Shown piece after piece: positions 1 through 64,000 of a stretch of 64,000 bases of DNA. A program made the position numbers and the translations under genes. The notes beneath the pieces were generated by a model. It saw only the letters and a list, made by a program, of their open reading frames with translations, was not told where the DNA came from and did not search any database. Every line of letters starts with the position of its first letter. Position 1 is the stretch's first letter. Source of the DNA: Tricharina praecox (lineage: Eukaryota); NCBI RefSeq assembly GCF_024521635.1, contig NW_026250421.1:434001-498000 (forward strand), in the 5' to 3' direction.

Positions 1-639
1 CAAAAGTACACCAGCGGCCAGTGGCCAGCCAATCTCGGTCATCAGTGTTCAGTGCTCACGCCAGAAAACGCCGCCTCAGTCATAGTTAATTACGTATCAT
101 ACATTCATCATTCCCCGCTCCCTCTCGAGTCTTTCTAGAGGTACCGGTTTTATTCTTACACACCATCGGCTGTCCAGTGCCCGAGGATAGGAAATGCCAT
201 GGCTAAATAGCTCTAAAAGCTCACAGTTGTTCAACTGGCGTTGATAATATATGGTTTTTAGGAGCTCATACGGCTGACCGGAGTACTCAAAAGGCAATAT
301 GCTAGTTGGTATCCGCGGCGGCGAGCCAGGCCTGGTACTGTAGGGCGGCATAGTCGGAGGACAAGGCGTGCCGGCTGTAGGAAGACCAGGGGCTGTTAAA
401 CATCGAAGAACGGCGAAGGACAACGTACGATTCTTTCTAGATGTGTGATGACGAATAAGTAGGTAGTCCGCTGATCTCGCCGTGGTTACCGCGCTGTCTT
501 TATCGTTGGTTCAAACGCAGAAAGACGTCACATCAGATCCATCCAAAGCACACGGCATGTTGTTCGCTCGTTCGACGCAGACAGCTTTGCGGCGGAATTT
601 ATCTGTCACGGGGGTGGCACTCACCACTTTATAGGGTTT

Positions 640-900
640 GAATTCATGTTTCTAGCACGGAAAAAACCCTGCGTGGTCTAGTGGTTTAGGCCATGCAATC
701 GGCGAGGGAAGTTAAGGGAATATCCCCGGTTCAAAACCGGGTGAAAACCTTATCAGCTCTTGGGGTTTCCAAGCCACTCACCGGGGGTGGTGAAGGTTTT
801 TGTTTTTGTTTTTGGGTGACGGGGGGAGCACTAGTTGGATATCACTCGGTAGTATCACGTGACACTGCGCCCTTACGCTGCCGTCTGTGGAGGCGAGAAT
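640..900 (+). repeat. tRNA-related SINE-like dispersed repeat, copy 1
   Basis: A-box-like TGGTCTAGTGG (674-684), B-box GGTTCAAAACC (728-738) in a CCCGG/CCGGG hairpin, and a (TTTTTG)n run. Colinear with 62926-63235 from GAATTCATGT to TGTGGAGGCGAGAAT. Confidence 0.6.
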
Positions 901-959
901 TATCCCTATGATGGACTTTATCATCGAGGGAAGGGAGGAAGCAAAACACCCCCTCGGTC

Positions 960-1062
960 AAAGAAGAAGAAGAAGAAAAGAAAAAGAAGAAGAAGGAACC
1001 CCGCCATGCCCACCAATGTTGATGTGCACCACTAACCACATTCGTTTTCTCCCGCCGAGTAG
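960..1062 (-). repeat. Short repeat with (CTT)n-rich tail, possibly a retroelement 3' end
   Basis: Reverse complement matches 33224-33314 (TCGGCGGGAGGAAGCGAATGCGGTTAGTAGTGGGCATCAACGTTGGCGGGCATGGTGGGG + TTC tail) and the fragment at 63452-63480. Confidence 0.6.
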
Positions 1063-1814
1063 CCGATAGCTCCTTTATCGCTCGCCACAATGTCGTCGTC
1101 GTCGTCTTGAAAAGGATTTAGCTCGTAGAAGGTGATTCGAGGTGTGAACGATAAAGTCTTTAGCCCGGTTTTTAGTATTCCTCCTGTGCCAGTTCGCTTG
1201 CATCTCGATACTCGTGGCCATGCTGCTGGGATGCCAAATCTGGCGATTGTGGACTTCAGGCTTATTGGCGGAAACTGTGGCCTATCGCACGCCTTGCTGG
1301 CCCCTGGGTAGAAACGTGCTCTGTGCTCACCCCGACCAGCCGATTCCGCAAAAGGAGCTATTAAAACTAGATGCATACCATGCCGCTTACCTAACTGTAT
1401 AGATGCAAATATGTAATTCGAATTCTATCAATACTTATGCGGAGTACTATCCCACGAAACCACTCACCTAAATGTATGATATACCCATACTGTGGTGCGA
1501 AATTTGCTGGCCACCCAAACTCGCACCGACACTTGATGCTAGAAAAGAACATGGACTTACATGGCCCTGTATACACTTCGGCTCACAGACTAAAACGAAA
1601 GGTCTGCGCATTCCTAACTTTTGCAGAGATTGTTCGGATGTCTTGTAGCGTTAGTTGTTGAGATCGTCGCTGTTGCATTGACTCATATATCATCATTCGC
1701 ACGTATGACTGTGCTCCTTCTTGGCGGGGCTGAACAAGGTTAGTCCGTGTAACAGCCCCACCATTGGTTTCATTTTACCCCACGCTGCTTTTCTCTCCTC
1801 CAAAACCCGTTTTA

Positions 1815-4800
1815 ATGACCGCCGAAACCACCCTCCATGGGCTCCAGCAGCAGCTTTCAAGCATTGCCACGCCATTCAGCCAAGACTATTTGAAGACAAT
1901 TCGCACCGTCTTGATCCAAAAGACTCTCGGCCCACCGTCGAACCTCGCACTGCCAGCGTCAGTCGCCCACGTCCGGGAGGGAGGGAAAGCTCGTACTGAC
2001 CAGCGTGCAGGGACGCGGCGACGACATTCTTCACACAGCTCCTCGCGACCGTCAACGATCCCGCAATATCGCAGCCGCACCGTGCGCTAGCCGCCGAAAC
2101 CGTTTCCGTATGGCTCATCCGCACGCGAGCGCACGACAGCCTCCGCGCGCCGTTCCCCGCCGCACTCGGAAAGCTCGGCGATGTGTTCCTGGCGCACTTC
2201 GATGACGCGACTTCGCTGTTGGCGAAGGCTCTGAAGGATCTACTGGCGAATGTGCTGGCGCTTGCGACCCGGTTAGGTGTGGCGGAAGAGGTGTTGGACT
2301 CGCTGGCGACGAAGGGGCTAGCCGGCGTGTCGGTCGGCGAGGGAAGGAAGGGTGCGTACTATGCGCTCGATCTGGCGGTCCGGAAGGGGGTCGGCGCGGC
2401 TTCCGTCTTTGAGAGAGCCGGTGGTGCCCAGAAGCTGGTAAGGCGGCTGTTGGCGAATCTGGTGGATCGGGACCGTGCACCTTCGATCGGGAAGCTGGTG
2501 GTTGGTCTGTTGAAGGCGAGGCGAAAGGAGTTGGGTGATGGGAAGGGGGAGCAGGAATGGATGCATATCTGGGAAGCGCCGCTGAGGGATGCTATGAGGA
2601 GCGAGGAATTGAGACATCGGGTGGTGACCTACGTTCTGTTAGGGGTGATGGGACTCAGCGCCGAATGTTTCCGGATATTCTTGGAAGGGTTCGGACTCGA
2701 TCAACATGGAAATCTCAAGGACATGGGGGATAGCGATTTAGGGGCACTATTATGCTGCTTGAAGGCAGGGAAGGAGCTTGGGTTCGTAGGGGAGATTGGT
2801 AGGTGGGAACCCGTAGATATGAGCAGAAGGATCTGACAGGAACAGGTGATGCGGATGCCACTGCACCCACAACTACAAAAGCCCCTACGATACGATTGCA
2901 GCCAGACCTGGTAACACCACTTCTCGGCCACGCTTATGCGCATATCCGACTCTCCGCCTTTAATCTTGTCATTCAATCCACATCGATCACTCGGCCGTTC
3001 ACTCACGAAGCACTCGCTCTCCTCGAGTCTGCCCTACCTCCCCTCTTCGTGGAGTCGGATGCCGAAACTCGAGATCAAATCATCGGTGGTCTCCGCAGTT
3101 TGATTGAGCGCCTTGCCCAGTCCACTTACTCTTGCGAGAAGGAGCTCAGGAACGTGCAGCTGAAACTGCGGTCCGGCCATCGACCTTCAAAAGACGACAT
3201 CCACAACATGATACAACTGGATTCGCGGATACGCGATGCAAGCAATTTCTGTGAATCGTATATCAACTTCCTCGAAACGCTGTTATGGCCGGGTGCAAAC
3301 TATCAACGTTGCATTATGGGGTTGCGTGCCATGTCATTTCTGATCCGCTCGGGCGTGGATGCTTCGTTGGCAGAATCCACATTTTCAGCTTTACCCGGAA
3401 ATGGATCTATCGCGTCCGACGGGGAACCTTTTAAGAAAGGAGTCTTCAAGTGGCCGGCATTCTCGCAGAAATTCCGTGTGTTTACCCCTGGAATCAAGAC
3501 TCTACTTCTGGAGGTCATGTCGAATGCGTTCGAAGATGTCCGCATCATGTCTTCGGAGCTTCTACGGTTCGACATCAGGTGGGATAAGTCCATCCTAATA
3601 CCTTTCTTGGAGCGTGGCATGAAGGCTATGAATGAGAGCGGACGACTGCGAGACTCCGACGGCGTGGCTAGAACTGTGTCTCTGATCTTTGACCTGGTGA
3701 AGAGAGGAGATATTTTCTTCGAGGAGGGCGAGATGATCCGGGGCTCCCCGATAGGACAGGGACACATCGGCATTGTCACGTGGTTGCTCGGTGTGATCGA
3801 GAAAGATTATCTTGCCATGGCGAGCGAGGATTTATCGCGTGCGGTCAGGGAAAGGCCTGTCCATGGACTATTTGAGTCTCTAGGAATGGTCTTGCGAGGT
3901 GTCTACCGCACAAATCTCTCAGAGGAATCTGTGCAGCTGCAGAAAGAAGTGCACGAGCGAGTATTCAGGACTTGCGAGGAAATCTGGAGACTGACTAAAG
4001 CACCCCTATGCTTCCAATCGCCGGAGGGCTACGTACCGAGTGAGATGGACGAGGAAGACGAGGATATGAATACACAGACGTTAATGTCGTATTCGTGGAG
4101 GGCTGTTAAGGAGTCATCCGAGCTCCTGGGCTTGATGCTTGGAGAAGCGCCGTTACCAACTCTCAACTCCATGGATTTTGAAAGAGGAGGCAATCTGTTG
4201 CTACAGCAACTGGGTGACATCCGCCATCGGGGTGCCTTTTCCGCTGTGGCGCCGTCTTTCGCTGCCTTATGCACACGGTGCTTCAAATCTACGGATTCTG
4301 CACTGGAGGAACTTCCCAAAACATGGCTTGCCAACAACCTCGATTCCATCATGGAGAAGTCCAGCGTCATCACACGCCGCTCCGCTGGCCTACCATCGCT
4401 GATCGTGGGCGTACTTGCTTCCGAACCTAATCCCGATCGCCCACTGCTTTCGAGCACGTTTGCCCGCCTCCTCGAGATCGCAACCCTCCCGGCGGCTGTG
4501 AGCAAGGACGGAGACAAGGTGGACCTCCCGCAGGTCCACGCTCTAAATTGCATCAAGTTCCTGTTTACAGATGCTCGGGTATCGCAAGTAGTCGTACCCT
4601 ACATCGGGGTGGGGCTGGAAGTCGCCGTCTCCTGCTTCGGCTCTGAGGTCTGGGCGATCCGCAACTGCGGTGTGATGTTGTTCACGTCACTCACAAACCG
4701 GCTCTTTGGACTGCGGAAGAGCAGGAACGATTATCACAGCAACTTTACTACTCGTTCGTTCTTTGAGAAATATGCGGCGGTGCGTTCCGTTTTGTTGAAT

Positions 4801-6532
4801 AATCTCCAGGAGAAGGTGGGGGGACTGGAGCGTGGGGAGGCTTCCTCTGTTGAGATGGTTTATCCTGCGCTTTCTCTCATTGCTCGGATGGAGGTGGATC
4901 CCGAGTACGAGGGCATGGAAGAGTTCCGTGGGTTAGTATTGGAATGCATGCGATCGCGCATTTGGAAGGTCCGTGAGATGGCCGCAAGGGCGTACACTGC
5001 GCTTGTGGGACCGGGCCAAGTCTTGAATGTCATAGCTGAGTTGATGGCTGTCGGTACAGAGAAGCAGAACGTTCTGCATGGCAACTTGTGTGCAGTCCGG
5101 GCATTGTTGGAACGAAGGGTCGGACAGGCTGTTCTCGAGGAAGTTGAGCCTGGATCTGTCTGGAAGAGCATCGGTGGTGTGTTCCAGGAAACGTTTGATT
5201 GCTTGGTAGTGAGGAATCGAAGTGCGGTCACCAAGGCTGTGATGATGCACATTTTAACAGCACATGCCGTCGATATTCTTGGAGATGGTAAGTACTCTAC
5301 GATCCTTATATTTTTTACACTGAGCTGAAATTCTTCTAGCGGACCACGCCGGACTCGCGGAGTGCATCGGGAGTTACATACTCCGGTGCGATGTATCCGA
5401 AGAGTGCAACCAATCTTCTGTGATTGGGCGCTCATTTTTGAAGGAGCATTTAGTTTCGTTCCATCTTACTTATACCCGCCTTCTACAGCATGCGCCAGAC
5501 CAGTTCTCCGAGGCGCTTAATGGCCTTCTACTTTGCGCCGACGAAGAAATCAATCTCTACACAGTCAACTTTATTTTAGCTTTGGAGAAATTGCCGGAAA
5601 TGACCACAGTATCCAAAGAGACTATGCGGCAGCAACTCTGGAATATGGTAGCAAATCACCAGTGGGACTTGGTGGTCGCCAGGGCTCTCACTCTACTGCA
5701 TCGTTGGTACACCGAGTACGACGACTGTGTCGATGGGTTGACAGATATGACGGACGCTGTGGCGTCGTTGATGGCCATGGTTCGAACCCCACGGACAGAA
5801 CCAATCAAGGAAGCCTCACTCTCCCTTCTTGGCCCACTGATCGCCAAAATCCCTGCCGAGAAACGCGAAGAACCACTGCGAACACTCCTCGCCGAGCTAT
5901 CTAAATTTTCGCAAGAAGAGCCATTCACAACACGTCTAGCAGCTTTGACATGCCTCGCCTCGCTTGCCCCGCTTCTCAAACTCTCCGGGGAACCAGACGA
6001 GAGCCTGATCTCTTCATACGTCCTACTGTTCGATTTTCTCAACGATGACGACGACGAGATTCGCCTCGCGGCGTCGCGCATCGCAAAGACTGTCCTTCCC
6101 GGAGAACAGATTCTGTTGCTGCCCCAGGTTGCCGCGCGAAATCTCACCCTCGCGCTGCGAAGAGCTTTCCCTACGTCTCAAATCCTCCTGCGGGAAGCAA
6201 TGGAGCGAGTCACAGGTGTCAGGGGAGACATCTCGGCTGCGGCGGCGAGAACCGCATGGGAACAGGCGACAAAGCGCGATACAATTCTGTTCCGCAGGGA
6301 GAAACAGAATCTGTGGGTAGATACTAAGGAGGTCGTGCAAGTGTGGGGCTTGGTGGCGCAGTTGCTTGTGGCTAGGGGCGGAAGTGTGGAGGGCCTGAAG
6401 GATTGGTTGGAGGCGGCGAAGGAGTGTGTGGGAAGTATGGAGGGCAGGGACGAACCTGGTGGATTGAAAAGTGAAGAGGAGGTTGCGGTGTTTGTGGAGA
6501 GGGTTGAGATTGTGGGGAGGATTTGTGGATAG
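1815..6532 (+). CDS. TRM732: THADA/Trm732-like tRNA 2'-O-methyltransferase regulator (DUF2428, HEAT/ARM repeats), about 1521 aa
   Basis: Model join(1815..1957,2011..2798,2846..5287,5340..6532) with GT-AG introns, in frame throughout. Family motifs SYSWRA, RHRGAF, TRRSAGLP, QVHALN and WAIRNCG are present. The first exon and start codon are less certain. Confidence 0.88.
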
Positions 6533-6891
6533 ACGGATGGATACCCGAGCCCATAGACAAGTACATGAGTACATGATAACATACGAGGTAAGCGTTAGAG
6601 GAAATTCAGATCAATTTCGTTTAAAGTTGCTATGACGTGAAGGGAGCAAACCTGATACTTCAAGATGGTCATACGGTGATGCATTGTGAAACAAAGTCTG
6701 AATACCGGTAGTTATCACGGGGTCATAGAACCATTATGTCTCATTGCATCCCGACACCCATCTCTACTTAAGTATCTATCCATCATTCCCAAAGCAGCAG
6801 GGCTACTGTACAGATTATGCTAAGTATGGGAGATCTTCCGAAAAAGTAATAGGTAACCATAGGTACCGGTATCTTAATTTCATCGGCCATT

Positions 6892-7692
6892 TCAAACAAA
6901 AAACATGGCCACAGTAAATGATAAGAAAAGAAGAGTAGGTACAACGGGGTGCACACCAGCGCCCGAAGGTGCAGGCGTAGGGGTACTCGTCGCAGCCGTT
7001 CCATTCGACACATTTGCCGGGACACCAGCGCTGACAGTCGGTTGCGCTTCCGCCGTCGAAGTCGCACTACCAGTCGGGCTCGTGCTCTTCGTACTGATCG
7101 TTCTCGTACTCGTGACCTCCCCACACCTCACCCTCAACTTCAAATCATCCACGTAGAATGGAAACACTGAAGTGCTCCCGAACCTAGTATCGACGCGCCA
7201 ACCCTGCAACATCGCCGCCTCCATATTCGTGAACTTCACGCCGTTCAGCAACCCGTCCTCGCCGACCTTGAACAGCACCGGCTTGCTCCAATCGTCGACC
7301 TCGACAGTCTTATTCTGCTTCCCGCCGTTCATATTGATATTATCGTTCAGATCGACGCGGAAGCGGATATCGGCATGCATCTGAAAATCCGGGAGGATGT
7401 AGAACTCGAGGATGTCGAAGTGGCAGCTCCTGTTCGTCGGCAGGATCACCAGCGCCGCGTTCCGCACGCGCAGCGAGTGCGGTGGCGAGTGCGCCCCGTA
7501 GTCGTCGATGCTCGTCGACTCAGAGGTGCTGTCCATCGCCGCCGAGAGGCGGAAGCCGAACATCGGCTGCGGCACCGCGCCGATTTCCGCCTCGTCGAAG
7601 TTGAACTCGATCGTTTCGCCGGATTGCGCGAGCGCCGTCGACGCCAGCAGCGCGGCGGCGAAAGCGAGGTTGCAGCAGCGCGAGTATATCAT
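6892..7692 (-). CDS. Secreted, probably GPI-anchored cell-surface protein, 266 aa
   Basis: ATG 7692 gives signal peptide MIYSRCCNLAFAAALLASTALA, then a globular region, a Ser/Thr-rich stalk and a hydrophobic C-terminus (SGAGVHPVVPTLLFLSFTVAMFFV). Confidence 0.75.
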   Translation of the reverse strand: MIYSRCCNLAFAAALLASTALAQSGETIEFNFDEAEIGAVPQPMFGFRLSAAMDSTSESTSIDDYGAHSPPHSLRVRNAALVILPTNRSCHFDILEFYILPDFQMHADIRFRVDLNDNINMNGGKQNKTVEVDDWSKPVLFKVGEDGLLNGVKFTNMEAAMLQGWRVDTRFGSTSVFPFYVDDLKLRVRCGEVTSTRTISTKSTSPTGSATSTAEAQPTVSAGVPANVSNGTAATSTPTPAPSGAGVHPVVPTLLFLSFTVAMFFV

Positions 7693-8589
7693 GGCGGGGT
7701 CAGAGGGTTGCTTTTTGGATGGTTTTTGCTGCGGATTTGTTTTTGCGGTGAACCGTTTTTTCTCCCTTTCGTTCTCCCGCATCAGCTGGTGGGCGTCGAG
7801 TTATATAGAGTACCTCCCCCGAGTCCCGACGCTCTGGACAACTTCAGGAACGAGAGTGGTCAGGTTACAAATAGAAAACTCATGCTCGTATCCAGCGTTA
7901 CTCAATATTTCCAACAGGTGACAATTGGCACTTTTGATTGGGCGCCTAACGTGGGTCGACTGTTACATATGTGCCTCCAGGCCTCCCGTATGTAGAGTAG
8001 GCGTTGGTGGCTCCGCCGGAGTTAATTTATGCATGCATGATTGGCGTGCAGGGGGGAGGGGCGGGCACTGCTCGTTCCATGATTCGCGTGCGGGGAGCCG
8101 CGCTCGGTTCCTGCACATGCCCGTTGACTGTTGTGCGAGTGAGTTGAGTCATAGTTATGGTTTTGGACACCTAAAGCAGGAGTAAATCTGAGCCGCTTAT
8201 TCTTCACAAAACAACATTGTTTTGGAAGAATAACTCCATTAGGAGCTTCTACACCACTCGCTGCGTTGCCTGATGGACTCGGATCTTTGGTACTCCTTCT
8301 GGTGGTGAAGAAAAGACACGGGGGTTTTGGAAGGAATGCCGCGTGGGTGTGGTCAAAATCCATGAAATCACATCGGTCACTCGGCATTGCTGGGGTACAT
8401 CGTCAGTGTTACTAAGCAGAAATTGACGTCGCGCCCTCCGCGACTACACATTAGTCTAGCTAGGTGTCTCCAATCATACTCTGGGTAACTTCTGTTCTGG
8501 AGTTCCGGTGCCGATACGCTTATAATCTTTGCGTGCCCTTCTGGAGCTTTCTCGATCAGTTAAGCCATTCGGAATCGGGGTCCTACATG

Positions 8590-9020
8590 TGTACGGATGT
8601 GGCTCATGGCGGCTCACTCGACTCGGGCAGCCCGCCGACGGGCAAAATGCGGCAGCCGAAGAGGCGACCCAGACCCAGGAGCACCTTCTCGAGTCCCGTC
8701 AGAAGTGGAAAATTCAGCAAAAGACACTATGGACACAGGTGTGCAAGGAGACAGGAGGGGCAAAGACCGCTTCAAAATCCGAAACCTCTTCGCAGACGGC
8801 CGATGCAGCCAGGCCATCTGAGACTTCCTCTCATCCACTGATGTGGGTAGGCAGATACGGGACTCGGTCGCTGAGGGAGATGCGGCAAGCGAGGTGTCCG
8901 AGACTCTGAGTGGGAGCTCAGGGGGCAGGAAGAGAGGAGGAGGAGGGCGCCGCTGGGGCCGAGGAATTGGGATCACTCACGCTGTTCCTCCCCACAGCTT
9001 CTTTCATAGCATCCCTAATG
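8590..9020 (+). mobile_element. Non-LTR (LINE-like) retrotransposon 3' relic, frameshifted
   Basis: Across frameshifts it reads QTQEHLL..KWKIQQKTLW.QVCKETGRGKDRFKIRNLFADGRCSQAI.DFLSSTDVGR...AASEVSE...LFLPTASFIAS, which resembles a LINE pol C-terminus. A related relic lies at 33720-33970. Confidence 0.6.
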
Positions 9021-9499
9021 AAGAGGGAGGAGGCGACGAAGCGGATTAGTGACTTGCGGTGGGACAGGGACGAGTCGAGGGGCCGGAAGTCGTCGTTTCC
9101 TAATGTTATTTCTACGATGCTCATACATCGTCGGGATAGGTCGGGGCGGGAGGAAGGGAAAGCCACATTGGGCCCCTTGATGAAAGTTGGGTTGGACAGT
9201 GGCGTGGAAACGGGGGGGTGCACGGGTAGATAATGCCATGATCTAGATAGTTCGCATGCAACTAATGAATGAATTAAGAACAGCCCAAGAAGGTTTCTCC
9301 TTTGTAACTGTGTGGTACCGCAGTGTGGAGTTTGCGGAAAATAAGTGGGGTCTTTTTTTAGTATGTAGGCAGCGGTGCAGAATGCATCGGGCCGCGGCGA
9401 TTGGGCTGTCTCTCTACCCGCACGGAGTAGGTAGGAAAGGGCCGGGTTTGTGGTCGCTATGGCCTGGTAACTAAGGCCGTGTGCGAAAACTACTACTAC

Positions 9500-9815
9500 T
9501 ATAGCACCTATATTCAGAAGAAGTGTGGCGTGCTGTTGAACATCTGGGATGCATGCCAAATGGGGTCACATCGGGGGAGATGACAGTTTTCTTGCGGTTG
9601 CAGCTTTCGTAACATTCAACTCGTCGAAACCGCGAATTTTGAAAATGCAGCTAGCACCCGAACATGCCCTTACCGTATCTACAAAATTCAAAACCGTTCC
9701 TTTCATTTCTTACCACCGATGCCGAGTGAGTGCATGACGTGAGGCTCCCGTGCCCCTGCCTTCCCGCGTGCGGCGTGGAAATGAATTCGCCGCCGCTACT
9801 TTTCCTGCCAACCTA
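9500..9815 (+). repeat. Solo 5' module (copy E) of the RAI1/DXO-like gene repeat unit
   Basis: Near-identical to 39879-40270 and to the reverse complement of about 58670-59014. Begins at the same TATAGC boundary and carries no coding sequence. Confidence 0.9.
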
Positions 9816-11344
9816 CACTATATATATCTACCGGTAGATTATGTTTGTAATCCCTGTAAGTTAGAGCAATTCGACCACGCCGAGGTGTTAAAGTGACTGG
9901 GTTAGGGTTCTAGGTGTCCACAAGTTTTTGATTCCCAAGGCCCATCTTGTTCTTTTCACGATTATGTCCGTCGACGACATAACGCTTTTAGTAGAGTATC
10001 TACAGTACATATTCTCCGGAAAGCTACACAAAGTGGACGTTGAATTTGAAGTTCCGGAAAACAACAAACTTTGCCATGGATCGTCGTAACAACGGTACAT
10101 AGGCACATACACATACGCTTGATTTCACACATCAGGGACCAGGCCGGAAAGCCATCTAACGCCCACGCCAAAAACCCAACTCCTAAAACACCGGCCGGAA
10201 ACATCATCAACCTTCCAAAGAAACCTCCCTCTCCCCAGCGTCGCCGCTCCACCCAGCGGACTACAGTTACATGCACCGATTCCATCATCCAGTAGCCCTC
10301 TGGCAAGCCCGACGTACTATGCTGTACCGGCGACGTTGCTAGCGGTAGCTGAAGCTCGAGTTCATCGTTGTGTCTCCGTCGATGCTACATACACACACCT
10401 GATTAGTACATATATTCGTGCGTTTTCCTTGCGGCGACAGACTATCGGTGGAAGGAAAGCCGAAGGGGCGGAGAGGCCAACCCGAGTCCGGATGCATTTC
10501 AGCGTGTATCGGGCACAATTGAAGGCAACCATGATGGTGACGAGAATGCTGATGATACCGATAGCCAACGAAGCGGCTTCTCCTTGGTTCATGCTTTCCT
10601 TGCTTTCTTTCTAGGTGGATGGATGGATAAATGTTTGTATATAGCGACTCTGTCGGGTAGGTATGTTTGTTGGATGCTCGGAGGAGGAATGGGAGAATAC
10701 CACTTGAGTTATATACGTTGTAGCTATATGTGAAAGAAGATGTCCGGAACGAAAGATGGGTGTGTGTAGTAACTTGAGCGTCGTAGTAATGTTTTTTGAT
10801 ATGGGGTGGTGGTTTACTGGCGCTTTTTGAGGCTGACTGGTCAGGGTTAACTAGCACGGGATTTGCGAAATAAAATGGGTATTATGTGTAACATCGCATG
10901 TTTACGATAACTCGGTTAAATGCCAGATCTCCCCGGGCCAACATATGCCAATAGTAGGGGATATATTCCCGACCCCAAGCGGTGTACACTGCGCACTGCT
11001 CACCCGATGTTGCCGAACTTAACTAGCTATTGCTTCTCACCGAGACCGGTGTCTGGCAAGTAGAGTAAGTAGGAGGGTAGGGAGCCATCTCAAGCCCCAT
11101 CCACCCTGCCCAACCCCATCCCCACAGAGCTTGGAAGTACCGGTATTATCGTCCAAGCTCCCATTCACTTTTGAGCCCGAGATGGCTGCTTTCGCCAATA
11201 ACTGGAGGCGCGCGCAGGAGCGTATGCCGTAGTTTGGACCACGCCCTTCCGAAGTCTGCAATTACTGCAACATCAACGATCACTAACTCAGTCTCCACTT
11301 TTTAGCCACCGCAAAGGTCGGAGTTAAAGCCAATGGCACTACAC

Positions 11345-11383
11345 TACCACTGCCACTGCCACTGCCACTGCCACTGCCACTGC
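11345..11383. repeat. (CCACTG)n microsatellite
   Basis: About 6 tandem hexamers are visible. Confidence 0.9.
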
Positions 11384-11933
11384 CTACATTACGTGTCCGA
11401 CAGTCTTATCTTACCCTTCCAACATCAGCGGTCGCCACTACCGTAGGTATCGTCACTTGCTGCTGCTGCTATTCCCTTCACATACGGCGTCGGGAATTCA
11501 AAGTTGTCACTACCATGATTTCCACCACCCCCTCGGAATATCTATGGTATTACTTTGTACCAAATTCATTTCACATCCCACTTCATTTCGTATCGATTGT
11601 CTGTCATAATTCATAGCATTCATCGTGTAAAAATCCCGTATCCCTCCCGCATCGCAACGCATCGCATCAAACAACATTCCAAATACCTCCCATTTTGCCA
11701 ATCAAGATACCCACAATGGAAAAAAGGAAAGAGGCAAAAAGGAAAAAGGCAAAAAAAACAACCAACCAACTGACAAAGAAAACAAGAAAATAAGGAAGGA
11801 AAAATAAATGTGCGTTTTGATATCACTCACATCCATCTGGAACCGCCCGCCAGCCAAAAGAAAAACGAAAACAAGAAGAAAAAAAAAGAACTCCGTTTTC
11901 CCCCCAGATCCGATCCGATCAGATCACAACAAA

Positions 11934-14900
11934 CTACAACTCGTCCCTCACTCTCTGGCCCGCCTCCTCAGCCGCCTGGCGGACACTGCGCAACGTCTCT
12001 TCGGCAGCCTTAACAGCGTTCTCGATGCGCTTCCTAGCATTCTCCAGAAGGGCGTCCTTATAGCTCTGCTCCTCATCGAGCAGTCCCACTTTCACACCCA
12101 GACTCGCCGCCGCATCGCGCGCATCATCGTACGCACTAGCGACATTCTCAGACGCCTGGGAAACCATGCTGGCGGCGGAATCGGAAGCCTGGCTTGCAAA
12201 GCTCGCGGCGGTTTCGGACACCTTCTCGAAGCCGCTCTTGGGCGTGCCGTAGACGGCGACGGAAACGTTGTCAACGGCATCCTGTCCGAGTTTCCGAAGC
12301 TGTGCCTGGTAGCTCTCGAGTATTGTGGGTTCCTTGCCGTACACGGCTACGCTGGCCTCGGCGGCAGCTGCGCGGACGCGCGAAATAGCGTCTTGGATCA
12401 TCGAGTCGATGACCGGGGGCATGCTTCCGACGGCTTGGGTGGCGGCGGATGTGGCGGAGACGGCAACTTCTGCAACGATGGAATTGGCGGATGCGGCGGC
12501 AGAGGTGGCGGAAGCGGCAGCGTCAACGGCAGCGGAGGTGGCCGAGGCGGCGAAAGAACTGGCATGGGATAGGAAAGGTGTTGGAGTGCCATAGTAAACA
12601 GACGAGAATCGTGCCATCACGCTCTCGGAGAAGGTGGGCTCCTTGCCGTGAATGAGCTCATTAAGCATGCTCTGGAGTTCTTCGTAACGGATGGCGGCAA
12701 GGTCTTGGGCTTGTCCTGGGGCGGCGGCGAGGGATTCTGCGGCTTGTGAGGCAACTGAAGCGACAGAGGCAGAGACACCGGAGGGTGCCGGAGTGCCGTA
12801 GATCTGCCCCGATGCAGCTGCCACTGCACCTTCAGCGCGAACAGAGACTGCGGAAACAGTATCTTCGACGCCTTTGGACGCGGCAGAAGCGACGGAAGAG
12901 GCCGTAGCTGAGGCGGCAGAAGCGACGGAGAAGGCTGATGCGGAGGCGACCGACGCGGCGGAAGAGGCCGTGGCGGAAGCGGAAGAGAGCATGCTCTCGA
13001 TCACCGGGGTGGTAGTGCCATAGAGCTGTCTCGATGCTGCGTAGAACCACGAATCGTAGGTACTCTGTGCTTCGGCAACGGCCTTGGCGTACTTCTCCTT
13101 CGCAACGCTCATGACGCTCTCTGAGGCAGGCTGGGGGGTACCATAGACCTTAGTTGAGACAGCAGATGCCGCCGAATTCAACTTGCTCTGGGCGTCGGCG
13201 ATAGCAGCGTCGTAGCTTTTCCTTGCCTCTCCTCCCATGGAAACAACCGAAGAGTATGAAGCGCCGGCGGCGGAGAAAGCAGCCGAGTACTTCTCCGATG
13301 CAACCGAGAACATGGATTCCTTGATTGGCTGTTCTGATGGTTGAACATGGGTGACAGCCATTCTCTTGGCGGACCGGAACGAATCCATGGCTGCATCAGT
13401 TGCTTGAATGTACGCTAGTTTGGCCTGCTCCAAAAGAACCTCGTGGGTGGGTGTCGGGGTGCCGTAAAGAATCGAAGACGCAGCGACAACAGCAGCAGAG
13501 TACTTGTCCGTAGCGATAGAAAACATCTCCTCGGTCACAGGAGTCGGGGTACCATAGAGAATGCTCGAAGCTGCATAGAGAGCAGAATCATGGAGCTCCT
13601 TTGCCCTTGATTGAATGCTCTCGCCAGCCGAGGGTTCCGAGATGGCTGTCGCACGATCCATGGCATCCTGGACGGCTTGAGAAACCGCCTTTGACGCTTC
13701 CGAGAGGCTTGACTTGACATCGTCGATGAAAGAGTCGTCGTCATCGTAGATAACCTTTTCCGCCGCAGCGACAAAGCCAGCCTCCACGCCGCCAGGAACA
13801 CGCGCTTTGACACGAGCTGTAGCTTTCTCGACAGCCTCCGAAGCAGCAGAGATAATCGATTCACCGACAGGAGTGGGGCTGGGGGTTCCGCTAATAACTT
13901 GTTCAATCTTGGATTTCGCGTCGTCGATCACATCCAAAACCTTATCTTTGACTGATTCTTCCTCCTCTTCGGGCTGGAAAGTCGCCTTGAGCTTGTCAGC
14001 GCTTTTGAGAACCTGCTGGCCTGCCCTCTTCGCGGCAACAGGGATATGATCGTCGGTAAGGTCCTCGGAAGCCTCCGCAAGTTCAATCTTCTTCTTTCCG
14101 ATCTTCTTGATTGTCTTCAGCTGCTCAGCCGCATTCTTGGCAATTTCAGTAGCCTTACCCTCCCACTCGTCTTCGACCCATTTCGTGAGTTCGCGGAGCT
14201 TCTCGTTGGCCTCGGCGGATTTGATGATGGTGGTGCGGGATTCCCTCATCTCCTTTTTGAGTTCGTGGTACTTGGCCCAGTCCTTGTGGGAGACCCAGTC
14301 CATCCAGGCCCACTTCATTCCGAGTTCCTGCATACCAAAGTCGTTGATCCCGTCAAGGGTTTCCAACTGTTGGTCCGCAACTTCCGAGACATCGTCGTAA
14401 ACCTTGGCAAGGTACTTTTCGGCGTCTTTACGCATGAGCTGAGCGTTGTCGCGAATCTGAGTTCCCAAGTGTCGTGTGGCGGCAAATAGTTGCTCCTGGG
14501 CAGCAGCCTTCTCCTCCTCGGTGCTCTCGGGGGACAAACGGCTGGCCAAAATCACGACTTCGGCCTTGAGATCTCTGGTTCCCTTCTCAACAAGTTTCTC
14601 CAGCTTTGCAATATCCTTGGCAACAGATTTACGCTTGCTGTGCATCGCCTTATCGGAGATCTCATCGATCTGCGATTTTAGCTCAGAGAGAGTCTTGAGC
14701 GAAGAAGTGCTGAACTTTGCCGAGTACGTGTGGAGGTCGTTTTTGATGATTTCCTTGGCTTCTTCTTTCGTAAGCTTGGTGGCAGGCTCCGCAACTCCGG
14801 AAGCTGCATCGGAAGCCTTCGCAGCAGAAACGGACGCAATCATGGACGAGATCGAAGCCATAGAGGCTGCCTCTCCGGAAGGCCTTGCTGCTGCGAGGGA

Positions 14901-15933
14901 AGAGAAGATTGACGAGGAGACCGAACTAGCAGGAACTCTGTCAGTTGTCAGCGGCTACAGACCAACAAATCACGCTCGACCGTGGGGGGGGGGAGACATA
15001 CCCGCTTCCGTTCGTTCCTCCCAGCCTTTCTCCAATCCTTCCGACCTGCGGCCGTACAACCTCGCTCCACATTCCCCGACCCCAGCCAACCGCCTTTTCA
15101 CCACCCTCCTTGACAACGGGGGCCACGATGACAGTGATGACATACATGCCATGCTCGTAGGCCTTGGCCAGATATGGTTGGACCTTGTTGTAATTGGGCA
15201 GTGCGTGGTCGTGCCAGAACACCTCCACCTTCTTCTCCGCGATGTCAACCGTAGGTTTGACGTCGTTGATCCAGATCTTATTAGCTGTCTCAGCGTGGGG
15301 AGAAACATAGGTGATGTAGTAGGTCTCAGCCTTGCTCTGGGCCGTTTCCACGTGCGGTTTCAGGTATTGGTCGTATTCCACCGCTGCAAACTTGGAGCCC
15401 TTAGACACATATGGCTCACCGTACTTGTTGTAAGTAACGTACGCGGTGGTGTAGGCCGGGATGATGTACTCCCTGTTCGCCTTCTGGACGTAAGGAGAGT
15501 ACTGCTGCACATACGGCGACAGGTAACTATTGTAGTACGGCAGAACATGCGGCCGCAGCGCAGTCTTGATGGTGTGCGCGGGATGACAGATGCCTGGCGA
15601 GTCGGAAGTAGGGTGTGCTGGACATCGGAAAAGCACCGTGTAGAGCGCATACCACGCGATTAACCTGGGATCACCAATCAGCGGATCCGTCCGTGCACTC
15701 TTTCGCGCTCCACTCCTCTCTCGGGGGGAAGATGCGAGCGGAGTATCTTACCGAGCAGTGAGGTTGACGAGACTAAAGCCGTCTCCGGACGACGAGAACT
15801 TTGGCGGCGATGAATGCAGTGGGACTCTCGGTTTCCCTAGCTTCCCGAGTGGTTGTTTTTGTTGTGGTTCGGGCGGAGGAGTTGCTGTCTGCACCTTCCT
15901 GTACCCATTTGTACTGGCCTTTGGGTTCACCAT
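11934..15933 (-). CDS. Large Ala/Ser/Glu-rich ER membrane protein (SHE10-like fungal family), about 1282 aa, C-terminal RDEL
   Basis: Model complement join(15933..15752,15664..15002,14937..11934), in frame. It has an N-terminal hydrophobic segment RLIAWYALYTVLFRCP, a coiled coil, ELGMKWAWMDWVSHKDWAKYHELK, repeated YGTP motifs, and ends in RDEL*. The family name is from memory. Confidence 0.8.
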
Positions 15934-17657
15934 GTCGAGGGATGGGGGGTGAAGTTGTCGGTTTCCTCGATCGATCCGTCTTTTTGGCCGTTTATCGCGT
16001 ACAAAAGCGACTGGGGCGGCACACGAGGGTCGGTTATCGCTGGGAGCGGGATAGAGTTTGGACGACTATCTTATCCCACGCTGGAAAAAGCACAACACAA
16101 CGACACGAAGTTTAGAACTAAAAAGAGGTTGAGAGAGCGAGCGAGAGGGGGGGGAGATCTCCTGGGCCGAGGATTTTCCCGCTCAGCTTACTTATTTCTG
16201 CTTAACGGGCTTTTTTTTCTTCACAAACAGGCTTTCACGCCACTGTCGAAGCCGGCCGGAACGACCGAACAGTAGCGGCGATGCGATGTGCTTGCTCTTG
16301 CAGGTGCTTTTTGCCTCGCTCGTGAAAGCGATGGCTCGTGCTTTCTGCTGGGTGCAGGGGTTCACGTCGAACTTGTGCGTGAGCGGTATGTAGATGTGCG
16401 AATTGTGGAGCGTGGTCTTGTGGGATGCGTTGTCGCGGGGAATTAGGCAAGTCCTCGGAAGCTATCGCGTGAACAAGGGCGGGCTATTTGGGCGACAAGG
16501 TCCGCAATGTGTGGAGATCACGTAGCTAACCCAACGGAGGAGAAGTAAAGAGGAAAGAGAGATGAGGGCGAGGAGGGAAGAGCAGATGAGAATGATGTTG
16601 TGTTCGAGGGGTGTTTTAAGGGGAGGGCGTCGAGTGGTAGAAGTGAATCAAGTATGCAGGAGCACAAACAGGCCGCGAGATACCGGTAAAATATGTTGAA
16701 AGGAAGGAGGAAGCAAGAGAGTTTCCTGGGCGTGGTGGTGGTGGTGGTTGCGGTCACTGGTCACTGGTGGTGGTGCCCAGTTCTTGAATTAGCATGTGCT
16801 AGGTAGCGGAGCAGAGTAGATTCTAGAGCAGAGCTGCTCCCGTCTGCTTCCTCCGATTCTTCTTCTACGGCGGCTTGGTACTCGCTGAAATAGAACTCTG
16901 CTTGCAAGATACCTGCTGCGATGGAGGTCTTTCTTGGTTTCGGGCTGTTGAGTGGATGGGCACAGCGTGGTGATGCAATAATTGCCAGGAGATCTCGAGG
17001 TCCTGTCGTGTGGGTGGCCGGGGTTGCATAGTGTGTCTCACCCACCCATCAAATCATGTTTCATGAATCGCGCAAGCGAAAAGAAACGCCACACTCACTC
17101 CAGCCATATCCAGCCACTGTGGCGCAGTAGAGTGTGGCGTGGTGGCTGCGCGATTACTCATCTATGGCGCATCCCGTCCCAACCGTTTCAGCGTCACGCT
17201 AACCCAAACCCTTCGCCCAACTGCACCGCAACGTCGACCTTGTTGCTTGCTTGAACTCTGAACTCCCTCTGTGTCTCCAGGAGTACATCGCTAAGCTGCA
17301 CCCTAACTCCGCAACCCACATCATCACTCTGCCAGGTATGTGCTATTGTCCTCCCACCACAAACATCATCGGCACCACCCCCCTCTACTAACCACCAATA
17401 TCCGAAAGACAACCGGAGAAACAGAGAAGACTGAGAGGAGTGGAAGAGGCGGAAAGAGTTAGAGAAGAAAGAGAGAGAGAGAGAGAGAGAAAGCACGATC
17501 TCATACTTCGCGCAGGCAACCCCGTCCCCCCCCCGCTGCTACGACGAGAGCCCAAACGATCCAAATACGCGACCTCACTCGCCCGACCTCGACGTCCTAC
17601 GCACATCCGCTGGCGAACCCTCGATAGCCAAGCAGTACCGCCGAGCCGTCGCGACAA

Positions 17658-20600
17658 ATGTCGCCCGACCCCCCAAGGGGCTCCTCCGTGCCAGAAGCCG
17701 ACAAGATGAACGATCCCGCTTATGACACCAATGCGAGCCGTCAGCACGCCAACGCGGCAAATTCGGAGCCCGATCACTGCCGGATATGTCGCTCGGAAGG
17801 AACAACACATGAACCCCTCTACCATCCGTGCAAGTGCAGCGGGTCCATTAAGTTTGTGCATCAGGACTGGTTAGTCTCCACCCATCCCGCCGGACATTTC
17901 GCTACTATCCGCTGGAAACGTGTGCTGACGTGCTCGCTCGCAGTCTGATGGAATGGTTAGCACACTCACAGAAAAAGTACTGTGAGCTATGCAAGACGCC
18001 GTTCACATTCACAAAGGTCTACGACCCGGACATGCCCAACTCGCTGCCGACTCCATTATTCGTACGGCAGTTGACGCGACGCCTTGCAAGGGGTGCTCTG
18101 AGGTTTCTACGGGGGTTATTGGTGGCATTTGTGTGGTTGGGCTGCCTCCCTTGGTGCGTGCGGTGGATGTGGCGGGGATGGTTCTGGGTGAGCGATGGAG
18201 GGTGGTGGCAGCTACAGGCCAACGGTTTCCCAGGAACGCCGGTTCCAGAAACGCCAACCGACACCCAACAACCATCTACCTCAACAAGTGCGGCAGGATA
18301 TTTCGCTTTCCTCTCTCCTCCGGCTCTCTTGGCGGCCGTGTCCCCGGCCACCGGCGGTGCTAATTCTACTGCCACGAATCTTGATGTCGTCGCCACTGCT
18401 TTCAACATGTCCGCCGTAAATACCGCTTACTCGGACGGCTTATTCTTCGAACGCAACCCATTATTCAATGCTACTCGCTTTGAGTTCGTTAACAACTTGA
18501 TTGTCGACGTCCTAGAGGGTCAGCTGTTGACGGCGCTGATCGTGGTGACCTTCATCATTGTTTTCCTTATACGGGAGTGGGTAGTCCAGCAACAGCCTGC
18601 GTTGCTCGGCGACGCAGCAAACATTCCCCTGTTGAACGAGCAGATTGATGTTGGTCTTCCTGCGGACGACCCCGCCGGCATAGAAGCGTTTGCCGCCCCG
18701 GCCCAGGCACCAGCTGCCGTAGAGCCCGATATCCCGGTGGTGGGGGCGGCGGTACCAGCGGATGATGACGAAGAAGATGAATGGGTGGAACGTGCCTTTG
18801 GAGTTGAGAGGGACACGGCCGGGGGAGAAGAGGAGGGGGCCCCACGCGACGAGGCCGACGTACTTCAGCAACGTGTTATTGCTCAGCCCAGGAAGCGTAG
18901 ACGGGTAGCTCCGACAGACACAGAACCTGGGAGCAGCTCCTCTCAAGAGGCCACTGGCGAAAACCCAGTCGAGGAGAGCGGTGCAATCCCAGCCTTCAAT
19001 TTCGCTGACCTACCTTTACGGCCGACCCCTACGAGGGCGAACACCTCCCAGGTAGCGGGTCTCCGACGTGAACTCGAGGAAACCACTAGGAGTGGAAGTA
19101 CCAGTGCCCAGTACGACTTCGGTGGTACCGGTGGAAGTACAGACAATCGTTTCCAATTTGGAGGTGCGAACCCCGAGCCGTCGCGGCCACCGGATATCTG
19201 GGCCCAGACAACCCCAAGTGGAGGGGATATCAGTGAGAGGTTGGAGACAATCGACACTGGAAGATCTGCAAATTGGATGAGGGAACATGCTTCTAGCGCA
19301 CCTGTTTCCCCTACGCCCTCCGAGCAGAGGACATCGGAATTCGGAATCGCTCTAGGAAGCCACGATAACGATGTTAACGACGGAAGCGGCAGTGCAAGCT
19401 GGGCTTCCTCTAGTTCCTTCGAGATTATAGGGGCGCCGACGAACAAAGGCAAGGGTGTGGAGGTTGAGTTGCCTGATCAGATACCGGCAGTCAAGGGGAA
19501 GGGGAAGGAAAACTCTCCGGTGGACGCCCAGCTGGATGGTGAGAACGATTCAGTTGAGGAATACGGAGACGACGATGAGATGAGGACTGAGGGTTCGCTC
19601 GGTGTCGGAACATCCGAATGGTCTATGGCAGCACACGCAGGAGACGCTCTTTCTGAATCATCGGCCACTCCCCCCGTGATGATGCCACCAGCACCACCAC
19701 CAATGCCCACTCACCTAGACCCACTCAATGTTCACCTGAGAAACCAACAATTGGAAGATGCACAGCGTCTTGAAGAATTAAGGAACGGCGTCCAAGCCCA
19801 AGCGCGACACCTTCAGGAGCTGCAAAATGAAATGGCCGAGTGGGAACGGGTCGCTCCTCCTGCGGGGGCAGTGGCACCCCAAGAACCGCCCCAGCCTCAA
19901 CAGGCTAGGCGCGCCGGATTGCTTGGCTGGATCATTGGAGACGATGGTGCGCAGGATCAAATGGAGATTGGTGCCGACGAGGATGATACAGATGACGAGG
20001 ATGCCCCCGTTGGCGCTGCGGCTGCCGTTCCTCAAGGTATCCTTGATGACGAGGCGGCGGACGATTTCGAAGGCATCATGGAACTTGTTGGAATGAGGGG
20101 ACCGTTAATAGGACTTGTGCAGAACGCCGCCATCAGCAGTATGCTCATAACTGCCACTGTGGCCGTCGGCGTGGCATTCCCTTACGTGACGGGCAAGACT
20201 GTTATGATGGTTCTAGCACACCCAGTCTTGTTTTTCTTCCGGCTGCCCATGATGGCCATATCCTTCTGTGCGGAATTCTTGGTTGATTTCTCAACAATGG
20301 TTGCATTCTCTCTGCTCTTGATGTGCGAACAAGCCATTCGATCCTTCCTCAAGCCGGCCACTTCCATTCTCCCAGGTTTATCAGGATATCTCAACAGCGG
20401 TGGATTGACAACATTCCTCAGGAACTGGGCATCCGACGGCCAGGCTCGTGTCGTTGCCAAGTTTGTTAGCATCGAAACCACCTACATGACTGTTCGGAAG
20501 TTCCCACCCTCTGCCGTGCCCCCACTCAGCCTTGTCGTGAAAGAGAGCTTCGAGCGGTTAATGGAGACGATAACCTGGGGATTGGGCAAGGTTGGACTAG

Positions 20601-22974
20601 CAGGCTTGGCGGCAACGGAGATTTCTGCTGGGCCGGAGCATCTGGACTTGAATGGGCTCAAAATAGCCAATCCACTTGCTTGGGCTGTTCACGCTTGGGA
20701 GGATACATTCGCAACGATCAACTTTACTCATCCACTGAACGCCACTGCAGAGACTATCGGCTATTCCTCCAATCCGCAGGAAGCCTTGACATATGCCGGC
20801 CTTTACAAATGGTCCACATGGGACCGAGTCGGGGTTGTTATGCTGGGTTATGCGTTCTTTACCATCGCCGGAATGACATATGTTAAGCGGAGACGGCAGC
20901 AACCCCCCGGCCATGTCGAGAAGCTTGCCGCGGAGTTCCTGCAGCAATGCGGCGGCGTGATGAAGGTTGTCCTGATCATCGGAATTGAGATGTTTGTATT
21001 TCCACTTTACTGTGGAGTACTGTTAGGTAAGCGAATCATTTCTTGTGTCTTGCTTCCGCTAACCGGTGTGCATAGACATGGCAATGCTACCGCTCTTTGA
21101 GACCGCTACAATTGCGTCGAGAATCCAATTCGCCATAGATTTCCCATTCACTAATGTCTTTGTGCACTGGTTCGTCGGCACATGCTACATGTTCCACTTC
21201 GCCCTTTTTGTCAGCATGTGCCGCAAGATCATGCGCACCGGCGTATTATGTGAGCTTGTTTCCTTCTCTTCTCCATTACTCTGATACTGATGGCGGTCTA
21301 GATTTTATCCGTGACCCTGATGATCCCAACTTCCATCCTGTGCGCGACGTGCTTAATAGGCCTATCGTTACACAGTTGCGCAAGATTGGCTTCTCGGCAT
21401 TCATATACGGCGTACTGGTTCTCATGTGTCTTGGAGGCGTTGTCTGGGGGCTTCATGGTGTCACTAGCGATGTTCTTCCCATCCACTGGTCGTCCAACGA
21501 ACCGGTGTTTGAATTCCCCGTCGATCTCCTCTTCTACAACTTCCTGATGCCGCTCGCTGTCAAGTTCTTCAAGCCTTCCGATGGCCTTCAGAACATGTAT
21601 GCGTGGTGGTTTCAAAAGTGTGCTCGAGCACTCCGACTCTCCAGTTTCATGTTCGGTGAACGTAACGCGGACGAGGAGGGATACACCGTCTACCCGACAT
21701 GGAGATCGTTTTTCATGAGGGAAAAGCCGGATTACGACACGCCGATCATGCCGGATATGGAGCCTCCAGCGAATCAAATCTACTTCCGACGTAGTGGACG
21801 TTTTGTGCGCGCTCCTGCATCGGATAGTATTCGCCGGCCCAAGGGCACATCGGTGTTCATTCCTGTCGATGAGCAGAACCGCCGCCTGGATGTTAATGCC
21901 GACCTTGACCCCCCGAATGGCCCTACCAGTGCTAACAGCACTGACTGGAGACTTGCCTATATCCCACCGTTCTTCAGAGCGCGTATTGGTATTGTGGTTG
22001 TGGGAATCTGGTTCTTCGCCGCCGTCACGGGTGTGTCGTTTACCATCGGTCCTCTCCTTGTTGGCCGCCTGATCCTCCGCCAGCTCGTCCCATCGCAAGT
22101 CCGCCTCAACGACATTTACGCCTTTTCAGTGGGCGTGTACGTTCTCGGCGGGGCCACCCTTTGTTTGTCCAAACTTCCGGCAGCCTACAATTCCATCAAA
22201 GTTGTTTTACAGCCACTCACAAGCGCCGCCTCCAACGCCTCGTACCCTGAGAAAATCAACAACCTACGCATTGCAGTAACCGATGTAGTCATCCGCTCCC
22301 TCAAGATCTGCTACGTCGTTACCGCCTTTGCGATCGTGATCCCGACGTTAGTGGCACTTATCATCGAGTTCTATTTCATTATTCCTCTGCACACCGCTTT
22401 CGGGGTCACGGCCTCAGCCTCAGCGACACCAACCTTTCCCGATGCCCTCGAAAATATCAACTCCACAGTAGTATCCGCTATCACTGCGGCCGCGCCTCCG
22501 AATAGCCGCTTCCACCTCGAACACACGATTCACTTCGTCCAGGACTGGACTCTCGGCGTCCTGTACGTCAAGATGATGTGCAAGATGGTCCTACTGGACG
22601 ACAACAGCGTTTGGGCGCGCTCTCTTCGCGGCATCGTCGCCCACGGCTGGCTCAACCCCGACGCGAAGCTCGCAACCCGCGTCTTCATCGCCCCTTGCAT
22701 CTTAGCAATGATCGCAGCCCTCGGCTTCCCGGTCGCAATGGCAAAAGTCCTTGTGATACTCGGAATCGCCGACGGCGCTGCTATCTACAGATTCGCATTC
22801 CCCGCGTTCTTCCTCGCTATGTGCATCAGCGCTGCAGGGTACGCTCTTTACCGCGTCGTTGAGGGATGGAAGGAGGGTGTTAGAGACGAGGTTTATCTCC
22901 GTGGCATGAGGATTCACAATCATGGCGAAGAGACCAGTATGGTTAGAGGACGGGTGGGGGACATTGTTAGGTAG
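17658..22974 (+). CDS. SSM4: ERAD E3 ubiquitin ligase Doa10/Ssm4 (MARCH6), about 1713 aa
   Basis: Model join(17658..17869,17944..21026,21076..21249,21302..22974). RING-CH domain CRIC...[20 protein letters not shown]...CELCK, TD-domain motifs (IEMFVFPLYCG, GVLYFIRDPDDPNFHP) and many TM helices. Confidence 0.95.
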
Positions 22975-23809
22975 ACAGACCTTTTTACGTTGCGTTGTAC
23001 GGAGTTCTTTTTTTTTCTTTTCCTTTTTTTTCTTTTCCGTCTCTTTTATTTGCTATTGCGGTAGATGATCGTAACTTTTACTTGTTTGCTGAATCGAATC
23101 GATTCAAATGTCTACCATTTTTTCTTTTTCCTTTTACTTCCGATTCGGTTCGTCGTTTCCGAGGCCTATTGATCCGGCTCCGTTCGGTTGATTTTTTCCA
23201 CTTATTGATCCGAGACGGTTCGTTCGGTTGTTTTCCACAGTTCTTTCACTTTCACTTCACTTCACTTTTAAACGGGGGTTTCTGCTTTTTCTTTTAAAAC
23301 GTGTAGGGTTGGGAAGGGGGGTTGAGAGGGATGGGATGGGATGGGCGGGCAAGCACCTACATACATACATTGTAAGACAGGAATGAATGACTTTGCGAAA
23401 TCATGATCACTTTTTATTACCTAGCACCGTACGCGGCGGCCTGGTGAATCGTGATACCCATGGCTGCACTGTGCGCGCGAACAGGCCTGTGTAACCACTG
23501 ATGTGATGTTGATGTTTCATCGCGCGCTTGCGGGTGCCCATTTTAGCTAGGTCCGGCCATTTCTGCCAACCGCGGCACCGCCAGGCTAGCAGCCCGCTAG
23601 TTACACCATATATCCGGTATTCTCGGAACCGCGTATGCCGAGAGATGGGGGTCGGGTAGCTCCGACTCCCGAGGCCGGCGGGATCATCGTCCGTGGATCC
23701 GTCCCAGCCAGCCAACCAGCCGGCACCGGGCCTTCACCCACCACGAAAACGAATAAAAGAGTATCCGTATCCGATGAAAGATTAGGAAGTCGGGGAGCAG
23801 CAAAAGAGA

Positions 23810-23881
23810 AGCTCTGACGCGGATTTGAACCGCGGATCTCATCATTACTAGTGATGCGCCTTACCGCTTGGCCACCAGAGC
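23810..23881 (-). tRNA. tRNA-Thr(AGT)
   Basis: The minus strand reads GCTCTGG TG GCCAAGCGGTAAGGC G CATCA CT-AGT-AA TGATG AGATC CGCGG TTCAAAT CCGCG TCAGAGC T, a full cloverleaf, followed by TTTT. Confidence 0.96.
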
Positions 23882-24402
23882 TGTTGTGTTAGCTGGTTGA
23901 TTGTCGCGAATATGAGTCTTAGGGGAAAGTATTTTGTCATAAAATAAAAAGTTGGGGATGGGATGCGGCTGTTGGAGAGCTGTTAGGGTTGGGGGGTACT
24001 TGTCGGGCGCCATAGGGGGCGTCGAACGCCGGGCTGGGAGATAAGTGATGAGGATGCGCAAGAGCCCGAAAACGTTGTTGGGTTGGCGGTTGTCTTTTCC
24101 CAGAATCTAAATCGCGGGCTGCGTTTTGTGGATATTTTCAGTCCGCGCGAGATTTCATTATTGGTAGTAAGTTGGGCTATGTATAGGATATAATACCTCT
24201 AGGATGGAGTGGAATGACCCCGACCGATATCCAAGGCTCAGGCACCCGTTTCTCTCCAGGTTTGAACGTGAGGTCACTCGCTCGAGTGCTACGGTGTGAA
24301 GACAGGCAGGCTCTCATCGAAACGCACTCGCATCAAACGATCGCCCGTACGGCGTCGCGAAAATTCAATAGACAGGTGTTTATCAATCCGTTCATGTAGT
24401 AT

Positions 24403-26049
24403 TCAACTGCTCGTTTTGTGGGAAGCGGCGGCGGTGGGGTTTCCTGAGGGCCAGCTAGTACCCAGGCTATCAGTGGAAGGAGGCGGCTGGCCAGTTCACC
24501 GTCGAAAGCAGATATTGATGGTTTTATAATTTATCCCTTGCAAGGAGATAGGTATTCAAAACAGCCATGATCTGATAAGGTCGAATGCTATGATGATTAA
24601 ACAAAAACAAAAACAAAACAACTATCCCAAAAACATCTAAATACGTTGCCATCTATTTCCAGCCCGCTTTGATATCCTAGGGCAGCCCAAACCGATACAT
24701 AGCTCTTATGCATCTCGTAGACACTAAGGGCACTCTGGCCCTTTTTTGTCACGACCGCAAACCCCCACCCCTCTCACAGCCATAGCCGTCCGCATCATCT
24801 CCAGTACTCTCACCAGCTTCTGCAGCTTCTCGGTATTGTTGACCTCCCACTTCATCAGCCCCCAGGTCTTCTTCACGGGGCCCCAGCCCCTTCCCTGCCA
24901 CCGGTAGCAGCGATGGCTCTTTGCCATCTATTTCCAGCCCGCTTTAATATCCTTGGGCAACCCAAACTGATGGCTCTGATGCATCTCGTAGACACTAAGG
25001 GCAGTCTGACCCTTTTGTGTCACGACCGGAAACCTCCCTCCCCTCACCACCATAACCGTCCGCAGCATCTCCAGTACTCTCACCAGCTTCTAGAGCTTCT
25101 CGGTATTGGCGACCTCTCACTTCTTGAGCCACCGAGTCTTCTCCACATCCCGCTGCTCGACCTCGACGATGTTCCCGCCGTCCTCGTGGTACCCAATGGT
25201 CAGGATCGGCGTGCGCGAGAACCACAGCTGCTCTGCCTGCTTGATGTACGTCTTCCCCTTGGGCCTGGACTTGAGCTTGACGATGCTCTCCTCCGGCACC
25301 AGGACTCCTCCCGGGACTTTGCGCACGCCCGTAGGCGCCGCACCCGGCACTATACGCCCCCGTGGGCGCCACGAGCACCTCCCGGGGGGTGCTCCACCAT
25401 ATCCTCCACCTTATCCTCCACCGCGATGCACGCATCGACCTCGAAGCGCATCAGCAACCTCAACCCGTGTCGAAGGACCGCAGCGAAAGCGTGGGGCGAA
25501 TGATTGGTAGTGCGGGGATGAGAGGTCCCAGCGGGTAGGTCGGGAAGTTGAGCCGTGCGGGCGGCCGTTGGTGGGACGGGTCCTGGTCCTCGTCTGCTGG
25601 GATTCGGATGGGCAAAGGCGGTGGTGACCAGATGGGTGGGCAGCCTGTGGAGCTGTTAGTTGAGGTGCTGAGTGCTCGAGGAAGGGAGGTACTACCAGGG
25701 ACGACGATGGTGTTCCGCCAGTTCGGCAGGATGTCGTATGAGGTGAGCACCTCTGCCTCCCGCTGCGAAATGTCGCAGCCCGGGTCGTGGTGGATGGACC
25801 CGCGCTCGATGACGGCGATGCGCATGTCCGTGCCTGCTAGTACGGAAGGCCTGACCATATCGAATTGTAGTATATTGAGGTATTTCCGAAGAATATAATT
25901 GCGCAGGAGAAGCCGGAATGAGGCAGTTTTGTCGTTGTAGGTATTTGGGAAATGTGATGTTTCCGAGTGTCGAATTATTATTATTAAGGTACGCCAATCC
26001 TTAGCTCGCCAGTTTCGAGCCTGCACGGAGTATCACTCGGACGAGTGAG
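24403..26049 (-). repeat. RAI1/DXO-like repeat unit copy A (internally deleted, 3' end duplicated, permuted terminus)
   Basis: Aligns with 39879-42256, 56700-59014 and 59859-61705. The gene 3' end occurs twice (stops at 24653 and 24928). Confidence 0.9.
24928..25858 (-). pseudogene. RAI1/DXO-like nuclease pseudogene (copy A)
   Basis: Deletion of about 240 bp at about 25467 (LSLRSFD joined to GLRLLMRFEVD) removes two motifs. It also has frameshifts and a 4-bp deletion at the intron donor. Confidence 0.85.
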
Positions 26050-27283
26050 ATCCGAGATCAGCCGAGATGAGAGGTATCCACTGTCGGCGAGTGTAATATC
26101 CTGGTGCTCCCGGCGGTGTATCCATAGCGGCTTAACTGTGGTAGGTTATCTACCTGGCGGTTGACCAGGTAAGTGTGGTATATCAATCACCTGAAAGTGG
26201 AGAAACGGAAAGAAAATTAGACTATTTCGGTAGCTTGTGGTGATCGTCAGCGGCTTCCTATCCAATTCTTTAGCCAAAAAGGCTAGATGAAGTGAAGCGC
26301 GCTTAAGGCGCTAATGAAGTCGCCCCCTGCACAGATCTACCATCGAAGTCCTTTCGCCGTCGTCTTGATAGGCTTATAGACGCGAAACAAAATTGATGAG
26401 CCCCATCTACCAGCGAAGTCCTTCGTCGTTCACTACGATATAACGACATCCAAGATCACAGAAATCTAAAATCGACCACGGAAGAGGCTGACAGAGAAGA
26501 GAAAGACAGGCAGAAGCTAAGCGCCTCGAACGCGGCGGTACCGCAACCCCCAGTGTTCTCCATAGTCCAATCCGAACTGCAATCCAGTTCCGTCTTCGCC
26601 TTTTGGAAGACGGGGAAAAATCAGTCCTTCCCGTCCGCCAATCTTCAGGGCAGGGTTAGACTGCACTGCGCAGTCGACTGCAGTCTGGTGGTAAAAAAAA
26701 GTGCCATTCTTTTCAGCACTTGTGAATTATGTACCCACCAAATATAAGAGTAATGTCGAGGTAAGTTCTGGTGACACCCGATTGGATGGCAGAACCTAGA
26801 TGTTGAGGTAGGCTCTGGCGACGCCGTAGGCGGCCGAGCGATCGGAAGACAGAACCTAGATGCTGGATCCGGCTTCAAGAACCTAGAGGCGGATTCAGCA
26901 TCTGGAGCCTTAAAGTATAGACTCGGCACCAGGAATTTGGCCGCTTCACTGTGTATATAAACACTGCCCTGTCCATAGTCTCAATCGATATCTTCACTCG
27001 TTTCAACAAGTAAAGCTTTTCCCACTATCGTGTCTTGATTCTCTTCCAGTACCCAGCAACGCCGTGACACCATCTTCATCCAGTACGCCTACCTACTACA
27101 CTCAAACTTCCCTCTACCACTCCTTGTCACCAACACAGACATCAGACTGATAACACCCTATTGAAATCATGTCCACCGCCGACTGGATTTGATATCCTCA
27201 AGTGAAGTTGTGCACAGGGCGTAGCAGCCTTTCCCTACCAGACTCCCAGTGCAAGGCGCAGAAATGACAAACAGTTGCGACCA

Positions 27284-27738
27284 GTTCAAAGAGTGATTCG
27301 GAGTTGAATTGAAGTGCCCTCGCATGCGCTACAATTAATGTGATGTAGAAGACGCAATGAACACTACACGACAGTACCGACATTTACTCAATTGTCCGCG
27401 GTATCTACAGACAATGCGCGACAACATAAACTGACGTCGGATGCGATCAGTGACGAAGCGGCGGCGACTAGTTCTAAGATTACACTTACTACGCAATCTG
27501 TTAGTTGCCTTGATAGCTCCTCTACAGACCGTAGTAAGGGGTAGCGTTTGAGCTAGTAGTCGCCGCCGCTTCATCGGTAATCGCATTGGATGTCATGTTA
27601 TCGCGCATCGTCTGTAGATAGCGTGGACATTTGAGTAGATGATGGTGCTTTCGTGAGGTATTCTCTCCAACTTCTACCTCACAGTAATTGCACCGCATCC
27701 AGGGGCGCTTCAATCAAACCCCGACTTAGTCTTTGAAC
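27284..27738. mobile_element. Inverted pair of BED-zinc-finger-like DNA-transposon relics
   Basis: The minus-strand ORF reads WMRCNYC...NTSRKHHHLLKC, which is BED-like. 27284-27500 is a diverged inverted copy of 27524-27738. Confidence 0.55.
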
Positions 27739-28820
27739 AAGTTTTCGCATAAAAATCAAGCGCCGCTAATCCGAAGCATACCTTGAAGCCAGATTTCGTA
27801 GCCGTCGTAAAGGCAGCAGCCACATCGCGGTCGGAGTTTGGGTTGCACATCTTCCTTACTGGTGAACAGATTTACTATGATAGTTCTTGGCTTTGTTCTT
27901 TGTTCTTTGTCCTTTCGCATCGTCGCATTATGCATAAGCAGTCTTCGTGGCCTTTGTGGCTTTCTCAGCATTACACGAGCTCGTTGTTTCCCTTTGAAGA
28001 TAGTCGTTTTCACTCGTCTTTCGCTTTCTCGTACTTCGTCTCATCAATCAAGTCAAGTCAAGTTCTTCGATCGATTTCATCACACGATCGATTTCATCAC
28101 ACGATCGATCACTCGGTCGAGTGCTCGGTGATGTACCGCGGCAATGGTCGTTGGTGATCCTAGAATCTAGTCATCACGAGTAGTATAGTGTGCTATTATA
28201 CGCTGGGTAGACGCGGCGGCGATAACTCTACTGGGATCCGTCTAAAAGGAGGAGCTCGATCCTCGCACCCAACTTCCTCACGTGCTCACGGTTATTTTCT
28301 ACTTGTGTGTACGGGGAAAGAGCCTGGGACTGTAAACTTTCCTGCCGGCGGACGCGTATCAGCTTGTCATGTGTACAATTCTTGACCACACGATCATCCC
28401 GATGTCCGTCTCCAGTTCCGACGGCGTATTATACCGTGCACTTATATACATGTAGGCAGAACTCATCTTTCCGCCGTTCCGACTGCGCTGTCCTGTTCTG
28501 TCGAAATATCTCACGATTCCGTCCACCTATCCAGAAATGTCCAGCATCGTAACATCTGCTCCATCTTGTCTCGCTGTAGCCGGCTCGTTCGCGGCGAGAC
28601 CGTGATTTCCCCCTGTCGTAGTTCCGTACTGTGATAGTGACTTGGGGCTCTTCTCCTGGCCGGACTCATCGGAGAAGCGCCCGTGCATATCCGCCGTCGG
28701 ATCCGCCACACCTTCGCGGAATGCAAACACCAGCGCAAAGTTACTCGACAGCAAAGCTTCGCGGAGCGCAGATCTGTGGAGGTCATTCACGAAGTCCAGC
28801 AGCAGTTTGACGATCTCGAC

Positions 28821-31800
28821 CTAAAACCTGTAGCAATGATCGACCGTGCAGTGGAGTATCGACAGGAAGCTGTAGTAGTGGAATTTGAACGACCGGGAAG
28901 CGTAGGGGTCGATCGTATTGTGTGCCGGGCGGTTGATGGCGTGTTCCGGTGTCGTGTCACGGCTGGCACTGGATTTAGGTTTGGCGCCGTAGTGGCGCAG
29001 TAGCTCGGCTAATTCCTCCGAGCCGTGGTGGTCGGCCCACTCGAGAACACTTCTGCCGCGGAAGCTGGCGTTGACGTCGGCCCCGTGCTTCACGAGGAGC
29101 GCGGCAACATCGGTGAATCCTTTCTCTACGGTTTGGATAAGGAGACTGCTGTCGTAGTAGCTGCGACTGTATCCGACCACATCCGGGATCTGAAGTTTTC
29201 GCGAGATCCACCATCCTGCTACTGTCGGATTGATCCGGATTTGGGAGTCTGGATTTGCGCCATGCTTGAGGAGCAACGCGACACTGTCTAGGTGGCCCTG
29301 CTCCACGGCTGCGGCGAGAGCGGTGCAGCAATCCCGTCGAGTCGTGTCTATTGCTGGCCCATTTTCGAGGCTTTAGGCAACAATAACCTTTAGGCCGAGG
29401 TATGAGGCGAGATACAACTCAGTGGCATCGCAGTAGCAGTCCGTCGTGATGGCCCTTCCATCCATGAATGATCAGTGTTTGTCGTCACAGCCGAGTATAT
29501 TTGTGCGTTCCCACCCCCGTACGGTGCCGCGTAGCCAGGAACGATACCCACAGCGGTCCCTCAAAAGACTGCGGATAAGAGGCATCCTTTCGCGTTGTAC
29601 TTCTTCCGATGATGCATGCTGCCACCAGTATCTCGAGCAATACTTCAGAAATTTGGCTATAACTGACTGGCCATTCGATTCCTCTGTGGGTTCAGCGACA
29701 CTCTCGATAGTATCCGGGGAATCGGCCCATTGAAGCATAAGGATGCACGTTGCGCATATTTCTGAATCCGCCTTGCGCCTGCGGATGGCGAAGTACGGGG
29801 AAAGGCCCGACCCCTGAAGAGGCAGTCGAATCAGGTATTCCTCGATCGAATAATGTGCCAGCACGATAACCTCTTCCCCCCAGCCATTATTCACCGGCTT
29901 CAGAAGGCTCCCACACATATTGAGAATTTCTTGCGATGATAGTAGCCTCCGCCCAACGTCGACCGTCTGCGTATCCAGACAGATCATCGGTACGCAGGTT
30001 AGTGCTTCTATCGGGAGTGGCTCTTTGCAAGCGATTAGCCACGGGAGAATCCGTCCGGCTGCAGTCCAATCGCTCTTTCTGATATTCCGTAACATCCTTG
30101 AATAGACCGCATCCAACTCGGCGGGCAATGTTTCTAGAGCATCTTCGATCGCAGCCACACTTCGACAGTGTTCGAGGATGTCCATTTGACATTCAACCAG
30201 GCGAAACCTTGACAGCAATACTCAGTCACACGGCTTATAAAATCGGGAGATCCGGGGGCGAGATCAACATACATTCCTTTCGCTCCCTTCACCAGTCTCT
30301 CCCGAATTGAATCTTTCAAATCTGGGTCACGATATCGCCATCTGGGGTCCTTCGATAATCGGCTGTCGACGTAGAGGCCAATATCGTAATCGACCAAGTT
30401 TGTTTGCAGGGAGATGTTTGAAAAATTCAAATAACTTAGGCAAGTTGTGATATGCGCTTCCGCCCGGCTGCTAACTAGGAGTCGGAGGTTAGGGTGGTTC
30501 GACGAATGGAGGTTTTCCAGGAATTTCAACAGCCTCTTGCTCTCCGTGCACTCGTCCAAAGCATCGACTAGAATATAAACGTCTCATTCGAAGAGGCCAA
30601 CCATCTTTGACAGAGCGACGAGTAATTCGGAGGCGCTCGGCCGTTGTGGTGTATGCTCGTACTTTCTGTAAATCCGGCAAATGACGTCGACTACTTGTCG
30701 ACTCTTGCATCTCCAGCCTTGATGGGCGACCTGGGTCACAATGCTCTCTATCATCCGATCCGCCCTCGCCTTTTGTACGTCGGTAAACGTGAAGTAGTGA
30801 TATGCGATGCAGCACTGCTCGTTATCGACCGTTTCTCGAAGCGCCTCGATAGTCGAAGAGCTAACCGACGTTAGCTGCTATTGACATCTGCAGTAACTCG
30901 TCGCATTTCCATACTTGCATTAGAATGCTCTTGCCGGCTCCCGCTGTGGCACTTGGTTAGCTTCCAGCATGGTTCACAGCATGAGGAGAGATCTCACGGA
31001 TGCCGTTTAGCCAAAGATAAGGCTGTTCCCCGAGTCGCCAGGCAGAAAACGCCTCCCCCTTCGTGAACCAGGTCCCGCTGTCGGGCATGCACGTCTCCCA
31101 CGCCGAGTCATGGTTTGCCTTGGTATCAATGCTACCAAACCAGTTGAAAGTGTCGGTGACCAGTTTCTCTACAGTGAATCAGTACGAACCGAGCCGAAGG
31201 GGGGTCTATTCGGGAGGCAAACCGAACTTCCCCTCTTCTTCTCGCCTAGTTCTTTCGCTTCTCTCTTCTAGCTGCCGACTCTGGAGGCTCTTGGTGACAT
31301 CGGATGATAGTCTCTGACGTTTTTCAATCGCGTGCACCGCCGAGGTCACCGCTTCCTGGCTTGATTTTTCTTCGTTCTGAAAAGCTTTTAGATCCGTCTT
31401 GAGGAGCTCGATCACCTCTCTTGAGTTTTGTGCGAGTTGCCTTGCTTTGGTGTGAGCCTTTCGCTAAGACTAGCTCCCGCCGCTCTTCCTCTCCGAAAGG
31501 CCAGTGCTTACTTCTCGCCGGCAGCTATGGCCACCGCGAATAGCGTTTTGTAGGTTTCCAGTCGTTCCATGGATTTCGCGAACTTCTTGTCCTCGCCCAA
31601 GGCCCATCTCATCCGTTTTGACTTCTTTAGTTCGAGGCTCTCGAGGCCTTTGGTCAGCTCGTCAAGGCCTTTGGTCAGCTAGTCAAGGTCTTTGTTGAAT
31701 TCGTGCACCGGCGCCCGGAGACATTCGAGCTTGCTTCCTTGGATTCCCTGTTGCGGATCGTTTTTGAATAGTGTTCATGTCCCTGAGGCTGGTGTGAAGC

Positions 31801-31922
31801 CTTGCGATGTCTGCCAGTGCGTCTATTGCCGAGGCTCCAATCCGCGTAGTGAGGCCGATGAGGCGGTCAATGAGAGCAAAGGTTGAAAAGATTCCAGTCG
31901 CTAAGGCGAACGGTTTGGCCAT
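28821..31922 (-). pseudogene. Fungal NLR-like STAND protein (helical N-terminal domain, NACHT, ankyrin repeats), disrupted
   Basis: GTWF; spliced Walker A WLNGIP|GAGKSIL (about 30920-31015); Walker B VYILVDALDEC preceded by an in-frame TGA (30584-30586); LLVSSR, GAKGMFR, LAHYSIEEYL; ankyrin repeats (GHLDSVALLLKHGANPD). Further stops near 29472 and 29373. Confidence 0.85.
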
Positions 31923-33223
31923 GGTGATGTCCTTAGTGATGTACTGTACAAGAATGGCGGCGACACAACTAAGGTTCCGCAGGAACTTCGAATGAGACTC
32001 GGGGATGGTGAGTACTTCTTCTTGTAGGTATTTTGTTCCATGCACATTGATCGAGGCAGTGACTGTACTGAGCTCAGCCCCTGACAACTCATACCTACAT
32101 GTAAAGTAGAGTAGAAGTTGCCTGCAGGACAGCCTCGAATCATCTGCATGCAAACGCCTGTTTGGAGCTAGCAACCCCACAACCCCGCAAACAGCGCCAA
32201 CACCACCAGTTGCGAACCACATCAAAATCGTTCGCGACAGTTTTCCTCTTACAGAGGCTCAACGACGACCCATTCAAGCGCGAGAAAAGTAAACAAAATC
32301 ATCGTACAGATGATATTGAAATCTCTCAAGGCAAGCGCAAATTCGAGTAGCCGATTGGAGTTGTAGCCGCTCGAGACGACTACCCATGCCAGCGAGTGGC
32401 CTATGTGGCTGTGGTGCTCAGCTACCTACTATCGACTTCCCCGCAAACCAGCGGTCCACAACGAATCGTTCAAGACATAAACGTGATTGGTGGTTGGTGA
32501 TCGAAAGACACTTGATATTTGACGATCCTCTGTGCATAAGCGGAGGTATCGACCGCTACGGTACACACGAGGGGAGGACTGCGCCCGTGTGCGCGCACAC
32601 CGCATTCTGCCTTAATATCAGAGAAACGTGCATTTAAAAGCACAGGCAAGGGAGCTCAGTGAAATTATCAGGTGAAACCAAATCGAACGGATTGTACTTG
32701 TCATACTACGGACCAAGTCCGTGATGCATGGCGGTTGCAGTGCAGTGCAGAGAACAGCGTTTTGTCTCAGGTCCTGCTGGACTTACATACTCTGATTACT
32801 CGGGGGGCCAAAAGTCAATCCCATGCGATGTTATCAGATCAGATCTGTGGTCGAGATATCCACTCGCGTACTCTCTACTCTGAGAGAGTGAGACACTTCT
32901 ATCGGTCAAGACAGCGGCCAAGCCACAGATCTAATCTCAGATAATCATCGGTGGGGGCGGGAGGGAGGTGTGATAGACTTCCTGGCCGTCTGAGTATGTA
33001 GTAAGTACTAGCGCTTCAGAAGTCGAGTTTGGCATCGGTTGACGGAGATGATAATCAGGGTTGGCAGCTGTATTGCTGGCGTCGGCAGGGTCGGTCAAAT
33101 ACCGGCGTCGGGGTGGCTACCTTTGTCGAACTTCGTCAGGGTTCTGCCTCTTGTCTCTCTCAAGTATGGTGTGGCGGAGCAATAGAAGAGCTGCCGGCGA
33201 GAGGAGGAGGTGAAGGGGGACTC

Positions 33224-33314
33224 CTGTCGGCGGGAGGAAGCGAATGCGGTTAGTAGTGGGCATCAACGTTGGCGGGCATGGTGGGGTCTTCTTCTTCTCC
33301 TTCTCTTCTTTCTT
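33224..33314 (+). repeat. Short repeat with (CTT)n-rich tail
   Basis: Matches the reverse complement of 960-1062. Confidence 0.6.
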
Positions 33315-33719
33315 GATCACCATCTATCGAATTGACGGCTAACCCCCCATCTTCTCTCTCTCCTCTGTGTGCGCTTCCTTTCTCGTCGGGCCTGGAGAGT
33401 CATTGGCAAAGATCCCTCGCAAAAATGGCCACTATGGTTCTCTGCGGTGATAAGATATCGCTCCTTCACAATACCCGATGAAGCTAGAAATGTGGCTTTC
33501 TCCAGAAATAGCCTGCATTTATCCCACTGCCAAACCGGACTTCGGAGGCACAGGTAGAAGGATTCAGATGTGTTGATTACTCACATGCTTTTTTTGGTTT
33601 TGGTTTACTGATTGATAGCTTGCAACGCATCTAGATCATGGCGATATTCACACTCCGTTTCTGTGCCCACTACCGAAAGTCCGATCTTCACTCCACCTCG
33701 CCCTCTACCTCTTCACTAG

Positions 33720-33970
33720 GAGCTGCGATGAAGGAGGGTATGTGGAGGAACAGCGGGAGTGGCCCGCCAGTCCCTCGACCTCAGTGCCCTCGTCCTCTCG
33801 CCGCCTCTCCACCAGTCTTTCTTCCCGCTCACTCGACGCCCGCTCCGATGCCTCACTCGTTGCATCATGTTCAGCGACCTCCGTGATCCGCCTCCGACAT
33901 CGGTGGTGGTGAGAAAGTCCAAGGTGGCCTGGCTGCACCGTCTCGTCTGCGAAGAGGTCACTCACGTGCA
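33720..33970 (-). mobile_element. Non-LTR retrotransposon 3' relic, same family as 8590-9020
   Basis: Across frameshifts it reads VSDLFADE.CSQATLDFLTTTDVGG...DATSEASE...EREER...PLFLHIPSFIAA. Confidence 0.55.
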
Positions 33971-35988
33971 AAGGGCGCTAAACAGCTTTCGCTTCGACGT
34001 TGCGAGTGATCGTTAGTGACAACATGATGCTCAACGGACCGTTGCGAACTATGGTAACTCTACCGGTTGAATCAGAATAAGTTCTAAGTTACTCAACTAA
34101 AGAGCCGCCTTGATTCATTCTCAGGGAATGCTGGTGCCAGAAGCCTTGAACGAATGATTTTGTACCAGCAGAAGGAAAACATCACAAAGGGCAGTGCAAT
34201 CACCATCCGAAAGTTGCCTATACATTCGATTTTCCACCGCATGCCATCTCCAAATGAAGTAGCACGAATATCGGCCGCCAGCCGCGTTTCTCCTTGCACT
34301 ACGTACACAGCCCGACACGACGAGACGGACAGCCGATGGAATCGGTACATATCCAGTGCGAAGCATCAGGGCAGCGGTACGTGCATACTCACAGAAAAAC
34401 CGGATGCAACCAGATAGATTGCTGATAAAGTGGATGCGCAAAGGGTTGATATTACCATGTAGGTACACGCCATCGGCTGACGTGCGTCGTGCGCAGGGTC
34501 CAAATCCAAAGGCTGATGCTTGGTGTCGCCGTCCCCCGTCTACCACATGCGTATCGTTTTCTGAGGAGAGAATATGTATGACCTGGTGACTCTGACCGAC
34601 CAGATGATTCAGCGATGAATCCTCTTGCGCTATGCATCCATGTGTATACGCCAAGACACCGGCGTACGAGAACCCGTTCGAACACCACTGGCTGCTGGAC
34701 TTGTACATAATATATACCAGATATAGGCGGTCGCGGTCCACGGTTTCCATGGTGCGCGATGCATATATACTCGATCCGTCCGTTGTCTATGGATTCATCG
34801 TTGGATACTACCAGTCTGCCCTGGAAGCTTCAGCCTTCAGCACGAGGCCGAGAACAGCAGCACCCCCACCTTCGGTGCCGAGCCCTCGTTTCCGCTGCCG
34901 CATTCATGTGCACCGTACTTGCAGAGAGAATTCCAGCCCCCAGGAGCCAAGAACAATACTGTGACAAAAACTTTGTTATTTACGCGCGAAGTGCAGACTT
35001 CCTGCGTATCTAGCGCGGCCTAGCATCTCCCGACCCCACAGGTTCATGTACGAGCACATGGACTCGACAAGTACGATTTGCGATACATACTCGGCAACCC
35101 TGCAGTGTCGCCCTCCCTGGAGTACAGATTCCGACCCCGAGGAGAAGGAAACACCTGCTGGTTGGTCTGCATGTTCGTTTATCGAAATGGATGCAGGAGT
35201 CAGGACGAGAATAACCAGGAGAACGACTCACGAGGCCATTCGATCCCCAAACTTGCCGGATCAGAACAGGTGTAGCAGTCCACGATACTTCGCTATAGGC
35301 GAAGTGCAGATGCCTACTTACATAGTACGTGCTACACCTGGGAATTTCTTGTGATGTATGTACACATCTACCATCCGCATAAGTTTGTTCTCTAGGCGCC
35401 AAACCCGTAGTCGAGGTTCGACAGGTCTCGCCTTTCGAAAGCCTCTCTGATTCTAGGCACGAAAAGGCCGGGCCGGGGGTCCCAACGATGAAAAAGACGC
35501 ATCAACTGGAGTCCCACTGTCTCGGTTACCTCCCTTTCAGTTCCGACAAGCTCGGTACGTATGTTCTTGAGGTCTTCCGGCGGCGTGGGAAGAAGGCACC
35601 TAGGTAAGTACCTAGGTCCTCACTAGTAGCACCTACATAGCTAACCCAACACAAGCTCAAGTGTTCTCAACGGGAACTCAGCAAGACCCCAACACATGTA
35701 CATACCGGTAGGTATGGGATGATATTTCCAGCCCAGGTGGCCTGTTTGGGTCCCTTCGATCCGTGTCGACTCTCGAGGGCCAGAACGCAGCGAAGCGCCC
35801 TAGCTACGGTACCGTGGTTGTCGTTGCATCCCATTGGATCCGGCAAAGTCATCTTCTTCGCGTGGCGCGGCCGTTCCTGTCGTCGCCATCGTCACACGCG
35901 GGAAAAAAGGGTGGCTCGCTAACCTTCGGAAGGCCAAGCTCCTCCCCCTCTCCTAGCGCCACGTGGAAAGATGTTGGCACCGTCATAT

Positions 35989-36846
35989 TTATCTGATGGT
36001 GGTTGTATGTGGTGGGGGGAGGGGCGGGGCGTGAAGAGACGATATCAGATCATCATCACCTTGTCGATTTCCACCACCTCGCAGTGCATACGGAAAACCC
36101 CGCCGTGACGACATCGTCAGCCACATAAAAGCTGGGCGCGAAGAGCTTTCTTGAGGACGAACCAGAGTAAGAGGACTTGAGGGGAGAGCGGCATGAGCTC
36201 GAAGTTGTTGCGTTATTCTGAATTCCAACCATCATCATCACCATCGCCGGAAGAGAGGGGAATGCAGAACCGCAATGGGTTCGGCAACAGCGAAAAACCA
36301 AGCGGAGTTGTCGCGGCAGACCGCGCCATGCTGAGGAGCTTGCCACTATGCGGCGTGCCACTGCACCTTTCCCCACCCGAATCTCCGTCGCCGTTTTTTG
36401 GTGTGAGAGGTATTTATTTTTTCACGCAGCGAACCCATTACGGCAGCTCGCGTGATCAGATATCGGCGATTGCGATAAACCTGCTCCTGTTCCCCCTGCT
36501 CCTCCTCCTCGTCCCTCTTCTCCGGCTGGCATGGGCCAATCAGATGGGATGCATGGCTCGAGTCTCTGGCGCTAGCTCGGATCAGATTACCCCCCACAGA
36601 AAGCTCGGGCACATCAGATAACGTAACGTCTCGGCCAAATCCGGGAGGAGGTGTGGGTCGTTCCTAAGTTATCAGATGAAGATTTTTCAGACCTGCTTGG
36701 CGCTAGGCCCGGAGGGGCCTGGGGGATTTCGCATGTGCGGCGGCATGCAGGACTGGGGTGCGGGCAGGCATGGATCGCTTCGCTAAGGAGCAGTGGCGTC
36801 GCTCATATCTCACACAACAGGGACTTCCACTTCAAGGATCTGATAA
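35989..36846. promoter_or_regulatory. Cluster of SreA/Sre-type GATA iron-repression elements (ATCWGATAA)
   Basis: Perfect sites at 35989-35997(-), 36613-36621(+), 36669-36677(-) and 36838-36846(+). Near matches at 36042, 36455 and 36581. All lie upstream of a siderophore transporter. Confidence 0.8.
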
Positions 36847-37494
36847 CACGCCATCACATCACGGACAAGCTGCGTTGGTGGAGTTTGCCGTACGAAGAGA
36901 TTTTCCGGGAAATCCAACTCACGGCTCCTTGGGAAGCGCGGCGGACTGGGAAAAAGTTTCAGTCACCGCGGGTGGTGCGAGAAGTTCATCAACAGGGGAT
37001 CATGGGGGAAGGGGGAGGGGGAGAGGCATTGCAAGCATGAAGGCCCGGTCTCGCAGTAGAGTAGAGTACGGTAGAGTACTCTACCTACCCAGGGACGAGG
37101 TCGCATGGAAGGGGGAGAAACCTCAGAAGATGGGTGGGGAGCTGCCGATTCATCAGCTTATCGGGTCTGTGTGGGCGGGACACCGACCAGGGTTGCAATG
37201 CGATGCGGAAAGACGCACAGCAGGTGAACTATGTATGTACTTACCATGTATGTAGCATAAAAGGAATCCGCCGCCCGCCTCCATCGAGGTTGTTCCACCG
37301 ACCCGCATCATCTGCCCTGCCTGCGACATACGAAACCGACCGGCATCCCCGCGGCTTTCTTCCCTCATTCTTCCGCTGCTCCGTCCTCTGGTTTCGGAGT
37401 TGCCACAAGGCGAGACAGTTATAGTACCGTACCTTCGATCGGACTGAGAAGAAAAAAAGAAAGAAGAAAGAAAGACAGATAGCGCCCGTTAACC

Positions 37495-39441
37495 ATGCCC
37501 GTCCTCTCCGTACCCGGCATGGGCAACTTGGCCTCCGGCTTCGGAGCCGAGAAGTCGGCCCGTGACCCAATCGACAGCGCCGAGATCGGGACTCCACCGG
37601 ACGAGAAGTCCAACTACGACTCGGACTCGCCCCGCGAAGATGTGCAGTCTGGTATTGCAAAGGTGGAGGCCATGGCCTCCGTCTGGACCAAGAATGAGCT
37701 GTACATTGCGTACATTGGGTATGTCCGCATCTACCTATCCATCCGGGCATCCCATCCCCCCCGATACGCAGGAGTCGGAGGCTGATGGCGGCACACTTGA
37801 TGACTACAGTATCTTCTTGATCTTCTTCATGAACTCGCTACAGCAGCAGGTGACGGGAAACTTGACCGCCTACGTCACCAGCTCCTTCTATATGCATTCT
37901 CTCGTGTCTACCATCGCTATCGTCAGCAATATCGTCGGAGGTGCCTTCAAGCTGCCCATCGCTAAGCTGTTGGATATGTGGGGACGTGCTGAGGGTTTCG
38001 CCCTGATGCTGTCGTTCACCGTCATTGGTGAGTTCAATCTTCTCCCTCCGGGTCCGGGATATTCTCCCCACCCCGCGACAGTAAACTGATTCATTCATCG
38101 TGGGTAGGTCTTGCCATGATGGCTGGCTGCACCAATGTCTCCATCTACGCCGGTGCTCAGGTCTTCTACTGGGTCGGATTCAACGGCATGAGTTACGTCC
38201 TCAACGTCTTCATGGCCGACACCTCGGACATCAAGAACCGTGCCTTGGTGTTTGCCTTCTCCACTACCCCCTACATCGGCACCACCTTTGCCGGCCCCGC
38301 CCTCGCACAGAGATTCTACCAGGAGTCGACCTGGCAGTGGGGCCACGGTGTGTGGACCATCATCCTCCCCGTCTTCTGCATTCCGTTCCTCTGGGTTGTC
38401 TTCCGCAACCAGCGGAAGGCGGTCAAGGCCGGTCTGGTCAAGAAGAGCACAGCTAGCAGCCTCAGTCTCGGCGGCAAGATTAACTACTACTTCTGGGAGT
38501 TTGACGTCATCGGAGTCCTCCTCGTCTGCATGGGTTTTGTGCTCCTCCTGCTGCCCATGTCGCTCGCCTACTACCAGCGTAACACGTGGAAGTCCGCCAC
38601 CGTCATCTCCATGTTGGTCGTTGGAGCCGTGTCCCTGATCAGCTTCGTGCTGTACGAGAAGTTCTTGTCGCGCAAGTGCTTCATCCCCTTCGATCTCATC
38701 CTCGACCGCACCATCATCGGCGCTTGCGGTCTCTCGGCCTCCATCTTCATCTCCTTCTACTGCTGGGACGCGTACTATCACTCGTACGTGCAGGTCGTGC
38801 ACAACCAGAGCATCCGCAACGCCGGCTACATCTACAACATCTACAGCATCGGATCGTGCTTCTTCGCCGTCCTCGTCGGCCTGTTCATTAAGTTCACCAT
38901 GCGCTTCAAGTACCTAGCGCTGTGCTTCGGTCTGCCGCTGTACGTCATGGCCACCGGCCTCATGATCCACTTCCGCCAGTCGCACGTCGACATCGGGTAC
39001 GTAGTGATGTGCCAGATCTTCATCGCGTTCGCCGGGGGTACGCTCGTGATCTGCGAGCAACTGGCTGTGATGGCGGTAGCCAAGCACCAGAACGTTGCGG
39101 CGGTGCTCGCCGTACTCGGCCTGTGCTCCAGCATCGGCGGTGGCATCGGCGCCGCCGTTTCCGGCGCCATCTGGACCAGCGTCCTGCCCCGCGAACTCGC
39201 CAGACGCCTCCCAGACACCCTCAAGGACCAGTCCCTCTACATCTTCTCGAGTCTGCCCGTGCAGCTCGGTTACGCGTGGGGCTCCCCAGAGCGTGAGGCG
39301 ATCATTGACTCCTACGCTGCTACTCAGAGACTCATGGTCATCGCTGCTACCGCGGTCATGGCTTTCAGCTTCCTGTGGGTGTCGCTGTGGAGGAACATTA
39401 AGCTGGAGGACGTCAAGAATACCAAGGGTTTGGTGTTCTAA
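37495..39441 (+). CDS. MFS siderophore-iron transporter (SIT/ARN family, MirB-like), 591 aa
   Basis: Model join(37495..37718,37810..38027,38108..39441). Motifs QSGIAKVEA, AKLLDMWGRAEG, ADTSDIKNRA, WQWGHG and GSPEREAIIDSY, with many TM segments. Confidence 0.92.
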
Positions 39442-39878
39442 GCTTGCTCTCCACGGGCTCAAAAGGAACCGTCTTGCACCGCGGTTTGGCTGTGAGATGG
39501 TGTGAGTGTGTGAGGGTATATGGGAGGATGGGAAAAAGGGGAGTATATTGAATTGCTAATGAATTTATGGCGGTACTGGATGGGATATGGGAAGGAACGA
39601 ACGATCATGTATGTAAATAATTAATGGAACTGGCATCTGCTCTTACTTGGTACCTATGATACATAAGTCATGAGTCGGTGAGGAGAAAAATATTCTGCGC
39701 ATACCTATCCAAAAACAAGTAACGTTTGTTACAGCAAGATATTTGGGACTATCACAGTATATGCCAAATACATGGTACATATTCTCATAGCTAGACCAGG
39801 TACCATATATACTAAGACTGGAAAGTGGCGCGAGTCTCGGCTCGAGTTACGTGCAGCTGGGTTTATAAATGCCAATCA

Positions 39879-42256
39879 TATAGCCCCTGTAGTCAGAAAA
39901 AGTGTGGCATTGTTGAACATCTAGGATGCCGAACGGGGTCATCGGGGGGGAGATGAGAGTTTTCTTGCGGTTGTAGCTTTGATAACATTCAACTCGTCAA
40001 AACAATTTTGAAAATGCAGCTAGCACCCAAACATGCCCTTACCATATCTACAAAATTCAAAACCGTTCCTTTCATTTCTTACCACCGATGCCGAGTGAGT
40101 GCATGACGTGAGGCTCCCGTGCCTCTACACTGCCGCGTTAGGCGTGGAATTGAATTTGCCGCCGCCAGCTACCCCCATAAAACCCACACGGCACCCATCC
40201 CCCCAAGCTTCTTTCTTTCTTACATCATACAACTACATATCCGTCTCAACTCACCTTTTCCTGCCAACCTAACCTTAATAATAATAATCCGACACTCGGA
40301 AACATCACATTTCCCAAATACCTACAACGACAAAACTGCCTCATTCCGGCTTCTCCTGCGCAATTATATTCTTCGGATCTTATATTCTTCGGAAATACCT
40401 CAATATACTACAATTCGATATGGTCAGGCCTTCCGTACTAGCGGGCACGGACATGCGCATCGCCGTCATCGAGCGCGGGTCCATCCACCACGACCCGGGC
40501 TGCGACATTTCGCAGCGGGAGGCAGAGGTGCTCACCTCATACGACATCCTGCCGAACTGGCGGAACACCATCGTCGTCCCTGGTAGTACCTCCCTTCCTT
40601 GAGCACTCAGCACCTCAACTAACAGCTCCACAGGCTGCCCACCCATCTGGTCACCACCGCCTTTGCCCATCCGAATCCCAGCAGACGAGGACCAGGACCC
40701 GTCCCACCCACGGCCGCCCGCACGGCTCAACTTCCCGACCTGCCCGCTGGAACCTCTCATCCGCGCACTACCAATCATTCGCCCCACGCTTTCGCTGCGG
40801 TCCTTCGACACGGGTTGAGGTTGCTGGTGCGCTTCGAGGTCGATACGTGCATCGCGGAGGAGGAGGTGGAGGATATGGTGGAGCACCTCCGGGAGGTGCC
40901 CGTGACGCCCACCGGAGTCCGCATCGTGCCTGGAGGAGTCTTGGTGCCGGAGGAGAGCATCGTCGAGCTCAAGTCCAAGGCCAAGGGGAAGAGGTATATC
41001 AGGCAGGCCGAGCAGCTGTGTTCTCGCGCACGCCGATCCTCATCATTGGGTACCACGAGGACGGCGGGAACGTCGAGGTCGAGAAGCGGGACGTGGTGAA
41101 GACCGGGTGGCTCAAGAAGTGGGAGGTCGCCAATACCGAGAAGCTCTAGAAGCTGGTGAGAGTACTGGAGATGCTGCGGATGGTTATGGTTGTGAGAGGG
41201 GGGGAGGGAGGTTTGCAATCGTGACACAAAAGGGCCAGAGTGCGTTTAGTGTCTACGAGATGCATCAGAGCCATTTGTTTGGGTTACCCGAGGATATTAA
41301 AGCGGGCTGGAAATAGATGGCAATGTATTTAGATTTTTTGGGATAGTTGTTTTGTTTTTGTTTTTGTTTAATCATCATAGCATTCGACCTTATCAGATCA
41401 TGGCTGTTTTGGGATAGTTACTGCTCCCACGACATGGGGGCATCATTAAGAACCTGGCTGTTTACCTGTATGGTGATCAAACTGATGCCGTGAAGCTGTA
41501 TGTACCTACTCCATCAAGACCCCGCCTCGTCAATGAAGCCACCAATATCTCCTTGCAAGGGATAAAGAATAAGACCATCAATATCTGCTTTCGACGGTGA
41601 ACTGGCCAGCCACCTCCTTCCCCTGATGGCCTGGGTACTAGCTGGCCCACAGGAAGCCCTACCGCAGCTTCCCGCAAAACGAGCACTTGATCCAGCCCAC
41701 CAGCTTGGTTGTCCGAGTGATTCTCTATGCGGGGCCGAAACCGGCGGGCAAAGGATCAGTGGGTGCCGCCTCATCTAGATTTGAGTTCCAGAAGTCCCAG
41801 CAACAAACCTGCAATTCCACCACGCCGCTAGCACCGCATGTGCCACCTACGTTGAAAGCGTGAAAGCGTTATCCTCCCCTGTTATAGTTAAGCCGCCGCT
41901 GCCGATAGTTAGAAGTTCCAGCGGAGGATTCTTTACCGCTGTTAATAACAGGTACACATATAGGGGGCACCACTGGATAGCCGGTCTTGTGAAGATTGTA
42001 ACCTGTTTTTCTGTGTCGACTATTCTGAAAATTCTCCGGAGGAGGGAGGAGGGAACTGGGAATATACGCCACCAGAAACGAGGTACTTAGGTATGTACGT
42101 AATGGTAGGGAGGTTTCTACTATAACTTACACAAGTTGCTCTGCGGAATCAACTCGGATGCTTTTGATATCACTCGTTGCCAACCTTTCTGCATCGGTCC
42201 AAATTTTGCCAACTTCAGGCACAGCAATAAATTTACAGGCGCAGGACGTGTAGGGG
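39879..42256 (+). repeat. RAI1/DXO-like repeat unit copy B (both apparent termini present)
   Basis: Starts TATAGCCCCTGTAG and ends GGACGTGTAGGGG. 41800-41955 matches the reverse complement of 56700-56850, and 42030-42256 matches the reverse complement of 59017-59225. Confidence 0.85.
40420..41316 (+). pseudogene. RAI1/DXO-like nuclease pseudogene (copy B)
   Basis: Same roughly 240-bp deletion (junction about 40811) and same 4-bp donor deletion as copy A, plus extra frameshifts and a stop. Confidence 0.85.
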
Positions 42257-42834
42257 ATGAACGAATTCTCTATGGCAATATACAGGACTTGATTGGGTCT
42301 CTACAATTTTTTTTCTCGGGTTTTATCTAGGTAGAATAGTCCACTTTTCCACCCAAGTAGCGAATGACCAAGGGTGAAATGAGAAGGAAGTACGGACTTT
42401 GACCGTTGCGTTGGCAGGGGGACACCGATACTTATGGGACTTCACTTGCGCCGACTTCTGTTCATTCCAATTGCATTGGGTTCAACCGTAGATATTCCGC
42501 TGAGTGAGTCTCGCGGCTGAAAAGCGATTAACGTTCGAGTGACGATCTATGCATGGCTTCTGTCTTAATTGGGCGGCCGTTGAAATGAATGGTGATAAAA
42601 ACGCTAGTGTGTCGAACTTCGCCGCACAACTAGCCAGGATGTTCGCTGTTCTTCTTCTCCCTCTCCCGCTCCTCCTCCTCCTCCTCCTCCTCCTTCTTCT
42701 TCTCCTCTTTACCCTCTACCACACAACTGACTCTACTCTCCCTGAAGGCTGATTCAGACATCACATAAGTGACAATTTCGACCCTTCACGGCTTAGGTAG
42801 TACATCACACTTCGATCGCTCTTGAGTCTTAACC

Positions 42835-43743
42835 ATGACTTCTCGCATGAATAAAGCCCTCAAGGTTCAGCCGGATACTCCTCCTCAACGTGCGCCACAG
42901 GCCTCGCAGGTTCGTACCCTGCAGCCGCCTCAGTCGTGAGATTGACTGCTTACTAACTCTCATTAGCAGCTCGAGCAGGTCCAGCAGCAGCAGCAGCATG
43001 TCCAGCAGCAGCATGTCCAGCAGCAGCATGTCCAGCAGCAGCATGTCCAGCAGCAGCATGTCCAGCAGCAGCATGTCCAGCAGCAGCATGTCCAGCAGCA
43101 GCATGTCCAGCAGCAGCATGTCCAGCAGCAGCATGTCCAGCAGCAGCAGGTTCAGCAGCAGGTTCAGCAGCAGGTCCAGCAGCAATGGCTCTTGGATCGC
43201 CAGGCGCAAGAGCATGGCCGTGCCTCGGCGCAGGCTAGGGCGTTAAAGCGACAGAGACGTGCCGAGGCGGTCCGCCAGGCCAATACGTCAGCAATTGCCG
43301 AAGCCAGGCGCCTTTCGCCGGCTCAAGTACACAAGCGGTACTTGAGGCAGGCGGGCGGACCAACTCCCGATAAGGAGTGCCTCGGGCCGGCTCAGTCGGT
43401 CCAACGCCCTCCCTCTCCCCCCCCTTCTTCCACTCGTCGCCAAGATGCCCGCCCAAGGCTCTCCCGTCCTCCGCCCCCGTTCTTTGTTGGCGAGGGTGGT
43501 GATGTGCTCTTGAAGAAATTTCGAGAGCGTCATCCCGACTGGGAGAGTAGTGGTGAGGGCATGGCGGCGACGAGAGGGAAGAGGCGACGCGAGGAGGAGC
43601 CTGTAGAGGGAGTTGAGGTGGACGAGCGATCGTCTACCAAGAGACTCAAGGTGGGTGGAGCGGATCTGTCCGGTAACTTCGGTTCGCGGTTGTGGGCCGG
43701 TGCCGGTCTGACTTTTGCTGCCCGGGGGGCTGGCCTCATTTGA
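42835..43743 (+). CDS. Hypothetical Gln-rich protein with a (QQQHV)10 repeat, 283 aa
   Basis: Model join(42835..42909,42967..43743), with intron GTTCGT...TACTAAC...TAG. Splicing puts the repeat in frame with ORF 43192..43743. Confidence 0.6.
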
Positions 43744-43983
43744 GGTCACCCATAGAGGGGGGGTGGTGGAGAGGGACAATAGTCTTTGATAATGGTATGC
43801 AAAAGTTTTTTCAGGTTTTATCTTAGATAGTCCACTTTTCGACAGTAATATCTAGGATGATCCACTTTTTTGTCTATCTAGGGTAGACCATTGATTGAGT
43901 ACAAAACGCAGAAATCTCAACACCCTGTCTACACTTTACAACCATAGTAAATGCAACCTAACTTCCGAATAATCGCACATTCC

Positions 43984-46617
43984 TCAAGCCCCTCCATCCT
44001 CGGCCTCTAGGTCAAACCTATCTCCCACATCCGTCACTGTCACCACGGTAGCCCTCATATCCACGCCCCCAGGTACCCCCGGTGCCCTCGGTTCCTCCGG
44101 TTCCTCCGGTTTCTCCGGTTCCTCCGGTTCCTCCGGTTCCCCAGGTTCCCCAGGTTCCTCAGGTTCCTCAGGTTCCTCAGGTTCCTCAGGTTCCTCAGGT
44201 TCCTCAGGTTCCTCAGGTTCCTCCGCCGGTCTCTGGGAAGAATACTCCGGCGGCTCCGACAGCGGATCTGAGGTAACCGGAACTGCCACTGCAGATGCAC
44301 GCCTCGACTGAGAATACACCGGTACTGCAGCTGTGGGTCTCGGCGAAAAGTAAGCTGGTGGCTCCGGCCGCGGTGGTGAGTACGGCGGTAGACTTCCCTC
44401 TCCCCCACTACCCATGCCGGCGCCGCCATCTTGTGATGCGTATTCCAGTACTAGATTTCCACCTTCCACGCCAATGTCAGCGTTGCCGTCATGCGATGCG
44501 TACTCTGGCGGCGCACTCTGCGGCCGTGGATTTCCAGCAAAGGTGGAGATGGGGGTGGAGGGTGTCCACGTTGGCGCTGATTGCGCTACGGATGGTGTTC
44601 GTGCTGGTGAATGGCCAGCATGTGGTTGTGTTGCGTATTGGGGCCACGGCGAGAAAGGGAGTGACGCCTCTTGGTCGAGTGGGGGGATGTGGGTTCGTTC
44701 ATATGGCTCGGATGGTGGAGGTGATGGGTGGACTATCGTCACTGTGGGTGGCGCATGGGTCGCTGTAGCCGAAATAACGGTAGTGGCCGTGGGTGCAGGT
44801 GGTTTGGAAGTCGGTGAGGAAGGTGGTGACTGTTGTCGGTTCGGATTTCGCAGGCCGACGGTGGATGAGATAGTCCGCCGTAGGCCCCCTCGACGACGCG
44901 TGCTGCTGGAGCTGCTGTTGCTTTGCAGTATGCTCGATAATTGACTCGTTGATCTCCTGAGCCATGTTCGCGGCGGAGGCGGATGATCAGCCGCGGTGTG
45001 GATGGTCCTACCGATAGTTTCGGTAGGTGAGGTCAGTGACGAAGAAGATGGAGGTGTATAGTCGATGCTGCTGAAATCAACGAGGTTGCCAGGATGAGGT
45101 TCCTCTGGGACGGGTGCAGTGCTGGTATCACAGGTGCTCGGCGGATATAGATGCGTGGGCAGTGGAGGTGTTGATGTAGCTGAGGCATGTGAGTCCATAC
45201 TAGGTCGCCGGTGATGATATGGAGAGGAGCCAGAGGAGGACGGGGAGGAAGAGGAAGAGGAAGAGGAAGATATATGGATCACGGGGGCCAGACGCTGGCT
45301 GATTGATGGTGATGAAAATGGTGACAGAAGAGACAGTGGTTGCGGCGATTGGAGTGGTAAGACATTAGACGAATGACGCGAAGGCGGTGATGATGAGAGA
45401 GAGTAGGATATAGGAGCGGAATGGGGAGCGCGATTACACGTAGGACGCAGAGTTTGAGGCAATGAGAGTGAGGTTAAGGGCCGAAAGAGAGTAGGGCGCT
45501 CGGATGTACGGTCGTCAGGCCGTGCGCTCGGAGTAGAGGAATCGGATATAGTAGTGGATGGCGGAGGCTGTGGGTAAACGAGGAGTGGAGGTAGTGGAAC
45601 AGTTGGAGGAGATAGCAAGGGTGAGGAACTGTACTCTGTGGAAAGCGCCGGTGGCATATCTCTCGGGAAGTCGGTTGATGTAGGCGGAGGCGGCTGACGG
45701 TATTCCGGAGATGAAGACGGCACGGAAGTAGTGGTAGATGGACCACTGGGTCTTTGGAGACGCTGACGGGATCCTGATCTAGACCGTGAGCTATGTGCGT
45801 TGTGAGGCTGGCGGGACTCTGATCGCGAACGAGAGCTGGGCTGGCGGTGAGGGCTACGTGACCGGGGACACTGAAGTTGAAGTTCATGCCTTGACGGTCT
45901 TGATCGCGACCGCGACGGCGGTGGTGGTCGACGGTCGTAGAAGCCTGGAATATTCATAGCAGGATATTGCCCTCTGTACTTGCCATCCTCTCTTCGATCA
46001 CGTCTCCTGGTTCTGGCTCGGTTTCCTCTTGATACCCATTCAGAATTCCCTTTGTTGACTCCTCCGCCGCCAGGATATTGACCTCCATCCCCACTTCGGT
46101 TCCCATGTCCACCTTCACTTAAGGTTGCGCCCGAGTAGATGCTGCTTTCGTCGGGAAAGCTACCAATCCAATCCTCGGCTAGATGTCCCCTGACTGAAGC
46201 TCTCGGAGGAAACCGCGGATACCCACCACTACCACTACCACTGCCTCCTGCTCTTCCTCCTCCTCCTCCTCCTCGGTCTCCTCCTCCTCCTCCTCCTCCG
46301 CCTTCGCTTTCGCCTCTGTCTCTGCCTCCATCAGGGCCTCTTTCGCTAGTGCCTCCTGGCCGCCACCCCACCTCACCATTATTCATCGACGGCCTAAGCC
46401 CGCTTATTGGTAGATCATACCGTATCACCGGATCCATCGCATTCGGCGCGGCGGTGGAGAAGGAAGGCTCTTTCTCCCTTCGGAGGTAGAAGAGTACTAT
46501 TATGCTGATTACGGCTACGATGCTGATAATAGTACCGATCGAGATGCCGATTGAGCGACCCACTTCGGCTCCGGTGGATGCCGATTGCCGGATGTGGAGG
46601 AGTTGGATGTGCGGCAT
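43984..46617 (-). CDS. Single-pass membrane protein with a long disordered Ser/Pro-rich tail, PY motifs and an (EEP)-type repeat, about 877 aa
   Basis: Open reading frame of 2.6 kb. TM segment IGISIGTIISIVAVISIIVLFYL followed by RR; PPEY x2, PPAY and LPPY; about 15 copies of a 9-bp repeat at 44090-44223. Confidence 0.7.
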   Translation of the reverse strand: MPHIQLLHIRQSASTGAEVGRSIGISIGTIISIVAVISIIVLFYLRREKEPSFSTAAPNAMDPVIRYDLPISGLRPSMNNGEVGWRPGGTSERGPDGGRDRGESEGGGGGGGGDRGGGGGGRAGGSGSGSGGYPRFPPRASVRGHLAEDWIGSFPDESSIYSGATLSEGGHGNRSGDGGQYPGGGGVNKGNSEWVSRGNRARTRRRDRREDGKYRGQYPAMNIPGFYDRRPPPPSRSRSRPSRHELQLQCPRSRSPHRQPSSRSRSESRQPHNAHSSRSRSGSRQRLQRPSGPSTTTSVPSSSPEYRQPPPPTSTDFPRDMPPALSTEYSSSPLLSPPTVPLPPLLVYPQPPPSTTISDSSTPSARPDDRTSERPTLFRPLTSLSLPQTLRPTCNRAPHSAPISYSLSSSPPSRHSSNVLPLQSPQPLSLLSPFSSPSISQRLAPVIHISSSSSSSSSPSSSGSSPYHHRRPSMDSHASATSTPPLPTHLYPPSTCDTSTAPVPEEPHPGNLVDFSSIDYTPPSSSSLTSPTETIGRTIHTAADHPPPPRTWLRRSTSQLSSILQSNSSSSSTRRRGGLRRTISSTVGLRNPNRQQSPPSSPTSKPPAPTATTVISATATHAPPTVTIVHPSPPPSEPYERTHIPPLDQEASLPFSPWPQYATQPHAGHSPARTPSVAQSAPTWTPSTPISTFAGNPRPQSAPPEYASHDGNADIGVEGGNLVLEYASQDGGAGMGSGGEGSLPPYSPPRPEPPAYFSPRPTAAVPVYSQSRRASAVAVPVTSDPLSEPPEYSSQRPAEEPEEPEEPEEPEEPEEPEEPEEPGEPGEPEEPEEPEKPEEPEEPRAPGVPGGVDMRATVVTVTDVGDRFDLEAEDGGA

Positions 46618-48751
46618 TGTCGGTTGTATGTGCGTGCGTAGGTATCTACACCAATCAGGAAAGATCAATTTTTGTAACAAGAGTGGAGCCAGAGGTAATT
46701 TTGCCGTTGTTTTGTGCTCTTTCCTCATGGATTGTGCGTATTTAAACCTCTTGGTTCAAACGACAGAGGCGGAAAGCCACAGGTGATGTTTCCTCTGAGA
46801 GATGGACACGCCTCACCCATTCACAGCCACCACATCAGTGGTTTCTGTTTGTAGTTCCCTTCCACCCCGCACAGTACCTTCCCGCGAGAAACTTCTGGCC
46901 ACCGGAAGCCCTCCTTTTATATGGACGGCATGCGCCACACGGGACACCCGCTCTCCCTTTCCCAGCTGAGGATCTGTTTAGTTTTGGAAGCTGCCAACTC
47001 AAAATCCTAATTTAAACTATTCCAGCCGATGCTGCCTCCCGTGGATATGGAGCACGTTCGGCTGTTGAGGCGGGCGATGGAGAACAAACGACACTGTGTC
47101 CACCGAACAAGAAGGATAATAACTATCTCAGTCCCAGCAACTTTTCTATGGTCTATTCAATGGGGATTAAATCGGAGGCAGAGGATATTACTCAGGTGTC
47201 CTTACGTGCTTCTGGCTGTAGATATGGAAGCATATCGACCACAAATGGCCCGAGAGGATCGTGATCCCTAAGCCATAGCATCGTAGCCTCAACAGGATAG
47301 CCCGAATCAATCAACCTTCCCCGCGCCGCCCCAAAGGAGGTCAGGCTGTTTGCCTCTCCAGCCGGCCGCCGCATCTACAACACTTTATTTTTCCCACCGC
47401 AGATGCATACGAAGATCATCCACACGGTAATATGCAGTATGCATGCCATGCGCGGGATCCCGTTGTTTAGGTAGCCAGCGCACGCAGTGTCACAGCCCTA
47501 AAGTTACTGGGTGGACACAATCAATCGTCTCCGCTTTTGATGTTCCCGTGGTTCTGGCTGCATGTAAGTCGGAGGAAGTCACCGCCGCCCCGTGGCTTGC
47601 TGGTCCAGTGGGGTCGTACCATCGCGAGGCACGGGATGCCACCGGTGGGAGTTCATGATCCCGCCACTGAATCGTGATCATCGTGACTCTAATGCTCATA
47701 ATCGCTGGTGTGAATTCCAGGCCTGATGGACCCACCTCATGTGTCCAACTACCTACTCACTTCCGCACTTTAAGTGGCAGAAATACAGCTTGAATATATT
47801 CGGCTACGCACGGTTCCGTACTGATCTAGGTAGAGAGCGCATCAAGTTTTGCCCTGAGCTCTGGCAGCCGCCGGCACATGTCCTCAACCCCACAGACCGA
47901 AGAGCCTCCTGGCCCACTGCAACGCGGGAAAATATAGGAATCAGGTTTAAACTTACCAAATCTTCATGAGAAGTCCATACAGTATGTAATATGGCTTTCA
48001 TTAATGGCTTACGACCTATCTTGTAGTTTTAGTTTGTGTCAAACAACACCGCACGCAATAACACCGCCACCGAGTGACGGTCTATGAACGCCACTATCTC
48101 AAATCGTGGCTACATAGGAACTCTCACCACCTACAAAATGTCACGAGATAAGCCACATTCGCCACACTCTGCTCACAGCTACAACTCACAACATATTCCA
48201 AGTCGTCTTCCGACCCTGCAGCTCATAACTTTTTAAAAAGCACTAGCTTCCAACCACAGAGCCTCGCTCTTCCTTCTAATACCTCCTCAACCTTTCCTTC
48301 TCTTCTCTTTCCCTCGCAACTATCCTGTACATATCTCCTCGTCGGACACCTTCTCGTCTGAAACCTCTTCGATCCTTTACTTCTTCTGTAAAGCTCCCTC
48401 CCCTACTACAATAAGGTACCTCCATCTCTCCCTCCCTTCTCCTACATCCCCACCTCATCTTTTACTTCGGTACCTCTATCTCTCCCTTCCTTCTGTTACA
48501 TCCCCGCCTCATCTCTTGCCAAGTTCCCCAGGCTGTTTTCCACCCATACACAACGGCCCTTTACTTCGCAGACGGCGAGGCTAACGTTCCGCTCCTTCAC
48601 AGAAGACAACCCAGAGAAATTACGACTATCTTGTACATACCAAAGCTTCGAGTACGTCCCACCACCCGTTCGATTGTATTGACGGTTTCTAATCCTAGAT
48701 TTCACACAGTTTTCCCAGCTTCTACCACAAGACATTCACCAGACGGAAAAG

Positions 48752-49960
48752 ATGGTGAACTGCCAACACAGAGACTGCTGCTTCGGGCGAGCTCTGCTCA
48801 GCAGCTGCAAGCCCTCAGCAGTCAGCGGTGCCGCCGTCAGGATCCTTCCGGACCTGACTGGTGAAGAGGTGGACCACGTCCTCGGCCACCTGTGGGACAG
48901 GGAGAGCATGGCGCTGGGTAAGTCATCCTCACTCCCGTTTCTATTTTCTCTGCAATCCCATCATAAAACTTCCCCATCTACCTGCCCTTCGTCAATCGCA
49001 ATCTCCAATCTCAAGCTACAGTGTTGACGAGATATCAAACACATAGAGGATTCCGAGCAAATGCCGGGACTTGAGCCCGTTGCTGCGGTGAGTACGGCCA
49101 CTAAGGCTGTACCATCGATTGCTCCGGCTGCTCCGTTTGCTCCCGCGCGGGGTGGGTTTTTTCGGTTTACGCCGTCCGCCCCGTACCCCCCGTCCGCCCT
49201 GTACCCCCCGTCCGCCCTGTACCCCCCATACGTTCCTGTCGGTCCCGTGGCGGAGGCACAGACCGCCAATGAAGCCAACTGGGAGCCGACCTCGGTGGCC
49301 CCTCCCCGCACGCCGGATCAATACTACGAGCATTTTGATCCTTGTGGAGATCCCGTGGTCACGCCTACCCACCGCCACGTCCAGAGCCTCTTCTTGCTGC
49401 CCAACTCCCGCGGCACATTTTTCAAGTTCAGCAACAAGTCTTTGACTATGTCCGAGCTCCTTGGCTGCGTGCGCGGGGGACGGATTGAGCGGGTCGATTT
49501 CACACCCGAACGGGGCTGCGCCGGGGTGTATTTCGTGCTCGCGGAGCACGCGCGCGACTACATCCGGTTCACCAGACGGTGGACGGGTGTAGGCCGCGCG
49601 TGCTTCGCGAGTATTGAAGCGATCCCGTGTGCCAAGGGGGGCCACGAGCCCATCAAAGAGAACATCGCGAAAGCGATCAAATACGAGGGTGCGACCCGAG
49701 TACTCGTCATCGAGGGCCTCCCGGCGGGAACGAGGGTCGACAAGTTGACTGCGGACGTGAAAGCCCAGTCAGGGAAGCTCCGGATCGCCTGCGAGGAGGT
49801 CGACTTTGACGAGGAGGCGGGGAAGTGCACGCTCCGGATGGCCAGTATTGGGACCTGTCTGGGTGCGAGGATGCGTCTGAGACGCCTGCCTTGGTACAGG
49901 AACTGCCGGTACTCCTTCGGACCGGACCTCTGTGAGGGTCCGGTCCAGGATCTTCAGTAG
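48752..49960 (+). CDS. RNA-binding protein with two degenerate RRM-like domains (resembles the Nrd1/Mrn1 type), about 359 aa
   Basis: Model join(48752..48917,49047..49960). Motifs ELLGCVRGGRIERV..AGVYFV, GATRVLVIEGLP and FGPDLCE. The first exon is less certain. Confidence 0.65.
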
Positions 49961-52950
49961 TTCCTGCCAGGGCAGCGTTGAGGGGCTCCTGTGACGGCCG
50001 TTCTCGGATTGAGACCGTGGTATCTGGCTAAAAGCTGTGGTCTTGTTGTTTCTTTCCTTTGTTCGTTCTGTTTGCTGGCTGATGTGTTGTGGGACGGAAA
50101 AGTTTCGAGGAGTGAGGGAGTTTGTATACCTACGGGTCCTGTGTAGAGTTATTTTGTAAAGAATGAAAGAAAATCCAATCCAAAAGTCCAGATCTGATTT
50201 TCCACCATGGTTGAGTTGAAACATGAACACGAAAAACATGCGAGCGAGTGATGATCCATGCGAACTCTGCAGAGTTGCGCCCGCCGCCTGCACATCCCAC
50301 ACCCCGATCCCGCTCACTTCATCCATCCACAACCATCGACCGTCCAAGCAGCAGTAATAACTCCACCACCACCACCTTCGCCGGCTGCAGCAATCTCAAA
50401 AACCCCATTTGCGTACATGAAGCACCATACCATCGGCCGTCACGCACGCACGTAGAGTACGCATGCCAATCTCGCGCTCCACACACCTTTGCTGGTGTTG
50501 ATTTAGCCATATCAACCGGAGCGAGTGAGCGGAATCCACATGGTAGTATCGTACTCGACGAACGCACACACGCACGAACGCACGATACCTTATGCATTCA
50601 TCTTCACACACACACACACACGCTCCGTGGGATGGGGCTGAAGTCCACTATATATGAAGTAACTATATCCGTGTAACCTCGCGGTCGTCGGTCGGTCGGC
50701 TTACATAACTACTAGTAACTAACCCCCGCGCCAAACCAGCTTCAGCTTGAATCAGCGGCACGACTAACTGCTGAGGACGGCTAGACAAGAAGTATGTATA
50801 ATGTATGTACCACATCGCACAGGAACAGTGCCAAAAAAAAACATGCGCAATGCCGGCGCCCTGAGTCGCAGTTGCAGATCCCCCGCAAACGACTCACGAG
50901 GCGTATGTGGATGGTAGATTTGGGGTGTCCAGCCGGTGCGAGAGTAGTGATTCTAAAGTAAAGTACGTGGGGTGGAAGCGTGGGGGACATAGGGCATAGA
51001 GATGAAATGGTACTCTATTTTATGCGCGCGCGGATATGGAGATGAAGCTCGACAAGAAAGATGGAAGGAGCTTGTGGTGGAGATGTAAGACCGGCCTACC
51101 TAACCGTAACTACGGCGTACTCTAGGTGCAAAAGTAACTATGGCGCACGGTGGCGAGTGGCGAGTGCGGCCGCTAGATAGTCAATCTAATCTAGATTCTA
51201 CAGGAGGACGCCACGCTCGCGGCTCCACCAGTCCACGCTACTTTGGAATGGGTTCTGCAGTAGGTACCTTGTACTCCAAAGTGCACTTTTTCTTCCGCAG
51301 AGGCGGCGATGATATCGATGCGGAGATGGCCTGGTCGGCAGAGAAGATGGGAGATGACCCTGCGAGAATGCGCCGTGCGGTGTTTGTTTCGCTGGAATTG
51401 AAGCGTACAGTGGTAGGTACTCTGTGTATCTACCGATACTCGACACGTGGGTTCGACTGTTTGCCTTTCCTCTCCTTCTGCCCAACGAGTCAAGTGAGCT
51501 TTCGACGAACCAAGCTCTCGGTTGGACAGACTCTGCTCCCACTCTTCTCGAGGTCCCTCATGATGTGATTCGTGGTCGACAAGAGAATAGCGAGTGAAGC
51601 CGATCAGCGCAACTGTCAGCACTCGGCACCTTCCGCCATCGCCTCTGTCCACTCACCATCGCCGTCCCCGCAAATTCCCCGCATACATACCATAGCTACT
51701 CATCATCGCCACATCAGTCACACCTGCAGCCCAACGCTTTGTTCCAATCAGTCAATCCTCAGCAATCGAGCCACCATCGCAAGCAGAGGACGCATTGGAT
51801 GCAGAAGCGCGCGTGTGCACTGCCTCTTCCAATCCATTCCACTCCTGCTTCCTGATTTCCCGTCGGTGTCGGACTCTCTCTCGCTGTCAATCTAGACGTG
51901 GTCTCTGATCTTCGTCCCGTGCCCGCTACGGTAGTAGTTACTTATTGGCTGTTGCTGCGCGTACATAACAAGTATGTACCAGGTCAAAAGTTTTCGTTCA
52001 CCTCCGCGCCACCACACCACAGACATATATCTCTATAACACAACAACCACAATTTAGAGAGCACCAATAATTAGCATATATCATGAATATATACTAATAA
52101 AGCTTCAATGAGATTTCCAGCTCGCCAGGCTGAATATTTTATGCGAAGTAGGGTGGCTTGGCGGATTTCCCTTTCACCGAGGCAGGCCATTTCCCGCCAT
52201 AGATACAGCAACCAGAAGGTAGTATAAAAATACGTGGACCATTAGAAGGTCTCCTAGACCAGGTAGAGAACCTCAATCGAAATCGGCACGTAATTCTAAC
52301 TGGACGGGAGAAAATTTGGTGTTGAAACTGGTTGTCACGCAATAATTTTGCATGGGGGCCCCATACAAAATCCGAAATCACTCTCCAACCCGTGCACAAC
52401 ACCGTACCATGCGCCACCAATCCGAAGCAAAAGTCGCCAGACTTCTTCTATGTGATGCATCTTGCGATTCTAAAGCTTCTATGAAAGACTCGATTTTTTT
52501 CCGCCACGTGAAGGGTGGGTTTTGGCTACTTGAAAATGGGCATTTTTGGTGTAAAACGGCCCTCGTACGAAAACTTTTGACCTAGTACTTTACGAAGCTA
52601 CATCATCATCGTCGCAGCAACAGCTACCCTACCTCGCCCATTCCCTCTTGCCCTTTCCTTTCCTCCCTCGCTGACTCCGTTCCATTCTGCCTGCCGTGCT
52701 CTCCTTCTGCCTCCTCGTCGTCGGATGAACCCTGAGTCATCCCTCCACCCCTCCCCATCTTCTCCGCCTCCCCTCGCCTCACCCAAACAACGCCGCCGCC
52801 TGCTTCTGCAACACGCCATCCTCCATCGAGCGAAGGCCATCCACCCCCATCAATCCCGTTTCCCCCTGCGCCGTTGGCCAGTTCGCCATCGCACAGCGCA
52901 ACGCATACCACACACACATAAACGCAACCTAACACAACTCATACATCCAT

Positions 52951-53006
52951 CCACACACCACCGATTCCACACACCACCGATTCCACACACAACCGATTCC
53001 ACACAC
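52951..53006. repeat. 16-bp tandem repeat (CCACACACCACCGATT) x3.5
   Basis: Directly visible, upstream of the 53448 gene. Confidence 0.85.
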
Positions 53007-53447
53007 TTCGAATCCGCCGTTCGACAAGCTGCTTCTGCTGCTTGCTTGCTTGCGGCTGCAATCTGCCTCCGCTTCCTTGCTCGACGGACGGACTGACAGC
53101 TGCTTGCGTCGCCCGCCTCCCTTCTCTCCCCCCACCACCCTCCACATCCTCCTACACCCCTCCACAAAACCTATTCGACCCGTGCTGTGCTATACATCCC
53201 GCTCACACTAGAATAAGTCAAGACCCATACCAGACTACGTCCCACCTACAACCCAACAGCCCCAGACTCTGTCTGCCACCCAAAAACCCGCACACCAAGA
53301 CACACACCCCCCCCCCCCCCCTCCCCACCCCATCCCGAACACCACCAAGCGATCGTCCTTCCCCACCCCCGAATTAACCTCCCCCAAATTATTCCCGCTA
53401 TACCAGCCCGCACTTAAAACCTCCGATCCCGCCCATCCTCTGTCACT

Positions 53448-55844
53448 ATGCCATCAGTCACGTCTATCGCGGCTGCCTCCGAGCCCACTACGTCCGACGT
53501 CGCCCCCGCTTCCCTGTTGTTGTCGTCGTCGTCGTCCTCCTCTTCGGCGCCCGATAGCAATCCGCCCGGCAATCAAGGCACGCGACCTACTTCCCCGCAC
53601 CCGCCGTCCCCTTCCGCCGACTCAAAACCCGAGCCCGCCCCCGGCCCCGTCCCCGTCCCCGCTACTATCGTTGCCACATCCACCACATCCACCACGACAA
53701 ATATTGATCTGGAAGAGGAGGAGGAGCTTAAGACTAGGTTACGACATAGGCGGCTCGAGCTGGATCACGAGATTGAAGAGTTCAAGATCCGGAAGGACGC
53801 GGAATATCGACGGTTCGAGGCAGCGTTACGGGCCGAGGCTAAGGCTAAACGAAGGGAGAAAGAAGCTGCCACCGCCGCCGCCGCCAACACATCACTCACC
53901 GGTAGCAACAAACCCGGTGAACTTGTGGTGCCCATCAGCTCATTATCGCCACTCGGCAGCAACAACAATAACAACAACAACCTCATCAGGCAGTCGCTTG
54001 CTCTCGCATCTACGTCTCCCGGAACTCCGCCCGAAGTGAGGCTGCTCAGGCAAAAGTCGCCGCCGTTCGAGAAAGAGCTTCAAGTCGCCGGCCTATTTGC
54101 ACCCTCCTATCTGCCACTTCTCGAAGATAGACGCGGGGGCGAATACGATCCGTTGTCGTCGACTCCTACCACAACCACTACTTCCACCTCCACCGCCATG
54201 GCTACCGACGTTCCCGGAGCGAAACCACCGTCTCGCAACAGCTCGCCCACAGCTCCGCCTGCGTCGTCGCTAAAGTCTTCGAGCTATTTCGATTCTCACG
54301 GACGCTCGGAAAGGAAACCAAAATCGCCAAAGAAGGTGACGTTCCAATTCGAGGACGAGAGCACTGTGCCGTCGCGGAGTAGTCCTCCGCCAACAAAAGT
54401 GACTTGGAACTTCGGCGTGGTGGATGACGCCGATGATGTCGATTACGAGGAGGTTGAAGAGGTGGATTACACGGAACGCCCGCATGACGCGGTCATGGAG
54501 CACCTGAGGGCACAGATGATGGGACTCGAAGATCGGCCTACGGTCCAGCACGTGGAGGATAGAACGATCCCGGCTAGCATGTTTAGAAGTATTGGGTCGA
54601 ATAGTCTTGGCGATTTCTCAAGGTATCATGGCGATGAGCTCGTCACGCCGACCCTGACGGGACTGGGACTCGGTGCTGATCACTACAACGGCATGGGCAC
54701 TTCGACGAATGACGCCATGCCCTCGCGCCGCAACGATTTAACTACGGGCTCTTGGACGTCCCAGCTCACCCCAAGTAACCTCAACGGCACCATGAAGATG
54801 AGCGATAACGATGACGATGACGACGAAGGTCTCTTTGACCTCGACGAGACGGTTCCGGATGCTCTACCGCAGACACCGCCGCATCGGGACCTCTCGCCGC
54901 TGATCGAAGCACAGCTGGCGGCCCAGCAGATAGCTCCCGAAGCGGGTGAGATCAACCTTGCAGCTTCGTTACGAGCATCATACGCATCCAGAGCTGCTCC
55001 ACCAAGCTCAAAATATTCCTTCTCGAAGGAGCCATTCTCGTTCGGAAAATCACCAGTGCCGGCGCCAGCCATGACACATTCCCGTTTCACGAGTCCTTTC
55101 AGCTCCTCTTTCACGCAGAACCCCATGCGAACCAACGGAAGTGCGGCGGGCACGATGGCACCACATGCACGGATCGCATCATCGCTTCCGGCCACCACGA
55201 CATGGGGCTTCGCGGCTAATAAGGATTCCGGGCACTTCCGGCGGAGAAGCATCAACAAATACATTCCATCGCCGCCTCCGGAAGAGGAGTCGGAGCGTGC
55301 TACTCCGGAACCGGAAGTCTTACTTGCGCGCTCTCCCTTCGGTACATCCGTGCCGATGGCCATCACTCCGCGGCTCTCGTCCCTCCGTTCGCCGCCAGCA
55401 TCCACATCCCCTCGCAACCAGCCCGCCGCCGACATCCCCGAAGAAGAGCCCCCGAGTGGTGGCGAACCACTGACTTTCTATGTTGACTACTCCGCCGAAG
55501 CCCTCGCCGCGTCACCACCCAAGCCGCGGGGCAGCTCGGAATTGGACTCGTACATGAAGACGGCCCGCTTCCCCTCGGCCAACATGACTAGCAACATCAT
55601 GTCTCCATACCGAACACGGTTCGCGCAGGAGCTAGCGCAGCAGGCCCTGATGGACGGCGAGGATCCGAACGAGAGCTTTGTCGGGGGTGTCGATGGCCGC
55701 ACGGGGCTGGACCCGGAGAGCTTCAGTGTCCGTGGCCGCGCAAGCAGCTTCGCCAGTCCCAGCGCGAACCTTAAGAATGCCGCCTGGAGTCTGAGCGCTC
55801 GCCTGGCGGTCGAGGATGAGATGGACGCTAGCAGACGGATGTGA
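53448..55844 (+). CDS. Ser/Pro-rich disordered protein with an N-terminal coiled coil, 798 aa
   Basis: Intronless 2.4-kb ORF. Coiled coil ELDHEIEEFKIRKDAEYRRFE and short motifs LFAPSYLPLL, KKVTF, LFDLDE and SFVGGVDGRTGLD. Confidence 0.8.
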   Translation: MPSVTSIAAASEPTTSDVAPASLLLSSSSSSSSAPDSNPPGNQGTRPTSPHPPSPSADSKPEPAPGPVPVPATIVATSTTSTTTNIDLEEEEELKTRLRHRRLELDHEIEEFKIRKDAEYRRFEAALRAEAKAKRREKEAATAAAANTSLTGSNKPGELVVPISSLSPLGSNNNNNNNLIRQSLALASTSPGTPPEVRLLRQKSPPFEKELQVAGLFAPSYLPLLEDRRGGEYDPLSSTPTTTTTSTSTAMATDVPGAKPPSRNSSPTAPPASSLKSSSYFDSHGRSERKPKSPKKVTFQFEDESTVPSRSSPPPTKVTWNFGVVDDADDVDYEEVEEVDYTERPHDAVMEHLRAQMMGLEDRPTVQHVEDRTIPASMFRSIGSNSLGDFSRYHGDELVTPTLTGLGLGADHYNGMGTSTNDAMPSRRNDLTTGSWTSQLTPSNLNGTMKMSDNDDDDDEGLFDLDETVPDALPQTPPHRDLSPLIEAQLAAQQIAPEAGEINLAASLRASYASRAAPPSSKYSFSKEPFSFGKSPVPAPAMTHSRFTSPFSSSFTQNPMRTNGSAAGTMAPHARIASSLPATTTWGFAANKDSGHFRRRSINKYIPSPPPEEESERATPEPEVLLARSPFGTSVPMAITPRLSSLRSPPASTSPRNQPAADIPEEEPPSGGEPLTFYVDYSAEALAASPPKPRGSSELDSYMKTARFPSANMTSNIMSPYRTRFAQELAQQALMDGEDPNESFVGGVDGRTGLDPESFSVRGRASSFASPSANLKNAAWSLSARLAVEDEMDASRRM

Positions 55845-56699
55845 TGGTGCGTGAAGAGCGGGATATTACCTGTTACCGACTGATTATCATGCTACTTGTT
55901 TTCCATGTGGTTTGTTTCCTGTTTGTATTTGCATTGGATTGGTGTTTTTGAGATTTTATTTTTCTTTTCTTTTCTATTTTATTTTTATTTTCTGTCCTGT
56001 GTCTTTTATTTTCTTGTTTGTTTCGTGTGGCGTACACGACTGATGTCTGCTTGAAGGAGACGGAGACGGAGATGATGCGATGGTTCGCGTGCGTATTGTA
56101 CATAAGGGAAACTTTTATGAGGTTTGACGGGTGCTTGGATGCTTGGATGATGACGGTGATGAGGATGTGGCACTGGGGTTTCTATAAATAGAGGCGACGG
56201 CTGCGGTAGCATGAGTTCGCACTCGCAGACATACATACAAACTAGAGATCGATAGACGGTTTGGTACAGGGTAATTGATGTCATTCTGTGGCGATCTTTG
56301 CAGTGATGTGCAATGTGATGTGATATCAACCTATGAGCGAGGCTCGGGAGGATACCGGGGAAGAGGGAATGTGATGAGGACGAATCCGGGGGATGGTACA
56401 TAGGAGGGCAGATGTGATGTGATGTGTAAGGGAACAGCGTGAAATTCCTGGGTCGGGAGTCGGGGGGACGAGGTGCCAGGACTAGGCGACACGACGCGAC
56501 GCTAGTTTGTCCAACCTCGAATACCGAATCCCGAATCCCGAGTAGACTGGTCGACGCGGACGAGCGGGCTGCGGGCCAGGGGAAATACCGTATGTTCATA
56601 TTGCATGTTGACTATCGTGGGGAACCCGGAGGAGCGGAGACGATCCTGGGCCCTAGGACCTGGATGGAGGTTGAGGTGGAGTACGTACCTATGTAGACA

Positions 56700-59014
56700 A
56701 GTACCTGTTACTAACAGCGGCAACGAGCCCCTTGGCTCGAGAGAGTCACGACTCCTTTCACCCTTTCACACTATCAACGTACGTAGGCGGCCGATGGAGA
56801 TGGAGTGCTACTGGTTTTTAACTTTTTATGTACTGGAACTGCTGGAACTCCGAACCGAATCTGCTGGTAGATACCGTATTCCAATCCTTTGCCCACCGGT
56901 TTCAAGCCCGCATGGGGTATCACTCGGATAAGTGAGCTGAGCTGGAGCAAGTGCTCGTTTTTCGCGAAGCTGCGGTGGGGGTTCCTGTGGACCAGCTAGC
57001 CATGGTACTCAGGCCATCGGGGGGAAGGAGGTGGTTGGCCAGTGCACTGTCGAGAGCAGATATTGATGGTGTTATCATTTATCCCTTGCAAGGAGACATC
57101 GGTGGCTTCATTGACGAGGCGGGGTCTTGATGGAGTACATACAGCTTCACGGTAAGTATCAGTTTGATCACTACCGTATACAGGTAATGAGACAGGTTCA
57201 TAATGAAGCTCTCGTCACCCGTGTCGTGGGAGCAGTAACATGTATCCCAAAACAGCCATGATCTGGTAAGGTCGAAAGCCATGATGATTAAACAAAAACA
57301 AAAACAAAACAACTATCCCAAAAACATCTAAATACGTTGCCATCTATTTCCAGCCCGCTTTGATATCCTAGGGCAGCCCAAACCGATACATAGCTCTTAT
57401 GCATCTCGTAGACATTAAGCGCACTCGCCCAATTCTGTGTCACGACCGCAAACCTCCCCCCTCCCCCCTCTCACGGCCATAGCCGTCCGCAGCATCTCCA
57501 GTACTCTCACCAGCTTCTGCAGCTTCTCGGTATTGGTGACCTCCTACTTCTTGAGCCACCCCGTCTTCTCCACGGGGCCCCAGCCCCTTCCCTGCGCCGC
57601 CACCACCGGTGGCAGTGATGGCTCTTTGCCATCTACTTCCAGCCCGCTTTAATATCCTCGGGCAACCCAAACTGAGAACTCTTTTGCATCTCGTAGACAC
57701 TAAGGGTACTCTGGCCCTTTTGTGTCACGAACGCAAACCTGCCTCCCCTCACCACCATAACCGTCCGCATCATCTCGAGCACTTTCACCAGCTTCTGGAG
57801 CTTCTCGGTATTGGTGAGCTCCCACTTCTTGAGCCACCCGGTCTTCTCCACATCCCGCTGCTCGACCTCGACGATATATCCACCGTCCTCGTAGCACCCA
57901 ATTATCAGGATCGACGTGCGCGAGAACCACAGCTGCTCTGCCTGCCTGATATGCGTCTTCCCCTTGGGCTTGGACTTGAGCTCAACGATATTCTCCTCGG
58001 GGGCCGGGACCCCACCCGGGACTATACGTACGCCCGTGGGTGCCGCGAGCACCTCCTCGGGAGGTCCAGCTCCTCCTCCTCCACGGCGGCCTCCTCCTCC
58101 TCTGCGGCCGCGGGCGGCCGTGGGTGCCTGGGGTCATGGTCCTTGTCTGCTGGGATCCGCGTGGGTAAAGGCGGAGGTGACCAGATGGGTGGGCAGCCTG
58201 TGGAGCTGTTAGTTGAGGTGCTGAGTGCTCGAGGAAGGGAGGTACTACATACCCGGGACGGCGATGGTATTCCGCCAGTTCGGCAGGATGTCGTATAAGG
58301 TGAGCACCTCCGCCTGCTGCTGCTGCGAAACATCGTAGCCCGCGTCGTGATGTATAGACTCGCGCTCGATGACGGCGATGCGCATGCCTCATGCCCGCTC
58401 GTACGGAAGGCCTGACCATATCGAATTGTAGTATATTGAGGTATATAATATCCAAGTCTGAAGAATATAATATAATTGCGCAGGAGAAGCCGGATCGAGG
58501 AGGTTTTGTCGTTGTACGTATTTGGGAAATGTGATGTTTCCGAGTGTCGGATTTATTGTTGAGGTTGGGTTGATAGGAGAAGGTGAGTTGGGAGGGAGAT
58601 GTAGTTGTATGATGTAAGAAAGAAAAAAGCTTGGGGGGGTGGGTGCGGTGTGGGTTTTATGGGGGTAGCCTGGCGGCGGCGAATTTAATTCCACGCCCCA
58701 CGCGGGAGGGCAGGGGCGCCAATTCAATTCTACTCCCCACGCAGGAGGGCAGGGGCACGGGACCCTCACGTCATGCACTCACTCGGTATCAATAGTAAGA
58801 AATTCAAGCAACGGTTCTGAACTTCGTAGATTGGGTAAGGGCATGTTCGGATGCTAGCTGAATTTTCAAAATTCGCAGTTTTAGTTTTGACGAGTTGAAT
58901 GTTACCAAAGCTGCAACCACAAGAAAACTGTCGCTCCCCCCGATGTGACCCCGTTCGGCACGCATCCTAGATGTTCAACAGCACGCCACACTTTTTCTAA
59001 CTACAGGGGCTATA
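56700..59014 (-). repeat. RAI1/DXO-like repeat unit copy C
   Basis: 5' boundary TATAGCCCCTGTAG at 59014. Gene 3' end duplicated (stops at 57344 and 57633) as in copy A. Private duplication of about 39 bp at about 58680-58760. Confidence 0.9.
57633..58419 (-). pseudogene. RAI1/DXO-like nuclease pseudogene (copy C)
   Basis: A larger deletion (HPRPPA joined to AAEEEE, about 58110) removes three motifs, and there are two frameshifts. The intron donor GTATGT is intact. Confidence 0.85.
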
Positions 59015-59016
59015 TA

Positions 59017-59620
59017 CCCTACATGTCTGGCGCTCGTAAATTTGTTGCACCGCACCAAGTCGGCCCGATCTGGACCGATCCAGAAAGGTTGGCAACGAGT
59101 GATATCAAAAGCATTCAGCGATGGCGTGTGGATTTCGCAGAGCAACTGGTGTAAGTTAGTAGAAACAGGCTCTCTACCATTATGTATCCAGCGGCGCACA
59201 TTCCCACTTCCCTCCTCCTGAAGCTTTTCCAACTATGAAAGTGTACCTAGTAGTAGAGTCCGCTGCCGCTCTCGGTGTAGTAGTATCCACCGATGGCGCC
59301 CCCGCCTGCAACATGACTGCCTGTTTTGACTGGACTCTCGGCCCCATAACCTCTGTATTCGCCCTGTTGCTCATTATCTCTGGTATTGACACCGAGGATG
59401 TTTGAAGTACCGTGGGTCAGGCGGCGACGGCGACTGTTATGGCACCTAGCAACCGTAACTGGTATCAACCGTGGCAGGTGGCAACCGTGACTACTACCAG
59501 CACAGCTGCAACCAGGCGAATCGAGACGGTGAGCTGTGTGGTTGTGTAGGCACACTGCCGCCTCCCAACCAGGCATACTTTGCAGTGCAACAAATTTACA
59601 CACGCCCCGGACATGTAGGG
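59017..59620. mobile_element. Segment of about 600 bp bounded by imperfect inverted repeats of about 35 bp (MITE-like)
   Basis: Left end CCCTACATGTCTGGCGCTCGTAAATTTGTTGCAC (59017-59050). Right end reverse complement CCCTACATGTCCGGGGCGTGTGTAAATTTGTTGCAC (59585-59620). No clear TSD. Confidence 0.5.
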
Positions 59621-59858
59621 GATACGCAGGTATCAACTGGTGGTTGTCCGTAGAGTTGATTTGTATTGTGGCTCAGTCGACAATGTGCAGTTTCTCCAAT
59701 TGTTGGCTTAGGGTGGTGTGCCAAAGAATGACCCATTGCGCGGAAATTGATGGTTCGACACTGCGTCTCACTTTTTGTATGGTAGATTCGAAATGCAGTT
59801 GGCACCCAAACTGGGCCTAAAACATAATCTACCGGCAGGTCTTGGGTATACCAAATTA

Positions 59859-61705
59859 CCAACCCTTTGCCCGCCGGTTACGAGCCCGCACAGAGTATCA
59901 CTCGGACATGTGGCTTGATCAAGTGCTCGTTTTTCGCGAAGCTGCGGTGGAGGTTCCCACCAGGGGAGAAGGAGGTAGTTACTATACCCAATGCTCCGTT
60001 GAAAGCAGGAATTGGTGGTATTGATGGTCTTTTCCCTTGCAAGGAGACATCGCCGGCAGAAAGGGTGGCAGCGGCTGAGGAGGCAACAGTTGTGACTAGC
60101 AAATAGGAGTAGCGGTGGGTCACCGCATTGAGCTGGTTATCTGGGCTGCAGATAGGATTTAGAACTTGTACTCGGCATAGGCCAGATAGGTTGCAGGAAA
60201 TATGAAGACCTAAGGGAGCTGCGGTATGAAGCTGTTTGCAATTCTGGCTTTTAGCAAGGCCGGGTGTGCGCTACGTAGCCTAGGTAGAGTACACGGTTAT
60301 GTTGGTGAGGCGGGGTCTTGATGGAGTACAGCAATTCACGGTATCAGTTTGATCATGATACAGGTAAAGAGCCACGAGTCCAGGGGTTTCTCAATGAAGC
60401 TCCCATGTCTTGAAAGCAGTAACTATTCCAAAAAAACCAAAGTACATTGCCATCTATTTCCAGCCCGCTTTAATATCCTCGGGCAGCCCAAACTGAGAAC
60501 TCTTTTGCATCTCGTAGACACTAAGCGCACTCTGGCGCTTTTGTGTCACGACCGCAAACCTCCCTCCCCTCACCACCATAACCGTCCGCAGCATCTCCAG
60601 TGCTCTCACCAGCTTCTGGAGCTTCTCGGTATTGGTGAGCTCCCACTTCTCGAGCCACCCGGTCTTCTCGACATCCCGCTGCTCGACCTCGACGATATTC
60701 CCGCCACCCTCGTGGTACCCAATGATGAGGATCGGCGTGCGCGAGAACCACAGCTGCTCGGCCTGCCTGATATACCTCTTCCCCTTGGCCTTGGACTTGA
60801 GCTCGACGATGCTCTCCTCCGGCACCAAGACTCCTCCAGGCACGATGCGGACTCCGGTGGGCGTCACGGGCACCTCTCGGGGCGGCTCCAGCTCCACCTC
60901 CTCTGCGGCGGCCTCCTCCTCCCCAATGCACGCATCGACCTCGAAGCGCACCAGCAACCTCAGCCCGCCAAGCGTATACCCTACCGCACGACAATGCATC
61001 ACACTCTCCCGGGAGCACTCTTGTCTCCTGGTGAACCTCCGCTCAAGACTCTTGCCATACCCATCACTCGCGGAGCCCCAGAACCTTGCCTGCCCCGACA
61101 GCAACAGGGTATTCGCGACCACCTCGGCGTTGATCTGGAAATCGGCCGCGTCGCTGCCCAGGAACGCCAGCAGCTCGCGCAGCGAGTGGCGGTCCGTGAT
61201 GATGTCGAAGGACCGCAGAGAAAGCGTGGGGCGAGTGATTGGTAGTGCCCGGAAGAGAGGTTCCAGCGGGCACGTCGGGAAATTGAGACGTGCGGGCTGC
61301 CGTGGGTGGGTGGGATCTTCGTCCTTATCCGCTGGGATTCGGATGGGCAAAGGCGGTGGTGACCAGATGGGTGGGCAACCTGTGGAGCTGTTAGTTGGGG
61401 TGCTGAGTGCTCGAGGAAGGGAGGTACTACATACCCGGGACGACGAGGGTGTTCCGCCAGTTAGACAGGATGTCGTATGAGGTGAGAACCTCTGCCTCCC
61501 GCTGTGAAATGTCGCAGCCCGGATCGTGGTGGATGGACTTGCGCTCGATTACGGCGATGCGCTTGCCCATGCCCGCTCGTCCGGATGGCCTGACCATATC
61601 GAATAGTAGCCGTAAGGTATATAATATCCAGGTTCGAAGAATATAATTGGGCTGGATAAGACGGAAGAAGGGGGTTTCGTCGGCGTAGGTATCTGGGAAA
61701 TGTGA
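59859..61705 (-). repeat. RAI1/DXO-like repeat unit copy D (full-length coding core)
   Basis: Shares the 3' module (CCTTTGCCCGCCGG...TATCACTCGG...GTGCTCGTTTT) and about 110 bp upstream of the ATG with other copies. Has about 250 bp (about 60052-60305) that B and C lack. Confidence 0.85.
60454..61597 (-). CDS. RAI1/DXO-superfamily (PD-(D/E)XK-fold) nuclease-like protein, 362 aa, intact
   Basis: Model complement join(61597..61435,61379..60454) with a 55-bp GTATGT...CTAAC...CAG intron and no stops. Motifs occur in DXO order: DIITDRHSLRELL, GYGKSLE, LLVRFEVD, IVELKSK, QLWFSRTPILIIGYH. Confidence 0.75.
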
Positions 61706-61751
61706 AGTGTGTGACGCACGCAGCTGAAGTCATAGACATCGACATGGCCAC

Positions 61752-61815
61752 GGCCTTTCTAAACCGTGCAGAAGCTGGCCTTTCTAAATCGTGCAGAAGC
61801 TGGCCTTTCTAATCG
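61752..61815. repeat. 25-bp tandem repeat x2.5 upstream of the intact nuclease-like gene
   Basis: GGCCTTTCTAAAYCGTGCAGAAGCT at 61752 and 61777, partial copy at 61802. Confidence 0.85.
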
Positions 61816-62925
61816 TTCAAAAGTTGGTCAGTCTAGTCAATCTAGTCGTCCAGAAGTTGCACATTTCTATGCTGCGAACAATCGATCCGCTGAAGGTTGT
61901 TGGTTGAGGATAGGTGCACTGGTGAAGCGTGCATTCCGGTGAAACCCGCTGTCGGCTTATCTGTGGATTGTGACGGGAGTCATCGCCGGCGAAGGCGGGC
62001 GGAGGTTTGTAGGTTTGTAGGTTTGAATCTGAAGAATTCTCCATAGCTATTGTCCGACCTGTTTGGGCGGCGGAGCGCAGAGATAAAGCCAGGATGCATT
62101 GTTTGACACGGCATTATATCCCGTTAATCGGTCCTGATGGAAACCCATTAATCGGTCCCGATGGCAACCGTAGATACTCTACTGAGAAGATCATATACTA
62201 GTAGATTGAGATGATTACAGCAATGCAAGTATTCCCACGAGTTTCATTCCGCAATAGCAGTCTTTGAAGTTGATATATCCTTTGTTGGTTTAAAAACAGG
62301 TGGAGCAGAACTGATCCGAACCACCGCTGGTGATTGCGATTGTGACGTTGTCTCACAGTTAACCTCCGGACCTTTGACGGCGAGAAGGCGTTGTTTTCTT
62401 ACTCGGCCAGATTAGGCACTGGGCGGAATGCTCGGACTTCATACGCATGTGTGATACTTATTGCGGGTCGATGAATCGCAAGAGGGTGACAAAGGAGGCA
62501 GTCCGGCACGAACAGGAGATCGAAATTAACCTACTGCTACAGACACAACCCGTAGCGATTAAGAGGACGTACTTCTGAGTCTGAAATTTAGATCCTGCCG
62601 CTCACTCCACTTAGTCGTTCATAATCCTTCTACCGATCTAAGTACATACTAGCGAATCCATAGTGAAGCTGTATTCCATCGTTATAAACGGTCGAGTACG
62701 GTAGTGCCCACATCTCTAATCGATTGCGTCCAGGGCTATTGTGCAGCCTCGCAGATCTATTTATGTTATTCGTTCAAACATGAAAGACGTCGCACCAGAT
62801 CCATAATCGATTCAGAGCACACGGCTTGCCACTATTCGCTCGCTCGATCAACGCAGCCATCCAGTGTTGTATCGTCAGATCTTATCCATCGCGGTAGCCC
62901 GGGCATCCACCACTGCATAAACATC

Positions 62926-63235
62926 GAATTCATGTCTCCAGCACGGAAAAAACCCGCGAGGTCTAGGACACGACTACTAGACCACGCAATCGGCGAGAGT
63001 AGCTGATGGAAAATTCCCGGTCAAACCCGGGTCAAAGACCTTCGTATTCGGTCAGCTCTTGGAATTTCCATTTGGAGCCACCCACTGCGTACCGGAGGTG
63101 GTAACGGTTTTTGGTTTTGGTTTTGGTTTTGTTTGCGGCGTGACGGGAGGAGGGAGGGAGCACTAGTCGTGCGGATATCACTCAGTTGAGTTATCACGTG
63201 ACAAGTCTTGCGCTGCTGGCTGTGGAGGCGAGAAT
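62926..63235 (+). repeat. tRNA-related SINE-like dispersed repeat, copy 2
   Basis: Colinear with 640-900. The hairpins are retained, the A and B boxes are degenerate, and there is a (TTTTGG)n run. Confidence 0.6.
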
Positions 63236-63451
63236 CCTTCGTGATAAACGTGGTGGTATTCTTAAATACATACCAACGGCCACAGGTTACAGGTGAGATG
63301 TGCGGATGAAACAGAGCCGGCACTCCAGTCAGAGGGTTGGAGTGCATGTTTTCTCAACCTCCGGTGCGCGTCCGAGACGTTGTGGCGGAGTGATTGAGGA
63401 ACTATCGGCGAGAGCCTGGAGGAGGAAGTGAGTGAGGACTCACCACTCAGG

Positions 63452-63480
63452 CTGTCGGCGGGAGGAAACTAATGTGGTTA
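63452..63480 (+). repeat. Fragment of the (CTT)n-tailed repeat family
   Basis: CTGTCGGCGGGAGGAAACTAATGTGGTTA matches 33224-33252 and the reverse complement of 1033-1058. Confidence 0.55.
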
Positions 63481-64000
63481 CCTAGATGCTCGAAGAGAGT
63501 GCTGGAGAGAAATTGCATTTACTGCTAGCTGGTTCAGCCAGCCAACTACGCTGGCGCGGTGTGATCTGCTGCTTGGTAGGTAGCAGGTACTCGAAATTGG
63601 AAACTGGAAAGCCTCGAATACCGTAGTTGTATCTACCATCAAGACCTACTACTCTACATAGCAGTGCTTTATTCGCTCACAATCCGCGCACCATCATGGA
63701 TGGTAGCGTCGCTCCCACCAGCAACATTAACGACGGTGATCTGGCGCGCGGATAATGCTACCGGTAGTTAGTAGTACCCTTCCGCGCGGCAAAGAAGCAC
63801 ACGACACCACGTGCTCTCCAAAGTTCGGTATCGAAGCACTTCCACCGCCCGCCGCGTTACCGGCACTAGCAGGACCCGATACCGATAGACCTGTATGGCG
63901 CATCGATACGTTAGATTCGGTCGATCGAGACCAGTTCCTGCCCATGTTTGCCCGGGCGCCCGGGTTCTTGGGGGCCCGGGTGCCGGCGTGTAACGTGAAG

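Follow-up and report, generated by a model that had tools for sequence, protein, structure and literature searches.

A 64-kb window of the Tricharina praecox genome (the whole stretch of DNA that was analyzed), located on a 760,953-bp contig, contains five related segments that probably represent a lineage-specific, locally dispersed cluster of paralogs of an ordinary cellular gene, shaped by duplication, conversion and decay, possibly with the assistance of a transposon. In this scenario, a segment of ~1.5-2.1 kb, consisting of the gene with its intron and short flanks, would have given rise, by repeated copying at the DNA level, to further segments in intergenic sites close by, some in one orientation and some in the other. 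Thereafter, the copies would have swapped patches by ectopic gene conversion, and all but one would have decayed via deletions and frameshifts, a birth-and-death process. Breaks at transposon ends, or recombination at small repeats, probably aided some of the copying events. We infer the copying mechanism, the role of a neighboring MITE and the biochemical activity of the encoded protein from the features described below.

The five segments, denoted E, A, B, C and D, occur in both orientations and show 82-97% nucleotide identity in a repeat search and self-BLASTN; most pairs are in the range of 82-90% by self-BLASTN, and A and B reach 97% over 494 nt. All five had been delineated in a preliminary description and were recovered with coordinates within tens of bases. 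The single repeat unit envisaged there dissolves into a composite of modules: a 393-bp head (H), a gene core (G), a 3' flank (F) and a 608-bp TA-flanked MITE (M), such that the sharp "tail" of the unit is the end of this separate, neighboring MITE.

Copy D (~59810/59848-61724, minus strand) comprises an intact gene with short flanks and without the head module. The gene starts at the annotated ATG at 61597, or at 61570, with exon 1 extending to 61435, the intron at 61434-61380, exon 2 at 61379-60457 and the stop codon at 60456-60454. Module M (59015-59622, unoriented) separates D from the head of C. Copy C (56701-59014, minus strand), to which the annotated model P0010 maps, is a pseudogene with the head at 59014-58566, the core from 58565 and the flank down to 56701, as well as an internal 3' duplication (57337-57573 versus 57626-57851). 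Copy B (plus strand) spans 39879-42258 in the self-BLASTN and repeat search, with the 393-bp head at 39879-40271. The core of B (40272-41756), to which model P0050 maps with residues 1-54 at 100% identity, is a pseudogene with a 235-bp deletion at 40810/40811 that is also found in A, a 1-nt deletion and other indels. The flank of B (41757-41955) is common to B and C: over B 41650-41955 and C 56987-56701, 202 of 268 positions are identical in the local alignment, with a score of 53 versus a shuffle maximum of 22. The tail of B (42045-42258) is the right ~215 bp of an M-family MITE, including the right TIR (motif at 42242-42255, two mismatches) and lacking the left one; it is identical to 59218-59014 at 162 of 193 positions.

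Copy A (minus strand) consists of the gene core only and spans 24403-25990, its upper end thus falling short of the previously given 26049. This copy is a pseudogene that carries the 235-bp deletion, additional indels, two in-frame stops and an internal duplication that pairs 24646-24876 with 24921-25146; model P0013 maps here. Copy E (plus strand) contains module H only (9500-9815), lacks ~90 bp that B has inside this module, and has nothing of the gene core. It is 87% identical to B 39879-40165 and 85% identical to C 59014-58718 (self-BLASTN), and its right edge is the H/G junction. The previously proposed extent of E stands, with the addition of ~60 bases (9825-9882, plus strand), 9 nt past the head, in which short pieces of module F match D 59838-59810 (26/30, including a 16-nt exact word), B 41811-41827 (16/17) and C 56873-56837 (27/37); these remnants are collinear, yet each local score is within the shuffle range, and the support comes from position and exact words.

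The 55-nt intron is present in A, B, C and D, with the same 4 nt lost at its 5' end in A and B. These four copies also retain 5' and 3' flanks, so that neither mark of retroposition, intron loss or flank loss, is found, in agreement with the DNA-mediated copying proposed initially; in the alignments of the copies, a poly(A) tract was not apparent at the copy ends. The sole uninterrupted frame is that of D, the exons of which encode, letter for letter, the annotated 362-aa protein P0001. As previously noticed, A, B and C have lost predicted catalytic motifs by internal deletion: the 235-bp frameshifting deletion in A and B removes motifs I and II, and a distinct deletion of ~360 bp in C, which is followed by a later frameshift, removes motifs I-III. 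Because the deletion is common to A and B, copying or conversion involved an already deleted form. A and C, in turn, have in common an internal duplication of ~275 bp within the 3' portion of the coding sequence.

The identity between the copies is mosaic. A and B differ at 7 of 523 sites 5' of the deletion and at 24 of 210 sites just after it, and for B and D, the differences in the same two stretches are 84/532 and 14/210. Judging from these alignments, the mosaic is the apparent result of gene conversion, a pattern that fits the spread by ectopic recombination suggested in the preliminary description. Between copies, dN/dS is 0.28-0.50, with dS of 0.10-0.39, which points to copies that once would have been working genes. 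The coding transitions and transversions in the six copy pairs number 27:23, 59:45, 48:50, 57:52, 37:36 and, for C-D, 55:55, and the GC content is 52-56% across the copies. Because transitions are about as frequent as transversions and the GC content stays in this range, these six coding pairs and the copies as a whole carry no RIP signature, that is, no C-to-T/G-to-A excess and no AT enrichment.

The copy number is low. At least two further broken copies lie on the same contig beyond the window, and the close T. praecox models for which the contig is known, five in number (P0001, P0010, P0013, P0017 and P0019), are all on one contig, a confinement defined on annotated proteins only. At >=95% identity, neither P0017 nor P0019 finds a place in the window, and the two therefore represent extra copies elsewhere. 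Their lesions differ: P0017 retains motifs I-III, but its N-terminal stretch looks like D read out of frame and its C-terminus does not align to D, and P0019 is a chimera with a ferric-reductase fragment. As rough indicators of copy number, one soil metagenome yields a summed depth of 25-72 over the unit versus a single-copy depth of ~8, and 4-8 contigs at the listed variant sites inside the unit. The copies in the window are ~15 kb apart, intergenic, between conserved genes and in both orientations, with one head-to-tail pair (D-C). The possibility that the repeats are an assembly artefact, caused by collapsed or duplicated reads, is negligible: the copies differ by 3-18% and carry distinct indels, independent soil-metagenome contigs match unique flanks with 0 differences, one of them spanning the upstream junction of B, likewise with 0 differences (match 36979-39904), and two metagenome runs contain the form of the D/C junction, recorded as a 'goes back' joint.

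In the location within one chromosome region, mosaic identity, independent disabling lesions and a single survivor, this cluster resembles known birth-and-death clusters of paralogs, but differs from them in that the copies do not form a simple tandem array and three have an exact common end.

The AF2 model of the D protein (pLDDT 85.8) matches mouse DXO best in a Foldseek search (3fqj, E 3.8e-15). According to this model, D is a divergent PD-(D/E)XK protein with the DXO/Rai1 fold over the whole catalytic domain, which bears out the initial assignment of a RAI1/DXO-like nuclease. The active-site motifs of the DXO superfamily are Arg (I), GxxFE (II), EhD (III) and EhK (IV). The corresponding residues of D are R118 (I), G161-E167 GYGKSLE (II), E201-V-D203 (III) and E247-L-K249 (IV), with R118 conserved in 22/22, E167 in 20/22, D203 in 21/22, E247 in 21/22 and K249 in 16/22 sequences of the family alignment. 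The profile aligns motifs I-III (Arg, GxxFE, EhD) to Arabidopsis thaliana DXO1 (E 0.072), and motif IV was assigned solely by its pattern. The Arg of motif I has been described previously (PMC11571810). D departs from the family alignment at two near-invariant positions (R136Q, D138N). With 18.3 bits, D does not reach the gathering threshold of Pfam PF08652 (RAI1), 26.8 bits, nor do any of the 23 family members scanned, 7 of which have sub-threshold RAI1 matches at E<0.01; these proteins are therefore a distant sister family and not members of PF08652. By analogy with the decapping and 5'-3' exonuclease activities of DXO/Rai1, D is predicted, most likely, to act on RNA 5' ends.

The gene belongs to a large, uncharacterized, cellular fungal family, with 1400 representative clusters at E<=1e-3 and 779 at E<=1e-10, which Atlas assigns to a separate family, PF29557, and the members of which are widely mislabelled geranylgeranyl pyrophosphate synthetase. 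Two conserved motifs, FRIDAE and QLWFSRTP, are particular to this family; these, the sub-cut-off score and the many paralogs distinguish it from DXO/Rai1/Dxo1 (PF08652), the likeness in activity being a prediction. The closest homologs, at ~45% identity, come from other genera of what we take to be the same taxonomic family as Tricharina. In 76 of 78 metagenome loci, the relatives are single-copy within +/-10 kb, and the DXO family is usually single-copy in the literature. Fusion to a mobility domain was found in none of the 18 long family members scanned (552-926 aa).

Such a protein could itself be selfish, either a homing-type or break-inducing nuclease copied by repair, or a killer or driver gene like wtf or Spok. 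The PD-(D/E)XK catalytic residues are kept in D, the family evolves fast, as the low identity between genera indicates, one intact copy among regional pseudogenes resembles driver families, and R136Q and D138N could mark a change of function. We nevertheless regard this explanation as very improbable: the protein folds like enzymes acting on RNA 5' ends and unlike known homing endonucleases, the relatives are nearly all single-copy, dN/dS is below 1, and there is neither a recognizable target site nor a second (antidote) gene. The wtf genes of fission yeast and the Spok genes of Podospora are multi-copy meiotic drivers. Like these, the present family evolves fast and shows intact and decayed copies as well as evidence of ectopic recombination; unlike them, it displays no visible poison-antidote architecture, and no relation in sequence or fold is expected.

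The ends of the copies bear on whether the unit moves. E, B and C begin at exactly the same base, each preceded by TA and beside three unrelated upstream flanks, and A and D have ragged ends. Of the common termini and target-site duplications that the preliminary description proposed to look for, the head start is thus present in three copies, and no target-site duplication was found at the unit flanks. A right terminus common to three copies has no statistical support in a shuffle test, no terminal inverted repeat was found at the unit ends in B, C and E, and no empty insertion site was seen in the soil-metagenome contigs. The unit starts with TATAG and ends with ...GGTAC, where the B/C homology stops, or at the MITE TIR; the Helitron ends, 5'-TC and 3'-CTRR, are absent, and inspection for a Helitron hairpin yielded only a 6-bp AT-rich palindrome near the B/C end. 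As reported initially, the window appears to be devoid of mobility genes: a comparison of its 150 stop-to-stop ORFs of >=110 aa with transposase, recombinase, reverse transcriptase and Rep-helicase families gave no match at E<=0.001. Nothing in the unit, judging from its sequence, encodes mobility.

Module M has terminal inverted repeats of ~40 nt (arms 59013-59054 and 59581-59624, 85-86% complementary), with the TIR motif at both ends, and TA on both sides (59013-14, 59623-24). Homologs of the B tail are covered by 6-9 contigs per run in two soil metagenomes, and M is therefore a multi-copy family. Being noncoding, with TIRs, TA flanks and multiple copies, M is apparently a Tc1/mariner-Stowaway-like MITE, the superfamily being suggested by the TA flanks. 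Some of the sharp breakpoints of the repeat coincide with, or adjoin, this small TA-flanked element.

The unit could be non-autonomous and mobile, either as an element of a TIR-less or unrecognized class or through a MITE-family transposase acting on one real and one cryptic end. It would then have captured the cellular DXO-like gene and would depend on an enzyme supplied in trans from another part of the genome. We consider this unlikely, but it accommodates several observations: the identical, TA-preceded left terminus; the position of the MITE between the 3' region of D and the head of C, with its right end abutting that head; the end of B at the same MITE terminus; the makeup of E, head and a little 3' flank without the gene, as in an internal-deletion derivative; the intergenic location in both orientations; and the multi-copy MITE, for which a matching transposase may exist. 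Against it, apart from the missing TIRs, TSDs and Helitron ends, the ragged A and D and the unsupported right terminus, the head start resembles the MITE TIR in only ~8 nt by inspection, the few annotated copies are all on one contig, no empty site was seen, and the TA on both sides of the MITE implies that it inserted on its own into a pre-existing D/C junction. Pack-MULEs and Helitrons are gene-capturing non-autonomous DNA transposons. The present unit is similar to these in the copying of a host gene as DNA, intron and flanks included, in encoding no enzyme and in the head-to-tail pair, and differs in the lack of TIRs, TSDs, 5'-TC/3'-CTRR ends and any Rep-helicase or transposase in the 64 kb, and in the few copies.

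Even less probable is a true TIR-less mobile unit of head, core and flank, of an undescribed kind, moved in trans or with the help of DNA breaks that its own DXO-fold PD-(D/E)XK protein introduces, in which E would be an internally deleted form and A-C decayed copies. The preliminary proposal of a selfish element built around the nuclease fares poorly against a cellular, mostly single-copy family, a low copy number on one contig, the ragged ends of A and D, no empty site, the observed dN/dS and a sharp tail that is part of the adjacent MITE.

The local paralog cluster that we favor has difficulties of its own. The exact common head start of E, B and C beside unrelated flanks is not predicted by simple ragged duplication, and the loss of the core in E and the upstream end of A, which maps to B 40272, fall on the same H/G junction, B 40271/40272. 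Dispersed single-gene segments in both orientations are a product of transposition and less typical of unequal crossing-over, and two MITE copies 0-90 bp from unit ends are unlikely if unrelated to the copying. Thus, of the signs of ordinary local duplication named at the outset (one locus, ragged ends, no empty sites), the annotated copies on one contig, the ends of A and D and the lack of empty sites agree, but the exact start of E, B and C does not. In maize Ac/Ds, alternative transposition at transposon ends generates duplications of the flanks. The breakpoints here, similarly, lie exactly at a transposon terminus, the MITE end at the C head and at the end of B; unlike in that system, the head of B is not beside a MITE end, no transposase was found in the window, and the geometry is visible from one window only.

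If the TIR-less mobile unit were real, it would be the first selfish element to have a DXO-type nuclease at its center. Most likely, the repeat is an ordinary, if tidy, case of local gene birth, conversion and death. Its wider significance is that fungi possess a very large, unstudied family with the DXO/Rai1 fold and intact catalytic motifs, a gap in RNA 5'-end biology, and that the exact common breakpoints beside a MITE make this locus a place to examine, in a fungus that lacks RIP-type mutation, whether gene duplications start from the ends of small transposons.

Five related segments are recovered by a repeat finder and by self-BLASTN, namely, E at 9500-9815 (+), A at 24403-25990 (-), B at 39879-42258 (+), C at 56701-59014 (-) and D at ~59810/59848-61724 (-). 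Pairs of segments are 82-90% identical, with A and B reaching 97% over 494 nt. The preliminary description of the five segments is accurate as judged by these searches and by alignment, including the coordinates, with two corrections: the upper limit of A is 25990, not 26049, and the composition of the flanks differs from that originally given. The copies occupy intergenic positions, with ~15 kb between them, in both orientations and separated by ordinary genes. The starts at 9500, 24403, 39879 and 56701 follow a fairly regular spacing of ~15-17 kb, a pattern of four points that could be due to chance. Genes identified by Pfam in the window encode a Trm732/THADA protein (2000-5325), a MARCHF6/Doa10-type ligase (21139-22971) and an MFS transporter (38032-39438); between A and B lies an NLR-like gene (28824-30583, -) whose ORFs encode the last part of an NPHP3_N/NACHT-type NTPase domain and, after it, ankyrin repeats. 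The only Rfam/ARAGORN match in the window is a tRNA-Thr (AGT) at 23808-23882 (-), ~520 bp beyond the downstream end of A.

Among the four gene-bearing copies A, B, C and D, only D has an open frame. The D gene (-; exons 61597/61570-61435 and 61379-60457, stop codon 60456-60454) translates into a protein of 362 aa that is letter-identical to the annotated product P0001. The multiple alignment shows that the 55-nt intron is kept in all four copies; in A and B its 5' end lacks the same 4 nt, and a GT is still left. The lesions of the three pseudogenes are partly common and partly private. A and B have in common a 235-bp deletion that is not a multiple of three and removes motifs I and II of the DXO/Rai1 active site, A and C have in common an internal duplication of ~275 bp within the 3' portion of the coding sequence, and C carries its own deletion of ~360 bp that removes motifs I-III, with a frameshift further on. 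The intron (61380-61434 in D and its equivalents in A, B and C) differs at 0-2 of 51-55 sites, compared with 6-15% in the coding sequence; over so short a sample, this low divergence may stem from recent conversion or from constraint. Immediately upstream of the start of homology in D, a unit of ~25 nt is repeated in tandem two to three times (61745-61830, -).

The protein encoded by D scores 18.3 bits against the Pfam RAI1 profile, below the threshold of 26.8 bits, and is not a member of PF08652 by the Pfam criterion. A confident AlphaFold2 model built from 22 homologues (pLDDT 85.8, pTM 0.88) places mouse DXO, S. pombe Rai1 and other Rai1/DXO1 structures at the top ranks of a Foldseek search, with E-values down to 3.8e-15. 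In the comparison of the family profile with Arabidopsis DXO1 (E 0.072), the invariant Arg, GYGxxFE and EVD align to the matching motifs, and in the 22-sequence alignment R118 is conserved in 22 of 22 sequences, E167 in 20, D203 and E247 in 21 each and K249 in 16. On the structural, profile and alignment evidence, the original designation, RAI1/DXO-like nuclease, is right for the predicted fold and active site. In the ESM Atlas, the protein falls into a separate family, PF29557, whose clusters are automatically named 'Geranylgeranyl pyrophosphate synthetase', a mislabel given the DXO/Rai1 fold of the D protein.

The repeat is a chain of modules rather than a single block. The head (39879-40271 in B, 393 bp) is found in E, B and C and is absent from A and D; the core (40272-41756 in B), which consists of the gene with ~150 bp upstream and ~440 bp downstream, is found in A, B, C and D; and the 3' flank (41757-41955 in B) is common to B and C, with 202 of 268 positions identical, and is represented in D and E by short pieces only. 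A separate MITE of 608 bp (59015-59622), with TIRs of ~40 nt that are 85-86% complementary, lies between D and C. The presence of TA on both of its sides implies that it inserted independently into a pre-existing D/C junction. The right ~215 bp of another such element, including the right repeat only, form the end of B (42045-42258). This 'tail' is thus MITE sequence and is ruled out as part of the gene unit, and its sharp boundary is the transposon end of another element. In two metagenomes, the MITE piece in B is covered by 6-9 contigs per run, a larger number than for the gene, which indicates a higher copy number for the MITE family than for the gene unit.

E, B and C start at an identical base (TATAG...) and adjoin unrelated upstream flanks, and a comparison of 36 pairs of flanks of 230-400 bp detected nothing beyond a short match between the sequence downstream of E and the 3' side of D. 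E consists of the head, 9 nt and then several tens of bases from the 3' flank, among them a 16-nt word shared exactly with D, and accordingly has lost exactly the core. The left edge of this loss coincides with the head/core junction of B (40271/40272) and with the start of A, and the two MITE copies lie 0-90 bp from unit ends. Such coincident breakpoints are not predicted by ragged segmental duplication; they are as expected if breaks fell at transposon ends or if the unit had defined ends. The same coincidences are what a gene captured in a non-autonomous element and moved in trans would be expected to leave, an explanation that we consider possible but rather unlikely because the unit ends show neither inverted repeats or target duplications nor Helitron-type termini, the ends of A and D are ragged, and both an extension of the 3'-flank homology of E to ~10027 and a right terminus common to E, B and C yield scores within the range of shuffled sequences. 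The head itself fits none of a Helitron end, a solo LTR (TG..CA with a 5-bp TSD) or a SINE. A Pfam scan of all 150 stop-to-stop ORFs of at least 110 aa in the window (49 + 101) identified no transposase, integrase, reverse transcriptase, Rep-helicase or tyrosine recombinase. These data do not support the new mobile element built around a DXO-like gene that had been proposed for this locus, a reading that keeps a low probability.

A second repeat family is present at 32672-34005, with weak copies at 973-1058, 8784-9036 and 63381-63480; its summed metagenome depth reaches 124 (single-copy sequence: ~8), and as many as 51 contigs cover one site. The ORFs that overlap it have no Pfam match, and it is probably a degraded transposon.

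Identity among the copies is a mosaic. Between the head/core junction and the deletion, 7 of 523 sites separate A from B and 84 of 532 separate B from D; directly past the deletion, the B-D count is 14 of 210, two consecutive 60-column windows being 100% identical, and the A-B count is 24 of 210. A, moreover, combines the deletion seen in B with the internal duplication seen in C. This pattern points to ectopic exchange between the copies, by gene conversion or recombination, and means that conversion, rather than duplication of an already deleted unit, may have spread the deletion seen in A and B. Over the retained codons, dN/dS is 0.28-0.50 (dS 0.10-0.39), indicating that purifying selection acted during much of the divergence, which would be expected if several copies were once functional. 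Transitions are about as frequent as transversions and the GC content is normal, which means that the copies were not subject to repeat-induced point mutation.

Annotated protein models extend the count of copies beyond the window. P0010 maps to C, P0013 to A and P0050 to B; P0017 and P0019 are 79-83% identical to the window copies, have no counterpart in the window at 95% identity or higher and come from a contig of the same length (760,953 bp), so that at least two further copies lie on this contig outside the window. Both are damaged, with lesions unlike those of the window copies: P0017 keeps motifs I-III, with an N-terminal stretch resembling out-of-frame D and a C-terminus that cannot be aligned to D, and the annotation of P0019 joins a transmembrane fragment of a ferric reductase (PF01794) to the C-terminal half of the DXO-like gene in one chimaeric protein. 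A search for shorter annotated fragments returned P0013, P0017 and one metagenome relative, and no additional copies. P0023, encoded on a different contig, is a distant paralogue (31% identity).

Contigs of four soil-metagenome runs aligned to 24001-44000 at 80% likeness provide an approximate copy number. In the best run, which includes contigs of 2-3 kb with no differences, the summed depth over single-copy sequence is ~8; bins within the unit have depths of 25-72, with 4-8 contigs at the listed variant sites, a rough measure that fits about 10 copies or fewer and not hundreds. One metagenome contig spans the upstream junction of B without a difference and the D/C junction is present in two runs, indicating that the repeat structure is not an assembly artefact. 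No joint bridging an empty A or B site was found in the four runs across 24001-44000. An apparent skip from 39748 to 42868 near B, seen in one run with a 20-nt side, is regarded as spurious: it ends in a low-complexity tandem repeat with a depth far above that of the fungus. A tandem array at 42920-43203, a 15-nt unit in at least 13 copies inside an ORF, draws many unrelated metagenome contigs and generates spurious joints.

The wider family comprises 1400 representative clusters at E<=1e-3 and 779 at the stricter cut-off of E<=1e-10, and its named matches come from ascomycetes and basidiomycetes. According to PMC11571810, a single DXO/Rai1 gene is present in most eukaryotes; C. elegans, with ~10 genes, is among the exceptions. 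Literature searches found no mention of PF29557 and, for DXO/Rai1 paralogs in filamentous fungi, returned canonical DXO work only; judging by titles and the openings of abstracts, none of the T. praecox publications listed concerns this locus. Among 78 metagenome loci encoding relatives, with up to 10 kb on either side, 76 contain a single copy of the family gene, and none of 18 long family members scanned (552-926 aa) carries a mobility or immune domain as a fusion, their extra domains being limited to short-chain dehydrogenase and WW domains. The family gene is not normally mobile or multi-copy, and a spread of the unit as a selfish nuclease, as the preliminary description allowed, is a long shot. 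The head, flank and MITE modules have no match in the 78 loci, and a search for ancestral synteny with 549 window ORFs of at least 60 aa gave no match to these loci outside the repeat units at E<=1e-6. Outside Tricharina, the closest protein is a metagenome fragment of 72% identity, followed by proteins of at most 48%, which makes the T. praecox expansion lineage-specific.

We consider it likeliest, with moderate confidence, that the locus records a lineage-specific burst of local duplication at the DNA level, followed by conversion and decay, with involvement of transposon ends or small repeats at the breakpoints. A cellular gene encoding a DXO-fold protein would have been copied locally as DNA in one lineage, transposon ends or small repeats taking some part at the breakpoints; the copies would then have exchanged sequence by gene conversion and decayed, leaving one intact survivor. 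The protein of this survivor departs from the family at R136Q (R in 21 of 22 sequences), D138N (D in 20 of 22) and F166L (F in 19 of 22), changes that turn FRIDAE into FQINAE and GYGxxFE into GYGKSLE, and P0017 has the same Q, N and L. The gene in the T. praecox clade may be relaxed, or changed in function.
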